From: Raillietiella orientalis
Lineage: Eukaryota
Length of the DNA: 64,000 nucleotides
Assembly: GCA_036172245.1 (NCBI GenBank)
Contig: JAYWIR010000038.1
Coordinates: 992,001-1,056,000, forward strand
Reading direction: 5' to 3'
The notes under the pieces were generated by a model that did not search any database, had not been told where the DNA came from, and was given only the letters and a program-made list of their open reading frames with translations. Positions 1 through 64,000 of the stretch are shown here, in pieces. The translations under genes were made by a program, and so were the position numbers. Within the stretch, counting starts at the first letter, position 1. Each line of letters opens with the position of its first letter.

Positions 1-760
1 GGAATTTCCTCCCCGGAGGGAACCCGCAAGGGAACCGCTCCTGTTCACTCCTCTGAAGAGATCCCCGAAGGGACGCTTCCGAAACTCAGAAGGGGCGCTG
101 CAGCTTTCCGCAAGGAATCGCTCTCGCTTGCTTCCTTGCACTCTTCTGGAGAGGCGACGACTCGGAGGGTCCCCCCGCAACAGGGGAGGTCCGCTCCTTT
201 GGAGGGGACCTCTGGAGAGGTTCCTGTGAGGGCTCCTGCTCCATCTTGAAACCGGAGAGATCCCTCCGATGAGAGGGGTCCGCTCTCCGTTGCACGACCG
301 GAGGGGGAACTCCCTAATCCTTGATTCCTGGAAGGACCCGAAGGTCGACTCCCATTGTTTCGGCCTTCATCGGGGGGCTCCGGCTCAATCCACCGCCGGT
401 GCCATGCCCGAATGATTAGGCCATTGCAGGAGAAACTCGGCCCCCGACGACGCAGTGGCGTCACAGTTTCTGCCGAAGTATTCGAACCCGTGACGCATGG
501 TGCCACGCGCAGATGCCTTAACCACAAAGCCTCCGACGCAGGCATGAGGGAAATGGTACTCTCCATCTGGTCAATCTGCTTACTCCTTGGTTTCTCCTTT
601 GGTTACTTCTGAAGCTTTCGGTTTTAATCACGGGAACCGGATGCGTCTCTCCAACTCTTGCCATCGATGCGGATGCTACCTTCCAGGACACCACTTGAAG
701 AGGTGACAACTCTGTGGCTGAGGCCTTGTATTTCATAGGATGGCCCTCAGGATTGGTAGA
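1..760. repeat. Dispersed repeat family B (unclassified, decayed, possibly coding), copy 1
   Basis: 1-230 aligns by eye with 20040-20170 (e.g. gcaagggaaccgctc...ctctgaa...ccgaaggga) and, inverted, with 34.1-34.3 kb and 51.4-51.5 kb. 380-545 aligns inverted with 16950-17110 (gtgccacgcgc.ga.gccttaaccacaaa.cctccgacgc). Confidence 0.7.
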
Positions 761-2507
761 AGCATCCTTCGGAGAAATTCTCTCTAAGAGGCAGCGCGTA
801 GCAGTGTCCGTGTGAGGCTGCCCGGAAGATACAGGATCGGATGCACAGGAAGCTGGTATCAGCTTGGCTTAGCCGAGGTTCTCAAGATGCTAACTAATGC
901 TGTCACTTTAGGGAGGCAGCTGGATGGACCGCCTTCGTCTGTGACGCGCTCAAGGGTGGAGTTCTTTTTCATTCTGCTTGCGAATGCAAGTGCAGTCCAT
1001 GGAGAGGCTGTGGAGCGCCTACTATAGGCGCTCCACAGCTGCTGAGAGCCTGTTGTCTTTCTGCTCTCATGCCGACAAGGAAAGTACCTGCGGTCTTATT
1101 GGTACTTGCTTCGAACCTCCCTCGCATCCGCAGACCTATGCTAGCCTATTGTCGTCCGCTCTGCCTGATTGCTTTGAGGACCCCCCAGTGGGAGCCCGTC
1201 GAACAACAACGCTCGTCGGTAGGAAGCACTAGGCACGCAGGTGCGCTCCATCACAGTCCACTCCTCTTCCATCCTAGAGTCATCACCGCTTGGGGGAACG
1301 CGGAGTGACCGCGGACTACCGCTGGGGCGTGTCGCGTGACCGTCCAAGACACCATGCCATCTTTCCTGCGTCAGTGGAGGAATGAGAAAAGGAGGCCGGG
1401 TCCCCTACAGAGTGGGAGTCACGGAGGTAAAGAACTCGATGAGGGGACCGGGGTTTGTCGAGCATACCCCGGTCCCCTCATCGAGTTCTTAGAAACTAGA
1501 GCTAGAGCTCAAAAGAAGGCGATAGGGTCTCTCACGCGGCGGGCTCGCGTGAGAGACCACGCCCAAGGGCCTTGCCCGGGGACCACAAAAGTAAATTGAG
1601 TCTCTTGACATCTTCCGGGAAACCTCGGTATCCCGGCCTGGTAGATGCCTTGGGCTTACAGGTAGAAGCCTCCGTCCTTCGCCTGCCCTGCCATCGCACC
1701 ACCATCACCTTGCTGGTTGTGCAATGAGACCTTCCTTGCAACGAGAGACGGTGACACACCTCCAGGAGGATTCCAAAAGAAACCCACCCGCTTATGAATA
1801 GTGAGAACTCTTTAGCAAGCGCTTCCAAGATGCATTGGTATGCAGCAAGGATGGAAGCGCGCCTCAGAGACACTCCTGGAGACCCGTTCGGAAGTTGGCT
1901 CGTCTCTTCGGTCTCGCCGGCTGCTGACAGGGCCTCCCTCCTCTCCGAGAACTGTCTGCTCTAAGCAAGCGATGGTCACCACTAACACCGAAAAAGAATT
2001 CTGGACACCATCCTAGAGGATCCTTCTTCTCTCCTCATTGGGATTGCAGAAAAACGGTTCGAGCCAGCAAGTGGCTCAAAATAAAGTCTCGAGACAGTGA
2101 CGCGCGCGCAGAGCATGTCTTAAGCGGTTGGCGAAAGAGGAGCGCCGTTTTCGGCCTTGTCGCTCTCGAAGAGATCTCTCTGGAGGCACAGGGGCGTGCA
2201 CCACCTCAGATCTCCTAAAGGCACCTGTCCTGAGATGAACTGGCGTCCTTCCCCCCCCCTCCTTCCCTCCCCTTCCCAGCTGCGTCTCTGTGCTCCCCTT
2301 TCGCATGCACACCAGACATCCGCCCTGTCAGGTGTAGATTGAAGGGATGCATCCTTGACGGCTTTCTGGACTGCCGCGTCCTTCGTTAGGATCGGGAACT
2401 CGTGCCAAGAGCTCTTTCTCACCGGAGGGACGTCCCTAAGGCCCTCGTGCGACGTTTCCTCGTAAGAGATGATGGGCCTTTGACAAACACTGCAGCCTCG
2501 CCCTCGA

Positions 2508-4639
2508 AGGTGCATTCGGCCTGAGGAAGTGCCGGGTACCTTGGCTGTCGCGGTCGATCTCCGCAAGGCGTTCGACTGCGTGAATCAGTATCTTCTTCTG
2601 GAGCTCCTGGAAAGCCTTGGTCTCCCGGTGCACCTCGTGGCCTATTTGCGCGCTTGCTGGCGCCACGCGCTGATCTCTATCTCTTTCAGCGGCTGCCATG
2701 TGTACGGCGTGCCGGTGCGGCGGGGCATCAGGCAGGGAGACAGCTTAAGTCCGTTGCTCTTCAGCATCTTCTTTGAGTTGGTGCTAAGGGCGTACAGGCT
2801 GACGCTAGCCAGCCTGCCGAGCTCTTGTCCAGCAACGCCGTCCGTGGCAGCCTATGCCGATGACCTGCTTCTCCTTTTACCCATGACCACCCCGGCGTCC
2901 AGTCTTGGAGATTTCTTCGAACTGATTCGTCGGGGAGCGGGCATGAGCGTAAACTGGAGCAAGAGCGTGGTCGTTCCTGTTGGTGCGGCGTGGGAGGGGC
3001 AGTCCGACTGTATCCGCCTGGGGATCCCGAACGCTTCGTCTTTCAAGTACTTAGGCGTCCCGCTGGGAAACATCAGCCCAGTGGAAGCGTGGTCGGACTG
3101 CCTTCGCAGGCTACGAGTGCTCTGAGCCCGTTCCACCTTGGCAGGTTCCTCCTGCCGGAGCGGGCCACCTTGTGGAACACCTTCGTTGCCCCCCTCTTAC
3201 GCCCCCTGCTTTTTGTTTGCCCGCCCCCCTACTCGGCGAAGCTTCAGGCGCACAGCCTGTTGAGGAACGCTCTGTGAGGACCTGAGAGGTCCAGGATCCG
3301 CCTCAAAGACTTGGCGGCTCCGCTTCGGGATGCCTGTTTGGGCATCCTGACGCTGGAGAGAATCGAGCTGCAGGTGCAGCTTCGAATGTTGGCCTTGTAC
3401 GCCAATCTTTGGTCCACTCCGTGGTGTGCTCCTGCGCGTCTGCTCCTGCGGCGCTGTACCGGCAGTGATGGACTTCTGCCGCTTTGGCCGCATACGGAGC
3501 GCGCCACGAGAAGCTTCGGTTTCCCCTTGAAACCGCTTTACCGGCTCCTGGCAGCCCAGGAATGGATCTCCTGCCGCCCAACGAACTTTGAAGCCTGGCG
3601 GCAGGAACCGTTGCATGCCTGGGCAAAGCAACAGGATGTTTCGCTCCTGGAACTCCGTTGCGCCAACCTCTCTCCGTACTGCACGGTGGATGAGGTCTGC
3701 AACAGCCAGGAGAAGTGGACTCGCCTGGCCGTCACGCCCCTCGCCGACGCGCTGTCAGCCCTCAGGGCAAGTGATGACAGCTGCCTACCGGCGAGGTGTG
3801 AGGTCACCTGCGCCATCGCAGGAGCAACACGACCCATAGTCGGCTGGAGGACTTGCGAGCTCGCAGACGCCGCCACGCCTCGCATCATCCCGAAGGGACT
3901 CCATCGGTGGAGTTAACATTTGAGTGTGCCTCCCGAAGAACTTGTGGTCCCTCCTTTGTGTTTGAACACTTCTGTGTTCCCTCTAAACTGGAAACAGGAC
4001 GTCATTATGCTGGTGCACTGGGGTTTTCACTCCGACCAGCGGACGAACCGTGTGTCCGGGGGAGTCGTCTCCCCGAACTGTAAGCGGTGCGGGGAAGTGG
4101 AAACGCTCCCGCACCTGCTCTTGGACCTCCAAGGACTGTGGCGAAGGCTGACCTCAGCTCTCCTGCACCGGGGGGACACCGCGAGAGACTTGATGCACCG
4201 CTTCTTCACGCCAGGCGGCCTGTCTCTAGGTGTGGTGGTCGCAACGGTGTGTTGCACCAGCGCCATCGACAAGGCCCACCGAGAGCTGGAGAAACTGGCC
4301 ATTCTTCGTCAGCCCACCGGAATAGCCGGCGTGAACATGGCGTCGGCTGCCGAGTGGGCCCATTTTCCAGAGGGCGTTAGGAGAGAGATCGCCAGCATCT
4401 ATCGCCGGTTCTGAAAGAATGAAACGGCCGCACCAAAGATCCCTGTCCCCTCCCCTCCCCATATCTTTATTTCTATTTTTTATATGTGTATTTGTGGTCC
4501 CCTCCCTCCCGTTCCGGACTTTCGGTATACCGACCTGCGTGTCGGGGATCCCCCTCCTTCGTTTCTTCTGTGTCCTCTGTCCGGGAACTCTGTTCCTGGA
4601 TCGTTTATTAATAAACGCCCCGGCGCACCCGGGTGACAA
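2508..4639 (+). mobile_element. 5'-truncated L1/Tx1-like non-LTR retrotransposon with 16-bp TSD
   Basis: RT motifs DLRKAFDCV, RGIRQGDSLSPLLF, YADD, FKYLG and C-terminal CKRCGEVETLPHLL. Flanked by gcagcctcgccctcga (2492-2507) and gcagcctcgctctcga (4640-4655). Ends ataaacgccccggcgcacccgggtgacaa. Confidence 0.92.
2529..4414 (+). pseudogene. Disrupted ORF2 (reverse transcriptase + C-terminal region) of the non-LTR element
   Basis: ORFs 2529-3125, 2990-3277, 3311-3916 and 3920-4414 join through one frameshift near 3120 and in-frame stops at 3275 and 3914. Confidence 0.88.
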
Positions 4640-4859
4640 GCAGCCTCGCTCTCGAGTTGCGATCGTCGCGTCGAGGCAGCTCGCTCTGCAGCGGAGCTTT
4701 CAGGACGAAAGCGACAGGCCATCTTCCTCCTCCTCCTCCTCCTCTTGGCTGTCCCCACTCCACAGGGAGCTGCGGGGAGCCCTCAACCGAATCGAGCGGC
4801 GAAGGGGGGCGTTGCCCGTATCGGAAGGGGGCCGAGGACCGTAAGGACCGGATTTCGAA

Positions 4860-5340
4860 GACCTCCTCCTCCCGTCGGTTGCCGCGGGCCAACCAGCAAG
4901 CCAAGAAACGCTACCTCCCGAAGCTGCAGGTTGACCGACGCTGTCGTCCGTCTGTGGCATTTTGGCGAGTCGCGGTCGCAGAGAAAAGTAGCGCTACCCC
5001 TCACTTCCCCATTCAACCGGGCTACTGAAATGGGCTTGGTCGCCTCCAAACCAGAGTGCCCGAAGCACGTGGAAAGCTGAGGGGAGCCACCGTTCCCTTG
5101 GCAACTCGCTTCCTGCGTCGGGACGAACCCACCTGGGGAACGCATCAGGAAGCGGAACCTACGTGGACTTCGGGGGGGAAAGGTCCAACAGAGAGGGCAA
5201 GCACCCATCCCGCTGCTTCCAGCCACAGGAACAAATGTTCTTGTTTATTTCTTTATTTTTCTCCCCTCTTTTTCATTTTCTTCTTCCCCCCGCCTCCTCC
5301 CGTCACGGACCTCATCGGCGCCCCCCTGAAGGGTCGTTCG
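4860..5340 (+). mobile_element. Highly diverged 3' fragment of the same non-LTR family
   Basis: VPLATRFLRR resembles IPYAVRFLRR of other copies. It is followed by a T-rich tract and ggacctcatcgg, as in the family 3' UTR. Confidence 0.35.
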
Positions 5341-6129
5341 TCTCGGTGGGACGTCACTTCCTGCCATCTTTGTGTGAGTTTTCTTCCAGAGCAAACGCCA
5401 CGGGGTGACTGGGGAGGGTCCTCACAGGCGTGGTAACCCCATCCTCGTTTCAAGGGGAAAGTCCAGTACGCCAGCGAGGTGGCAGGCCCGGTGGTAGGGC
5501 GCGGGAGGGATGGTGGTGGGCGGCTGTCGGCAGTAAAGGCGAGCGCTTCATTCGACCCCTCTGGCGTAACCGGCTGCAAGACCTCGAAGTCACGTCGACT
5601 ACCATCAGGGGCCGGTTCGTTCCACGCGCTGACCCATCCCGTTTATTTGTTTATCCCCTTCCCAGCCTTCGCCCCCCGGGGGGAGGCCGGCAGCATGCCA
5701 TTTGTTTGCTTGTTCTCGGGTAGATGATGTGGCGAGTATCCAGCATGAAAAGGCGGGTGTTCGTGTTGGTCCATGTGGATGATAGAGCTGAAGCGTGAGG
5801 AACATGGACATCCCCGATCGGCAAAACGCTCACGCGAACGCCGCGGTCGAAAGCGCGCCCCCTCGACGCGCGCGCGACTGCGTCGGGTGATCCCCTGCCC
5901 CGATCCGAGGATGAAGTCTTCCGGGCGCACCTCGACCCCCGGGATTCCTCCGGGAAGTTCGGCGCCCTTCCCGATCCGGGGGTTCCTTCCCTCCCGCCCC
6001 TGCGTGCGCTCCCCGGTTTTTACCGCGGGTCGGCGGCTTTTCAGAGAACTCGCCCTGCTGGAACCTAACCCCAACCTCCTCCCCCTATTGTTTATTCCTG
6101 CGGGCCGCTTGCCGTCGCTCGGAGCCGTG

Positions 6130-6888
6130 TCACTCCTCCTCCAGGCCCGGAGGGGCCGGAGAAGGGCGCCGCAGCACCTTCACGTAGTGGACGGCCGTCT
6201 CGGCGACGTTGGGGTTGTCCTGTGGGAAGGCAAGCTCTCCGTCCGGACCCCTGTAGCTGGCGTAGGGCAGCTCGTTGACCCTCTCGAAGCCGCGACTCTC
6301 GTAGGCCCTCCTGGACGAGGACGAGGTGGCGTCGGCGCTGGCGACGTGGCAGCGGACGGCGTGGGCCCTCCGAAGGCTGATGTCCGTGAACCGTGAGTGG
6401 ATGCCCCGCTTCTGGTACCCCTCCAGCACTGACACCATGCAAATGTATAAGAGCCTTCCGTCCCCGCCGTCCTCCGCAGGGTGCCGCTCATCCAGTGGCC
6501 CCTCTAGCCGCTCCAGGAAGTTGCCGATGAGGAGCAGGCGCCCTCTGACGGCCGCGTCGAGCCGCTGGCTCTCCGAGGCGATGCGCAGCTGCTGCACGAT
6601 GACCTTTTCGTCGCCGGGCTCGATGATCTCGTTGATCGCCATGGCGATGACGCAACCGGTGGCCTCGTCCAGGGCCACGTAGGACGCGTTCTGTGGGACG
6701 ACGAGGTCAACGTATGAAGAGAAGAAGTATGAGGAGTGGACGCCCCCCACGAGGTGGTTGAGCGTCTCCCGGACACCGAAGTTCCTGTCGAAGTTGTCCA
6801 GGAGCTCCACCTTCCTGTCGATGCCGCACAGGGCGAATCGCACGCCCGGGATGGCGACCTGGTCTTCCTCGAGGATGGCGTCCGTCAT
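6130..6888 (-). CDS. GNAT N-acetyltransferase, insect-type arylalkylamine N-acetyltransferase (iAANAT/DAT)-like, 252 aa, intronless
   Basis: ATG in an ACC-ATG context at 6888. FGVRETL resembles the FxxDEPL motif; acetyl-CoA motif A SVLEGYQKRGI; ATSSSSRRAYESRGFE..ELPYASY. Minus-strand AATAAA at 6091-6096. The extension to 7137 in the ORF track is low-complexity and probably UTR. Confidence 0.88.
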   Translation of the reverse strand: MTDAILEEDQVAIPGVRFALCGIDRKVELLDNFDRNFGVRETLNHLVGGVHSSYFFSSYVDLVVPQNASYVALDEATGCVIAMAINEIIEPGDEKVIVQQLRIASESQRLDAAVRGRLLLIGNFLERLEGPLDERHPAEDGGDGRLLYICMVSVLEGYQKRGIHSRFTDISLRRAHAVRCHVASADATSSSSRRAYESRGFERVNELPYASYRGPDGELAFPQDNPNVAETAVHYVKVLRRPSPAPPGLEEE

Positions 6889-8495
6889 GGTTCCCTGGGA
6901 CGAGGACCCGGTCAGCAGAGCGCCGTCAGCCCCCGAGCTGCCTCCAGCGCAAGTCGACCCGTCCGCCGCATGCGCACGCGCAGTAATCGCAGGAGGCGGC
7001 CAGAGCGGAAGGGACACTGACGCGAAGAGGGAGCCCCGTTGGGGTCGGCGCACCCCCGAAGAGCGCCCTCGGGAGAGAGAGGGAGAGGGAAGGAGAGGAG
7101 AGGCGACTCGTCCGGGGAACGAAGAACGAACTGCCACCGTTCCGGGAAGAGGGAGGGGGGGGGGAAAGGAGGAGTTCGAGCCGGGAGCCGCAGGAGGGAG
7201 AGAGGAAGTTTCGGTCCTCGCCTCAGAGCCCTCGGGAGCTGCACGCGCGTGCGCGCTCTGATGACGTCGCTGGGACTTCGGCCCGCGTCCTGCTCTCTAG
7301 TTGGGAGAGAGAGGTCTGGGAGGAAGGGCGCCACCGGCCGCGTCCCGAAGTCCGGGAAGTCTGGAAGTCGCCGGGATGCCGTGCCGCCACCGGACGCCGA
7401 CGTGGTGCCTCTCGTGGCATCGGCAAGTGCTCAAAACAGGAGAGGACGGGCGACCAGAAGGCGCAGCTAAGAGCAAAGCTGGAGGGAATTGAGCACTTTT
7501 CGAGACGGGAGGGGGGTCCATGGTTCCGGGTGACGCTGCAGGTTCTGAGAAGCGAGGAGAGGCCCCTCGCGCGGAATGGTGGCCGGGGGGGGAGCAGGGA
7601 AGCGGCAGGGGAAGAAGCACGCTGCCGCAGCAACTGCATGCCCTTCTTGCCCGGAGGGGCGTCCCAGAGCAAGTCTAAGGAGGGAGGAGAAGAGGGGGGC
7701 AGGGCATTTTTTCCCTCTGGCCTCTACGGACTAAGGAGGGAGGGGGTGCCCTCGCGCCCTCCCTCCACTCTCCACATTTCTCTACGGGTTCCGCAAACCT
7801 GACCTCAGGATCCTGACTTCATCATTCTTCGGACCGGGCCGCTCCGGGCGAGGAGGGTGAGAAGAAGGGAGGCGAGACAGAAGTTCCGAGGGTGTCAAGG
7901 CTGGCGAAAGATACCGGCGCTTCCTCCCGCCGACCGCAGGCGCCCAGGGATACGGGATCCGAACCCACGCGTACACTCCGGAGCCTCTCACCGAGCGAGT
8001 CAGCTGCGATGTCACAACGCCTCGAAGGGCTACTGCAACACCTGGTCTCTCCTAGCGAAAGCACTCTGAGCACTGGCTGCTATGGCCGCTTCCTGTCACC
8101 ATGCAGGCAGCAATTCCCAACTGCTCATGCGTCCTCAATTCCGCGTTCCCTCGGCAAACGAGGATCCTCCCAAGACGAGCAGAGAGAGGCTCTCCCTCCC
8201 TTCTCGCGAGCAGAGCCCTTCCCGAGAGCGGGAGAACCCTTCCTGCTCCTTCCCTCCCTCCGCCGCCGATGCTATCCTCTCGGGAGGAAGAGTTCTGCGC
8301 AGATAATCCCGTGCGCTCGTGTGCGCGCACATAAAACAGAAGGGAGAAGGGGGTGGAGAAGACCCTCCGAAGGATTCCTCTCCTCTCCCTTTCTGCGGGA
8401 GCGCTTCCGGACAGAGGAAGCTCTACCGGGCTCCCCGTCCGGTAGGTCCGCGCAGGTGACCACATTCGCATAGCCGTTCGCTCTCGTCCACTCAC

Positions 8496-8826
8496 CAACT
8501 CGTCGTGCTGGCAGCGTGGTTTTTCCAGACTTGCTAATGTAGAGATTTTCCAGCTGGATCCAGCGTTTTTGAGAGTCCATCTGGCCCCTGAAAATATTTC
8601 ATCCCGCTGAGCGGTTTTTACATCGCTGGCCGCCGAAGTTTATGGTTTTTTTTTCTTTTTACGATTGCAAAGACAAGTTACCACTGTGGATGCCTTTTCC
8701 ATTTTCAATAGTCTGAAATGGAATTCCGGATATTTTTGTCCATCCCTCTTTCCATCTTGGAGGATGCGGAGTCACATTAATAAAATTATTGCATTCTTGA
8801 TCAAGGCTGTCGAAGAAACCGACTTC
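8496..8826 (-). CDS. Candidate two exons of an unknown gene (8826-8682 and 8587-8496)
   Basis: AG acceptors, GTAACT and GTGAGT donors, phase-compatible across a 94-nt intron. Joined frame is open: EVGFFDSLDQECNNFINVTPHPPRWKEGWTKISGIPFQTIENGKGIHS-G-ARWTLKNAGSSWKISTLASLEKPRCQHDEL. No family recognised. Confidence 0.4.
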
Positions 8827-9582
8827 CTAATTAATAAAATATTTTGATATTTACATTGCCGTAGTGCACAGGCAACTAGTTTGGGTATTTCATTACAATT
8901 CACGGACTGTTTTCTTTTAACTATAGGTAATAATAATAACAGGTATTAAAATCCGGAGATTTTCGCTTGGGGGAAATCGCGGGTTTCCGAAGACCATCTA
9001 GTGGGATTCTCTTAACTTCTGTTGGCAGCTCTGCGTGCTGCCAGTCTGGCAGGATGGGATGCGCTCCTCTCGGGGTGAACTGCGCGCCTTTTGTTCTCGG
9101 AGCTTTTCCCGGAGGGGAGGACTCGTTCCCCCTCCCTTCTTCCCTTCCTCCTCCCTTCCTTCGTCTTCCGCCTCCAGGCGCTCCGGAGATGGGTACGCGG
9201 TACTTTCGAGGCCGCTGTCCGGAGATGGGAACCGGACAGCAGCCTCCACGCGACCCTTCTCCACGGGATAGTCCAGGAAGCGAAGGGTCAGGTGAGAGGA
9301 GAGGAAGGGGCTCCGCTGTCGAAAGTGTTTCTGGAAGAGATGCTGCGACGGATGTGGTAGCGGCCCGACCATTGGCGAGAACCTCTCTAGATGAGTGAGA
9401 AGGCGGGAGGAAGGGTCCAGGTGGGGCCAGGAGAAGGGGATCCAATGGGTCGGAGGAGTCTCGTCTTCCATCTGCTCGGCAGCTATGGGCGTCTTTTGCA
9501 AAGAATGGATGCTCGGCCATTCTTATTTATTTGTTTTGAATAATCTTCAATATATCTCGATAATATAATCGGCAAGAAGAGG

Positions 9583-9618
9583 GTCACTTGGATGACAAAA
9601 AAAGTCATTTGGATGACA
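9583..9618. repeat. Tandem 15-nt short palindromic units (gtcacttggatgaca / gtcatttggatgaca)
   Basis: Two copies at 9583-9597 and 9604-9618 separated by an A run. Each has gtca...tgac ends. Confidence 0.7.
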
Positions 9619-9681
9619 CCTTTTGTTGTGAGCTCACTTTTACTCTATGATTACCTCTTTAGAGCACATTGTCTATCCATT

Positions 9682-10434
9682 TCACCATTTCGCTGAAATG
9701 GTACCTTCCTTTGGTTTCAAACATTCGGTAAGGACATTTTTAATTGCAGTACTTATCGGATCTTTTAGCCTTTCTCTACTCACCTTCTCACAAAATCTTC
9801 TCACACCGTAACCTATTAATGCTGTAATGAATTGCAGCTACTGTTGCAGCTGTGATGAATACCGCAACAGCAGTACCAACAGGGGTCCAAGCAGCAGCAT
9901 CTGCAAGGTATGCTATGCTCATACCGAAGCTCACTAGTAACAGAACGCATGAAAAAGAGCTCTTTTGCCAATAATTGGAGGTCTTAAGTGAGTTTGTGAT
10001 GTATTTTATTTGCTTTCCCAATAACGAATGTTGGTATTTCACCAATCTTTACAGTAATCCTCAAAATCTTTCCAAAAACTATTACACTTATGTTGCTGAT
10101 TTTCTGAATCTTTATCGTTATTCGGATATTGATAGCCTCCGCTATTATCATATTGCCTTCTTTTTCCTTGATCAGATAATACTTTGTTTGCCTTGTCGAT
10201 TTCTATGAATTTTGCTATTTTATTTTCGATCTGAATTTTCTGCTCTTTCTCTAATTCTGATAGCAGCTCTCTATTTCTTATCTGGTCTGACGATGCGCAT
10301 GATGTTTGCTTTTCCTCAAGTGACAAACACTTATCTGGATGAAACTCTTTTGCAAACTGGCGATACGCTTTTTTTATCTCATCCTCAGTAGCATTTTTAC
10401 TCACTCCTAATACCTTATAATAGTCAGCATTCAT
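9682..10434 (-). pseudogene. DnaJ (J-domain) protein with C-terminal hydrophobic segments, two frameshifts
   Basis: [32 protein letters not shown] (HPD motif) and [14 protein letters not shown]. Frameshift near 10045 into a hydrophobic segment (..TPVGTAVAVFITAATVAA). Second frameshift near 9830 into ALIGYGVRRFCEKVSRERLKDPISTAIKNVLTECLKPKEGTISAKW*. Confidence 0.8.
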
Positions 10435-10990
10435 AAATCCCCCACTCCATAAACTTCCTTTATGTTAAGGATATAGTTAACCTAAGCTTTTGTCCATACG
10501 TAGAATGTAATACATCAAAAAATGGTTCAACCTATACAAAAAGTCTTTTCTAATTTAACAGAACACTACACTTTCTGGCATCAACCAAAATTCATTTAAT
10601 TACCTTCGAAAATTCCAAAAAGTGCATACATCTGTAAGGACAGGCCGCCTAAAAATGCAGTTGTGAAAATAGAAAGGTCAAACTGTTGCAACAAAGTCAG
10701 GCAAATCAGTTCGTGTACAAATTTGTGAAAGCATAATAGTATAGCTAATTTCAAGGCATAGTGGAGCTATTATAAACAAAAAGGTTATGAGGTTAGGAAC
10801 AACGTCTACGAGTAAAATTTCACAGTGCCACTTCTATGTGCTATAATAGACTTAATTTATAAGGAAAACAAAGTTGGAAAAGTTGGGGGAATTTAGAGAG
10901 AACTGGATAGCAAGGACAGGAAGATTTTTATCTTCATTATTTTTTTTAACGGCTGATTGCGCTATCAATACGAAGTTTTTTATTCGAGCC

Positions 10991-11786
10991 GACCCGTGGG
11001 CGGCTGCAGGACCTGCGAGCTGGCAGACGCCGCCACGCCTCGCAACATCGCGAAGGGACTCCTTCGATTGAGTGAACACTTGAGTGTGGCCCCCGATGAA
11101 CTTGTGGTCCCTCCCTCCTGTTTGAACATTTCCGTGTTCCACCTTTCGTGGAAGCAGGACGTCATCATGCTGGTGCATTGGGGTTTTCACTCCAACCAGC
11201 GGACGAACCGTGTTTCCGGGGGAGTCGTCTCCCCGAACTGTAAGCGGTGCGGGGAAGTGGAAACGCTCCCGCACCTGCTCTTGGACCTCCAAGGACTGTG
11301 GCGGAGGCTGACCTCAGCTCTCCTGCACCGGGGGGACACCGCGAGAGACTTGATGAGCCGCTTCTTCACGCCAGGCGGCCTGTCTTTAGGTGCGGTGGTC
11401 GCAACGGTGTGTTGCACCCGCGCCATCGACAAGGCCCACCGAGAGTTGGAGAAGCTGGCTATTCTTCGTCCGCCCACCGGAAGAGCCAGCGCGAACATGT
11501 CGTCGGCTTCCGAGTGGGCCCATCTTCCAGAGGGCGTTAGGAGAGAGATCGCCGGTTCTGAAAGAATGGAACGGCCGCGCCAAAGACCCCTGTCCCCTCC
11601 CCTCCCCATATCTTTATTTCTATTTTTTATATGTGTATTTGTGGTCCCCTCCCTCCCGTTCCGGACTTTCGGTATACCGACCTGCGTGTCGGGGATCCCC
11701 CTCCTTCGTTTCTTCTGTGTCCTCTGTCCGGGAACTCTGTTCCTGGATAGTTTAGAAACAAACGCCCCGGCGCACCCGGGTGAGAA
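10991..11786 (+). mobile_element. 3' fragment of the non-LTR element (close relative of 3830-4639)
   Basis: Near-identical by eye to 3830-4639, including the 3' UTR and terminal hairpin. Confidence 0.9.
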
Positions 11787-12465
11787 ACAGTGGCGCTCTC
11801 CCTCTGAAGTGACAGGAGGTGGCGTTGCTGGTGCTGCATTGGGGAAGCCCATGCAAAGCACGTCTCCATCACTGGACACGGGGTAGTGTGGATGCCCGTT
11901 GCGAAAGGTGCGGCGATGTGGCAAGAAAGAGACTTCGCTGCACCTTCTGCTGGACTGTGCTGCCCTCCGACCCCTCTGGGATTATCTGTCGAAGATCTTA
12001 GATATTCCCGAAGGCGGTCCAGGGACATTTTGGGGAGCCTCTTCGTTCGTCCCGATCTGCCGTCAGCCGCGTCTGGAAGTTCCCTGCTGCATCCGCGAAA
12101 TCGTGGCGGCCTGGAACGAGAGAAGACGAAACCAGAATGGTAGGAACGCCATCCACTGGACGCGGGTCTTTCTAAAAAACGCATCAAGATGCCCCACCTG
12201 GGAAATAAAAGACCATAACTTGTCAGCATCCTAGAAAGGGTGCTGACAAGTTATAGTCTCCCCAACAAATACCTTCCTCTCTTATTTTTCCCTTTTTGTT
12301 TCCCTTTTTTGTCTTCCGTCTCCCTTCGCGGCGATAACGGACCTCGCCGGTCTACTGACCGGTGACCGGCAAGTTGGACTGACGTGGTGAACCAATCGGT
12401 TAACCACTGGATAACTCGTTTTGTACTTTTATTATCTTCATAATAAATGCCCATCCGGGTAATAA
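11787..12465 (+). mobile_element. 3' fragment of a diverged non-LTR copy
   Basis: LLVLHWGSPCKARLHHWTRGSVDARCERCG, HLLLDCAALRPLW, T-rich UTR, hairpins, and the end taataaatgcccatccgggtaa. Confidence 0.85.
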
Positions 12466-12879
12466 ACCTCTTGATCTGCAGCAGAGGAGTGGTTTGGTGA
12501 TCTTGGCTTGGGACGAAAATCGAAATCACAGGGGACCTCTGGGTGCCTTTAAGACCGAAGTCTGGTCCATAGGCTGCCTGCTGCACGAGAAGGCAGCGCA
12601 GACATCTCTCTTCGTGAGGACATCGGGCCGCCGGTTGACGAAGAGGTCGGCCCGCTACCCTCCGCTGCCCATCCGACGCCTCCTCTTGGAGAAAGGGAAA
12701 TGGCTCCGGCGGTGCCGTATCCCCCACGACAGAGCAAGGCCGAACGTCTTCGGTCTGAGCGCACTGGTGGAGGCGGTCCTGGCGCGGCCCAAGGGACGCC
12801 TCCTACTTCTCCAGAGCCGCACGTCGTGACCCGCTTCTTTCCTCCCGGCCCTGACGCGGAGGGTAAACGGAGGGGGTAG

Positions 12880-14100
12880 CAAATGGTCTGCTTCCGGGAC
12901 AGGAAGCGGGGATTCGGCTTCCCCCTTGGACGACCGACCCTCCCCTCCGGAAGCTCATAGATCTTTTGCCGCCCAATTGGAATCGAATGCCTGGCAGCAG
13001 GAGGCGGTTGTGTCCCGGGCTGGAAAACGGATGCGCCCAGCGGACCTTCGTCGCCTGCGACTCTCCCTTGACCATCCTTTGGTAGAGGTATTGAAGGAGT
13101 GGAAGACTCTGATAGCCGCACCTCTTGCCGCAGCACTGCCCGCTCTAAGGTCAATTGACGGCAGCAGCCTACCAGCGAGGTGGGAGTTCTCCTACTCCAT
13201 TGCATGAGTGACCAAACCCCTAAGCGGCTGGACAACAGGCGAGCTGGAGGACGGCGCCACTCCTCGACAATGACAAAGAGAGACTACGTCGGTGATCCGA
13301 ACCGGTCAGTGCGTCTCCCGGAGAACTCGTGGTCCTTCCCTTGTGTTGGAACACTGCAGCGTTTCCTTTGACCTGGGGCCGGGGCTGTACTGCTGTTTTT
13401 TCTCTAAGGGTTTCCGGTGCAATCAGCGTTGGCATCTCGTTTCCCGGGGGAGCCACATTCCCGAGCTATGCACCAGGGACGGGTCGGCGGAGTTGAACTC
13501 GTGCCTGCTATTGGACTGCGGTGACCTCCGCGAACTGTGGTGGAGGCCGGCTTTGGCACTCTGGTGCCATGGGGACACCGCCCACGACCTGCCTAGGCGG
13601 TCTCGTGCCCGACGGACTCTCGGCGGGTTCAGGCATCACACGACGATGAGTCGCGTCTGCGCCATCGTCACGGTCCGCCATGCGTCTGAGACGCAGATGC
13701 TGCGAAGGGGAAGTCGCCATGATAGCAGCCGAGCTACATGACGACCTGGAGCAAGAAGTGAAAGCGGAGGTCGCCGGCGTGCAGAGCCGGTTCTGAAAAG
13801 AAGAGACGGCCGACAGCGGCACCCTTCGTCCCCACCCACCCCTCATTCATTTAGTTACTTGCTTTTTGTCCCTTCCCACCTGTTCAGGACTTTTCCCAGT
13901 TTTTTTCTTTTCTAAAAGGAGCAGGACTAACCGAAGACCCATGTCCCCACACTCCCCATTCTGTTATTTATTTGTTTTCCCCTCTCTTCCGTTCCCGACT
14001 TGTCTCGACCTGCTTGTCGGTGGGCCCTCTCCTTGAACTTCCTTTGCCTTCGGTTGGGGACCAGCGTGCTCCCAAATGGTTTGTTTGTTTGTTTTTTCAT
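12880..14100 (+). mobile_element. Degenerate C-terminal/3' UTR fragment of the non-LTR family
   Basis: PLAAALPALRSIDGSSLPARWE..GWTTGEL matches PLADALSALRASDDSCLPARCE..GWRTCEL. Also LLLDCGDLRELW, and a UTR-like hairpin cgac-ctgctt-gtcg at 14006-14019. Confidence 0.7.
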
Positions 14101-15719
14101 TAGGTGGACCAGCGCGAAATTTCCATAAGGGCGGGCAGGTGGTCCTCATGTGCTGTTTCCCCCCTGTAGCAGCAACAACCGCGTTCCACATCACATCTTG
14201 AAGCTGTTTTTTTTTTTTTTTTTTTTTTTTTACCACTGCACGAGATCTGCTCCGTCGCATCCACCCACCTCAGGAATCGTGTGCTGCGTGCCTGTTTTGG
14301 AGCAACACGTAAATGGTACATGCATTCATCATGAGTAGGAGGAGAAAGTTCGAGAAACTGCCATCTGCTTCGTACACATCGGGGTGTGCTTTTGAAACAT
14401 TCTCCAGTTTGTGTTCCAGGGATGCCAGTTTCGGTGCTCTTCGTATGCAAACGGAACGCGAATGCCATGTGTCACACCCTGTAATGCAGGAGGTTTGGAT
14501 GGAAAAGAGAATTTTGTTGTTGTTGTTGTTTCTCGACCGTCAAAAATTCGAACAGCGGACGGAGCAGAGGCTGCCATGGTGATGCTCAGAGTTCATATCG
14601 GAGATTCCATGGTCGGAGCGCGTCCAATCCGGAAGCAACGCGTGCTTCCCATATCGGATTCACTGCTGTGGTCGTCCGTAGCAAATGCTGGCCGTGTGTG
14701 AAGTCATTTTGGTCTCTTAGACTCGCCTGTGACTTGTGGAAGAGGCCGGCCAATGGCTTTCCATTGGGCAATGATTTAAGAAATCGTTTGCGCTGGTGAG
14801 CGTCTTGAGGTACGCCTCTTGAGGTATGCAAAAAATAAATAAATAAAACTCTTTGTAAGGCAGGACCGAAGTAGTCCAAGGGGGGGGGGAGATGGTAGAC
14901 AGTAGAAGGACACGCGTCAGGGAAGAGGATTTCGATGTTTTGGAGTTGTCCAATCAGGAAGCTTGGTCGGTGACCAGAGAGGAACTCTTGAGGGTCGTTG
15001 TTTCGACCGCTTGAGATTGAGTTGTCTTGACCTTCGATTTTGTCTCGACGTCTACGCTGAGTGTGAGGAGGACTTCTCGTGGGAAGAACGGTCATGAGAA
15101 AGAATACGGGCAAAACCGCACGCAAATCGGTCCTTTCTCTGGCTTGAGGTGACACGAGCTGTACCATTGGATGTACCTGAAAGTGCATCTGGGCAAGGAG
15201 ATGCCATCTTGCTGAGCCCGGGGACCGCGCTTGATGTCGATGGTTACGCGAATTCACGTCGAGTGGGAACGTGGCATCACTGGTAATTTTTGCCAAGGAG
15301 TAGGTGGTAGGTCTCTTCTGAACCAGAGTGGAACCGGATGGAGGCGGGTCAGGAAGCTCGGATGCCTGCGAGTTCGGCAAGATGGCACATTGCGGTGCAT
15401 CTGGAGAAGATCCCGCCAAGTTCGCTTTCCTCCTCATCAGTCGGTAGAGAAATGAAGACGATCTCTTGAGGCGAATATGGGGTTAGTGAAATAAATAGTT
15501 GTTCGGAGCTATTACTTGTATAGCGCCCGATGGTATGGTTACATACCAGGGCGAGGTTGATCTCACAGATGGTTATGCACACGAAATGCAGTCGCTAAGG
15601 TATTTCCGGGGACAGAGCTTTGATTAATGAGTAGGAAACTGGAAGGTGAAAGAATGAGATGGCAACCATGCCAAAAGTGGGGTTTGGTTCAAAATCCCGA
15701 ACGATCTTCGAAATGAATA

Positions 15720-16570
15720 CGTGCGTTTATTATACATGTATAGAGATCTATATATATACTGTAAATGTTATAAAACATATATATTAATATACGTTTGACA
15801 TATAATAAATATATATTCAATGGATATGTAAATGTCGAATTTTTAAAAAGTGCTGGCAATTAAAAGTAATGATAAGGAAAAGAAGACAAATTAACAAAAA
15901 CACCAGAGAAATTTTGTATTTCATGTTCCTATAGATAAATTTTGTATTTTTTGTATTTCATTTGTCCAGCAATTGAGAAATGGCACTCCCTTAGGAAATG
16001 ATGGATTCTGTTTTCGGGATTTTGATCAGAAGATAAATACATCATGTGCTTATAACCCGATGTGTATATATTCATTTCGATGTGTATATTTATTAAATGC
16101 ATCAATATACATATATATATATAAAATGTATAGTAAGCATTTATAATTATTTTTTATTGTCTTTGATATGTACATTAATAATATATGTCAATAGGCAATA
16201 CTAATTATATTAATAAATATGCATGTTAAAATAAATGTGTATATTACTATATATAAAAAATATACATCAGTGTGCATAATAGATGTATATATATATATTT
16301 ATAATCTTTAATATGTGTATTAATAATAAACACATGAATTATATTAATAATATTCATGTTAATAAATACATGTGTTAAATATTACTATTAATTATGTGCA
16401 TATTAATAAATATGCACGCTAAAAATTAATATCGACCATTTATAAATATATATATTAACATGCATAATGAACACATGCATTTATTTTAATGAACTTTAGA
16501 ATATATGTTAGTCTGCACATACGTAAATGTGCATACGAATGTATGTAATGAGCGTGTGTATTTATTTTGA
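15720..16570. repeat. AT-rich low-complexity tract (TA/TATG-rich)
   Basis: Near-pure A/T with degenerate atatat/atgcat units. No ORFs. Confidence 0.8.
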
Positions 16571-16899
16571 ATGACCCTCAGGGATTTCGGAGTTCGGGTT
16601 TTGGTCGGTTTCTTGACCAGTTCCTTGCAGACCCTGAACGGGTGGTTCTGAAGGTTAAACCCACCCTCTTTTGGTGGTGCTGCGCCTCCCGGGTGCAGTG
16701 GGAGGCGAAAGAATGAATCTTCGTGGAATATGACCTTTCAGGGAAAAAATGCAATCTTCAAGCTGCAAGAAACGCGGTCGCAGGGGCGGCTGCCTGATTT
16801 TCGTGGGAAGTTCAAATCGGAGTATGGAGAGGCTCCTGCTGTAGAAGTTGAAGGAGGCACCTGGGAAGTTTCCTTAGTCGAAGCGGAGCAGTCCGTCAG

Positions 16900-17110
16900 A
16901 CTGAATATCCGAGGTGGTTCCAGTTTCTACTACTTCCGGCCAGTTTGGTGCCCGCGTCGGAGGTTTTGTGGTTAAGGCTTCAGCGCGTGGCACATGCGTC
17001 GCGGGTGCGGATACTCCGTCAGCAACTGACGCCACTGCGTCGTTGGAGTACGATGGCGCTGGTTGGCTGAGACATTCGGGCGTGGCACCGGTGATGGTTT
17101 AAGACGGAGG
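16900..17110. repeat. Dispersed repeat family B fragment, inverted relative to 380-545
   Basis: Both copies give VGGFVVKASARGT on opposite strands. Nucleotide alignment is evident by eye. Confidence 0.75.
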
Positions 17111-17929
17111 CCCCCGATGAAGGCCGGAACAAAAAAAGTGGTTTCCATCTTCAAGTGGTAAGGGCGCATGCAAGAGTCGAGCAGCTGGAATGGCTTCTCG
17201 GTCGAGGGATGCGTTGATGACGATACAAGGATTGCTTGAGGTGCTAATGGTGCTGTTGGGGATGAAGCACGTAGCGACGGCTAAGCAGATTTGATTTGGA
17301 TGCGAAGAGCCAAACGAGATGGGCATAGGCATGGTGGAGTTTGAGGTTATTTAGCACAAGGTATTATGAGAAAATGCATGGAAACAAGCTGGGCTGTAAA
17401 GTAGGCCCGGTAGCTATGCTGGAGGTGAATGCAGAGCTGCAGGCGAGGTTTTCTAGGAGCTACATAGGTGCTCTTATTTGCCTGTCATTCGAGAGGTAGG
17501 ATAAGTATGGGTTTACCGATGTGAGGACACTGAGCGACAGAAAGTACGAGCTCTCTGCGGCAGAGCCTTCTGTGGCTCATTTGGTTTCATCGCATCTGTG
17601 GAGAGATTACGTGAGGTGAATGAAAGTGAATGGAGAGAACCCGGGGAAAGGTGGGTTGCTATTCTGTGGGATGGAGGTAGGAGTCAGCGACAAAGTTACA
17701 GTTCTGTGTAGAGTCGTGCATTCGCGTCACGGCTGGTTTGTAGAGGGGGGGAAAACTACTCCATTACCATGGGGCATTCGGATGGCGTGTGATTTGTTTT
17801 TGTTTGGATCTTTGCATTTTCTGATGGATGTGATTTCGTTTTCTTGATGATATGCAGCGGTGGTGGAAGGTTTGTCATCGGTTAGCGCATCTCTTTTTGC
17901 GTAAAGTTAACGCTGTGGGGTGCACCTCC

Positions 17930-18705
17930 AAGAGCAGACGTCCTTTCACGATCGGTGAGACAATCACCGTGATCGGAAAGCTTAGACACTTCTCGCTCGG
18001 ATAGACACTCCCTCCCATTGAAGTGGCAGGAGTCTGCGTGGATACTGCTGCACTGGGGTTTCCCATCCAACGCCCACCAGCATCATTGGACACGGATGTG
18101 TGTCTATCCGGACTGTGCCAAGTGCAGAGAGCGAAAATCGCTCCCGCACCTGCTTGTGGGTTGTGTTGCCCTCCGGCTCCTCTAGGAACGCCTCGCCATG
18201 ACACCAGGAACCCCCGCAGCAACTTCAGTGACGCTTTAAGGCTCCCCCTCCTATGAGAGACCCTTCGGTCAGCAGCCTCGCTCGCAACTCTCTGCAGCCT
18301 ACGTGGGATCGTCGCTGCCTGGAGCAACGCAAGAGGGGAACCGAACGACAGGGGTGCCACATCCACTTTGCCATCCGCTTCATGAGGATGGCAACAAGAT
18401 GCCCCACTAAAGAACGGTATACAGCAAGAGCTTGCCGGCATTCCCGAAAGGACGCAGAGGACCATCCCCAGCAAGACATGACCCCGTCCCGCACCCCCCC
18501 AAAGTTTGTTTATTTTCAGCTTTATTTCCTAACCCTTTTGTTTGTCTCCTACCCTCGGCTGTCTTGGCAGACCTCACCGGTCTGCGTACCGGTTACCAGG
18601 CAGCCTCCCATTGGAATGCACGTGGTTGGACCGGCGGTCCAACCACAGGGATTGTGAAAGTTTATTTTTTATGAAAGAAACGCTTCGGCGCACCCGGGTG
18701 ATAAC
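17930..18705 (+). mobile_element. Internally deleted non-LTR copy
   Basis: The pre-RT segment PFTIGETITVIGKL (17941-17982) abuts the C-terminal segment LPLKWQESAWILLHWG. Full 3' UTR hairpins and the end cggcgcacccgggtgataa are present. Confidence 0.8.
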
Positions 18706-19729
18706 GCAGGAGAACACATGGGATCGTTTTTTTTGTGTGGTAATGAATATGTATGCTAAAATAAATTTGCATATTAATCTCCATATAACTGTGTATATTA
18801 ATATACCTAATGTATATACATTAGATATATTAATTTTTCAAAGCTTTAAAAAATTTATTGATCTATATATAAATTTATATATTAATGTGTGTGTGATAAA
18901 CGTATGTGTTTTTGAGATCGTTGTGACGAACTGGATCCTTATTATCGTCGAGTAACGTAATTAATGCTTCGAGTAGTTGCAGGTGAGTGGCGATTTCTGG
19001 TGGCTCCGGGAAATCGTCGGCTCGTCTCGAGTGGCAGCGCTCGCCCTCGGTGCATTTGGAGGGGGGGGGATTCTGGTAAACCTTGCTGGAAAGTTCTCTG
19101 GCAGCAGATTGGGTGGCGATGGGAGTTGCGGAGTGGAAAGGAGGGGCAAGTGGGAGGGGATGGATGGTTCTTTCATATCATGAGATCCTGTTTTTTATGG
19201 AACGCATTTTGTTCAGCTGATGGTCCGTGAGTGTGTGGGCGTCAGAAGGATGAAGAAGCGATGTTCGGCGTTCCTTGCGATGTCTTGATTCTTGGTTACC
19301 GTGAAGACGGCTGTGGTAAGGACGAGGATTCCTCACCTCGTTCGAATTAGTGGCTAGGGGTCATCTAAGCACTTGCTGTCGTTTCATTGTCTTCGCCGTT
19401 CTGAGTGCATCGGAACGGTCCCTTTTCTGAGGGACCGCATCGGGAGCACTCCGTGTGTAGGTGGTTGGCAAGGCCCCTCAGGGTCTTCCGGGATAAAAAA
19501 GACCAGACAAGGACAGTGGGAAAAGATGCGAACTCCTGATAAAGAGGGAGAGAGATGAAAACAGATTGTCTGCTTTAAACTTCACCAGGCCGACTCGTGC
19601 TGCGTGGACGACTGTGGGGAAGCCCTTAGCTACCTTGCTCTCTGGAGAATCTGATGGCCATCCGAGAACCAGAGAACATAATGAAAATCCTTTTGGATTC
19701 TCCCGTTTTCGCTGCTTTCCTTTCACCTT

Positions 19730-20290
19730 TTTCCTTTTCTTTTCTTCCGGGTTCTCTGCTTTTTTTTGGTCCTCAAGGTGTGCTGAAGAACCGTCCGTCT
19801 CCTCAGGGAGAGCGCACGAAGCTCTTCTTTAACATTGTCCACGCCAACCGAGGGTGCGTGTTAACTCTTCAATTTGTAGGGGGTGACCCTGGAGGGACCA
19901 CTCTGTGAATTCAGGAAGGAATTCAGAGGAAGAAGTCCTTCCTCTTTCGTGCTTGAGAGGGGAACCCCGAAGGGAACCTCTTCTTCCTTATGCTCTCCAG
20001 AGAGACGCCCGGCGTAGGGCCGCTCCTCATTTTTCCTCCAGAGCTACCCTGCAAGGGAACCGCTCTTCGTTTCCCTCTCTGAAATCAACTCCGAAGGGAG
20101 GCTTCCCAATTCCTCTGGAGTCTCCCGGAAGGGAGCAGCGCTCTTCTCAACACTCTAGAGAGGTGGCTCCCAGAGGGGGTGTGAACCAGTTCCATGGTAC
20201 GCGATGGTACGGATCTCTCTTCGCCACCGAAAGGGAACCCCGAAGGATTCCTCGATTCCTGGAACGACCCTGGAGGGTACAATTCCAGTC
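19730..20290. repeat. Dispersed repeat family B copy
   Basis: Aligns inverted with 34010-34530 over ~500 nt (e.g. gaagggagcagcgctcttctc.acactct.gagagg, ggtacgcgat.gtacgg). Confidence 0.8.
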
Positions 20291-21150
20291 CTGGTCAGTC
20301 AACGGGACATCCGGTGGTTTAAGGATTCCGCAGTTCGGGCTTACACTCCCCCGGGTACAGTCAGGTCGGCGGGCGTTGCACGGGAGGCTCCAGTACAATA
20401 GCAGGGCTGCCGACTCCTGCCACTTTAGGGGAAGGGTAGCACTATTGCAACATGCTGGGGGTCACTTCATCTCCTCCGGAGGAATTTGAAGCAGTTCTTC
20501 CCAGCGTAGCAGTCCTTTGGGTGAGACACTCAGGGTCGCGGCGTCCGCCAGACCCCGAGTTGCCCACTCTCTCAGGTGTATTTTCGTGTTTCGTATTACG
20601 CAGGTCACTTCCCACCTCGTTGGCAGCTGGCGGTCTATCGCTTTCCTTAGGGAGGGCAGCGCTGAGGCGACTGGGGTGAATTGAGCCCACAGCAGATTCC
20701 TGGTGTTCCCAGGATCTCCCTCAGCGGCTGGCGGACGTATCTGCTGTTCCGTAGGCAGATGCACTCTGCTTCGTCCGTATCGTTGATTCTTTCCCATGAG
20801 AAAACAGGATTCCTGCAACCAGGCTGTCCAGTTAGCGGGGAGGATGGAGATCTAGCAGATCTGCACAAAGGCAACCATGTGTCGGAGCTGGGGGGCCAAA
20901 ATGGCCCAGACTTCACTCCGTGGCCAAGACGACCGAGATCAGTCCTTCGCAGCCGGTTGCCTGTTTGGCGAGGATTCTTGCGAGAGGGCACCAGGGTGTC
21001 GTCCAGAGCTTGGATGCGAGGGCGAGTGTGTGGAATCGGAGCTGTCGCTCCATTCGCTCCAGCGTAAGGAGGTCCAGTCCACCATACCTACGCGGAGCAC
21101 AGACGTCTTTTAAACGGACTCTGTACTCCGCGAAGGTGAAGAAACGATCA
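20290..21150 (-). mobile_element. Non-LTR ORF2 C-terminal fragment
   Basis: RVRLKDVCAPRRYGGLDLLTLERMERQLRFHTLALASKLWTTPW, LADAAT, WSLPCNARR. Confidence 0.85.
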
Positions 21151-23299
21151 TCCGTCCCTGCGGATGGTCGTTTTTTCACCCACCGTCAGCTGTCCCTTGC
21201 CGATGACTGCCTTCGTCCCTTATAGGTTGCCCAGAGATCCAACTCTGATCCGTGGGGGCCAAGACCGGCCTGCCCGGAGCTTGGCCCGCGCTTTCCCGAT
21301 TTTCCCGTGGGAGAAAGGAGGAACGCTTGACTTCCGCAGTCTTTTTCCCTTCGAAGAGCTCTCGTTCACCGGGAAGAACCCCCAAGGATCCCGAGGGTGG
21401 GTATTTCCTTTCGGGAAGGGCAGGCAGGGAGAACGATCGACCGGCTCCTGCTGCTTCTCGGAGGGTAAAGGAGGGGTTGACGCACTCCTTTCCGCTCGAG
21501 GGTGCGACCTTCCCCGGCGGGCAGCTGCCTCCGAGTCTGCCGGGTCAGCCGCTTGAGCGGGTATCGCCGCGTTTCCATCCGGATCCTTCCGCAAGAAAGA
21601 GAGGGGTGGTCTCACATCTGAACGAGGGTCAACTCCGGAACGAAGACAACATCCTTCTCTCCCATGGGTCTGCTCGTGTTCCCCCGAGGCGCCTCTCGTC
21701 ACGCAAGGGTTTGGGCGCTACCGGCCTCGCCGCAGCTCAGGGGATTGATAAGGGAGGGCAAATGGGGGAAGGAGGGGGCCGTCGTCTCCTCGTCCTCGCA
21801 CGGCTCCGGGTGGAGCCGTCCTGCCGCACGCCGCGGCTTACGGACAACTGCCCGGCCCCTCGCGTGATGACGTCACGCGAGGAGCTTCAGCACGGCAAGG
21901 AAGAGCGCGCCGCCGTTCGCCCGCTGGACGTGGGTGGAAGGGCATAGGGGAGGAGAGCGAACCAAGAGTGCTTCGGGTTCAGCGGACCCTCCCTGGACAC
22001 TGTCCCTCTCGTCTTCGCCTCGGAAGAGGTGCTCCCGCAGTCCACCGGGAGCGAAAAACACGCGAGGCGCTCGGTTTCTCGGAACGTCATTGCCCCCGGA
22101 CCTGGCGGGAAATCCTTGCAGGCAATGAACGCTCTCCTACGAGCGTATGTGCGACAGCAGGTGCGTGTGTTTAAGCTCCTATACTCCAGGCTGCTAATAT
22201 ATATATTTTTTTCCTTCTGCTTGAGCGTGAGCACGCGTTCGCGCATGTGATCACTTGGAACAAGCGCACACCTCTGCGCAAACAGGGGAAATTCCCCGCA
22301 GGCACCAAACGCCCACCTGCGCGGAGCGTGGCCGTGTTCTTTCGAGTGCCCAATGGGTGTGCACTCACCGCTCACGCGCTCTTTCATGCAGGAGCGATGA
22401 GCCCAGTGCCGAACGGTAGCGGGGGGAGGATGCAAAAAGGGGGGTAGGGAGGAGGAGCGAGGCCGAAGAGATGCTCTCCTGGAAGCTGCCCCTCAGTCCC
22501 CTCCGGGCAGGAGGAGAAGGAGGACGCACGTGCAAAGCCTTCGAAGCGTGGGCGGCCTGTGCGCGTGCGCGCAGGTCGAGAGCCGGAGGAGCGGACGGCA
22601 ACAAGACGGGTCCGTCCGCGGCTTCGCGCACCTCCCCCGTGGCTTCCCTTCCTCTCCCCTAGCCGGCGGATCGCCGCTCTCCACGGGGAGGGATGGGCCA
22701 CCCCTGTAGACGGGGGGTCGGCTTCCCGGTGAATAGGGTGAGGAAGGCAAACACCGGCCCTCGTATCTTGCAGCCGAACGGGAGTGGGAAGGGCCGCCGG
22801 TGGACAGCCCTCGCGCGGCGGGCCAGCAACCGGTACGCACGCTGCCGGGGGGGCTCTTCAGACCGAGGTTCGTCCGCGCGTCGACGACGCCCCTTGACGC
22901 AGTGGAGGCTGCCGTCGCTCCTGCTGCTGCTGCGGGTGCTGTATACCGCCGCCGCTCCAGAATGCGGTGGTCTCTCTCGAGGGAAGAGCTCGTGGCGCCG
23001 TTCTCGAGGCATGCAGGTCAACCGATTCTTCGCCGCTAGCCTTGTCTCCCGATATTCCAAGCGTTTCCCCGTCTCCTGCCCGCTCCCTACTCGTGCGGAT
23101 CCCACCTGATGCTTTTTTACGAGTTGCTCTCAAGGAATTGCGTAGGCGCGGGCGCGCGTGACTGCTCCCAGCGCGCTTGTGAGGAAGGAAAAAGGGAGAC
23201 GGGGACGCAGGGGGAGGAGGGTTCCCACCTCCTGCTGCCTTCCTCTCTTCTCTTTTCTTTTTTTGAGCGTTCCTCAGCGTTCCGGGTGCCTTCGCCAGA

Positions 23300-25904
23300 C
23301 TCACGACCGGCGAAATTCTCTCCGGGATCAAAAGGCTCAAGAGGCATAAGGCACTAAGGGAGGACGGCCTGCCCGTGGATTTTTTTCAATGCTTCGCGGC
23401 AGAGCTGGCCCCCCTGGCGCTCGAACTGACAAGACCGATCCGAGACGAAGGCGATGTTCCTGCCTCGTTTCGGTCAGCCAGGGTGAGGCTCCTTCCTGGG
23501 AGGAGACCTCAGAAAATTAAACAACTGGCGTCCGATCGCTACTGTGAACACGGGCGCCAAGTTAGTGGCATGACTGTGGGCCGCGCGTTTGGGGCAGGTG
23601 GCCCACTCCATAATTAGCCCGGAGCAGACTTACTCTGTTCCCGGGCGAAGTATGGAGGCCAACCTCTTCTTCGCGAGCACATGGTTTCACGTGCAGCGAG
23701 AAGAAACAATGAAAGGGCGATTTATCGGCAACCTTGCTTCGGGGCCGCCAGCCGGGCAGGGGAGGGGCAATCAGGCGGGGAAGGGAGCCTTAGCGATCGC
23801 AGTTGATCTCCATAAGGCGTTCGACTGCGTGGATCAGGAGCTTCTTTTGGAGCTCCTGGATCGCATGGGATTCCCACCCTCCTTAACAACCTACCTGAGC
23901 TCCTGCTGACACAATGCGCTTATAAACGTCAATTTCAGTTGTCAAAACGTGTACGGCGTGTACGGTGCGGCGCGGCATCCGGAAGGGCGACAGCCTGAGT
24001 CCCCTGCTCTTTAGCACCTACTTCGAGTTGGTGCTGAGAGCATACAGGGCGACTTTGGCTGCCTTGCTGAGCTCCCCGATACTCCCGCCGTAGCAGCCTA
24101 TGCCGACAATCTTCTGCTCTTGTTGCCCATGTCCGCCCCGGCGACCGCAGTCGAGGACTTCGATCTGCTGGGCCGCGGGACGAGACTGCGGGTAAACGAA
24201 GCAGAGTCGTCGGTGGTGGCGGTTGGTACGACGTGAGTCGAACGGTCTGACTGGATGCCTACGGCCGAGTAATTGAAGTACCTTGGCGTTCCGCTGGGGA
24301 ACTTCTGCCCGTCAGAAGCCTGGTCAGGCCGTCTCCAGAAAGTGGAGTTGGCGATCGGCCCGTTCCTGGAGGGCAAGTTCCACTTTCCGGAACGGGCCGC
24401 AGTATGGAACGCGTTTGCCCCTTCCATCCTTGCCCCCTGCTTTTTGTTTGCCCCGTTCCCCTCCTGTTGAAAAAGAGGACGAAGGACCTCCTATGCATCG
24501 CTCTCTGGGGTAAAGGGAGGCCGCGAGTGCCTCTGATGGACTTATGCGCTCCACGTTGGGACGGAGGCCTTGGTCTCCTGACGCTGGAGCGCTTGGAAAT
24601 CCAACTGCGATGCCGCACCATGGGCATCGCAACGAAGTTGTGGAGCACCCCTTGGTGGGTTCCGGCCCACCTTCTTGCCAGCCGTGTCTCCAGGACGCAA
24701 GGACTCGCGTCTTATCTTCTGTGCCCCGGCCGGAAGATTCGAAGATGCGGCCTGCTCCTTGGACGCATGGCGTCCCTGGCTAAGGAAAACGGCTGGATGG
24801 TTTGCAGCCCCGCAGGAGATCGCTGCACGTGGGCGAAGATGCATGAGAGAAGCCACGAGACGTGGAACTGTCTGCGTGTTGGCCCATACGCCCGCCGCAC
24901 CCTGCGGGAAATACTTGAATTTCCCGCGAGTTGCACGTGGGCAGAGACGACCCCCCTTGCTACGGCGATGCCCTACCTCCGGAGGGCGCTTAGAGGCAGC
25001 CAGAAGCCGAGGTGGCAAGTCTCCTGCCGAATCGCAGGCAGGGAGAAGATGTTAAGCGGCTGGACCACAGGAGAACTGGCGGACGCCACGACCCCGAGCG
25101 TCCAGCCGAGAGCACTTTTGCGATGGGGCGAGCTGCTCGCCATCCCCATGGATGTGCTGAAGTGGCCCCCGGTGTTGTTTGAATCAAGGATCCTGCCCCT
25201 TAAGTGGCAAGAATCGGCGCTGCTACCGTTGCATTGGGGTTTACCCTGCAACGCACGCCGCTTCCACTGGACAAGGGGAGCGGTGGATCCTCATTGTGCC
25301 AGGTGCGGAGAGCGGGAATCGCTCTCCCACCTACTTGTTGACTGTGCTGCCCTCCGTCCCCTCTGGGAACGGTTCGGGACGACCCTCGGTCTCCCTGTGG
25401 GCAGCCAACCCAGCGACGTTTTCCGTCTTCTCTTCGTTCGGGACGCCCTTCAGCCAGCTGCAGCCGTGGCAGCACTCTGCTGCATCCGAGGCATCGTGGC
25501 GGCCTGGAGCGATACCAGCGAGGAGGGAGTGGATTCAAACGCGATGGTTGTCATCCCATATGCTGTTCGCTTCCTGCGGAGAGCTATTGGATGGCCCCAG
25601 ATGGGAAGATTGAAGATGGACCTCGAAGGTATCCTGATAAGGATGGACCCTCCTCAAAGTGGACCGTGATTGCTTCCCTTCCCTCCAAAAACTCTTTTTT
25701 TTTTCTTCTTTGTTTTCTGGTTTATTTTTCTTTTTGTTTTTCCCCCCATCCCCTTCCAATGCCGTGGAGAGTCACACCGGGCTGCGTCCCGGTATCCCGG
25801 CAGGTCCGGCATTACGTGGCCGTTAGTGGGGCCTTGTACCACATACTGTAATGACAAGTGAAACGTTTTTTTTTTAATAAACGTCTCGGAGTTCCCGGGT
25901 GGCA
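23300..25904 (+). mobile_element. Non-LTR retrotransposon copy: decayed RT plus intact C-terminal region and 3' end
   Basis: DGLPVDFFQCF, ISPEQTYSVPGR, VDLHKAFDCV, KYLGVPLG with multiple frameshifts. Open frame 24404-25669 with CARCGERESLSHLLVDC. Ends aataaacgtctcggagttcccgggtggca. Confidence 0.92.
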
Positions 25905-26200
25905 TCTCCGGGAACTGCCCACAACACCAGTGGGGTCTCTTTCTTTGTGAAGCCAGCCGTCGACGCTGCCGTGAGGAGCGTGCGCTTTGATGACGACGGT
26001 CGGGTCGGCCAGCTGATTCTCAGGTGGTCCGAGTCGATCGATCTGATCGTCACAAACGTGTACGCTCCCAGCGGTAAACAGGGTTACCAGGAACGCAATG
26101 CGTTGCTGGAAACCTTGAAGCGCAAATGGCTGGTGGATACGGACGTGCGAAAGGCGCATCTGAAAGCAGGGGATTTCAATCTCCGCCTGCTCTCAGATCA
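25905..26200 (+). mobile_element. APE-type endonuclease fragment of the non-LTR family
   Basis: SGVSFFVK, DGRV, TNVYAPSG and AGDFN motifs of L1-type endonucleases. Confidence 0.85.
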
Positions 26201-26844
26201 GCCCGGAGAGCAGGGGAAGAACGAGAGGCAGTTCCCGGAGAGGGGGAGAGAAAGGGGAGGATGGCGCGCCGGATTGGAGTCCCTCCCTTCCCGGTCTGCA
26301 GCGGATCCCAGGGCTAGCAAGTGCGTCTAGCGGCCCTTTCGACTGCAGCCCTTCCAGGCGGCCTCTTTGTCCGCGGTCCACCAATCCACGCGCCAGGCTC
26401 CAGGGTCGAATCCACGCTTCTCTTTCTGTCAAACCTCGAAACGCACTCCCCGGGACGATGGCGTCGGACACATCCTCGCGGTCTGGTCCCTCTTTCTCCG
26501 GATTCCCCTGGCGCCCTTGGAGCATAGCAGAACGGCGACTTCCAAATCACACAACGGCGTGTCTGCTGGTGTCTAAGAACTGCATTTTCTGGCATCCTCT
26601 CATAGAACGCATCCATTTTCCTTTCTTTTTTTTCCTTTTCTGTCACCCCAAACATGCACGAAGTCTAGGAACCAGGGTGTATCTCCAATGTCCTCTCAAA
26701 GACGTTTCTATGAACATCTCGCTATTTGCAGTGCTGCACATCTAACTGAATGTTCGTCAGTTCATAAAAGTTACTTATTTATTTTGCTAGAAACGACCAT
26801 TTCTGAGAAATTGGAGTGAAAGGTGGATGTGATGTGCACAAGTG

Positions 26845-27060
26845 GATCAAATACTGTAAGAAAATACTGTAAGGTACTAGGGAACCGTATACGAACATAA
26901 AGATATACCAGGTACACAATAGGTACTATGAACTATATACTATCACAAAATACTATGAAAATAATATAAAAGCACCGTAAAATATGAAAATCATGTCAGC
27001 ATACCATAAAATACCATAAACGTAAAAACATACCATAGAATACTATGAAAATATACTTTA
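26845..27060. repeat. Degenerate short-period AT-rich tandem repeat (aatact(a/g)t(g/a)aa / atacca units)
   Basis: Repeated aaatactgtaag, aatactatgaaa and ataccataaa units. Confidence 0.65.
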
Positions 27061-28749
27061 AGAATTCAATAAAAAAGTGACCTCCCTGCTCACTTCCGCC
27101 CTCGAGTGAATAAACCAGAAACCCACGATGCGACCCGACCACCCTTTCCTAGAGATGCAGGGCGGCAGTGGGCGAGGAGTTGTGGCTGTTCCTGCAGCAG
27201 CCGCCGACCCTAAACTCTTGCCGGGCCTTGGGCGCCCCCCTCGCACGTGATGGCCGCCGAAAGTCTCTCTCCGGAGGGCCCGGCTCGCTGTGCCTCCCTC
27301 GGAAAGGTCCATGTGCTCGCGAAGCGTTTCTCGCAGCGGCCCGCTGGATCCGCGCAAGGGCGTCCACGGACTCGTCCGCTTTCCGGACGCGGGGACGAGC
27401 GTCCGCCCACTGAGGCCAGCGGGACGCGCCCCGTCCCGGAGGAAGGGAAGCCGTCGGGAGCAGTGCTCCAACGGGAAGGAGGCAGGGACATCGCCCTCGT
27501 GTTCGCCTCTTCGCTCCGGACGAATCGGACGAACTGCGTGGGAGGCGAAGGACGGACTCCGGGATAGCAGCTAGGGGAACTATGTGCCCCCGCGTGCTCT
27601 CCCGTTCCATCCCCGAACGAAAAGCCACGGGACGGGTCTGCACTGCGATTCATGCTCACGGGAGGACGCGAACAAACCGGAAGGAGTTCTGCAAGGCGCC
27701 ACAGCCAGCCCGCCACCACCTTAAGACGCCACCTCGTGAGCGGAGCCAATTCCGTTCGCCAGCCTCCACGTGCTTCCTGACCCGACGCTTCGCTGTCTCA
27801 TCACGGGCGGTGGTTTCCAGGGGGGGGGGTCCCTGCGGTGTTGGGATGTTCGAGCACCCAGTTTGCTTCTTGGAGCTTTTTCCTCCTTCTCCCAGGGGGC
27901 CTTCGTTTTTTTTCCTGAATTCCTCGGAAGCTAAGGGGGGTGCTGTTCGTTGTTCGCCTCGTTACCTGATCCCCTGGATGCTGTTGCAGACGTTCCTTCT
28001 GCTGGGGGCGGCTCTGCTTTGCAGGCTAAGGAAAAGGCCGATGCTCGATGTTCTTCCTTCACGCTTCCAAAGCTGTCCTTCTCACTCGGGGGAGCCGTGG
28101 AGTCCCTTCCCCCCTACACACCAAAAAAAAAAGAAGCAGACCATATGGATTGGTGAGTTCACGAATCGATGAAAATTCCACTGGGAGGAGGGAGCAAGAG
28201 GGAAAAGAGACCACCGACTTGCAGGTCAGCTCAACAGAAGGGCAGGGAGGGTGTAGGAGGGGAAACAGTAGCTAGATGAATAAACGGCAGGGGGGAAAGG
28301 ACGGGGGTCACCGGTCACATCCGCTGCGTCTTCTGAAACCCGCATGGGATGCAGGCGATGTCCTTCTCCACTCTGGTATCCTTCAAAGGCCACCTTGCCA
28401 CGTTCTCGCCACTGAGCGTTCCAGACAGGCGGTCCTCTTTCCTGTCTGGGGCGCCATTGTCCTCCTGACGCAACACTGGATGGGGAAAAAACCCGTCCCC
28501 AGTCAATCACCACCTTATTAGTCCCTTCCGGGTCGAGGTAGGGCAGCTGCGAGGCGTTGCCGAGGTCTCCCGCGTCCCGGCAGCAGGCGCGCGAGAGTTT
28601 CGCGCGGCTGGCGCTGCTCGAAGAAGCATCGCCCCCATCCGTCGATTCCGCCGCTGGGGGCGCAGGAAGCCCCTCCAAGAAAACAGCAAGGCCTCCTCTT
28701 TCATCTCCTTACTGAGGGGGAGCACAGGACCATCCGGGTAGAGGGGAGG

Positions 28750-29130
28750 GAGGTCACACTGCCCGTCGGCGGGATGTCCAGGAATTCCACCCAACGGAGA
28801 GGCCCTTTGGAGTGGTCGCTGGGTGATGCCGCGTCAGCCTGCCGGACTGTGACCCCCTCAGGGACCTGCTGCGAAGTCACCCACCCCACCGGTTGGCAAC
28901 CTCCATCCCTCCCCTGTAGGGAGGACGGCGTTGCGTCCAGGGGGATGGCAGTGGTGGTGCGGACTCAATTTATTCCGTCCCTTTCCGCTTCCTCCAGGGA
29001 GACCGCAGCACTCCAGGTTGCCAACAAACGCACCAGCTCTGCACCAGCGCTAGAGGTGCGGATCCAGGCGTCCGCCGCCTCCTGACACCGGGGGCTGCGG
29101 GCCAGCAGAAGATCTGCTGCTGTTGTTCCC
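28750..29130 (-). mobile_element. Degenerate non-LTR C-terminal fragment
   Basis: QADAASPSDHSKGPLRWVEFLDIPP resembles LADATTPSVQPRALLRWGELLAIP. Confidence 0.6.
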
Positions 29131-29579
29131 TCAGGGCAGCGCCGACCTACCTCGCTGGGGACCCGGGCGCCTTCGTATGGTCGCGACTGCGAGGCAGCAA
29201 CAACGCCATTTTCTGGCTACTCGCCACACGCCTCGGGATTTCGCGCGCGGGTAGACATCGCAGATGCCGCATCCACTTCTCAGCCATCGAGACCGTCATC
29301 CCGGGCTGGGGCTGTGGCCCCTCCCTCTTCCTTGACGGGAAGACATTCCTGAATCCCCTTGTTGAGCAACGAGGTCTTCGAGGCAACTCCTTGGCCCCAC
29401 GGTGCTTTTCTCTGGAGGCCGCCCGACCTACGTCTCTCCTCGTATGGCAGGAGCGAAGCGAAAGGAGGGGGAACAGGGAAGGGGGCGAAACGAACGTTAA
29501 AAAGTTAAAAAAGAGAGGGACAGCATAATCCTGGCAAAGTGATAATTAACGTGCTGCATAGCAGCAAAGACAAAATCTA

Positions 29580-30422
29580 TGGACAACTCAGGAGGTCACG
29601 GACGCCGCTACCCAGAGTGTCCAATCCCATGGATTTCTATGGACTGGGGAGAGCTGCTCGACATCCCTCCGGAGGAGGTGGAGCGGCCATTAGCATTCTA
29701 GAGCAGTGACGCTCTCCCCCCCCAAGTGGCAAAAGTGGACGCTGTTGGTGGTGCATGTGGGAATCCCGTGCAAATCACATCTTCATCCCTGGACATGGGG
29801 AAGAGCGTGGAATCTCAGTGCGACAGGTGCAGGAAGAAGGAGACCCTCCCGCGTCTGCTGTTGCGCTCTACTGCCTTCCGACCCCTTTGAAATTGCCTCT
29901 CGACCATCCTAGGATTCTTGGTGGGCGGCCCCAGAAACATTTTCAACCTCCTCTTCGTGAGTGCTCCACTGCCGCCAGACGCATCCCTGGCAGTTCTCTG
30001 TTGTGTTCACGGATCATATCGGCCTGAAACGCCAGGAGAAGAGGACGAAAAGGCAAGGACGCCATTCGCCGGACGAGGATCTTCCTGGAGACCACCTAGA
30101 GGTAGCCCCGTTTAAACATTATACGGACGGAACTTGCTAGCATCCTAGACAGGATGCAGAGGATGCCAGGAAACGTACTGTGATCCCTTCCTCGGTTCCC
30201 CCCTCTCCCCATGAAAACTTCCCCCCCCCCTCCTTGTTTTATGTGTTTATCTTTCTGTGTACGTTTTGTTTTCCCTTCTCCCACGCTGCCGAAGCGGACC
30301 TCTTCGGTCTGCGTATTGGTCTTCGGCAGGTTCATTCCTCGTGGTACAACCACGGGTTCTACCACAAAAATGTATTTTTATTATCTTATGTAATAAATGC
30401 CCCGGTATAACCGGATGATAAG
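29580..30422 (+). mobile_element. 3' fragment of a diverged non-LTR copy
   Basis: PKWQKWTLLVVHVGIPC..WT, T-rich UTR, hairpins, and the end taataaatgccccggtataaccggatgataa. Confidence 0.8.
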
Positions 30423-33400
30423 ACCGCGGACCGTTCCAGCAAGTAAAACTTGCCTTCTTGGAACGGACCGAGCGACCTGCTCTGCATTCTGAAGATGGCC
30501 GGACCAGGTTTCCGCTACGCAGTAGTCCCTCAACGGAACACCCAGGTACTTCAATTACCTATCCATGGGGATTATCAAACGAATCTAGTTTGGCGGTCCA
30601 GACCACGCCGCACCAACTGCCACCACAGACGACTTCTCCCTGTTCACCCTCAAGCTCGAACCGCGGCTGAGCAGCTCGAAGAATCCCTCCAGTGCAGATG
30701 ATGGGGTGGACGTGGAGAGCAGCAGCGGAAGATCGTCCACGTACGTTGCAACGGCAGACGTGCAGGGACATTCGCGCGGCAGGTGAGTCAGACTCTTCCT
30801 GCACACAATTAGCACCAATTCGAAATGCGTGCTAAAGGGCAGGGGGCTCAGGCTGTTGCCCTGCCTCACGCCGCGTCGCAACGGTACGCCGTGAACAGTC
30901 TGCCCGCCGAAAGAAACATGAATGAGCACAGGCAGATCCCAAGAATGCGGTCGGGAAGCCCATGCGTTCCAGGAGCTACGGAAGAAGCTCCTGGTCCGCG
31001 CAGTCGAACGCTTTTCTCAGATCGACTGCGACCTCTAGGGCTTCTCGACCCTGACCAGGGTTGCCGACAACTCCTTTCTTTCTTCTATCTCCTCTTTGGG
31101 TCTCAAACCATCTACTGGAGAAGAGCAGGTTGGCATCCGTACTTCTCCCGGAAACAGCTTAGGTCTGCTCCGGGCTAATTACGGATTCCATCACTCCCTC
31201 AGCCCATAGTCTCGCCAGCAACTTGGCGTCCGCGTTCGGGACGGTTATCGGACGCCAGCTGCCGATTAATCTCAGATCTCCTCCCTTAGGGATGAGACCT
31301 TTGATGGGAACGAGGCAGGAACGTCGCCTGAATCCCTAATCAGCAAGGTTAACTTGTGCACCAGGGTGGTCAACTCTGCCGCGAAGCACTGGTGAAACTC
31401 CTCAGGCAAGCCGTCCTTTCCTGGCCCCTTCCGTCTCTTGAGTTTTCCGATCATGGTGATTGTCTCACCGATCGTGAAAGACTCGTGGAGGCTTTCCCTC
31501 TCCTCTTTCCCTATCGCTGGAGCACCATCCGGCAGCAAAAGTTGAGAGAAATCTCGCTCCGTAGGTGCACTTGCGTAAAGGGAGGAATGAAATCTCCTTA
31601 TTAAACTTCTCACCTGTGCCGGAGTCGAGTGTTCGTGTCCCTAGTCGTCCAGCAAGCTGACTGACCCGGACTGCCAGGCTTGGCACTTAGCCCCGGCCCT
31701 GTACTCTGCCAGGCTACGCAAGATGGGGTTCTGCTGTAACATCGGAGTGCAAGTTCGCCCTTTCGCTATGGGCCGCTTCTCGAAACTCTGCGGGCAGACG
31801 GTCCGGGGGAAACTGACCGCAGAACTCTCTGACCCAGCGTTTCAAACGATCCCAGTTCGGAAGATTCTGGAGGGTCAAGCCTCTCAGGAATTCGCGGAGA
31901 TGTTCCTCTGCTCCTGAGAGGTTCTGTCAGTCTCCCGGAAGACCCACACCTTGGATGGAGGTCCTTTGTATCGTGGGCATGGCTATGTGGCCACTGAAGA
32001 TTTTCCTGTGGAAAATTTGCAGTAGCTCCCCGTGCTTATGAACACCCGCACCCTCGCACTGAAGTGGCAGGAGTCGGCGCTGCTGCTGCTGCACTGGGGC
32101 CTCCCGTGCAACGCCCGTTAGCATCACTAAGCACGGGTGTGTGTTGACCCAAACTGTTCAAGGTGCGGGTAGCGGCTAGAGGACTGTGCTTCCTTCCGGT
32201 CCCTGTTATTGGGCTGTGCTGCCCTGCGACACCTTTGGCAACACTTTGCCGCGGCCCTTGGAACCCCTGTTGGCAACCTCAGCTCCAGGGACGCTGTAAG
32301 ACTCCTCTTTGTGAGGGATACCCTGCAACCAGCCGCAGACCCAGCAGCACTTTTCTGCCTCCGCGGGATCGTGGCGTTCGCGTGGAGCGACGCCAACGGA
32401 GGAAGCAACGACAGGAACGCCACCCACTTTGCTCTTAGCTTTCTACGGATAGCGGTAAGATGACCCCACCTGGATAATGACATGTAACAAGACCTTGCCT
32501 GCATCCTCCAAAGGATGCCGAGGACCGCCCCCAGTAGACTGTTCTCCCTTCCCGAACCCCTCCAAAACTGTTTTATTTTTATTTTGTTCCATTTTCTTTT
32601 TGTTTGGCCACTCCTCTCTGCTGCCGTGGTGGACCTCACTGGTCTGCAAACCGATAAAACGGCAGGGTACATACGAAAAGGACGTAGTTGAACCACCGGT
32701 CCATCCACACAAACGTTTGAAATACGCCGGGGATAATATATTAGTTAGTTCCGGGGTACCCGGGTGAAAATTGTCACGTGGGCAAATCTGAAATTCGATC
32801 CGGGAATGGACGGAGAGAGTCGATCGATCGCCGACCCTTGGGCACAGGTCTCGGTCTAGGAAGACATGGTCGATGCTGTCCCTCGTCCCCGGTTGTCCCT
32901 CTAACAATTTGCGCGCGCGCACTGCTGAGCACAACTCGTTGGCTTCATGATGCTCCTGTGCATGCGGCTCAAGTGAAAGCAGGTGGAGCAAGTTGGAGTC
33001 TCCGCCCATCAGGTGCGCCCTGCGGACACCTGCCTCGGCCAACCACTCTCTCTTTAGGTCATTCAAGAACGTGGCAGTTCTATTCGCGTACCCGTTTTCG
33101 CCTCCGGGAGCATACACGTTGGTCACGAAAAGGTCGATCGAGTCGTCCTACCTGAGAACCGGTTGGCCGACCCGACCTTCCTCGTCGAAGCGCAACCCAC
33201 GCGTCGGCTGCGTCGACGGTTGGCTCCAGAAGGTGGACCACCTCACGGGATTTGCGGCACGGGACCGCAACGCCACGACAGTCGTCCTTCCACAATTCTT
33301 TCGATTTCCCGGATTTCCTCCACGGAGATGACGTGGATCTTCTACAGGAGCACCAGATCGAAGTTTCGCAGCCTGGTGGAGACATTTTGTTTTTTGTCAT

Positions 33401-33450
33401 CGCCGCGCAGCCCGTTGATATTCCAGCGGGCCGCACGGATTCTGCGCGGG
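30423..33450 (-). mobile_element. Decayed non-LTR ORF2 (endonuclease at ~33450-32780, RT at ~32000-30423) interrupted by a plus-strand copy
   Basis: WNINGLR, TNVYAPGG, GGDSN, IDHVF (endonuclease). KGPGKDGLPEEF, RGVRQGNSLSPL, YVDDL (RT). Confidence 0.85.
32040..32770 (+). mobile_element. 3' fragment of a non-LTR copy nested antisense in the 30.4-33.4 kb copy
   Basis: LKWQESALLLLHWG, CAALRHLW, LFCLRGIVA, UTR hairpins, and the end ccggggtacccgggtgaaaa. Confidence 0.82.
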
Positions 33451-34009
33451 GGCCGAGCCCATTCCCTACTACTTGAAAGTTGGTATTGCAGCTTTCGCCT
33501 CCCGCTCGGGCGGGACGCGAGCAGGGAGATGGAGAGCCTGGGGCACCTGGGCGCACTCATCCTCGCTGATTCCCTGCTCGACGTCGGAGCGCAGGACTTT
33601 TTTGCCCCGGGAGTCCCGCGTTCCCATGATGCCGGCTTCCCCTTAGGGTGCCCAGCTCTTCCTCCTCGCGGGGGAAGGGGTTACTGCTGCTGCGCCTTGG
33701 GCTTGCGTCCCGACTCCCGGAAGGTGCGCTTCCGACCTCGGGGGTGGGAGTCTGAGATCTCTGCTCCCTCCGGGGTCGCGGGCCGCCTTAGCGTGGCTGC
33801 TGACACCTCCGCCGTCTGCACGAAGGCGGTGTCCTCGCTGGAAGCGCATCGCTCAGCTTCCGGGTTCGAATCCCTCCCGGGAAAGGCTCGACCTCCCGAG
33901 AAATGAAGGGTATGTCGTGGGTTTCTATCCCCCCTCGCAGGATGGCGCTGATTGGCCTCGTTGATTCCGGGTGAGGCACTGGTAGGAAGCCGGATGTCCC
34001 CGCTTACTG

Positions 34010-34530
34010 GCCGGAATGGGAAGTGGACCCTCCACAGTCATTCCAGGACATCGAGAAGCCCTTCGGAGTTCCCCTCTGGTGACAAAGAAGGAGCCGTACA
34101 ATCGCGTACCGTGGAGTCGGTCGACGCCCCCCTCGGGGGGTGCCTCTCCAGAGTGTCGAGAAGAGCGCTGCTCCCTTCTGGGAAAGCCCTTTAGAGAAAT
34201 CAGGAAGCGTTCCTCTGGGGTTCTCTTTGGTGGAGGAAACGAGAAGCGGATCCTTTCCGGGTGGTCCCTCCGGAAAGAAAAAAGAAGAGGTTCTTTCCTT
34301 CGTGGTCCCCCTCCCAAGCGCGAAAGAGGAGTGGACTCCTTCCTCCAGTTCCTCCTAGATTCATAGGGTGTCCCTGCGGGATCACCCCTTATGAATTGAA
34401 AAGTCAGCACAAACCCTCGAGCAGCGTGGACGGTGCTGAAGAGCTGCGTGCGCCCCTCCCTGAGGAGGCGGGCGGTCCTCCAGCACTCCCTGTGAAAACA
34501 AAAAGACGGAAACCGGAAAAAGGAAAAGGG
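34010..34530. repeat. Dispersed repeat family B copy
   Basis: Inverted match to 19730-20290 and direct match to 51400-51700. Confidence 0.8.
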
Positions 34531-37026
34531 AAGGGCTGGAGCGGAGGAGGAGGTGCCGTGCGCTTTCCCAGATCAGCGCCCCCCCCTTTTCCTGGAAGGA
34601 ACCCGCTCCTGGTCATCTGGAATACCCTCCTGGAGTCGTCTGCCTTCGGGACCGCCGTTCGTTCCGACGTGCCCGGGGATTCATCTCGCAGGAGGGCCGC
34701 GTTGGTCCCAGAAGACTCAAGGGAGGGACGGACGGACGGCCCGTGGCTCGACGCGCGGAGACTGGCGGGGCGGGCACGACAGCACCCCGAGACACCCGGG
34801 ACGCCGGAGGCAGCAGAAGCGAAAGGGTCAGATGCGAGTTCGAGGAAGTCAAGGCGGTGCATCTTCCCCGCCGGGCACGGCGCCGCTACCTGTTGGAGGG
34901 AAAGAAAAGGCCAGAAGGACAGCAGTGAAGCGGAAGAGGCGCGCGCCAGCCCCTGCACTCGGTCACAGGGGCGGTCTCCATGGCGTTTTGCCCCCTCCCC
35001 CACCGGTCCGGGACGGCACCGCACCCGGCACCCGCGGGTCGCCGCCATCCACCCCCACCCTCCCGCGCAGTCGCGAGAATCCTAGAGTGGGGACGGACCG
35101 GTTTTTCTCCCGGACCCTCCGACGCGGTCTGCTGCCGGCGGTCCCCCGTGGCGAAGAGCCGGGTCCCCGTCGTCTCGCGACGCCCCACGAGCGCGGAACC
35201 TCGAGGAGACGGACGTTCCTCTCGGCGGGCCGGCTGGCTTTTCGCGGAAGGACGGCGGCGACTTTCCCGCCGCCGGCGCTGCTGTGAGCGCGGCCATCTG
35301 GCGGGGAACGACCGGTATCACACGACTCGCTGGGGACCAAGAGCAAGGAATCCGTCCCGCAAGGAGTCCTTCTGGATCGAGGAGGGCGGCGCTTAGCCCG
35401 CGCAAAATGTGTGTTTTTTCTCTTTTCTTCCTGTTGCTGCTGACGTCAGAAGAGGACGGGTGGGAACGTCGGGAGGTGGCGCGCAGTCCTCGTCCGCAGC
35501 AGCAGCCTGGAGGATCCTTTCGAGCGGGTTAGGAGTCGCCCGCCCCTAGGCGGTGACCTCGAGTCGCGAGCAAGCCCTCCGGCCTCGCATCCGGGCGCAC
35601 ACGGACGACGATGGTGGTCGGTCCTCCGCACAGGGCCGCAGGGGGGCATAAGAAGGCGTCCCGGGGACCTCCGTGCTTCCCTGAGAGTCCGGGAAGCTCC
35701 GCACGCCGCCGGGGTCGCACGAGAGGGAGAACGTGAGCGATCTTCCCGCGGGAATCCCCGGGGGTTCCCGCCCGCTACCACACGCTCCTCACCGGAAGGA
35801 GCGGCTCTCTCGTTCCCTTCCGGTTCCGCCTGCCGCGCCGCCCGACCTCTCACACGCGCTGCCGCCCGAGTCTCCGCCAGCTGGAGCTGCAGCCGCCCGC
35901 CCGTGGGAGGCGTCTGGGCGCCGCGGATGAGGGCTGCCGCCGTCGCCGCTGCTGCTGCTGGCAGAGATGGATTTCCTTCCAGAATTCCCCGGCGCCGAAC
36001 AGACCGCGCCCGAGGGGAAGTACGCGCCGAAGCGGAAGTCCGCTCCTGTCCCCTCCCCCTCTGTACCTGGGAGAATCTCCGCTGGATATCTCCGGAGAAT
36101 GCCAGGGGCTAAGAGAGGGAGGGGGGGTGGGAATCTCCCGAGAGGAGAGAAGGGGGAGTCGCGGAGACTTCCAGGAAGGGGAGAGACTGCGGAGGAGGAA
36201 CGGGATGCATAGAGGACCCCACGGGGGAAGCGCCCGGTTTGGGGGAGGGCCGGTAGCACCGGAAGGAAGCCGTTTTGGGGAAACTGTCGGGTCTCAGGCG
36301 GATGAGGGCAATGGGGAGGGGAGAGAAGAGCCTCTCATTTCTCCGGCCAGGGAGTGGCTCTGCGCTGCTAAGGTCGGCTGGAAAGAGATGGCGCAAGCGA
36401 GCCCCCCCAGGGGGAGTGGGAAGGGGGTGGGGACTGCGTCCGGCACGATCCTGAGTGAAACTCGTAGGGCCGACGTCTCCGTTCTTCAAAGGGCCGCATT
36501 CACTCAATGGAGGGGGTCAAGGGTAAGCCGCGCCACCACTGCGGATGACCCCCGGAACTTAGATGGGAGGAGTCCCAGGAGAGGTGCACGTGGGAGAGAG
36601 GCAGAGGGAGGGGGACCTTTAGGAAGGCCGAAGAGACGGCACCATTCCCTCTTTGTTGGTCCGGGGGGCAGGTGGGAGATCGCGGGTATTGAAGAGCCTC
36701 CCGGGCACGGAGAGGGTATCGAAAAGCCCCCATTGAGCTGCCCTTGGGGAAGGAATGAAGGTCGGCACTCACCCCAGCGACTCCACGGAAGCTCGCAGTC
36801 GCGTCGTCGTCGTCGAAGTTTCCCCTTTCCCCTCCCCCCTTCCCCTCCGAAGACTGGGATGAGGCAGAGGCACAGCCGGTGGCAGGTGAGAAATCCTGGG
36901 AGGCGGAGCCAGGGAGCGTGGGTGGGCGGCGGTGGCGCAGGTCTCGAGTCGAGAGGCGGCAGCAGGTGTTCCGTCCCCTCTTCCGCACGTGCTCTTTTCG
37001 TCCCTGGCCCCCTCGCCGGAAGGGCG

Positions 37027-38409
37027 AGGGGTCCCGAGTACCTCTGAGGGACTTGTGCGCTCCACGTTGGGACGGAGGCCTTGGTCTCCTGACGCTGGAG
37101 CGCTTGGAAATCCAACTGCGATGCCGCACCATGGGCATCGCAACGAAGTTGTGGAGCACCCCTTGGTGGGTTCCGGCCCACCTTCTTGCCAGCCGTGTCT
37201 CCAGGACGCAAGGACTCGCGTCTTATCTTCTGTGCCCCGGCCGGAAGATTCGAAGATGCGGCCTGCTCCTTGGACGCATGGCGTCCCTGGCTAAGGAAAA
37301 CGGCTGGATGGTTTGCAGCCCCGCAGGAGATCGCTGCACGTGGGCGAAGATGCATGAGAGAAGCCACGAGACGTGGAACTGTCTGCGTGTTGGCCCATAC
37401 GCCCGCCGCACCCTGCGGGAAATACTTGAATTTCCCGCGAGTTGCACGTGGGCAGAGACGACCCCCCTTGCTACGGCGATGCCCTACCTCCGGAGGGCGC
37501 TTAGAGGCAGCCAGAAGCCGAGGTGGCAAGTCTCCTGCCGAATCGCAGGCAGGGAGAAGATGTTAAGCGGCTGGACCACAGGAGAACTGGCGGACGCCAC
37601 GACCCCGAGCGTCCAGCCGAGAGCACTTTTGCGATGGGGCGAGCTGCTCGCCATCCCCATGGATGTGCTGAAGTGGCCCCCGGTGTTGTTTGAATCAAGG
37701 ATCCTGCCCCTTAAGTGGCAAGAATCGGCGCTGCTACCGTTGCATTGGGGTTTACCCTGCAACGCACGCCGCTTCCACTGGACAAGGGGAGCGGTGGATC
37801 CTCATTGTGCCAGGTGCGGAGAGCGGGAATCGCTCTCCCACCTACTTGTTGACTGTGCTGCCCTCCGTCCCCTCTGGGAACGGTTCGGGACGACCCTCGG
37901 TCTCCCTGTGGGCAGCCAACCCAGCGACGTTTTCCGTCTTCTCTTCGTGCGGGACGCCCTTCAGCCAGCTGCAGCCGTGGCAGCACTCTGCTGCATCCGA
38001 GGCATCGTGGCGGCCTGGAGCGATACCAGCGAGGAGGGAGTGGATTCAAACGCGATGGTTGTCATCCCATATGCTGTTCGCTTCCTGCGGAGAGCTATTG
38101 GATGGCCCCAGATGGGAAGATTGAAGATGGACCTCGAGGGTATCCTGATAAGGATGGACCCTCCTCAAAGTGGACCGTGATTGCTTCCCTTCCCTCCAAA
38201 AACTCTTTTTTTTTTTTTCTTTGTTTTCTGGTTTATTTTTCTTTTTGTTTTTCCCCCCATCCCCTTCCACTGCCGAGGAGAGTCACACCGGGACGCAGCC
38301 CGGTGTCCCGGCAGGTCCGGCATTACGTGGCCGTTAGTGGGGCCTTGTACCACGTTCTGTACTGACAGATGAAGCGTTTTAATAAACGTCCCGGCGTACC
38401 CGGGTAGCA
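37027..38409 (+). mobile_element. Young 5'-truncated non-LTR insertion with perfect 14-bp TSD
   Basis: tcgccggaagggcg at 37013-37026 and 38410-38423. The frame is uninterrupted to the stop at 38180. Near-identical to 24520-25904. Confidence 0.95.
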
Positions 38410-39358
38410 TCGCCGGAAGGGCGGGAAAGCACCTGGGAGAGGCGTCCGGTCAGCGACCTTCCGGGTCTCCGGGTCCGGCGCTGCCAACGGCCCCTGACGG
38501 TTTCATCTCTGAGCGGGAGGCGTGCCCAGCGCCGGAAACAGGGAGGGGGCAGAGCACAAGGGAGGCGGTGGCGGCGCCCCTTTCGCGCGCAGGGGGTGTG
38601 TGTGCCCGGCAGCAGAGCCACCTGCGCTTCCGAACAGCCCCGAGACCTCCTCGGCCTTGCTTGCGCGCCAACTTCTCCTCCTCCTCCTCACCCTGTTCCC
38701 CCCCCCGTCGGGGATTAACGAACTTGATAAGCAGATGATTCATCCGCCTGACATCTGCCGCCGCGTCTCACCGCGGGATCATGAGCGCCCCCTCTCAGTT
38801 CTCCCGTTGCCGTGAGACGAGGAGCATCCTCGACGGACACACCACTCGGTGCAGATGCTCCCCCCCTCCCGGGAGGCGCCTCCCCCCACTTCCCTTTGCG
38901 TTCCCGAAAGAGTCTTCCCAGCCCGAAGGCAGGAACTGAGCCACGTGATGCCGCTGAGCGCGTGACTTTCCCGGCGCGAAGGCCTGATCCGACCATGCAA
39001 GACAGGTAACGGCGGCGGCGGTGGTGCACGGGGCGGGCGCTTCCCGTTCCCTCGGAACGAGAGGGAGGAGAAAGAGGAAGGGGAAGTCTTGGCGGACGGT
39101 GCCGCTCGGTCTGGGAACGGGCAGGGAGGGAGGGGACTCCGCGCGCGCGAGGGGCGGCGTCCCCCTTCGGGATCGAAGGGGGGTGAGGGGAGGAAGCGCA
39201 CCTTCTTCGCCGACATTTTTGCCCCCTTCCGACGCCGGGAAGCGGGCCGACAGCTTGCGGCTCCAGCATCGCCCCCTTCTGGCACGGACCTGCATGCGGA
39301 TTCTTGCAGGTGGCTGACCCGCGGCTTCCCAGGTGCAGCGGCAGAGGGGAAAGTCTCT

Positions 39359-39423
39359 AGCTCTCTCTCTCTCTCTCTCTCTCTCTCGTGCACTCGCGCG
39401 TGCCAACAACAACAACAACAACA
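39359..39423. repeat. (CT)n and (CAA)n microsatellites
   Basis: ctctct run at 39361-39387 and caacaa run at ~39404-39423. Confidence 0.9.
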
Positions 39424-41449
39424 TGGTGCCTGTCAGGTCAGCATGTCCTCCTTCAGGGTGGGCCTGCTGCACACCGAACGCGCGCGGGATGACACGCCTT
39501 CCTTCCGACGGGTACTTCGGCCGCAGCATCCATCCGACGCCTGCTGCGTGCATCCCTACATTCCCACAATTTGCCAGCACCCCATCAGCGTCCCTTCCCC
39601 CTGTTAGACAACGAGCAAGCGGGGTCGCGTCGTGCAGCCGTGCTGGACTTGCACGTGATAACCCTGCTGATAGGTCACTCCGCGCCGCGCTGGCTGAACG
39701 AGCCATCCAGTCTCCCGTAAGCGCGGCTTCCCTCTCGAGTGGGCCCACCACCTACGAATCCGAAAGAAGGAGGGAAGAGCGGAGGGGAGGGGGGAGGTGA
39801 AGCTTTCTGGGCTCCGTTGCACGGCGACGATGGCAGCAGTCAGGCGGCGGTCCATTCCTCGGAAGCTGTGCCGCATTTCCGAAGGGAGCATCTGGAGAAA
39901 GAGCGACCGGAAAGTGGCGCCGAAAGCGATCGCCGGGTTGAAGGGTTTTTGACCACCCGGGCGATGCTCTTCTGGGGTGCAGCTGCGGCTCGGCGCGTTG
40001 GACGCAGTGGCAACGCTGCTCTCGCGTTTGTCTTTGCGTCTGCTCTTCATGCAAGTTGCGCTTGAAGAACCGACGCCCGTGAGCCAAACAAGCAGACAAA
40101 CAGCGTGGGAAGCCGCAGCACACCAGGGCAACCGCCGTAGAGGAGGCTGCTGCTAACCTCTCACTCCTTCCTTTTCCTTTCGCTCCCTCGCCTCGCCATG
40201 GAAACGCCGCCTCGACCAGGAAGCAGGTGCTGGGAGGTGGGAAATGTTCGCCAGTTCGGAGCCATCGGATGCCCTCGAGCAAAAGAGGCAATGCCGTCCA
40301 CAAAGACGCGAAGAGTTTCGACAGGATTGCGCCTCCTTTGCGATGCAGAAATCCCGGGACCGGAGGAGAACCGGAATTCTCTGACCGGAAAAGGGGAAGG
40401 GGGGAACAAAACCCCATAACGAAAAGGGTCGACCTTTATTCCGAAGCTTCGAAATGGCAGGAGGACACCGCTCCTGAACACGCACCGCCCACCACGCTGA
40501 GGGCGCTTCGAGAAGCGCACCGCGCGCCACCGGCTTGCCGTGGCTCCGATGCGCGCGCACGGGCGCGAACGAGGCGGGAACCTCCCTCCGCGGGGCTCGT
40601 CCAGAGTGACGTCACTCGCGCCTGACGTAAGCCGCCGGGAGCACTGACGACAGCAGGTTATGCGCGCACGCATCCCTCCGAGCGGCGCGCGGTGCCATCT
40701 TGCGCAGGTGTTGCAGCCACCAGGCTGCTGAGCTTCGGAATGAGCCTTCGTGCAGACGGACAGATGCGCACCACCGTGTCTCGGCAGCCGATCCGAGAAT
40801 ACTCTGCCCTTTTTCCTTTTTGCATTTTTTCGTTCCCGCTTTGTTTTATTTTTATCGCGTCGGCGCGGATGCGGAATCACGCATCGTGACTGCGCTTGCG
40901 CCGCCACCGCGCGTGCGAAACCACGAGCAAGTAGGAGGGGGAGGGGGGACGGCTTCCACTGCGGCACCCATGCTCCTCGTTTTTTATTCTCATTCAAGTG
41001 CCGAGTTTTTCGTGAACCCGTGAAGCCCCCTGCCGCGCCGCGGGAACCAACGGGACGGACGAGAGGACTTCGGTGGTCTCAGGCGCTGAGTTCCTGCCCG
41101 CCCGTCACCTTTGCGGGATTGGGGGGAGCGTCGGGAGCTTCCGAGGTCGCTGAGCCGTCTCCTCCCGAACCCCTTTCTTTCTCGAACTCGGGAGAAGCGA
41201 GGCACCGGGACTGCTCTTCGCCGTTGCCCGGAATTCCGGAGCGAACGCCGCGCGCGTTTCCTGCCCCGAATTCCGGAGGCGGCCTCACTGCAGAAACCGG
41301 GAAGAGGGGGCCCGGAGCAGCTGCTCCAGAGATTGCCGAGCGTACGGGACGTAGAGGTAGCCGGCAGTGCCCACGAGGAAGACACTGCAGAGCGCAGGAT
41401 CGCCGAGAACGCAAACAAGAAGGGGGAAAAGTAGGGAGGGAGGGTAGGA

Positions 41450-41612
41450 ATTCCTTCTCTTCCTCCTCCCCTTTCTCTCTATCTCCTTTCCTCCTCCTCC
41501 TCCTCCCTCTCTCCCTTTCCCCCTTGTCTTCCTCTTCCGTTCCTTTTCCTCTTCTTCCTTTCCTCCTCCTCTTCCCCTTCCCTTCCTCTTCCCCTCCTCC
41601 TCCTTTCCTCTC
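41450..41612 (+). repeat. Polypyrimidine low-complexity tract (similar tracts at 45980-46160, 48000-48135, 49690-49820)
   Basis: Almost purely C/T on the plus strand. Confidence 0.85.
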
Positions 41613-44600
41613 GCCCTCAGAGGGACACGTGGCGTCTCCGGTCAGTACCTCTGTCCGAGCTTCAGCGTCCGGCCAGCAGAGTGGCCATCGTGAGAGGAGA
41701 TCGGCATCTGCGCTGTTGATGTGACCCGCAGGTCGCGAAGGAGGTCCCTTTTTTCCCCCAGGAGGGTCCCCGCTGCCTTCCTTCCTCCGGTCCGAAGTTT
41801 TTCCTTCTCTGCTCTCCCTCGATCATGCCTTGCGCTTCCTCCCCTGGAGGAGGAGGCCGGCGGGTTCCCCGGTCCGCAGCCTGACCCGGCGCTCCTCTCC
41901 GAGTTCTCCTCCACCTTCCGCGCGCTCCTCTTCTGCAGGGTCTCAGAACAGGAGAAGGGACCGCGAGGGGAGTGCGGAGATGGTCCGCTGCTGAGATTCC
42001 TAGTGTCCTGGGCGCCCATTCGCTCCTGCCGAGTCCCGGGGAGCGGAGCGCCCTTTCTCGGAGAACACCCCGGAGGGGCGGCCGAACCACTCGGAGGTGG
42101 CTAGGTTGCCCAGTCGGCGCTCCTCGCCCCAGCCGGCGGAGGCCGGGGAGGACGTCCCTCGCAGAGGCGACGGAAACCGCTGTTCCGGAAGAGATCGCTC
42201 CCCTCCCCCTTGCGTGCCCCTGCGCCCGTCCAAGGCGCGACCCGAACCACCTGTTCGCCGGGGTAAGGAGGAATCTGCCTTCGCGGCGTAGGGCCTCCAA
42301 CAAGGAAGGAGCGTTCCGGACCGAAAGGAGCAGCAAAGCAGAGGAACGGGCAGCAGAAAGGCCGCCTTCTCCTAGCAGGCACGGCATCGTTCGGGCCAAC
42401 TCCCCTCACAAGTGACCCACTAGGTCCCCTAAGCGCGGCCACGAGGCTGGGGTACGTGGAGGGCCAGGGCGCTTCTCGGCCGGCAACGGAAGGAGATAGA
42501 GAGAAGATAGAGGAGGGGGAGGTGCCACCCGCCTCCCGGACAACGTCCTCGTGGCCGGCGGCGGGTGCGCGCGAAACAGCCCCCGCTGCTCCCGAGGAAG
42601 GTGGCGCCCCTGACGCGCCTTGGCTAGGAATGCGGCTCTCTCGGAGATCTGACGCATCGCCGGAGGGAACGACATCCCCGGCGGCGCCAACCTCACAGAG
42701 CACTGCGCGGGCGTCCTCCCGAGGGTGGCCGGTTGGAGGGGCGCCCCAGGGAAGAGGGTGGTGGGTGCGAGCGAACGCCCTCCCGGAGGAGGCGCAACGC
42801 GAGCCCCTGCTGCACTCTGCCGGACTGCAAGGGGAACTTTGAGGTACAGTGTCGCGCGGCGCGCAGCGGCGGTCCCCCCCCCCCCTTCATCACTGTCCAG
42901 CGGACCGGCGGGTTTTCGAAGCACCTCGAAAAGAGGGACGAGAGGGGTGGGGAGGGCTGGAGAAGGGAGCGCGGACGTTCGCGACGGGTCTGGCGGCAAG
43001 TTCAGGTACGCCGTCGGATGTTTCGCACCCGCGGCAGCCTATCCTCCGGTTAGGAAGTCACTTTCCCGGGAGAACCCCACGGGCGGGGTACGCCTGCTCC
43101 CCTTCCCCTCGACCGCACGATTTCTTGAGGCATTCAACCAGCGGGCGTCCGCAGAGGAGCGCGGCTCGCGGTAAAGGAAGCCTCGTCCCCCGCGGAAGGG
43201 GATGGGATGCGGAGAGAGGGGGAAGGCATCCCCCCCTCTCCGCGTGGCTCCACTCCGGAACGCCTCCTGTTCTCCCCGCCACATCCCTCTCTCTCGAGTC
43301 CCAGAGAGGGTGCGGCCGACATCCTCCAGGCAGAAGGACGCGGCGGCGACAATCCCACCGAGGCGCTTTTTCCCGCTAATCTCGAATGTAGGTCAAGGAG
43401 GGGCCCCCGCTTTGAGGGATCCTTCGCTCTCCTTGGGAGATCTGGGAGAGAGGCGGCGGCGACGGCGGCTGGCGCGCGCGGGTACCAGGGAAACCGTGGG
43501 ACTCGCTGCTCCCCTCCCCGCGTGCCTTCGACCTTCCGCCGCGTCCCTCTCCTTCCGCCAGGCAGCTACAGCGGCGGCTTCGCCGGTTGTCCGGGTGACG
43601 CGGCCCGGGCTGCCTTGGCGACCGACAAGGCCGCCCGCCTTTCCTTCTTGATCTCCCAACTCGTGATTGCCGCCCCCGAAGTAGTAAGAGAGGTGGGGGG
43701 TAGAGGGTGAGGGGGACCTCCCGCTGCTGCCGCGGCAGCTTCCGAGGGTCCCTCCCGGGCGGGAGAATACGGTCCGTCGAGCAGCATGCTCGAGGCGAGT
43801 CGCCAAGTGGCGGAGCGCCCGGCGAGCAGCGCATGGGGTGCTCGTGCAGGTGACGTCACGCACGACCCCAACCACTAAAGAACCAACCCCGGAGAGGATA
43901 TCGCGTGGTCCGCTCGGCCGCAGTCGAGCAGCGCCCTCCGAGCGCCACGGATGCAGTAGTCCATCTCCCAAGGCGAAAGCCACGTACTCTAAACCTTCCC
44001 AGATGTACATGGTACATACTTTCATTGTCATCGTATACATAAAATGGCACGCGTATACAAACATACGCACCTGCACGTTCTGTTGTTCTATACATATATC
44101 TAAATATGCACATGCACGTGACGTGGATAGCGTACATATTTGGGTACGTATACGTATATGTACAGAAGCATCGCGTACATTTCGACGTGCAAGTAGGTTT
44201 TTCCGGGTATTTCTGTGTGCGCAGCTTTGTGTGCGCGCACTCTGGCCCTGCTCGCGATGAACGCCGCGCCCTTCCCAGCTCCAATGGCGGAGCACTCCGC
44301 CCTCTGATCGATCGATCGATCGCGGCAGCCATTTTGATCCCCCGAGCGCCTCCGCGAGATCGCGTCAGGCAGCCTCTGAGACGCCAGGGAGAAAGGGGAG
44401 GAGAGAGTGGGGAGGAACCCCGGCTTCTTCGTCGACTGGTGATGGCGGTGAAGGGTTGGCCGCCGCGCTGCCGCCACCATCCGCCTTGGGTTGCGGGAGA
44501 GGTCGCTTGCGTGCCGTTTCGAGCGCTCAGGCGGCGGCCACGAGGAGGTGGGATGGAAGGTGGGGGTAAACCGGAAGGCTCAGTGGCTCGAGTAAGGCGG

Positions 44601-45046
44601 GGACTGCTCCGGCAACGTCTCCCTCTCCCCCTTCCAGCCACCGCGTCCTGGAACGCTCCAGGGAGAGTCCCTCGACTATGCATCCGCCGGCCCAGTGTCG
44701 CCTGGAGGGTCGAAGAGGACAAAGAGCCCCACAGAACCTCAGGGCAGCCCGGGTTTCCTGACCACGCCTTCCTATGCCCCTCGCGCGCCTTCCTCTCCCT
44801 CATCTCGCTGCTGCCCGCTCAAGTGTTGCTACGGGAGATCGGTCACACAGAGCTTGGGGTGCTCCCCTGCAGCCGCCAGTCCGTGGGGACTTGTCCCCTC
44901 GGCTGCGACCTCCCGGTCCCCGGTCGCGGGAAAAGCGGTGTGGGGCGGGGAGAAAGCGGGCGGCCCTCTTCCCGCACGCCTCCGCCCCAGCGTCCGCGGC
45001 GTTCCGATCGTAGGATACGGCAGAGACCCCTCGCCCTCTGTTGCAG

Positions 45047-48000
45047 CTTGACGGAGCTCCACCTGGAGTTCACGGAGAGGGTGCTGGTGCTTATGGTGGC
45101 GGTCGTCGTTCTCGCCCTCTCAGTCGCCCTCGTGATGTGCTTCCTGGATGACAGCTGCCCCGTGCGCTCCTTCCTCAAAGGTGAGAGAGAGTCCCTCGCC
45201 GGCGCTCCACTCCCTGCCGCCCGCCCGCCCAGCGCTCGCTCAGGCTCCGCGAGGGAAGAGCCTCTGGAGGGGGCGGACCCGCATTTCCCTGCCGGTGCCG
45301 CCGACGCTGCCAGACCGGCTCTCTCCACCGCCAGTTCCACTCCTCCCATAGCAGCTGGACCAAGCTGGAGCTCAGGGACCGGAGCGCCGAAGATGAGTAT
45401 CTCGAGAAGTGCGGCGCCTGGGAGAGAGGGGGGGAGACCCCCTGTCCCTGCCGGAAGTCTCCTGGTGACATCCTGCGGTCCCCGAGGGATGCGTCCTCGG
45501 CTTGCGCGCGGCTTCCTCTCGTCCTTTCCGGCAGCCGCCGGCAAAAAGGAGGGGTTCACCCTCCACTCAGGGCAACCCTAGGCGAGGTTCGACGGACATA
45601 GTCCCATCCCCGCGCGGGGAGCCTTGCCCGGAACTCGTTGCCACCCCTCCTTACTGTCCAACGGACTTCTCGTCCCCTCCCTCCCTTCCTCGAAGTCCGT
45701 CGGTCGCGGAAGCTTTCTCGCGTCTTTCTCCCTCACGGACCCGGTCCCCAGAGGGGTCTCATAGGGAAGGGACACCACCGCCCTCTCTCCCTCTCCTTTG
45801 TGGAGCGGATCCCTGACGAAAGCAGCAGCGCAAGCCCGAGGTTCTCTTGGAAACAGGACCCAAGGCCAGGGAGGACTCTCCGGTGCTCCACGGGAGGAAG
45901 GAGCCGGCCAAGCAGTGCACGGTGACGTGCACCAGAACCGTACGGAAGATCAGAGGTCTCTTCCTGGTGCCTTCATCTCGTTTCTTTCTCTCTTCTTCCT
46001 TTTCCTCTTCTTTTTCTTCCTTTCCTTCTTCTCTCCTTCTTCTTCTTGTTGCTGTTGTTGTTGTTCTTCCTCTCCTTGTTCCTATTCTTCCTCTCGTTTC
46101 CCTCCCTCGTCTTCTTCTCCCTCTTTTTCCTCCTCCTCCACTTCTACTTCTTCCTCTTGTTCTGAAAGCAGTCAGGCGGCAGCACACGGTGCTGTGCACC
46201 ACTGCGGTGTGGAAGACCAGATGACCTCTTCCTGGCAAGCGCAGACGTGACCCAGAGTGCTGGTCTCTCTCCTCCTCTTCTTCCTCTTCTCCGAGTCCTG
46301 CCGACCTCCATTCGCCCTGCACGAAGCGGCGGCTCCTGCTTCTTGTGTGGTGGATCCGCCTCCAGGGCCCGGGCCGCCGCGCTGCCTTCCGGAGAGCTGG
46401 TCCGCAAGACGAAGAGGTCGGGCAAGGCGGTGCTGGCCGCCACCTCCGTCACCTACCTCTTCGCGGCGGGTCTCCTCCTCCCCCTCCCCCCACCGCATCT
46501 TCCCCGCTGGCCCTGGCACACCCAGCAAACCTTTTCTCGTTCCCAAGCGAGGCGGCAGAGCCGGGTCGACATGGAGATGCTCTGCGAGCCGGTGCTGCGC
46601 AGGACCACCGCCCCGGGCAGCGAGTCCAGCAGGTGCGACTCCAGCTACTTCTCGATGACGGGCAGCCCCGGATCGTCGTTCAAGAGCCCTGACGGGAAGA
46701 AAAATGGGGCTTCCAAGGTACGTGGGGGCGCGGAGGGACCCCTGTGCCTCGACCCATACCCTTTTTGCCCACCTCCTCGCGAAAGGGAGCGCGTGCACCC
46801 TCCGCTGCCTCCCGGACTTTCTCTCAAAAGCGCGGCCGCCGGCCCCCTGGCCGTGTGCAGCCCTTCCGTCCGGTTACTTCGTCGCGAAGAGGGCGCCCAG
46901 CCTCATCAAGCCCTGCCGCTGCCTCTGCGGACCTGCGTTTCCCACGCGCTCTCTGCGCCCCAGTCGACCCCAGCTCTCCTCTGGGAAGAGAAAATGGGGA
47001 TCGTCCGGGCTGACTCTCTCGAGGTGCCAGGCTGCAGCAATGCGATAGGGAGGGAGGGGAGGGGTCCTTGGGGGGAGAGGGCGCGTTGCAGCAGCTTCAG
47101 GGCTCTGATCCACTCCAGATCCGAGGGATCCACCTAGGGACTGGCCCTTTTCTTGCTCCCGGGCAGCCCCTCGCGGCGACGACGACGCTGCCCGACCGGC
47201 GCGCCGCACCCGTGAAGCCACCGCCCTCCTCCCCCTCTTGCATGAAGGTTTGAGGTCCGGGAGCCTGCGTCCGGCCTCTCTTCAGAGGGTGGGAGGGTCC
47301 ATGGCATCCAGCACGTGCGTGGGGTGTTGGACCCATCCCACCCCACCCCCACACACGCCCTTGGGTTGTCTAGATGGAAGGGGGGAGGTTCCTCCGCTGG
47401 AGATCCTGGGGTGTCATGGACCACCTCAGTTGGGTCATGATGATCTCCGAGCGCCCCTTGGCGTAGGAAGACTCCGTTTCTTTCCCGTGTCCCCTTTCCT
47501 CCTCCCTTTGAACCTGGGATGCTGGGAGGATTTTGTTTTCTCGCATCTCCACCTCCAACGGTCTCCCCCATCATCTCAGGGACCTCTGTCCAAATGGGAT
47601 CCTTCCCGGGTCTTTCCCAGCCTGGGTTCCCGCGACCTGCGAGCCTTCGGCTCCAGGTGAGAACGCTGTCCCTCCGCCCCCTCGTCCATACCCCATAAAT
47701 CCCAAACCCGCCTCGCATGACAATCCGTCCTGGAAAGAATGGCTCACGTGAATTTCGGACGGAAGGGGTGACGTCACACCGATGCAGAATTCGAGCGGGA
47801 GAGGAGAGTTGGAAGCTGTCGCGAAGTCGGTATCGCCGTGAGAAAACCAGAGAGCGGTTCGTGGCCGATGATCCCGGGTGCGTGTCAGCCCCTGGGGAAT
47901 TCGTGGGAGCAGTGGCCCCTCTTCCGGTTCAACGAACTGCTACCCGAAGGCGAGTCGAAATGGTCCTTCTCCGGTTCGCGCTGATGTGACTTCCCTGCGC

Positions 48001-51000
48001 ACCCTCCTATCCTCCTCCACCTTCTCCTTCCCTTCCTCTTCTTCCTCCTCCTCCTCCTATTCCTCTTTCTCCGCTTCCTCCTTTCCTCCTCTTCCTCACT
48101 TCTCCCTCCTCTCTTCTTCCTTCTTACCCTCTTCTTGGCGATCGATCGACTGCCATTCGGCTCGAGAGAAGCAGCTACTGCTACTGCTATGGTGAATCTC
48201 CAGACGGATCCCGAAGTCTCTCCTAATTGCCCTCCAAAGGCCCTGAGAGTTGACTCGCTTCCTCAATGGCGACAAGCGGGTTGGGTTCGCCATGCTTGAC
48301 CTTGCGTGGGATCGCAGCAGCCGCTCTCGGAAGGAGGAGGGGGAGGACGGCTGGTCTTTTCTCGTGCGCCCGCAAGGTCGCCGCGAAGCCTCCGAGCCCC
48401 AGTGCAAAATGTCATCCAAAATATCCCTCCCAGGAGCTGGTGTTCGAGGACATTAAGAGGGTGGAGTCCGAGAGAGGTCAGCAGCAGCCAAGTCCGAAGT
48501 CATGTGGGAAGGTGCATTTCGTCATCGAGGTGGCGAAGGATGGAGAGCCGCAGAAGCTGGCCGTTCGGCTCATCGTAAGATCACTCCGGCCTACATCTCC
48601 TGGTTCGTGTCGAGCGCTCGCTGGGGAGTACCGACGCTCTACCCCAACGGCCGAGGTCGGGCTCCTCATCACGCTGGGGATCGGTTCGCATCCGTTATAC
48701 GGTCGCCCTGCGGGCGTCGCTTGAGCCCCTGAGAATTTCGGGACTCCCGAGCTCGCTCCAGTCGCAAACAAAGGTGTGGCCCTTCGGCAATCTCTTCATC
48801 GGTGAAGAGAAGATGGGGTACCCCAGGCAGGCTCTATGCTCTAGGGAACCAAGGCTCAATTCACCGTCAGTTCATTCGCTCGCGTGGACCGCACCCCTGG
48901 GGTAGGGGGTGGGACTGCGCAGGAGAATCTGCCCGCAAGCCCCCGGACAAGGTCGTGGTGATCCATCGCCTCTCCGGGACCCCAAAGGACCCCTACATTC
49001 ACGCTCCGATGACGTAAGCTGAGGGTCCGGCAACGGACCACGACGCCGGTGCGTGGACGCACCAGAGATCAATCTTCCCGTTCTTTTCCCGCGCTCGCTC
49101 CTGGTTTCTCCCGCCCTACGGTCAGACGGGTGTGCAGGAAAATGTGGTTCCATCCTGTTAATGAGGCGGAAGATTCCTCGCTGCTTCCTCGTTATCTCAA
49201 CACGTGGTGAATAATTCATCAGGGTCCTATGCAACTCCCCCTGAACCTTCTCGACTCCCGACGGGAGAGTCTTGAGGCCAGATCCGTTCCGATGGATCTC
49301 CGAGCGGACGCGGAGGTTCCACGCCTGCCGAGCAAACCGATAGCCGCAGAAAGGACTCCGCCGCGCTCGGCCTTCCGAAGAGAAAACCCGTCCCCTCCCG
49401 AAAAACAATTTTTCTTCTCGTCCGGGAGCGACGCGCCTCCAGCCCAGCCCCTTGCCGCCCTGCTTCCCTGCCTCCCTGCTCGTGGAACTCTTCCTGAAGG
49501 CGGGGACCAGGTTTGCGGGTAACCTCAGGAGTCCCTGGCTGCGGTGCCCTCATCCGCTCCCGGCCTGGTTCTTACCACCTGCACTCCCTGAACGGTCCTC
49601 TCGTGTCGGGTGGTTCGACGAGGACTCTCCTCGCAGAGCAGGTTCGGCTGGTAAGGGAAGAAACTCCGGCGTAAAAAATCGCATACTCCTCCCCTCTTCC
49701 TCTTCCATTCCTTCCTTTCATCCTCTCCCTCTACCTCTACCTCCTTTCCCTCTCTTCTTCCTTTTTCCCCTCCCTCCCTTCTCTACCTCTTCCTACCACT
49801 CTTCCCGTTCTTCTTCTGCTTTTCCCGCGCTCGCACCTGGTTTCTCCCACCCCATGGTCGGACGGACATGCACGAAAATGCGAGACCTCTTGCGCATCGG
49901 AGGGGAGCGCAACGGGAAAAAGCTAAAGGAGAGAAAATGGAGAGATCCTGGGTCACCTCGCATCTTCACTGGCCGCCCGTCAAGCACTCCTGTTTCCATC
50001 CTTTCTGTTCCACCGTGCGCTTCGCATTCCGACGGAGCCCACGCCGCCGCCGTCGCGACCTATTTGATTCCAATGAATGGCCTGATACAAGTCGCTACTA
50101 CGAGTAGGGAACAAGGGACTCCTGTCGAGGGTAGGGGACAAAAAAAGAAAAGAAACAGCGAAATACCGACCGCCCGTCTCAGCGTGCCCGCGCCAGCGCA
50201 AGGTGGCCGTTCCGCATGGCGCTCCTCGCCTCGGTGAAGACACGCGCTTGGTCCCGGAGGAAAGCGCACGAGATGCAGCCTGCTCGCTGGCCACGGAATT
50301 TGCGAGAGCAGGTTTGCTCGTCCTTACGACCTCGAGAGCGGAGTCGCGGGGGACGTCCGACCATCCAGCGCTGAGCAACCGCCAGCCAAGCGCGCCCTCT
50401 CGGAAGTTCCGATCGATAACGGCCGTCTCCACCGCCACCGCAGCGAAGAGGGGCGCGTTCCCGGCGGGGGGAGCAAGGAGGAAAGGACGCGCCGCTCTGC
50501 GTGCGCCTCGCGCCGACGCCTACTCCGCGGACCGTCCTTCAAGAAGAGCTTGGGATCAGCCGGATGCGCAGTTTCGCTCGGTTCCTGCCAAGGGTCGCGG
50601 GGCCGCGGTCGCGAATATGGAAATGCGCAAGGAAGCTGGGGACAGAATCCCGCGAGAGGCGGTTGCAGGAAACCGTCCGCATCGGTCAGGAGCAGAAGAC
50701 GCGCGGCCGCATATGCATCAGGTGGTGCACCCTGTACACTATTCGAGGCTTCCCGATGAAAGCTGCGCACCTGTCGCGCTTCCAGGATTGTACCTGGAAC
50801 GACCCCATTTCTAGGGAGAGGCTAAAGGGAAGAATTTCTTTCCTTCCTTAGGTTTTAAGTCAATCGTCTGCGTGGGCGGGCTACTTAGCATTCAGGAAGA
50901 TGGATTACCCTGTGTGGGATAGAAGGGAAGAGAAGGAAGCAATGTGGCTGCAGTCTCCTGGCGACTGAGTTTAAATCTGTTTGCAGTCTGGATTTCAGTA

Positions 51001-54000
51001 ATTCACCTGCAGTTCAGGCCTAGGAGTCGGTAGGAGTCTCCTGGAGGTCGCAGTCAGGAGTGGCCACAGGTTGCGCGCTCGTTCCAGAAATGTACGTCTG
51101 GTGTCGCCGTCCGTTTGACAAGTGCGGCGAAGGCTGGTATTTTGCGCCAACTTTTTGAGCCTCGAGGCAAAGACAACGCCTCCAGTTTCTGCACTCCACT
51201 TCCTCCCACGCTCGGATCCCATTCTTCCACATTCTCCACGACGGCCTTCAAGTTCTACTTGAAACTTACAACGGTCCTCTCGACTCCGGATGCGGAATCC
51301 TCGGACGAGATTAAAGTTGACTCTTCGGGCCCTTCCAGGAGCCAAAGAGACGGCTCCCTTAGGGTTTCCTTACAGTTGTGAAGAGGGAGCCGTACCATCG
51401 CGTAAGATGGAGCTGGTGAGCTGATTCCTCTCCAGAGTGTCAAGAAGCGCGCTTCCACTTTCGGGGGGCGCCTTTGAGAGAAATTGGGCAGCGTCCCTTC
51501 GGGGTTCAATTCGGAGACAACCAGAACGAGGGTTTCTTTCGAGATTCCCCCCAAAGCGCGAGAGGAACGGACTTCTTCCTCCGGAGCCAATCCTGGATTC
51601 ATGAGGTGGTCCCTCTAGAGTCACCTCCTATCTTGAAAAGTCACGCACACCCTCGTGTGGAGTGGACGGTATCCAGGAGCTTTGTGAGTTCCCCAGTGAA
51701 CGGCTCTTGGGTACTTGGCGAACCAACAAAAAGAGAATTCCCCGAATGCGTTCCGGCAGACGTATTGAGGCTGCAGCTGGCAAGGGGATGGTTTCCCCGC
51801 GACTCTTCTCCTCTTCGAGAGGCATTGGTAGTGCAGCGGAAAGAGTCGCTTGTGTGTGGAGGACCCAGGAGCCGGGAAAAATACGCCTCTCGTCCACAGG
51901 CAGTGATATCTGCAAGAAGCGACCTTCATCCCTGCGAACAGCTTCCTTTCTTCTCGGAGCTCCCAGAAACGTCTTGACATTTGGACTCTACCGAGCCGCC
52001 TGACACGAAGATGGCACGCGGGGTGCAGGAGCTCGCGTTTTGCCTGGCATCCGAACTCGAACGGCTTCAGCTGACGTCACTCCAAGCCACGATTCGTGTC
52101 GAGATTCGCAGCTTGCGTTACGGCAGACTTCACCACATCCGTGGTCGAGAAGTAGGCATGCAGATATGTGTGTGTGTGTTTTTTTTTGCTGTGTGACACA
52201 GCGGCAGAATGATGAAATTTCCGAACAGTTCAGGCTCTGAACGCTACCAGACCACCGTTTCCAGCAACTGTAGACAGAATCCGCGTGCAGTTACACCCGC
52301 ACGCCTTTCGTGAGGCAGGTTACGCGTTAGTAGGGCCGTGGTGGTCCTCCTCGACGCGTTGAAGTCCTCCCAAACATTCGCTTCTTTTCCCACTCCTCTC
52401 ATGGGACTCTGCGACCGAGCAGCAATTCGCGGCATCCGTTGTCCCGCCAAGAGCGCCAAAGAGAAGGAGACTCCCGCTTCCCGATTCCAGAGTCGGTCGG
52501 ACCGCGCCCGAAATTCCTCCCGATGCGGCTCGGTAGTCTTGTTCGTCCGGAAGATCCGAGCAGCTGCATTGCGAGGCGTTCTTCAGCAAACTCCTCCGCG
52601 CCTAGCAACGAGCTCGCAGGCCGCGATCCTCAAAGCAGATCCGTTCGCCGCTCCGCAGCCGTTCCGGAGTGGATCCCAACCCTCGCCTGTTTCCAGCTTC
52701 ACTCTTTGCACTCTTTGTGAAATGAAATGCCTCTCCTCCTCGCCGCGGTTCTTCGTAGCGTCCACGGCAACTCCATAACGCACGACCGGTCTTCCCCGTT
52801 TCCCTGTAAAGGGAGAGCATTCGACCCCTCGTGAGGGAGCACCGCCTAAGCTGCGTGGTGCTCGCACGCGCCTCGGAACTTGCGTCCTCTCCTGCTGCGG
52901 ATCCCTCCGCATCACCGGAAGTGATTGGCGATGGGTGCTCACTCTGAGATTTTGCGTGAGCTGCCGCCTGTCCATCGACGTGCGTCGCATCCGGGTAGTT
53001 TGCTCCAATTTCCTAAAAGTCCCGTGAGTCCCAGGTGGAAGGAAAGAAATTTCTCTGATCTTGTGTTGCGTTCGGTTCCCTGCTTTCTTCTGAAAGACAA
53101 TTTATTGTTCATTGGACCTGAATGATTAGCGATTGTTTGGTCCTGTCCGAAAGATGCGCTGAGACATTTGGTCCGCGGACAAATGATCCTTGGTCCTGTC
53201 TGAAACGCCCATTCTTGGAAGGCATGCTTGGGTGATGACAGAAAAATATCTTCTTCGGGTTTAAGGAGCGCGTGGTTTAAGACAACCCTCGTAAGTGCAC
53301 ATCCATGTTGTTTGGACTTTCTTCCATCTGTGCCCCTGGAGGATGTAAATGAAACTCCTGAGCATACTGGGGAGAACGCAGAAGAAAATTTGGACGAACT
53401 GACAATCTATGCTGGAAGAGTGCGTGATCCCGGAATTGCGTGGGAGAGACAGAAGACGAGTAGTTCCAGGATTCCCACCAGAAATTTGGGATGTCTGTGC
53501 ACCGGTACTGAACGGCACCCTCACAGCGCGGTGACGTGGCAAATTTCAAAGGCTGGTGGGGCCTTCCATCCGGGGGGTTTACCGAAGTGCTGAAAGGCGA
53601 GCAGAGAAGCGACGAAAACGAGTCATCACCCAGGTCCTTGGCAGCCTCGCTCAAACCGGCTGCCGGCTTCACGACGATGTCGACAAAAGCAAACACATGT
53701 GTTAACATTACTAACCGAGACTGTTAAGAGGTAAACAGCCAATAATCAGGTCGAATACATGCAATCGCTCGTCGACTTGAAAGCAATCCCGCTCAACTTG
53801 ACGACGAGGAAGAGCAACCAGGACAAATCCTGAAATTCATTATGAATTACAATAAAAAATGGCATTGACGAAATTTTTCTGGAGTTGGCTATTTGTGTCA
53901 TTTATATACCATGGAACAGATGTGCTCATGAACCTCTTGGGACGGACCAGATCCCCTGCGAGGGAGAGCTTAATTAGCAGATGATTGGAGATGGCCCAGA

Positions 54001-57000
54001 AACACGCCTCAGAAGGGAACGAGAAAAGCTCCTTGAGGGGTTGGTAACTTGAACGCGTGTGTTGCTTTGACGGAAGGACCAGTAAGAACGAACACTTCCT
54101 GGTTGACTTTCTTCCCCCCCCCCCCCCCCCTCAAACGAATCCACTGAGGACTGTGGAATGGACTGATAATATGAGTGGGATATTTGTCGTCTTTGCCATC
54201 CAACTCCAGTTCAGTGTAGCTCAACGAAATAAGTAGGCGCACTTCAGGTCCATTTCGCTTATCCTAGCGGGTGTTTCTTCCCATCCTTACGGGAACCTGG
54301 TTCCCAGCAGGCGGTTTCAATTGCAAACCGAGTACACTGTTTCAACAGTACGTTATCTGATGGCGAGAATCGTATGCAGCGAAAGAGTACGGAGGAGGAA
54401 CTGCGAGACTACGAGAGGGCTGGAAAAACGCGTTTAGAAGAAGAGTTCTTGTACGACGTGGTGCACGACAACTTTTTCGCAAGAACTTGTTTGTTTCAAG
54501 AAAGAATGATTTATAATTTCGTGCTCCAGACAAACAGAGTGAGGGGAGATGAACACTTGCGCACGAAGCAGCAGAGACAAGAATTTTTCCACTGCGTCTC
54601 ACTGCAAGTTCTCCATTGCGTCCGCTGTTTGTGATCGATGTTTATGGCAACAGTTAGTGTTGCCAATGCTCTCTGAGGGCTGCAGTCGTAGAAGTGAAGG
54701 AATTTAAGTATGTATGGCGAAAACGGAGGGGGAGGGGAGGAAATAAAGATAGATATTATATTCCGATCGGCGTTTCCAGGGCAACAAGCACTTGGAGGAA
54801 CGGATCCATAGCAGCCGCAGACGCAACCCGATTTTAGAGCTGCATAAGGCATTTGGAGTTTGGAATACCCTCACGAGACGAATTTCTTCCAGACTTCCTA
54901 TGTGAACGCCCGCGTAAGGATGGGTCCTTCGATTCGCACGTTTCGCACGCCAACGAGAACTTTTTCTCTTCCGCGGACTTTTTCTCGTGCACCGAAAAGA
55001 AAGTTCATGGGAATGGCGCAGCGGCCATAGCATTAGACGCCACAGTCAGCGCCATTTCGGATGCTGCGGTCCCGTGCAGCTCAACTGCGTTCCCGCAAGG
55101 GGGGAGGGGGGAGGAAGGAAGAAAAAGCAGCAGCGTTTATCTTCTCATTTTTTGTTTGCCGTGCTGACATCGGCTTGTTGAACGCGCGACCTCTGTTCGT
55201 GAGGTCTTCACCGGCAGGCATGCCATGCACCGCTCGAATTCCGTCCCTCCTTCCATTTCGATCGCTCATTTCGTGTACGACTTTTCAGTTAGCAAAACTT
55301 TCCACAGAAAGATTTCCAAGAATATTCTTCCGCTCATTTCTTAATGCTGCAGGGGTTTTCTTTCCTTTTCTTTTTTTTTTCCATGTTGGGCTGTGCTTTC
55401 GTTTCGAGAGTCTACTAAAACGCATCCTCCTTTTCCTATTCGAATTCCCGTTTTCTCATCCCTATTTCATCCACATCCTCCCATCCGGATTCTTAATTCC
55501 CAAATGGATTCTTCAGTCCGAACCAAATAGACAGAATTCGTCGAGACTGCATCTGGTCTGTCAGAAAGATGACTATGGGATGACGATTAGAGTTGACGGC
55601 TGTTCCTTGGAAACCTTTAGTAAAAAGTGTACTTCCGGAAGAATCGATGGCCGTTACCATCTGACTACAAACTCTTGAAAGCGAGTTCACTACTTTCAGA
55701 TTTCAGTTTCCTTCCTTTCTTCTCTCTTTTTTTTTTCCCGCTCAACTGCCTCCTTACAAAACTAATTTTCCAGATTGAACTTGTCCTTCCTCCTTGAATT
55801 CGTGCTTTAGCGGACTCGAAGTGGTACTCTTCCCGGAGATTTGCTTACCAAAACTTCACGTGCCTTAATCCCCCCCCCCCTCTTCCTTTAAAAAATGCAT
55901 TGGTCTGTTATCATTATTTTCACGTGATGAAACATCAATGCAGCTTTGAAAAAGTGTTTTGCTGGAAGATTACATGTTTCGCTGCCATGATAATTATCTG
56001 ATTCTGCATCTTTACAGAAAGCCTGTGATCTCCCATTCAAAACCTACGTGAGGAGCTGCAACCCATATTTCAAAATAACGATTGTAAGAGAAAGAAGATC
56101 TTTCCGGATACACAGGCACGTCGCGGCTGAATTTCACACCAAAGTTCAGCATCACACTGTGAATCCCGTGTACGATCAGCTGTTCACTTTGGACGCGACG
56201 GCGTTAAATATCAGCGTAAGAACTCTTTTCATTCCATTTATCAGGGAGATTTCCGTTCAGCACCAGAGAGATGCAAATGATTTCCCGAAAGAACTTCCGC
56301 GTTCAGTGCGCTTCTGAAATCACTTAGGCAACCGTCCCCCGTCCAGCTAAGATTCATGGACCATCTCGGTTTGAACCGTTCGATGCTGCTGCCTGTGCCC
56401 GTGGGGCGTTCCTAAAGTTTTGCACTCGCGCTCGTGCAGGAGGGAATGCCTCCGCTTTCTGTAGTGGTTGAGGCTCGCGTCCACGGTGCATCGGGAAATC
56501 ACAATATCGCAAAGAGACATTAATAAACGATGCATTTCAAATGAATGAGATGAGCAGAGATAAGCTACTGAGGAGGCAATCCGAAAACTAACCTGCCGGA
56601 GTGAATGGGTTCTGTTTCTTCCAAAGCGGGTTCAAGAAGCACGGAGGACCATTAAGATCTGAGCTTGCTGCATACATTAATCACGTATGCATCAAGCGTA
56701 TGTGATCAGTTTTCTATTCATCTTTTGACATCTTTTTTGTTTCTCTATTTTTAATGGCTGCTTTTGAGATCAGGGAAGCAGCCTGTGAATAATTTTTAGC
56801 TAGAGATACCGAGCATGATGCCGAAGCGGGGGAGGGGGGTCGGCTGAGCCGATTCTTCGAGAAAAGACTTCGGAGTTCCATGTATATATCAAGGACTCAC
56901 ACACGAATACATGGTATCGAATGCTTCAGGCACTTTAACAGAGCGGGTAGCAATGCGTTGTGAAAGATGCATGCACTCTATAAGGATGACCATAGGGCTT

Positions 57001-60000
57001 CAGCTAACAAAATGTAAATCACCTACAAGCAAATCAAATTAGACAATCTATGTAAATCCATTAGGCAGCTTATATCAGTGTCGAGTTTTTGAATAAATAA
57101 ATGGATATATTCGAATATGTGCACGGTGAATAAGATTGCAATCTCAAGCCCAAGTTCAGGCAGACCATGAATTTTCTATGGGTAGCATCATGCAGGCTAC
57201 AGTATTTCTCCCAGCTGTCAATCTGTCTTCGAGTAAAGCAACGGGTCCAGAGATAACAGGAATTTTATGAGCTGGCTTCGTGAGGCGCCAAGAAGAAAGG
57301 ATCAGGTAGAGTCGTTCGGGCTCAAGCAACGATTTTCCTGGTCTGGACTGTGCCTGAGATAGGAAAGCTCCTGCACTACGGAACCTGCTTTCACTGATAT
57401 GTCACCAAGGGCTCCTCTTTAACAAGTCTGTTAAAAAGGTTCAGTACAGGGACAGTAATGTAAGGACAGTCGTCCCAAACCATAATAATGTTGTATGAGA
57501 ATGGATGTTGTGGCCATAAGACCGACGAAGACACTCGCCATGCCATGGAGCAGGTTATGCTGATTACACGTGTATGTAGAAAATTTGAAAATCCAAAACA
57601 GCAGTCGCCATAATTTCACAGAACTTTTATGATACTTCATCTACTATTAAGATGTACATATCACTCAAGATATAATAGCAAACCACATTGGAGCTATAAG
57701 CTCTTCCTCCTTATATAAGAGTCGTGTTGTGTTTCACCAGTTGACTGAAGATAAGAAACTTTGGGGGTCCATCGGATTAATCCCGGTAATGACTAAAATG
57801 ACCAAAATATTCGTTTTCTGGGTCTGTGGGTTTCTTTAGAGTAAAGCAAAACCGGAACGAAGTTTCTTAAAGGCTGCAAAACGGAAGGATCTTCACAGCG
57901 CTGAAAAAATACGAAGAATAAATGGGTTTTCGGATCGCCTTGCACGCACCGTCCTCGAAGACAGTGAAATTCTTGATGCAAAAGTGCTGCTTTGGGACAC
58001 ATCATCTTTTTCTTCCTGAGTAGAAGGCGGAAAATCTTCTTTTATGAGCTTCCGAAGCCTCTTCCTTTTTTTTTTTTCGAGCTGATTTTATTTTCTTTAT
58101 CAGATTCAAAGAAAGGTCTTTTCCATAAGGAAGACTTTGAGTAAATTCGCTAAATTTCGAAGCAGGGAAACGAGATTCATGGAAACAAAATGAGACGAAT
58201 CAGGTGATTGAGCGTTTGCATTCCAAGCAGTGGAACTTGTTTGTAAACCTTTTTATGTAAAGAACTTGTCCGTGCGCGACCAAACGAACCTCGTGCTACA
58301 TGTGCTCGCACTTATTTGTTCTTTCTGAATACCAAACTCCCGGAACGAAAACAAAATCATAGGCGAGGTACATGCAAAAATTACAGTGGATCTGTGTGTG
58401 TAAATCCAGCACTTCGTGCGAAAGACGCCTTCAAGGTCGTGGTACTTGTTGCATGGGCGTGACTCGCCAGACCGCGCCGTACAGCCCAGGTGCGATCATG
58501 TCTGCTCCGCTTTCCAACTGTATAGCAGCCGAACAGTGCGCTGCAACTTATGATCAGAAGAGGCCATATCCTCTAAGATTCCCAAAAGAATGCGAGCAGC
58601 ATCGGAAAAACGTCGAAGAAAGGCCTATTGATGGATGGAGACGTTGGGAAGGAAGCTTGACAGCCACTCGCTCTGTTTAGCAATGTTAAACAGTACTGAC
58701 GATGCTCTCCAAGGAAATACATCGTTGGTGTTTCTCCCGCTGCCGAAAGTTAGGCATTCAGCTTCCATAACTCATTTGCTCTCTGGAAAAAATGCAAAGA
58801 CTTCTGTTTGCAGTCACAAGGGTGCTGTCTTGGAACGGTGTTGAACTTTTGTAAATCGTTTCAGCGTTATGAAATAGAAAGAAGAAGAAAAAAAAAACGA
58901 TAGCTGGTTCTTCGGTTTATGATCTTTTCGCTTATTGTGTACCATCATTTGTAGGCGACAGCAAGTGTTCCTCAACGAAAACAGATTTGGTGCCATTATT
59001 CCTTCTTTGACTTGGCAACACTTACATGAGAGAACCGGGCCTTCATATATGCTCCTCGCAAAGCAACATCGTTCTTGTAGAAGTGACGCATGTGCCCACA
59101 CACGTAAAATTTGCAAGTGCTCGGGACCACCACCAATTCACGCAAACAGCTACGGAAAATTTGTTACCCAGAACGTTGGAGAATAATTGCAAAGTGCTAA
59201 TACCACCTGATGCTCAAGATGTTCTCTTCAGCAATGCCCTTTACCTTTTCCCTGGGAAAGTTAAGACCATGACAGGCGAAATACTTTATTCAAGACGGCG
59301 TCAACGTCATAAAAATCCCCAATAAACTAAAAATCTTCAAATCAAGTGAAAATCCATTACGCACAAGTTTCCATGCAACCGATGGACACAAATTTTTTCG
59401 GCCATCCCTTCACATTTGCTACATCAGAAAGTACACACCATGCACTACTTGGGATGAAAGAGCGAAATAGCACAAGCCGAATCGAATGAACGTCAAACAA
59501 ATGCACAACAAATCACGGAAGGATCGGAGTCTTATCAGGAAAATACGACCGCCATAAAGTGATAAACTGAGAGGTCGGCTCGATATATTCAAAATATGCG
59601 CTAGCTAGAAATGCAAACTTGCCAGGCAAGATAGGACCGTGGACTTCACCTATACGGTCGCAGTATACGCAAAAGGTACGTACAAATGCAGTAAGGGAGA
59701 ACAGACGTAGTTATCAACTGCAATCTTGCTTCCTTTCTTTTCACAATAACTGAAACTAAACATGTGCACGAACCATTATTGATTTATTTGTTCATCAATC
59801 TTTATTTGGAAGGAATACTCCCTTGTGATGACTTTGTACGACAAGGACAGATTTGCCAATCCTACTCTTTTAGCTAAGCTTACTTGCTCTCTAAAAGACC
59901 TCTGCCAAGCTAAAAAGGAATGCTTGATTCTTAAAGAACCTCTCTACTTGGCTTGTGAGGTAACTGCTATCTTCAACTAAACACTTCTACTGCCTGTTTT

Positions 60001-60539
60001 AGAGTTATGGTGAAGTGTTTTGTGGACTAAGGTATTTGCCCACAGCTCGGAGACTGTCAATAGGATTCTTTAAAGCTAGCAAGTTACAACTGGCTAAAGC
60101 AACTGATAAACCAGACAAATGCGGTAAGAGAAAAAAAAGCATACTGTTTGAATTATAACTTGTGCCAGAACTGTATATTGCAGGGCTTCTTCTCGACAAC
60201 AAGGGGCATCTACTGAAAAAAAACAGAACTTCAAACTCCAAAGGATCCTGTAACCCAGTAATCAATGAAACAATCACTTTTCATGTTGAGGAAAAACAAC
60301 TAAACCAAATAGTCATCCTATTAGTGGTGTTCATCCAGAAAGAGAATGAAAATCCTAGCACTGATGAGGAAAATGTGTCCCTACAATCTGGGAATAGTGA
60401 ACCCATTCAATACACATGCCAAGCTATTGGAAAGACAGCATTAGGTTACCATGTCAACCCAGAGTCTGCAGTCAGACACTGGCATCTAATGACTAGCAAT
60501 CCACGACATATAGTCACTCAGTGGCATGCCCTCTATTGA
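45047..60539 (+). CDS. Synaptotagmin-like protein (N-terminal TM, C2A, C2B), multi-exon; start exon and some internal exons unresolved
   Basis: Phase-compatible exons 45047-45180 (TM VLVLMVAVVVLALSVALVMCF) and 46548-46717 (linker). Then 56018-56215 (KACDLP..CNPYFK..HTKVQHHTVNPVYDQLF), 59813-59959 (LYDKDRF), 60003-60123 (GEVFCGLRYLPTARRL) and 60169-60539 (KKNRT..CNPVINETITFHV..HWHLMTSNPRHIVTQWHAL*). Linking the 45-47 kb exons to the C2 exons is inferred. Confidence 0.75.
49068..49885 (+). repeat. Imperfect ~80-bp direct repeat pair (49070-49148 and 49801-49883)
   Basis: Shared cttttcccgcgctcgc(t/a)cctggtttctccc.ccc...ggtc.gacgg...tgca.gaaaatg. Confidence 0.8.
51250..51700. repeat. Dispersed repeat family B copy
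   Basis: ctctccagagtgtc.agaag.gcgc and ttgaaaagtca.gcaca.accctcg are shared with 34140-34450. Confidence 0.7.
53300..53870 (+). mobile_element. Decayed MULE (Mutator-like) transposase C-terminal fragment
   Basis: Across frameshifts: FLPSVPLEDV..LDELTIY, FPPEIWDV..VLNG, GKFQRLVGPSI, FTEVLKGEQ. These resemble the animal MULE pattern LAFVP..DV / PPELWN / FN.LVG..PSI..FIE.LK.EQ. Confidence 0.6.
56018..60539 (+). CDS. Tandem C2A/C2B-coding exons of the synaptotagmin-like gene
   Basis: Four GT-AG-bounded exons splice in frame. The C-terminal W-H-x-L motif is typical of synaptotagmins. Confidence 0.9.
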
Positions 60540-60568
60540 CTCCAATAAATCAGTATTCCAAATAAATA

Positions 60569-62582
60569 TCATATCACATTTTTTGCATTCTTTGACGATA
60601 CTGACTTCCTAGAATTGCATGGATCACTGACTCTACTCCCATTATTAGTGAGCTCAGCTTGCACAGAACATCTGTCTTTAAATCGCTTTACCACTGGAAA
60701 TATAAACTAGCAATACGTTAAGGTATCATGACCTGTTTACCTGCAGAAGTGTCATCAATATCTACTACATTAATACTCGCACTTCCCCCAGCTGCCAAAA
60801 CAAAAGGATCATCAGGAGATAGAGCAAGAGATAACAGAGATCCCAATTTTAGGTCCTTTTGGGCCACAAATGATGGGCTTGGAAGGCAAACATCCCAGAC
60901 TTTCATTATGTTATCGGAGGATGCAGTTATCAAGAGACCATTACACAATCTGCTCAGTTGTAAGCCTAAACAGGCATTTTCATGAGCCTGGAGCATCCAA
61001 ATTTGTGGAGCATTTCTTATATCATAGCAAAACACTGAGCCCTGATCAGTAGACACCAAAAACTGAAAGGGCTGGAACACATTCCAAATCACATGCTCAG
61101 TTTCCAGTCCAGAAAAGTAAGCCCTGGTGGATCTTTGAGGCACCCGTGTGTCATGTAATAGCACATTCCCATCACAGCCACCAGTTAACAATACTGACAT
61201 CTCAAAAGGGTGCCAGCAAATGTCTTGCACTTTGTCAGTGTGACCAGACAGTTGGCTTGTAACAGTCACTGTCTGCAGATCCCATGTTAATGCAGTGTGA
61301 TCAGCAGAGCTACTGGCAAGTTCCAATCTGCTCTTCTGCTTTCAACTGATTAAGTATTTTGCTTTATACAGTACCTGTTGTTGGTGTTCCAGGAAAGTCC
61401 TAGGACTGCATCTTTATGTCCCAAATTGTTCTTCCTCAAAAGGTTCTTTTTACCCAACTGCACTACTGGTTCCTGGCAGTTGATAATATCCATGTCCCAA
61501 ATATCAATAATAGGACTCATACTGCCTATAGCCAGCAAATTTCCTGATTGCAAATATTCTGGATCATGCTGAACAACCTCACAAGTAAGAGGTATTGAAG
61601 GCAGTAACAAGTCATGGTGAACATAGAGTTCCTGCCTCTGTTTGTTGTATACTGAACTCTATGCCTATTGAACAAAAGCTAGACTCACCATATATTTCCA
61701 AAACACTGATATCCTTATCAATGTGGCAAGCAGCAATCAAATTATCATCTGGATAAATATGAATATCATCTTCCTCAGAATCGAAATCCGAATCTGAATC
61801 CATCAAGAGATGGGGGTCATCTTTATCATCCAGGAATACTGCCAAGTTGTCCAAATTCAGCAATGAATCAGTATGCTCTATTGCATGATTAGAAACCATA
61901 TTACTAAATTACATGGTACCTGCATCATCATCATCATCATAAAGGTCTAAAGCATATCGTTTCTCTAGCTCGGAAAATTCTTCAAGTTTCTGTTTTTTCA
62001 TAAATGACTTCTTCCTTTGTTCTTCTGCATGTCTCTTTGGCTTTGATCCCTCATGCATATCCAAATTGTCAACATTTCTGGAAAAGAATAAAATACTCCC
62101 AATTTTTTTTTTTTTTGAAACTGACTCAGCATCCACTTTTGGGTGTTTCAAAAATGCTGCAAGTTCTTCTTTGTTCAGCTCAACCTACAAGTCACAAGAT
62201 AAGGATAAATTTTCATTCACAAGACATACTACCTTAAACAATAACTACCACGATAGCAAAACTTTTAGCACGAATTCATATAAATGATTAAAAGGAAAAC
62301 CGTTGGCATTCATCAAAATCACTACTCACATGAAGACTCTGGCAAGATTGCAATAAAAGTTTTGATGTCTTCTAAATCTATTGTTTAAACATATACGTAA
62401 GCACTACGTACATACATAAACATTTAAAAAATTGAATGTGGGTTCTGATAGTGGCATAACATAGTGTGTTTCCTTTTATACATGCAATGAAACCAGACAA
62501 GCTAAAAAGTGGCTCTTACCTTATGTGGAATTGATGTGGCAATCCCCTTTTGCACCCATGAAATGCAAGAGATACAACTCAT
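60569..62582 (-). CDS. PWP1: Periodic tryptophan protein 1 homolog (WD40 repeat), 7 exons
   Basis: Exons 62582-62520, 62184-62126, 62077-61920, 61877-61689, 61651-61375, 61327-60741 and 60693-60569 splice in frame at GT-AG sites. Motifs: CISWVQKG..P.KVEL.KEE, acidic region, VYN..LYVHHDLLLP, GNLLAIGSM.P.IDIWD.D, GHKDAVL.LSWN, HTDKVQ. Confidence 0.93.
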
Positions 62583-64000
62583 AATCTCTGACAAGAGAAA
62601 ACTAGGAAATAGTATACGATCTACAATTTGACAATGCTTACAGATACAGTTTTTTAATACTACACATTAAGTACAAAATATATGCGATTCCTAATATGTG
62701 TGCATTATGAAAGCACATGCTTTCCTTCTGTACGAATACAGGGTTGCCGCATTCCCATAATTAGTAAAGTAGGAACGTAATTTATAAAAGTCAAAATTGA
62801 ATACTTTTCTATCCGAGTTCAGTTTGATATTCATCATTGATAGAATTTATGAAACTAACTAATAATTTTTACTAATTAAATAAAATAATGAAGTGTGAAA
62901 ACTAAATATAAAAGATGAATTTAAACGAGGATATAAATTCTAAGCGATTATAACTCAGAAACTCTCACTAGTTTATGGCTATTCAAGATTGAATTTTGAA
63001 TACCAGATGCCGAATTCTTCCAAACATATCATAATTTCAAGTATAATGTCTAAGTATATGTGTAATGGGTAAATTCACAAACTGATAGCCACACTGATGC
63101 AACAGAAATGAAAACACCGACAATAAATCTGATACAGTTGCAGAGCATAGTCGAAAGTGCATTTTTTCACAATATTTCAAGGATATATATGAGCAGCATA
63201 TGTTGTGTTATTCTGAATATGAAAAGTTATATGAAATCGTAGATAAATTAGATAAATCCCAACCTGGACGTATCGCTTCATCCTGTGAAAGATTGAAGGT
63301 ACTATCCAGATATGAACGGAACGTCCCAAACCCCTTAGTGAGCAGAACCCAGTGATCGAATGACAAAATCCGGCACGGTGACATTCAGTATAATGGACAC
63401 AGAGCTTGTATGCAAAGACTATGTCTGTATTGAATGAGTAACTGTTCTGATAATGGAATACATGTTGTCATGTATACCAGTTGTTTTTGAATAAATTCAC
63501 CGCACCACTTGTCGGTCCCAGGGACGCTTGTAGATAAACAAGAGTAGAATCAGTTCGTTTTCAATTCTCCAATAGCTAATGAGTAGAATACCGTGAAAAC
63601 TGAAGCTTGTTGTAAAAGCTGTAGTATTTCTACTGAAACGAGAATGGTAGGTTGCTAAGATTTATGCAACTGGAGATAGTTTAAGTTTATTGAAACAAGA
63701 AAACGCTTTTTCCCTTAAAGAAAGAGTATCGGAATAAATTAATTTTGTGTATCCCAACATTTAGATGAATCCTTTATTGGGGGGAAAAAAACATCGAACG
63801 TTTTCTTTTTTTTTTTTTTTTGAAAACTTTTTTGAAACTTCTACATACGTGGCTACTTTAGAGAAAACTGCTGGCTTCACATCCTATTGAATAGCATTAT
63901 CAGTTTGAATTTAAAGCGTTACCGAAGATGCATTAACAAACGATTTTAACTTATAACGGAAGTTTTCCATTTTGATCTGTCTAGTAACTTTTATGTTTCA

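Follow-up and report, generated by a model that had tools for sequence, protein, structure and literature searches.

A short hairpin with the loop CUGCGU recurs along the plus strand of the 64-kb window of Raillietiella orientalis DNA analysed here, and the question that it raises is whether the structure has been selected as RNA and, if so, what might read it. The first-pass annotation listed eight such sites, and all eight (8/8) read as they were written there. A ninth copy, with its loop at 38293 and thus outside the range that had been covered, has the same arms around the reverse complement of the loop, ACGCAG. A covariance model built from eight of the copies recovers these nine sites in the 64 kb at E ≤ 1e-5 and no others; the next match (E 0.15) is this ninth copy on the opposite strand. 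A stem of at least 4 bp encloses CTGCGT six times over the two strands, whereas 100 dinucleotide shuffles made with a quick ad hoc shuffler give a mean of 0.62 (sd 0.91, maximum 5). However, the copies are homologous, so that the fair null for the hairpin is neutral decay and not chance. The 64-kb window is the sample, and its nine copies represent about seven independent lineages, since copy B is the same as A in the hairpin region and D2 is close to D.

All copies of this structure, which we call hairpin 1, lie on the plus strand. In copy A (type 1; 4530..4545) the arms CCGAC and GUCGG enclose the loop CUGCGU, and the model match covers 4507-4562 (E 2.8e-6). Copy B (11677..11692, loop at 11682) is the same as A across 161 nt around the hairpin, and copy G (type 1; 14005..14020, loop at 14010) reads UCGAC, CUGCUU, GUCGG. 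Copy C (18557..18605) has an outer stem, CUGUCU/AGGCAG, around an inner stem, ACCGGU/ACCGGU (18576-18593), with the loop at 18582-18587. The corresponding stems of copy D (25759..25803) are (A)UGCCG/CGGCAG and ACCGGG/CCCGGU, the loop occupies 25782-25787, and a G-C closing pair replaces U-A. Copy D2 (38270..38314) has 6/6 outer pairs and an inner stem of 8 bp around the inverted loop at 38293-38298. Copy E (30286..30329) combines a 9-bp outer stem, CUGCCGAAG/CUUCGGCAG, with a weak inner stem containing three wobble pairs (loop at 30309). Copy F (12344..12365) has an inner stem of 8 bp, the loop CUACUG (12352) and a broken outer stem (2/6 pairs), and in copy H (32621..32665) the outer stem CUGCCGU/ACGGCAG surrounds an inner stem of 4 bp with the loop CUGCAA (32644). 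In D2 exactly the six loop letters have been reverse-complemented and the arms are unchanged. This is the pattern of the small hairpin-loop inversions between short inverted repeats described in plastid and avian DNA (PMC6824564 and PMC3123225, both in part), although here it is seen in one copy and bears on how that copy mutated rather than on what the hairpin does.

All nine copies occupy the equivalent spot, about 115 nt past the ORF2 stop on the plus strand of 5′-truncated L1-like non-LTR retrotransposons, and the layout of an ORF2 C-terminus followed by hairpin 1 is common to 9/9. Every copy in the window is a dead, 5′-truncated fragment, with no intact ORF2 and no APE part among them. 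The elements match RVT_1 (E 1.1e-17), and the best solved relative of their reverse transcriptase (RT) is human L1 ORF2p (E 7e-40; R2, E 7e-17), a result whose weight is limited by L1 being the sole APE-type LINE among solved structures. The architecture APE + RVT_1 + zf-RVT is seen in full-length relatives, none of them above 30% identity; the zf-RVT score here is 19.1 bits, under the cut-off of 27.5, and a CX2CX7HX4C motif stands at the ORF2 C-terminus. The C-terminal part of ORF2 remains open in copy D (24251..25669, plus strand; 472 aa, including CX2CX7HX4C), where its stop lies 113 nt ahead of the loop, and the D2 counterpart spans 36759-38180. Reverse transcriptase fragments are found at 2484..3125 (copy A, plus strand), at 23300-24467 (copy D, plus strand, with stops) and at 30222-31724 on the minus strand. 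We take the elements that carry hairpin 1 to be a group of L1-like (APE-type) non-LTR retrotransposons that is old and has diversified.

The pairing of hairpin 1 is preserved in all nine copies, and the stem stands up against the null of neutral decay. Across the inner stem of 5–6 bp, 91.7% of 48 cells are paired, compared with 21–48% when the partner is slid by 1–3 columns. Covariation favours the stem on one measure and not on another: the inner stem scores 0.565 where shuffles give 0.340, a value that 0/500 of them attain, but change on both sides, which is found in 2/6 inner pairs, is equalled in 328/500. The closing pair is UA in four copies, CG in two and GC in two, and the adjacent pair is GC in five, AU in two and GU in one. 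About three compensatory events are counted, on two branches among some seven lineages, a small sample. RNAalifold chooses the inner stem on eight copies and both inner and outer stems on the six type-2 copies. The earlier description of a stem that varies while pairing and loop persist thus holds for the pairing but not for the constancy of the loop, as the exact hexamer CUGCGU occurs in 5/9 copies (four lineages) and only CUGC is well kept, being near-constant at 7/9. The enclosing ctgccg...cggcag stem, which had been reported in several copies, is intact in five of the six type-2 copies (6/6, 5/6, 6/6, 6/6 and 6/6 pairs), copy F being the sixth; its inward extensions vary between copies (AAG/CUU, U/A). 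By our own reading of hairpins 1 and 2 and the outer stem there are about 10 G-U pairs and about 4 A-C mismatches, an excess that favours sense RNA over double-stranded DNA.

Between subfamilies pS is 0.56–0.74, with synonymous sites saturated, and dN/dS is 0.14–0.60, values which indicate that the subfamilies diverged as active lineages and that their neutral sites are saturated. For type 2, the hairpin 1 core retains a mean pairwise identity of 0.69, compared with 0.55 for coding sequence and 0.23–0.47 for the flanking UTR. Because every copy is a dead fragment, part of what separates them arose by decay following insertion and not under selection. Copies A and B differ at 61/584 coding positions and at 11/232 tail positions, with 0/161 differences across hairpins 1 and 2, and D and D2, the youngest copies, differ at 5/1146 coding and 25/236 tail positions. 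Over the deepest split, A versus type 2, the terminal 34 nt are 0.57–0.79 identical and the hairpin 1 core 0.41–0.56; between A and copies C, D, D2 and E the terminal 34 nt reach 0.74–0.79, compared with 0.51–0.54 for coding sequence. The earlier proposal of a selected, cis-acting 3′ UTR structure of a retroelement finds support in the RVT_1 match, the position behind the ORF2 stop, a core identity of 0.69 at saturated pS and the changes on both sides of the stem.

Hairpin 1 is one component of a longer tail, which runs from a pyrimidine-rich tract (ahead of hairpin 1 in all copies) through hairpin 1, hairpin 2, AAUAAA and a terminal CCCGG/CCGGG hairpin to the exact end GGGURRYA, common to seven copies. 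Hairpin 2 forms 11/11 pairs in copy C (18622..18646, plus strand), with counterparts in E (30341-30365, 10/11), F (12384-12407, 9/10) and H (32684-32708, 8/11) and, in unrelated sequence, in D (25816-25842) and A (4579-4601); at its sixth pair C has U-A where E has A-U, and at its eighth C has G-C where both E and F have A-U. The terminal block of D2 (38381..38409, plus strand) comprises AAUAAA, the hairpin CCCGG-N5-CCGGG and the end ...GGGUAGCA, with counterparts in A (~4610-4639), C (~18672-18704), D (25876-25904) and E (~30392-30421). AAUAAA, replaced by AAGAAA in C and by AAUAUA in H, lies 85–95 nt downstream of hairpin 1, and the element ends about 20 nt past it, some 105–125 nt from hairpin 1. 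D2 is flanked by a 14-bp target-site duplication (37013..37026, plus strand), the second copy of which (38410-38423) follows directly on the last element base, ...GGGUAGCA, with no poly(A) in between. It is the one firm duplication in the window, H having a possible 8-mer; together with the shared GGGURRYA end it indicates that copies end at a defined 3′ terminus independent of a poly(A) tail. Hairpin 2 and the terminal hairpin, the stronger conservation of the terminal block, the inverted loop and a competing helix that draws on the loop in three copies had gone unnoticed at first pass.

We give a probability of roughly 0.5 to the reading in which hairpin 1, conserved as RNA in the 3′ tail, would serve, by analogy with characterised LINEs, as a recognition signal of the stringent type. 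The ORF2 protein would bind the structured tail of the very RNA from which it had been translated, and target-primed reverse transcription would begin at the exact 3′ end of that tail, giving new copies without a poly(A) tail. By the same analogy we infer that ORF2p would read hairpin 1 and would depend on it more than on the terminal hairpin.

The terminal 34 nt out-conserve the hairpin 1 core over the deepest split, which could make the terminal block the true site of recognition. On that account AAUAAA, the CCCGG/CCGGG hairpin and GGGURRYA would be where the reverse transcriptase reads and starts, with hairpin 1 accessory or family-specific and perhaps helping the RNA to fold, to remain stable or to be packaged with ORF1p or a host protein. 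No other stretch is as well conserved between types 1 and 2 as the terminal 34 nt (0.74–0.79 for A versus C, D, D2 and E), and the block lies 4–5 nt from the exact 3′ end set by the D2 duplication; the recognised stem-loop of UnaL2 and ZfL2 is likewise in the extreme 3′ tail (PMC4176376, in part). We nevertheless consider this unlikely, because the terminal stem shows one-sided (wobble) changes only and zero compensatory pairs, leaving its structure without covariation support, and because its 5′ arm is lost in F and the whole block is missing in G, while hairpin 1 is kept in 9/9 copies. It is very unlikely that hairpin 1 acts in mRNA 3′-end formation, stability or export of the element transcript instead of in template recognition. 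Its 3′ UTR position, the canonical AAUAAA 85–95 nt downstream with the end about 20 nt beyond, and the pyrimidine-rich tract ahead of it in all copies would suit such a role, but known upstream polyadenylation enhancers are U-rich and lie nearer to the signal, C (AAGAAA) and H (AAUAUA) depart from AAUAAA and retain their hairpins, and genomic copies lacking poly(A) imply that something other than ordinary polyadenylation fixes the end of the template. Least probable to us is an absence of function, with tails exchanged between lineages after the ORFs had diverged and compensations arising by chance or by inverted-repeat DNA repair. The divergence of ORF and tail does disagree (5/1146 against 25/236 for D/D2; 61/584 against 11/232 for A/B), the loop inversion in D2 shows the inverted repeat to be active as a mutational substrate at the DNA level, and the palindromes CCGG and ACCGGT underlie the arms. 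Exchange would, however, take the flanks along, and in type 2 these have diverged like neutral sites (0.23–0.47) around a core at 0.69; moreover pairing is retained in 9/9 copies against 21–48% in the slid controls, and the ~10 G-U pairs versus ~4 A-C mismatches favour sense RNA.

Predicted folding raises a further alternative, for hairpin 1 dominates the predicted ensemble in only 3/9 copies. When the whole tail is considered, it has a predicted probability of 0.85 in D, 0.98 in D2 and 0.98 in F, but of 0.04 in C and 0.00 in both E and H; A stands at 0.14, B at 0.00 and G at 0.02. For C, E and H the predicted dominant structure, and the minimum-energy fold, is a competing helix, GCRGACC/GGUCUGC (GCAGACC/GGUCUGC in copy C), at −12.8, −11.9 and −10.0 kcal/mol compared with −6.9, +0.5 and −2.2 for the hairpin 1 stem, and with an ensemble probability of 0.96–0.99. 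The C/E/H/F sublineage might then possess a two-state RNA in which hairpin 1 alternates with this helix, for example between free and protein-bound RNA, the CUGC loop and half of the inner stem pairing with a conserved GGACC motif upstream (GCRGACC/GGUCUGC, loop UCACC). Besides the energies and probabilities, E and H show decay in the 3′ arm of the hairpin 1 stem and keep both strands of the competing helix intact, and two states would account for GGACCUC and GGUCUGC being the most conserved type-2 letters. We judge it distinctly unlikely all the same, as covariation does not support the helix (73.2% of cells paired; 0.286 versus 0.266, matched by 173/500 shuffles), which is impossible in D, D2, A, B and G, all of which retain hairpin 1 and of which D and D2 are the youngest copies. 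In copy D a U-to-G change breaks the competing helix, yet it is compensated in the hairpin 1 stem (A to C), and RNAalifold on the type-2 copies favours the hairpin 1 fold. No more probable is a wider proposal, that hairpin 1 is bistable in a deep, unsampled branch of L1-like LINEs, with the hairpin 1 fold, selected by protein, differing from that of free RNA and with whole 3′ tails swapped by template switching. The CUGC of the loop may then pair with upstream GGAC or with outer-stem GCAG, whose 5′ strand CUGC it mimics, and swapping would account for a discrepancy of more than tenfold, in both directions, between the divergence of ORFs and that of tails.

Recognition of the tail through hairpin 1, the reading that we prefer, has precedents. 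The ORF2 protein of ZfL2 binds its cognate 3′ stem-loop, with stem and loop read separately, and for eel UnaL2 and zebrafish ZfL2-1 and ZfL2-2 the stem is read in general and the loop specifically, the tail being needed for retrotransposition (PMC4176376, in part). The present elements resemble these members of the L2 clade in their short 3′ UTR stem-loop, variable stem, partly conserved loop and exact copy end. They differ in that their RT best matches L1 ORF2p, from another clade, in having no terminal short tandem repeat where UnaL2 closes with TGTAA repeats (PMC3747384, in part), and in the position of hairpin 1, about 105–125 nt from the end rather than in the last 60 nt. A partner SINE sharing the tail was not seen, the covariance model matching only the nine LINE copies in the 64 kb. 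A second comparison is a plant L1-clade lineage (Ohshima, 2012) with a 3′ hairpin in which the stem shows compensatory changes and the loop is conserved; the present case is alike in its L1-like LINE, compensatory and variable stem, conserved loop letters and stringent-type reading, as far as the account in PMC3747384 goes. Most plant L1s end in poly(A) according to the same partial source, whereas D2 does not, and no named relative exceeds 30% identity to the present RT. The plant motif itself (loop UCU, 3′ CGAG; PMC3747384, in part) was tried as a candidate and rejected: the loops here read CUGCGU or a variant of it, and the letters that come after the stem are UACC, AUCC, UCUU, GACC or AUAA. 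R2 and SART1, site-specific LINEs of insects, offer a third comparison, since their multi-hairpin 3′ UTRs are required and are bound by the protein of the element to start target-primed reverse transcription (PMC4176376 and PMC11194090, in part). The tail here has three hairpins, and protein binding would be analogous; R2, however, encodes a restriction-like endonuclease and inserts at a fixed rDNA target, and the present RT is much closer to L1 ORF2p (7e-40 versus 7e-17).

The suggestion that the structure is possibly undescribed stands for the particular motif and not for its kind. Rfam gave 0 matches at the gathering cut-off over the whole window; at E ≤ 1 over 4300-38600 four weak matches to miRNA models appeared, none at any tail, so that the Infernal search advised at first pass left the tails without a match, and our literature search found no paper on a CUGCGU hairpin motif. 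Conserved stem-loops of this kind in the 3′ tail, in which the stem varies and the loop is kept, are well known from stringent-type LINEs, the L1 clade included (PMC4176376 and PMC3747384, in part), and the CUGCGU hairpin does not open a new kind of mechanism.

If our reading is true, the L1-like part of the LINE tree would gain a 3′ tail signal of the stringent type whose loop, CUGCGU, is new. The host lineage is one in which sampling is so sparse that named RTs do not exceed 30% identity. The tail is a compact marker with which to find and classify these elements and SINEs borrowing the tail, and the D/D2 pair is a natural loop-inversion variant usable for a comparison of binding. The finding would also bear on the question, raised in the part of PMC3747384 cited here, of whether strict tail recognition was ancestral in the L1 clade and was later relaxed.

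The window has the composition of GC-rich eukaryotic DNA and holds, between 2.5 and 38.4 kb, nine 3′ ends of non-LTR retrotransposons, every one on the plus strand. Hairpin 1, the stem-loop behind the ORF2 stop, has its loop starting at 4535, 11682 and 14010 in the type 1 copies A, B and G, and at 18582, 25782, 38293, 30309, 12352 and 32644 in the type 2 copies C, D, D2, E, F and H (all plus strand). The coding parts upstream of the tails contain a reverse transcriptase (RT) domain (RVT_1, E = 1.1e-17) and close on a CX2CX7HX4C motif; among solved structures the best match is human L1 ORF2p (E = 7e-40), with R2 at 7e-17. Public full-length relatives, at most 30% identical, have the architecture APE endonuclease, RVT_1 and zf-RVT. 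On this sequence evidence we assign the nine tails to LINE-like elements. All copies in the window are truncated at the 5′ side, upstream of or inside the RT, several contain stops, and no endonuclease part remains in any of them within the window. D2 is a clean insertion, matching D over 37036–38409 and flanked by a 14-bp target-site duplication (37013–37026 and 38410–38423), with no poly(A) between the final base of the element and the duplication. Target-site duplications of at least 8 nt were found for none of copies B, C, E and F, and the short candidates at A and D, both internal to the elements, are probably due to chance.

The surroundings of the elements are mixed. The tail of copy G is cut off by a run of about 25 T (14207–14235), after which comes an AT-rich block (14200–18000; GC 0.43–0.46, with a strong GC skew of 0.16–0.25) holding a 298-aa open frame without a Pfam match (14589–15482, minus strand); the block may be a minus-strand element with a poly(A) tail. 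Host sequence is represented by a gene piece with a DnaJ domain (10042–10464, minus strand; E = 9e-21) and by a WD40 exon (60721–61341, minus strand), the best relatives of which are just 35% identical and are named periodic tryptophan protein 1 or PWP1-like. At its right end the window is rich in A and T (GC 0.33–0.47), in contrast to the GC-rich element cluster. The inverted repeat pair 19730–20314 and 33990–34532 (70%) was considered and does not carry the tail; 34143–34230 with 51427–51514, and 355–544 with 16949–17132 (inverted, 80%), are further dispersed repeats with no relation to it, and CCTTCGG-like words are abundant in one of these dispersed repeats. Long C/T-rich low-complexity arrays occupy the plus strand at 41458–41605, 45963–46158, 48011–48128 and 49687–49824.

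The sequences of the eight hairpin sites listed in the first-pass annotation are all exactly as written there. A search of the 64 kb with model R1, a covariance model made from eight copies of hairpin 1, returned nine places at E ≤ 1e-5 and no others, the ninth being D2, which lies beyond the range originally described; the next-best match was the opposite strand of D2 (E = 0.15). In an ungapped 56-column alignment, 91.7% of the 48 inner-stem cells are paired, a proportion that falls to 21–48% when the partner is slid by 1–3 columns. At the closing pair, four rows have UA, two CG and two GC, and at the second pair five have GC, two AU and one GU. The covariation score is 0.565 vs 0.340 in shuffles, a value reached by none of 500. 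The claim that the stem letters vary while pairing is kept is borne out. RNAalifold recovers the same inner stem from eight copies and, from the six type 2 copies, the inner stem together with an outer CUGCCG/CGGCAG helix. Once a one-base offset of E and F is corrected, this enclosing helix, which had been reported for several copies, forms 6/6 pairs in C, D2, E and H, 5/6 in D and 2/6 in F, and its inward extension varies by copy (AAG/CUU in E, U/A in H). The loop had been described as a conserved CUGCGU; CUGC is indeed nearly constant (seven of nine copies), but the full hexamer is found in just five.

Shared ancestry could by itself produce similar hairpins in related copies. Between subfamilies, however, the ORF2 C-terminus has a pS of 0.56–0.74, so that synonymous sites are saturated, and a dN/dS of 0.14–0.60; together these values indicate that the lineages diverged while active and that neutral sites retain no signal. 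Against this background the mean pairwise identity of C, D, E, F and H is 0.69 in the 27-column core of hairpin 1, 0.55 in the coding part and 0.23–0.47 in the flanking tail. Copies A and B differ at 61/584 coding positions and at 0/161 positions over 4441–4601, which spans hairpin 1 and the following hairpin 2. The single most telling event falls in the D lineage, where the 5′ closing position changes from U to G and the opposite A to C, a double transversion without a wobble intermediate. The limits lie in the sample: since B equals A at hairpin 1 and D2 is close to D, there are about seven independent lineages, the compensatory events number about three and are confined to two branches, and a measure counting pairs in which both bases changed is matched by 328/500 shuffles. 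All copies being dead fragments, part of the variation is decay after insertion. In two pairs of copies the divergence of ORF and tail also disagrees, in opposite directions: D (24524–25904) and D2 (37035–38409) differ at 5/1146 coding and 25/236 tail positions, A (3830–4645) and B (10990–11792) at 61/584 coding and 11/232 tail positions, which suggests that lineages have exchanged tails or that reverse transcription is more error-prone where it starts. Within these limits, the conservation of hairpin 1 does seem to exceed what shared ancestry would leave, and the proposal of a selected cis-acting 3′ structure stands on covariation and on conservation above a saturated background, albeit from few lineages and events.

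A second fold competes for the same letters. The predicted minimum-energy structure of C, E and H is not hairpin 1 but a helix between GCRGACC, in the conserved upstream ‘GGACCUC’ motif, and GGUCUGC, which consists of three inner-stem letters and the loop letters CUGC. Predicted energies for this helix and for the hairpin 1 stem are −12.8 vs −6.9 kcal/mol in C, −11.9 vs +0.5 in E and −10.0 vs −2.2 in H. Within the full tail, the hairpin 1 stem has a predicted probability of 0.85 in D, 0.98 in D2 and 0.98 in F, 0.04 in C and 0.00 in E and H, and 0.14 in A, 0.00 in B and 0.02 in G; copies D, D2, A, B and G are unable to form the competing helix. Covariation does not support the latter (73.2% of cells paired; 0.286 vs 0.266, reached by 173/500 shuffles). 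The comparative evidence thus favours the hairpin 1 fold, while energy favours the competing helix in one sublineage, and because of this split chemical probing of C-type RNA alone could wrongly seem to refute hairpin 1.

Hairpin 1 is one part of a tail whose components are arranged in a fixed way: first a pyrimidine-rich tract, then hairpins 1 and 2, next an A/U-rich stretch that includes AAUAAA, and finally a terminal hairpin of the form CCCGG-N3-5-CCGGG and a GGGURRYA end. Hairpin 2 forms 11/11 pairs in C, 10/11 in E, 9/10 in F and 8/11 in H, with two compensatory positions (U-A vs A-U, and G-C vs A-U, for which H has an A-C intermediate). The stretch best conserved over the deepest split is the terminal 34 nt, where A has an identity of 0.74–0.79 with C, D, D2 and E; in the core of hairpin 1 the range is 0.41–0.56. 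A degenerate tenth tail may lie at 5250–5360, where the pyrimidine-rich tract of the other tails precedes CGGACCTC but hairpin 1 is missing (model R1 E = 0.51). An exact complement of the loop, ACGCAG, lies directly beyond the end of C (18704–18709), and AGCAG lies beyond the end of A (4639–4643); pairing of the loop with these words was dropped, as nothing similar is present at the other copies, and they are probably chance or a target-site feature.

No Rfam family was matched by the tail in a search of the window sequence, and no paper on a CUGCGU tail motif was found among those listed for LINE stem-loops, while the papers listed for the hexamer itself were unrelated. The structure had been called possibly undescribed; this holds for the motif, but its kind is known from stringent-type LINE tails. 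A word-indexed protein search with the ORF of copy D gave one protein (P0001, a 619-aa RT fragment), and a metagenome scan guided by the alignment of the two gave 148 pattern matches, none confirmed. An 18-letter hairpin 1 pattern occurs in at least 119 stretches of metagenome contigs; in the flanks of the 119 listed, upstream GGAC with downstream GGCAG and AAUAAA was found in none. Fourteen of these (L007, L012, L028, L046, L049, L052, L070, L072, L077, L082, L087, L089, L090 and L111) are an unrelated AT-rich LTR-like repeat from two metagenome assemblies, with TGTTGAG...CTCAACA ends and no RT similarity, that shares 18 letters with hairpin 1 of copy C; the remaining listed stretches appear to be fortuitous matches within bacterial genes. 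For the terminal-block pattern, genome contigs yielded five chance bacterial matches, none with hairpin 1, and viral contigs yielded none. Neither the scans guided by protein nor those guided by pattern, which covered metagenome, genome and viral contigs, gave a relative.

The nearest precedent is the stringent-type LINE, whose ORF2 protein is described as binding a stem-loop in the 3′ tail of the RNA that encodes it, with general recognition of the stem and specific recognition of the loop; retrotransposition requires the tail (PMC4176376). A plant L1-clade lineage has likewise been reported to carry a 3′ hairpin whose stem shows compensatory changes and whose loop letters are conserved, interpreted as stringent-type recognition (PMC3747384); the letters of that motif are absent from these tails. 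The testable features of such a tail signal are found here: the position, the covariation, a degree of conservation exceeding that of the saturated neutral sites, and a 3′ terminus that is exact and lacks poly(A). By analogy, the ORF2p of the element would read hairpin 1 in the tail of its own RNA, and hairpin 1 rather than the terminal block would be the main determinant; we put the probability of a stringent-type mechanism, in which ORF2p reads the structured tail, at roughly 0.5, with four rival explanations considered beside it. The D2 loop (38293–38298) is ACGCAG, the exact reverse complement of the D loop (25782–25787), with the arms unchanged. This small inversion within the inverted repeat shows the repeat to be a mutational substrate at the level of DNA, and the inverted loop of D2 provides a natural loop variant of hairpin 1.

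Follow-up and report, generated by a model that had tools for sequence, protein, structure and literature searches.

A probable nuclear Wolbachia insertion beside a LINE in Raillietiella orientalis, with a J-domain gene most likely cut in the bacterium

A short AT-rich island in a contig of the Raillietiella orientalis assembly raises the question of whether bacterial DNA has been integrated into the nuclear genome at this place, and whether the damage to the gene it carries tells us anything about that. We studied the island within what we call the window, the whole stretch of 64,000 nucleotides that was analysed. An earlier note on this DNA had read the island as a Wolbachia insertion with a decaying J-domain/transmembrane gene. 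We consider it very probable that it is a nuclear Wolbachia transfer (nuwt) whose gene was cut before the transfer by a MITE, and which was captured by end-joining and is now non-functional.

The AT-rich island is plainly there, with a GC content of 0.28-0.42 across the sub-segments of 9521-10990 and 0.60 in the flanks. A search of all 491 contigs (210 Mb) of the host assembly finds it once, and two further matches, of 85 and 108 bp, are confined to the part at 9921-10038. The span first proposed, 9521-10990, has to be narrowed: clear Wolbachia homology begins only at about 9571-9586 and continues rightwards, and none is assigned for 9521-9570. From 9586 to 10990 the island reads as one collinear piece of Wolbachia chromosome of ~1.4 kb. 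It starts with an intergenic repeat, followed on the minus strand by the broken J-domain/ankyrin/transmembrane gene (J/ankyrin/TM gene); a divergent intergenic region comes next, and the piece ends with the first 39 lepB codons. The features are:

9521-9585, no strand: AT-rich left edge, GC 0.28; 9571-9585 is a weak match to Wolbachia repeats, and 9521-9570 is filler, decayed donor DNA or host
9586-9704, no strand: multi-copy Wolbachia intergenic repeat with two TTGGATGACA units; best matches beside lepB
9705-9921, minus strand: 3' tail (hydrophobic/transmembrane segment) of the J/ankyrin/TM gene; 75% DNA identity to L004
9922-10036, no strand: Wolbachia MITE-like element of 115 bp, in the place of a 754-845 bp gene loss that includes the ankyrin repeats
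10039-10434, minus strand: 5' part of the J/ankyrin/TM gene with an open J-domain frame (Pfam DnaJ); stop at the MITE border
10435-10873, no strand: divergent intergenic region from the J gene to lepB, with an SD-like motif; 74-77% identity to bacterial loci
10874-10990, plus strand: first 39 codons of lepB (signal peptidase I), with a +1 insertion at 10948; ends at the LINE
10991-11789, plus strand: 3' fragment of a host LINE (a non-LTR retrotransposon present in many copies), cut off on its 5' side at the very point where lepB breaks

That the island is a mosaic of pieces unrelated to each other is ruled out, since all of its parts map in order to one donor neighbourhood.

When the GTDB genomes were scanned for the J frame, 93 pattern matches came up and only 2 of them were confirmed: a MAG named 'Rickettsiales bacterium' (L004, 81% amino acid identity) and Ca. 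Mesenet longicola (L005, 62%). The LepB, IscU and IscA proteins of L004 share 90% clusters with many named Wolbachia proteins, and its HscA is a singleton. In the family of L004, 66 of the 98 genomes match the island at E<=0.001. The best of these matches are to G055 (84% over 462 bp) and to G001, the genome of L004 (89% over 388 bp), so the closest bacterial relatives of the island are of Wolbachia type. A phmmer search with the J frame against 1.84 billion representatives gave its top score to a protein with repeated generic J domains, which matches residues 4-38 only. Among ten top matches that we looked up, five were clusters with Wolbachia or Mesenet names, one had a CbpA member and four were nameless. 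Past the first 40 residues the named matches are solely Wolbachia/Mesenet-type and the DNA is collinear with the lepB region, which rules out a eukaryotic DnaJ gene as the source, the outcome that the earlier note had named as fatal to its reading. Protein word-index searches scored nothing among 339 candidates for the tail piece and nothing among 94 candidates for J residues 38-131; both were weak negatives that were later overturned by the GTDB, family-genome and phmmer searches. An origin from phage WO or a plasmid is without support, as phage and plasmid collections gave only generic J-domain matches of 80-96 bp.

The gene order in L004 is iscU, iscA, hscB, hscA and lepB (minus strand), followed by the divergent J/ankyrin/TM gene. 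The island is collinear with the lepB neighbourhood of L004 and of L006, and this collinearity, along with the two confirmed GTDB matches, bears out the proposed Wolbachia origin. The slot beside lepB is variable: in other genomes it is either empty or occupied by different ankyrin genes. To the right, 10587-10990 has 74-77% identity to four further bacterial loci (L008, L009, L011, L012) and to pieces in L004 and L006. To the left, the repeat at 9586-9704 is matched by 29 of the 98 genomes at E<=1e-8, and its five best places (84-90%) all adjoin lepB, so we take the island to be one continuous donor piece of the variable slot. The two TTGGATGACA units of this repeat lie at 9588 and 9609. They had been described as short palindromic tandem units; the tandem arrangement is real, but the inverted arm of the bacterial copies is missing.

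The J-domain ORF is intronless and runs on the minus strand from 10434 to 10042 (131 codons), with its HPD intact and a Pfam DnaJ match at E=9e-21. A GGAG/GGGGGA SD-like motif precedes its ATG and is common to the bacterial orthologue, so this part of the earlier description was accurate, as was that of a hydrophobic C-terminal tail with ..LIGYG..FCEKVS.ER.KDP.., which we found in another frame than the J ORF. In L006 the orthologue is intact: one frame encodes a protein of 481 aa in which DnaJ and ankyrin domains are joined to a hydrophobic C-terminal tail, an arrangement that the window copy does not have. The window J frame has 75% amino acid identity to residues 1-131 of L006, and the J part has 84-89% DNA identity to its best relatives. 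Two frameshifts had been reported. The one near 9820-9835, in the tail, is a true break, and both frames there match one L004 protein; the one at about 10040 is instead the border of the MITE with its loss of 754-845 bp. On these comparisons the window copy reads as a broken descendant of an L006-type gene. The J/ankyrin/TM gene of the closest bacterial relative (L004:5001-6363) is itself frameshifted and split into three frames, and L082 holds a split paralogue.

What cut the gene is a dispersed bacterial element, which 9922-10036 matches at 73-84% and which has ends of the TACCAA..TTGGTA type. Its left end occurs 18, 15, 24, 3 and 2 times in five genomes, and 0 times in a reversed control. 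We read 20 loci and found seven complete copies of 115-116 bp, two of 90 bp, one of 626 bp and ten that had no right end by the pattern used. An identical 3-bp TNA target duplication is present at 6 of the 7 complete bacterial copies of 115-116 bp. The element has the properties of a MITE: it is short, non-coding and multi-copy, with terminal inverted repeats and a target-site duplication. We found no transposase between matching MITE ends in the 20 loci or in 4 stretches that we read. Some copies of the element (L083:1622-2640 in G001 and L081 in G097) are interrupted by other DNA that includes a transposase remnant, which we take to be IS110-like, and the element may be a target of insertion.

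The two flanks of the window copy of the element differ from each other, which is what a deletion would leave. The gene DNA missing there amounts to 754 bp against L004 and 845 bp against L006, ankyrin repeats included, and both deletion breakpoints fall on TNA in the L004 and L006 orthologues alike. Because insertion of a MITE needs a bacterial transposase, the J/ankyrin/TM gene was most likely cut in the bacterium, before transfer. With this, and with the L004 copy frameshifted and split, the decay of the gene says little about integration, and the earlier use of it as evidence for integration does not hold.

The J part itself has changed in much the same way as its bacterial counterpart. 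The window branch has 20 nonsynonymous (N) and 10 synonymous (S) changes, with a pN/pS of 0.43 (p=0.03 against neutrality), and the branch of the intact orthologue has 21 N and 9 S, with a pN/pS of 0.50. Since the two ratios are similar, much of the divergence in the J part is likely to have built up under constraint while the gene was still bacterial. Drift in base composition told us nothing: the window has 19 AT>GC and 8 GC>AT changes, and L006 has 17 and 9.

The 5' end of lepB at 10874-10990, which the earlier note had overlooked, is more telling. An extra nucleotide at 10948 shifts its frame (+1), and in the membrane helix a Leu has become Arg; 0 of 29 bacterial rows have either change. 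The segment has 3 private changes in 117 nt against a bacterial range of 0-4, so only their kind is unusual. Since lepB is an essential gene and a live symbiont would not tolerate such a lesion, we count the frameshift as evidence for integration, though it is a single lesion beside a homopolymer: the insertion adjoins eight consecutive T (T8) and may have arisen by a sequencing error. An in-frame fusion of lepB to the LINE is ruled out, as neither lepB frame enters the long LINE frame.

The LepB N-terminus also bears on the donor. It is identical at 21/24 residues to that of the Cimex strain, at 20/24 to the Madathamugadia strain and at 14/21 to a group A strain, and Cimex and Madathamugadia hosts are described as carrying clade F Wolbachia (PMC4046930, PMC12693587). 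A tree of the lepB segment (190 columns) leaves the window in an open polytomy, on an end branch of length 0.084, where the median is 0.028, so we hold with only moderate confidence that the donor was a supergroup F-like Wolbachia.

On the right, the LINE starts at 10990/10991, where the lepB homology ends, with at most 1 bp of microhomology and no filler. Its family has 1618 candidates in the assembly, 40 of which were scored at 88-90% identity, and the right edge thus adjoins a host LINE fragment as had been thought. All 7 of the other LINE copies that we examined continue upstream past the junction point, and RVT_1 is encoded in both of the longer copies tested. The left flank (8950-9530) is single-copy, save for one weak match and, at the far end, a short repeat. 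The contig is 2,033,415 bp long and has host-type genes, including a WD40 gene that lies in pieces within the window.

There were other observations in the window. Host-type genes are found at 60159-62184 at a GC of 0.35-0.43, namely a WD40 protein (minus strand), presumably PWP1-like, and a C2-domain-like exon (plus strand). Two copies of one LINE family, at 2331-4660 and 10991-11789, lie 7 kb apart; their 3' ends are near-identical over about 130 bp and the 5' part is >10% different, which hints at gene conversion. A segment of about 1.39 kb is directly duplicated (24524-25911 and 37035-38416; 97.8% identity), and there is a very AT-rich stretch at 15458-16742 where GC falls to 0.19. A long intronless frame at 6130-7296 (minus strand), 2.2 kb from the island, has weak GNAT acetyltransferase matches (E 0.003), and a PDB search with it gave no match.

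The island is one of many Wolbachia fossils in the host genome. A 15-kb probe of the donor lepB region had 24 other matches on 14 other contigs at 69-90%, many of them to repeats, and a 4-kb probe had 4 more at 70-95%. With these two probes we found neither the remainder of lepB nor intact hscA/isc neighbour genes in the assembly. The larger pieces include a 10-kb AT-rich stretch near a contig end (L052, C8:5198000-5207900) that is Wolbachia-like over several kb at 66-91%; its Hsp20 gene is split, it also carries copies of the 115-bp element, and it is a larger and more decayed nuwt than the island. Another AT-rich place (L053:4529-4900, C22) has Wolbachia scraps, two pieces of 50-56 bp and a MITE copy, with 89% identity to G001; a copy of the LINE family that adjoins the island is about 2.7 kb away. 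Two separate Wolbachia fragments of 86% identity lie in GC-rich host DNA (L057:1501-1809 on C7 and L060:1501-1686 on C23), with a frame that we take to be prs (ribose-phosphate pyrophosphokinase-like). At L064:1501-2313 (C73) a Wolbachia-like piece lies within 2 bp of LINE-related sequence.

We believe that nuclear integration is well supported, if indirectly, by these comparisons. The lepB frameshift, the sharp LINE join, the 2-Mb contig of host genes, the lack of an intact donor region and the many other decayed pieces together uphold the earlier preference for a real integration over contamination. It is very unlikely that DNA of a live symbiont was mis-joined to the host contig at a repeat. 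One end of the island does sit on a high-copy LINE, as such a chimera would have it, but an essential gene is frameshifted, the assembly has no intact donor region, the left flank is largely single-copy and many other Wolbachia-like pieces (66-95% identity) are spread across other contigs. It is also unlikely, if somewhat less so, that the Wolbachia DNA arrived together with the LINE by being attached, as a patch, to the 5' end of a 5'-truncated new copy while that copy was integrating. The LINE is truncated on its 5' side right where the island ends, without filler, and the LINE (about 9-11% from its relatives) and the island are broadly alike in divergence, which would suit a joint arrival. 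However, there is no target-site duplication and no 6-mer common to 9471-9590 and 11776-11850, and only 1 of 16 other nuwt-bearing loci (L064) adjoins a related LINE, which does not have the 5'-truncated geometry. Chance adjacency is also easy, as relatives of the LINE cover 7408 of the 64000 window bases.

Some points tell against a decaying nuwt: the J frame is still open, most of its change looks constrained and the left boundary is uncertain. The first two could be read to mean that the MITE trimmed the J/ankyrin/membrane protein to a soluble J domain and that the host kept the 131-codon frame as an expressed Hsp70 co-chaperone, which would make it a symbiont gene shaped by a bacterial transposon and domesticated by the host. 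The intact HPD, the pN/pS of 0.43 and the lack of any indel in 393 nt, against several in the neighbouring coding parts, would agree with this. We nevertheless regard it as extremely improbable: the ratio is like that of the bacterial orthologue, so the constraint can predate the transfer, and the frame is a single copy with no intron and an upstream region of bacterial kind. Most nuwts are also reported to be non-functional in the sources we draw on (PMC12693587, PMC4046930).

We therefore return to a nuwt with a gene that was cut beforehand, for which we propose the following course. In an F-like Wolbachia the variable slot upstream of lepB would have held a J-domain/ankyrin/TM gene, as it does in two relatives. 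While still in the bacterium, the 115-bp MITE would have inserted at TNA sites, with loss of the 755-845 bp between two of them, perhaps by recombination between two MITE copies or by an adjacent deletion driven by transposase. A piece of double-stranded DNA, 1.4 kb long or longer, may then have entered the host germ line and been joined by end-joining repair, which would have fused its right end, with no more than 1 bp of microhomology, to the remaining 3' part of a host LINE. The molecule was probably DNA and not mRNA, since two divergent genes lie on one piece. After transfer it would have decayed without function, as the lepB frameshift suggests.

On this account, the host lineage was once infected by a Wolbachia, probably F-like, whose sequence differs by about 10-16% from all the genomes searched, and the island is a fossil of that infection in which one allele of the variable ankyrin slot beside lepB survives. 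It also gives a caution, as a broken gene in a candidate nuwt may be bacterial damage, and only damage to an essential gene dates the transfer.

Several parts of the island resemble what has been described in Wolbachia. The CGTC-4 REP-like repeats have a 9-bp stem, a 5-bp loop and terminal CGTC/TGTC (PMC3733652); going by that description, the window units are like them in being TGTC-tagged short clustered units, the reverse complement of TGTCATCCAA, but differ in having no paired second arm. The proteins wPip_ANK5 and wPip_ANK58 are Wolbachia ANK proteins with a DnaJ domain and two transmembrane segments (PMC2045654), and the L006 orthologue is like them in architecture, with its J domain, ankyrin repeats and hydrophobic C-terminal tail, whereas the window copy is missing the ankyrin region. 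Disruption of Wolbachia ANK genes by transposons has been reported (bioRxiv 10.1101/2023.10.25.563763), and we likewise see a mobile element within an ANK gene at a rearrangement breakpoint, but here the element is non-autonomous and 115 bp long.

As a whole, the island is ordinary and will not surprise a specialist, since it is one more case of a known type. Nuwts that resemble it in size and state, and in its probable F-like origin, are well known from earlier work (PMC4046930, PMC12693587, bioRxiv 2025.03.16.643567, PMC3849323), among them clade F-like fossils in Dictyocaulus viviparus (PMC4046930), filarial NUWTs that average 434-2038 bp (PMC12693587) and Wolbachia transfers in termites (bioRxiv 10.1101/2025.03.16.643567). 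Like the nuwts described in these three sources, it is a short, decayed and collinear fragment in host DNA, with many sister fragments and a donor that was probably F-like. It does not differ from them in kind; what sets it apart is its LINE junction and that some of the damage to its gene most likely predates the transfer.

Follow-up and report, generated by a model that had tools for sequence, protein, structure and literature searches.

A tailless L1-group retrotransposon lineage of Raillietiella orientalis with a fixed 3' end behind a conserved hairpin

We analysed a window of 64,000 nucleotides from the Raillietiella orientalis assembly GCA_036172245.1 (contig JAYWIR010000038.1, positions 992,001 to 1,056,000 of the forward strand) and extended the searches to the 210-Mb assembly that holds it. 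The window is a nest of LINEs belonging to one lineage, in which ORF2 fragments of either orientation are interleaved with plus-strand copies that run to a common 3' terminus (Table 1). ORF2 fragments of this lineage are also present at 20330-21131, 30413-31941 and 32545-33425 (-), and at 25917-26213 (+) and 13094-13663 (+). The window also holds a minus-strand ORF at 6130-7296 with a weak match to GNAT acetyltransferases (E 0.003), a host gene exon with WD40 repeats at 60718-61341 on the same strand, and a near-perfect inverted repeat of 61 bp at 1430-1490.

Table 1. Positions of the LINE copies and of their 3' features in the window (TSD, target-site duplication)
Feature	Position	Strand	Remarks
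Left TSD, copy B	2492..2507	+	16 bp, one mismatch
Copy B, 5'-truncated	2508..4639	+	RT (RVT_1 E 1e-17), terminus as in copy A
Right TSD, copy B	4640..4655	+	16-bp repeat, one mismatch
3' fragment of copy B type	10984..11786	+	terminus with AACAAA
3' fragment, different subfamily	11786..12465	+	7-nt deletion in terminal hairpin
3' fragment	18009..18704	+	AAGAAA in terminus, stem decayed
Longer copy of subfamily A	23300..25905	+	spans RT to terminus
3' fragment with terminus	29516..30421	+	
3' fragment	32002..32770	+	terminus kept, AATAAA disrupted
Left TSD, copy A	37014..37026	+	13 bp; 14 bp if T37013 is counted
Copy A, 5'-truncated LINE	37027..38410	+	98% identity to 24524-25911
ORF2 C-terminal remnant, copy A	37027..38180	+	zf-RVT-like C/H motif near 37670-37880
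Hairpin H1	38270..38314	+	outer CUGCCG/CGGCAG stem, inner CCGGG/CCCGG stem
Hairpin H2 region	38325..38353	+	covarying hairpin in most subfamilies; divergent form in the copy A subfamily
AATAAA	38381..38386	+	downstream of U-rich tract
Terminal hairpin H3, CCCGG-N5-CCGGG	38390..38404	+	strict-motif matches, conservation, pairing, folding
6-nt terminal stretch, consensus TG-NNAW	38405..38410	+	exact element end
Right TSD, copy A	38411..38423	+	direct repeat

An initial annotation of this window had listed eight copies of the terminus under one consensus. All eight are present on the plus strand, each downstream of ORF2 C-terminal homology; four are decayed, and only that at 4639 matches the consensus exactly, with those at 11786 and 38410 each differing from it at one position. 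The two copies described as bounded by TSDs do have them, that at 2508-4639 with the repeat given in Table 1, while the end of the other, copy A, lies at 38410 and not at 38409. Positions 38381-38410 read AATAAA, CGT, CCCGG-CGTAC-CCGGG and TAGCAT, and are adjoined by a direct repeat in which 38410-38423 equals 37013-37026 over 14 bp. T38410 is nevertheless an element base: L044 and L064, copies of the same subfamily, have it without a T before their left flank, and this places the end of copy A at 38410 and leaves a TSD of 13 bp. The 98%-identical copy at 24251 has a zf-RVT match with E 0.002, below the curated cut-off. An apparent TSD of 8-9 bp for the copy ending at 25905 was discarded, as it sits within ORF2.

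Searches of the whole genome with a strict form of the terminal motif recovered 426 exact matches against none in a reversed control, and a loose pattern in which the stem was left free recovered 3,784 against 103; these are matches, some of them counted twice, and nearly all of the 100 loose-pattern matches listed have a recognisable stem. The motif was not found in viral contigs. Six or more A's follow it in three of the 3,784 matches, the same number as in the control, and no run of A's in the 20 nt past the motif exceeds five at any of the 192 distinct junctions, the only simple repeat among these being a stretch of C's in flanking DNA. The precise, tailless junction after the hairpin that had been proposed from the copies in the window therefore holds genome-wide. 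The same terminus is reached when the motif is left unused in choosing loci: it ends 26 of 30 loci picked by zf-RVT, 30 of 30 relatives of the copy B protein and 28 of 30 relatives of the copy A DNA, and the remaining six, in which the motif was not seen, have no tail either.

Such a pattern might be an artefact, with tails decayed or collapsed in the assembly or a hairpin contributed by a repeated target, and many of the insertions do lie in repeats, other copies of the LINE included. However, the TSDs abut the element end, copies with an intact ORF2 of 1,200 aa are tailless too, and 67 of the 192 flanks have a homologous, motif-free counterpart among the loci fetched, so that the hairpin is not target DNA. 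Moreover, long runs of A occur commonly in other parts of the assembly, and their survival there means that the missing tails are not due to homopolymer collapse. The empty sites, the count of three in 3,784 and the surviving A-runs refute this explanation, which we regard as having next to no probability. Neither of the two conditions that the initial annotation named as refuting, A tails on most TSD-flanked copies and a hairpin supplied by the target, is borne out.

TSDs of at least 11 bp were recovered for 47 of 180 junctions, against 10 without any peak at a control offset. Counted from the final GTG of the motif, they start at +4 in 24 of the 47 and at +3 in 11, the latter attributable to a flank base that matches by chance, with the other 12 scattered. 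The element end is fixed at 6 nt past the stem. After GTG, A occupies the third position at 177 of 180 junctions; the fourth position has A at 157 and T at 20, and a templated terminal T marks the end as encoded by the element rather than as the remnant of a tail.

Full-length copies bounded by TSDs measure about 5.5-5.8 kb, and the lengths of 46 copies range from 111 to 5,821 nt with variable 5' truncation. A separate upstream ORF1 of about 570 aa contains zf-CCHC knuckles. The roughly 1,200 aa of ORF2 comprise an N-terminal APE endonuclease (Exo_endo_phos, E 1e-12), an RT (RVT_1, E 3e-18) and, at the C terminus, a zinc motif whose zf-RVT match (E 0.004) does not reach the curated threshold; among solved structures human L1 ORF2p comes closest (E 5e-47), ahead of R2 (E 8e-11). 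Four full-length copies (L147, L149, L143 and L073) have in common a GACGT-(G/C)TT word, no more than about 15 nt from the TSD, that resembles the Drosophila LINE downstream promoter element. What had been annotated as one family comprises dozens of subfamilies: the terminus is common to subfamilies that are 61-100% identical in RT and about 38-47% in the C-terminal part, and the UTRs upstream of it are unrelated and fall into 32 clusters.

The best protein matches are Tx1-like (28-31% identity), and outside relatives are at most 37% identical, apart from two JGI metagenome proteins at about 70% (P0001, 67-72%; P0130, 70%) that lie in or near the lineage. In three trees, whose references are database matches labelled by host name rather than Repbase entries, the subfamilies form one clade, sister (support 99) to a second lineage of the same genome. 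Quick trees place the RT with L1/Tx1 and apart from RLE and the other clades (SH-aLRT 99 and 98), and membership in the L1 group in its broad sense (L1/Tx1) is supported. The earlier label "L1/Tx1-like" stands as to the L1 group; its Tx1 part departs from the three trees, which place the lineage on the L1 side and outside the cluster that holds Danio BAC82609 and an alligator TX1-like protein, though forcing it into this cluster was not rejected (p-AU 0.081). Both lineages have long stems, and attraction in the trees is possible. We thus have a deep-branching non-LTR lineage of the L1 group, of APE type, with two ORFs and a large copy number. A metagenome scan returned 64 loci, mostly 20-35% identical with a few short segments higher and none of them of the lineage; four (L219-L221 and L226) are distant L1/Tx1-type elements of ordinary form that end in AATAAA and an A-rich tail. 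The ESM Atlas gave generic APE-RT clusters only, and P0123, the top match over the full protein library, was rejected because its score was due to internal repeats.

In most subfamilies the 3' UTR contains, in this order, H1, H2, a U-rich tract, AATAAA and the terminal hairpin H3. H1, a hairpin with a CCGG stem, lies 65-117 nt upstream of the motif and is found at 131 of the 192 junctions and in one of 185 control windows; a pseudoknot considered for it was dropped, since CGGCAG pairs with an upstream arm in the fold. In copy A the H1 loop (38288-38303) reads as the reverse complement of CTGCGT, the loop that is usual elsewhere and present in the 98%-identical copy near 25790; this is a micro-inversion between the stem arms. 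H2 sits 30-55 nt upstream of the terminal hairpin and covaries: six of its nine pairs change on both sides, in 28 cells, a value reached in none of 500 shuffles, with the relatedness of the rows uncorrected; the 27 rows of this alignment are 22 of 62 representatives, picked for showing H2, and five copies from the window. AATAAA is kept at 150-159 of 160 copies per position (94-99%), 24 nt before the end. The lineage has a conserved, structured 3' end, as stringent-type LINEs do.

The standing of H3 itself is less straightforward. The initial annotation took it as a structure, and its complementarity is indeed kept (97.7% of cells in the 27-row alignment) while its loop, with 50 variants, is its most variable part; a different sequence at the end of the sister lineage also forms a stem. 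On the other hand, there are no compensatory changes in H3 among the 180 junctions or the 27 diverse rows, and the fold of H3 alone is no more stable than those of shuffled sequences (z -0.55 and -1.27). It might therefore be read as sequence, as inverted half-sites or a protein-binding word, with H2 as the real structural signal; departures from the stem resemble CpG decay, and the unpaired flanks (AAAYG, TG and the terminal A) are conserved like the stem. We consider this quite unlikely given the kept complementarity and the stem of the sister lineage, and in all other steps it is compatible with the mechanism that we favour below. H3 is conserved in sequence and in complementarity, and its structural role is putative.

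The 44 TSDs scored for target preference are 9-15 bp long and GC-rich, roughly (A/C)CN then NC in counts pooled over the subfamilies, and none of them opens with a run of A's. Microhomology with the element end is near chance: 28 have none, 14 have a single nucleotide and two have 2 nt or more. Together with the variable 5' truncation, these TSDs are signatures of target-primed reverse transcription (TPRT), which had been proposed for the element from the outset. They also set aside, along with the RT, a Helitron-like end, compared by the generally known features of Helitrons. Target preference differs by subfamily, as do the TSD starts, which are subfamily-specific; insertions recur at a single ORF1 site in related copies (L071, L072, L021, L025, L027, L029 and L030), with a head-to-tail junction in L072 and the site empty in L073 and L031, and repeated use of such a site by several subfamilies has given rise to nested and tandem arrays. 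Two canonical L1 features are accordingly absent, the poly(A) tail (3 of 3,784 with six or more A's) and the TTTT/A target (none of 44 TSDs with an A-run). In human L1, poly(A) pairs with a T-rich primer to start synthesis (PMC4014453); with GC-rich targets and no copied tail, priming of this type cannot apply here.

The mechanism that we favour, at a probability of roughly 0.55, is that ORF2p binds its own structured 3' UTR (H1, H2, the U-rich tract, AAUAAA and H3) in cis and in a stringent manner. H3 would position the protein such that cDNA starts at one nucleotide. Integration by TPRT, the fixed last base 6 nt past the CCCGG/CCGGG stem and the lack of a copied tail are shown by the junctions themselves. 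The RNA is probably polyadenylated or read through at its end, in which case the part beyond the fixed point would be skipped. Priming would therefore be independent of the poly(A):T-tract pairing of mammalian L1. Several points tell against this mechanism: H3, lacking covariation and of ordinary stability, could be a sequence signal instead; the rows behind the covariation of H2 were partly picked for showing that hairpin; no partner SINE was found among the ends sampled; and an RLE-type element of the same genome (L213, below) is tailless too.

In the main rival, the RNA itself would end untailed at the fixed base, through host 3' processing or an undescribed ribozyme, with RT starting at the free 3' end. 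Histone mRNAs are processed in a comparable manner, at a stem-loop plus a few nucleotides and without tailing, and the geometry of a stem plus 6 nt, the one-base precision with its templated terminal T (20 of 160 junctions), the near absence of even short tails and a sister lineage of the same plan would all suit such an RNA. Yet AATAAA is nearly invariant, at canonical spacing and after a U-rich tract, and Rfam searches of ten loci gave no ribozyme at E up to 1 and no histone stem-loop, which removes a known self-cleaving ribozyme at the end from consideration. Internal initiation by a LINE RT, furthermore, has a precedent in tailless retropseudogenes: L1 can make tailless copies of other RNAs that are truncated at defined positions (PMC5322556). 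An untailed RNA is on this evidence possible but rather doubtful, and the earlier description of the 3' end as non-adenylated does not sit well with the spacing of AATAAA, which may well fit an RNA that is polyadenylated and whose tail is simply not copied. The bolder form of the idea, an L1-group branch that does without poly(A) altogether, its RNA cut untailed at a fixed base and its cDNA started without pairing to the target, we consider unlikely; it would amount to R2-like precision in an L1 enzyme of APE type, in two sister lineages about 30% identical and with thousands of copies.

The sister lineage, 26-32% identical to the first, is the second L1-type lineage among the strongest RVT_1 matches in the genome. 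Its 3' end consists of a U-rich tract, AATAAA, a CCCAC/GTGGG hairpin and a short stretch with a final three or four A's; this terminus has 132 matches against none in the control, and six or more A's occur in two of the 100 matches listed. Should the sister relation hold, the plan of AAUAAA and hairpin without a tail would predate the split of the lineages, its sequence having turned over. One sister-lineage copy (L207:350-489, minus strand) directly adjoins a U4 snRNA gene (Rfam, 75.6 bits) from about its nt 20 onward, within an array of RT matches spaced 5.2-5.7 kb; we know of no LINE that targets U4, and our literature search found none. A further element, of RLE type with a PD..D motif, lies antisense in 28S rDNA (L213:1-490 and upstream), presumably about 16 nt from the R2 site, and L208-L210 hold related RTs of this type. 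It too has a tailless end soon after AATAAA, and a host-wide trait of 3' processing could contribute to the tailless ends.

The initial annotation set these elements against L2/CR1-type LINEs, a contrast that was overstated. The maize LINE1-1_ZM lineage, of the L1 clade, has a stringent 3' end and a hairpin with compensatory changes, and Chlamydomonas L1-1_CR has its 3' end in common with a SINE and ends in poly(A) (PMC3472496, PMC3747384). In these, as in Raillietiella, the 3' end is far more conserved than the body; the lineage here differs from L1-1_CR in its lack of a tail, and has a one-base-precise end and three hairpins. Comparative work usually takes a SINE with the same 3' end as the sign of stringent recognition. 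The maize and Chlamydomonas elements both have partner SINEs, whereas none with a fixed 5' end was found among the 192 of about 3,700 ends sampled in Raillietiella, where eight short TSD-flanked copies have eight different 5' ends. PMC3472496 gives poly(A) ends for 224 of 233 flowering-plant L1 families and lists, without description, 9 of the 233 plant and 5 of 15 algal families as having no 3' repeat; a poly(A) tail is part of the definition of L1s in PMC5203782 and, for Celine, PMC11288735.

Tx1 elements (Xenopus Tx1, Keno, Kibi and Koshi) prefer multicopy sequences as targets (PMC4494074). The Raillietiella lineage is like these in APE and RT, a zinc-knuckle ORF1, a preference for multicopy targets and nested insertion, but it branches outside the Tx1-like cluster. 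The zebrafish L2 elements ZfL2-1 and ZfL2-2 are of another clade and end in short tandem repeats, which are absent here. Their ORF2p binds the 3' stem-loop of its own RNA (PMC4176376), whereas stem-loop recognition is a working model in our case. R2 priming needs no complementarity between RNA and target (PMC4014453), but R2 has an endonuclease of the restriction-like type and one target site in 28S, against an APE-type enzyme and many targets here. Human L1 is similar in the domain order of ORF2, the range of TSD lengths and 5' truncation, and differs in its snap-velcro pairing of poly(A) with T-rich DNA (PMC4014453) where this lineage is tailless and has GC-rich targets. Our literature search, with Repbase, Dfam and the primary Tx1 papers outside its scope, found no description of a tailless, precise, hairpin-ended lineage of the L1 group, and PMC4585706, PMC8501958 and PMC4640811 gave nothing further on tailless L1-group ends. 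The lineage is a variant of stringent-type LINE behaviour inside the L1 group and not a new kind of element.

Dependence on poly(A) is a textbook property of the L1 enzyme, and explains both its T-rich targets and its capture of host mRNAs. An abundant tailless lineage of the L1 group is a natural experiment on the evolution of relaxed versus stringent recognition, a question posed in PMC3472496. With dozens of subfamilies that have one terminus and differ in H2 and in targets, the rules of RNA recognition and of start-site choice become directly testable, and an enzyme that makes scar-free 3' junctions is of interest for insertion tools based on retrotransposons.
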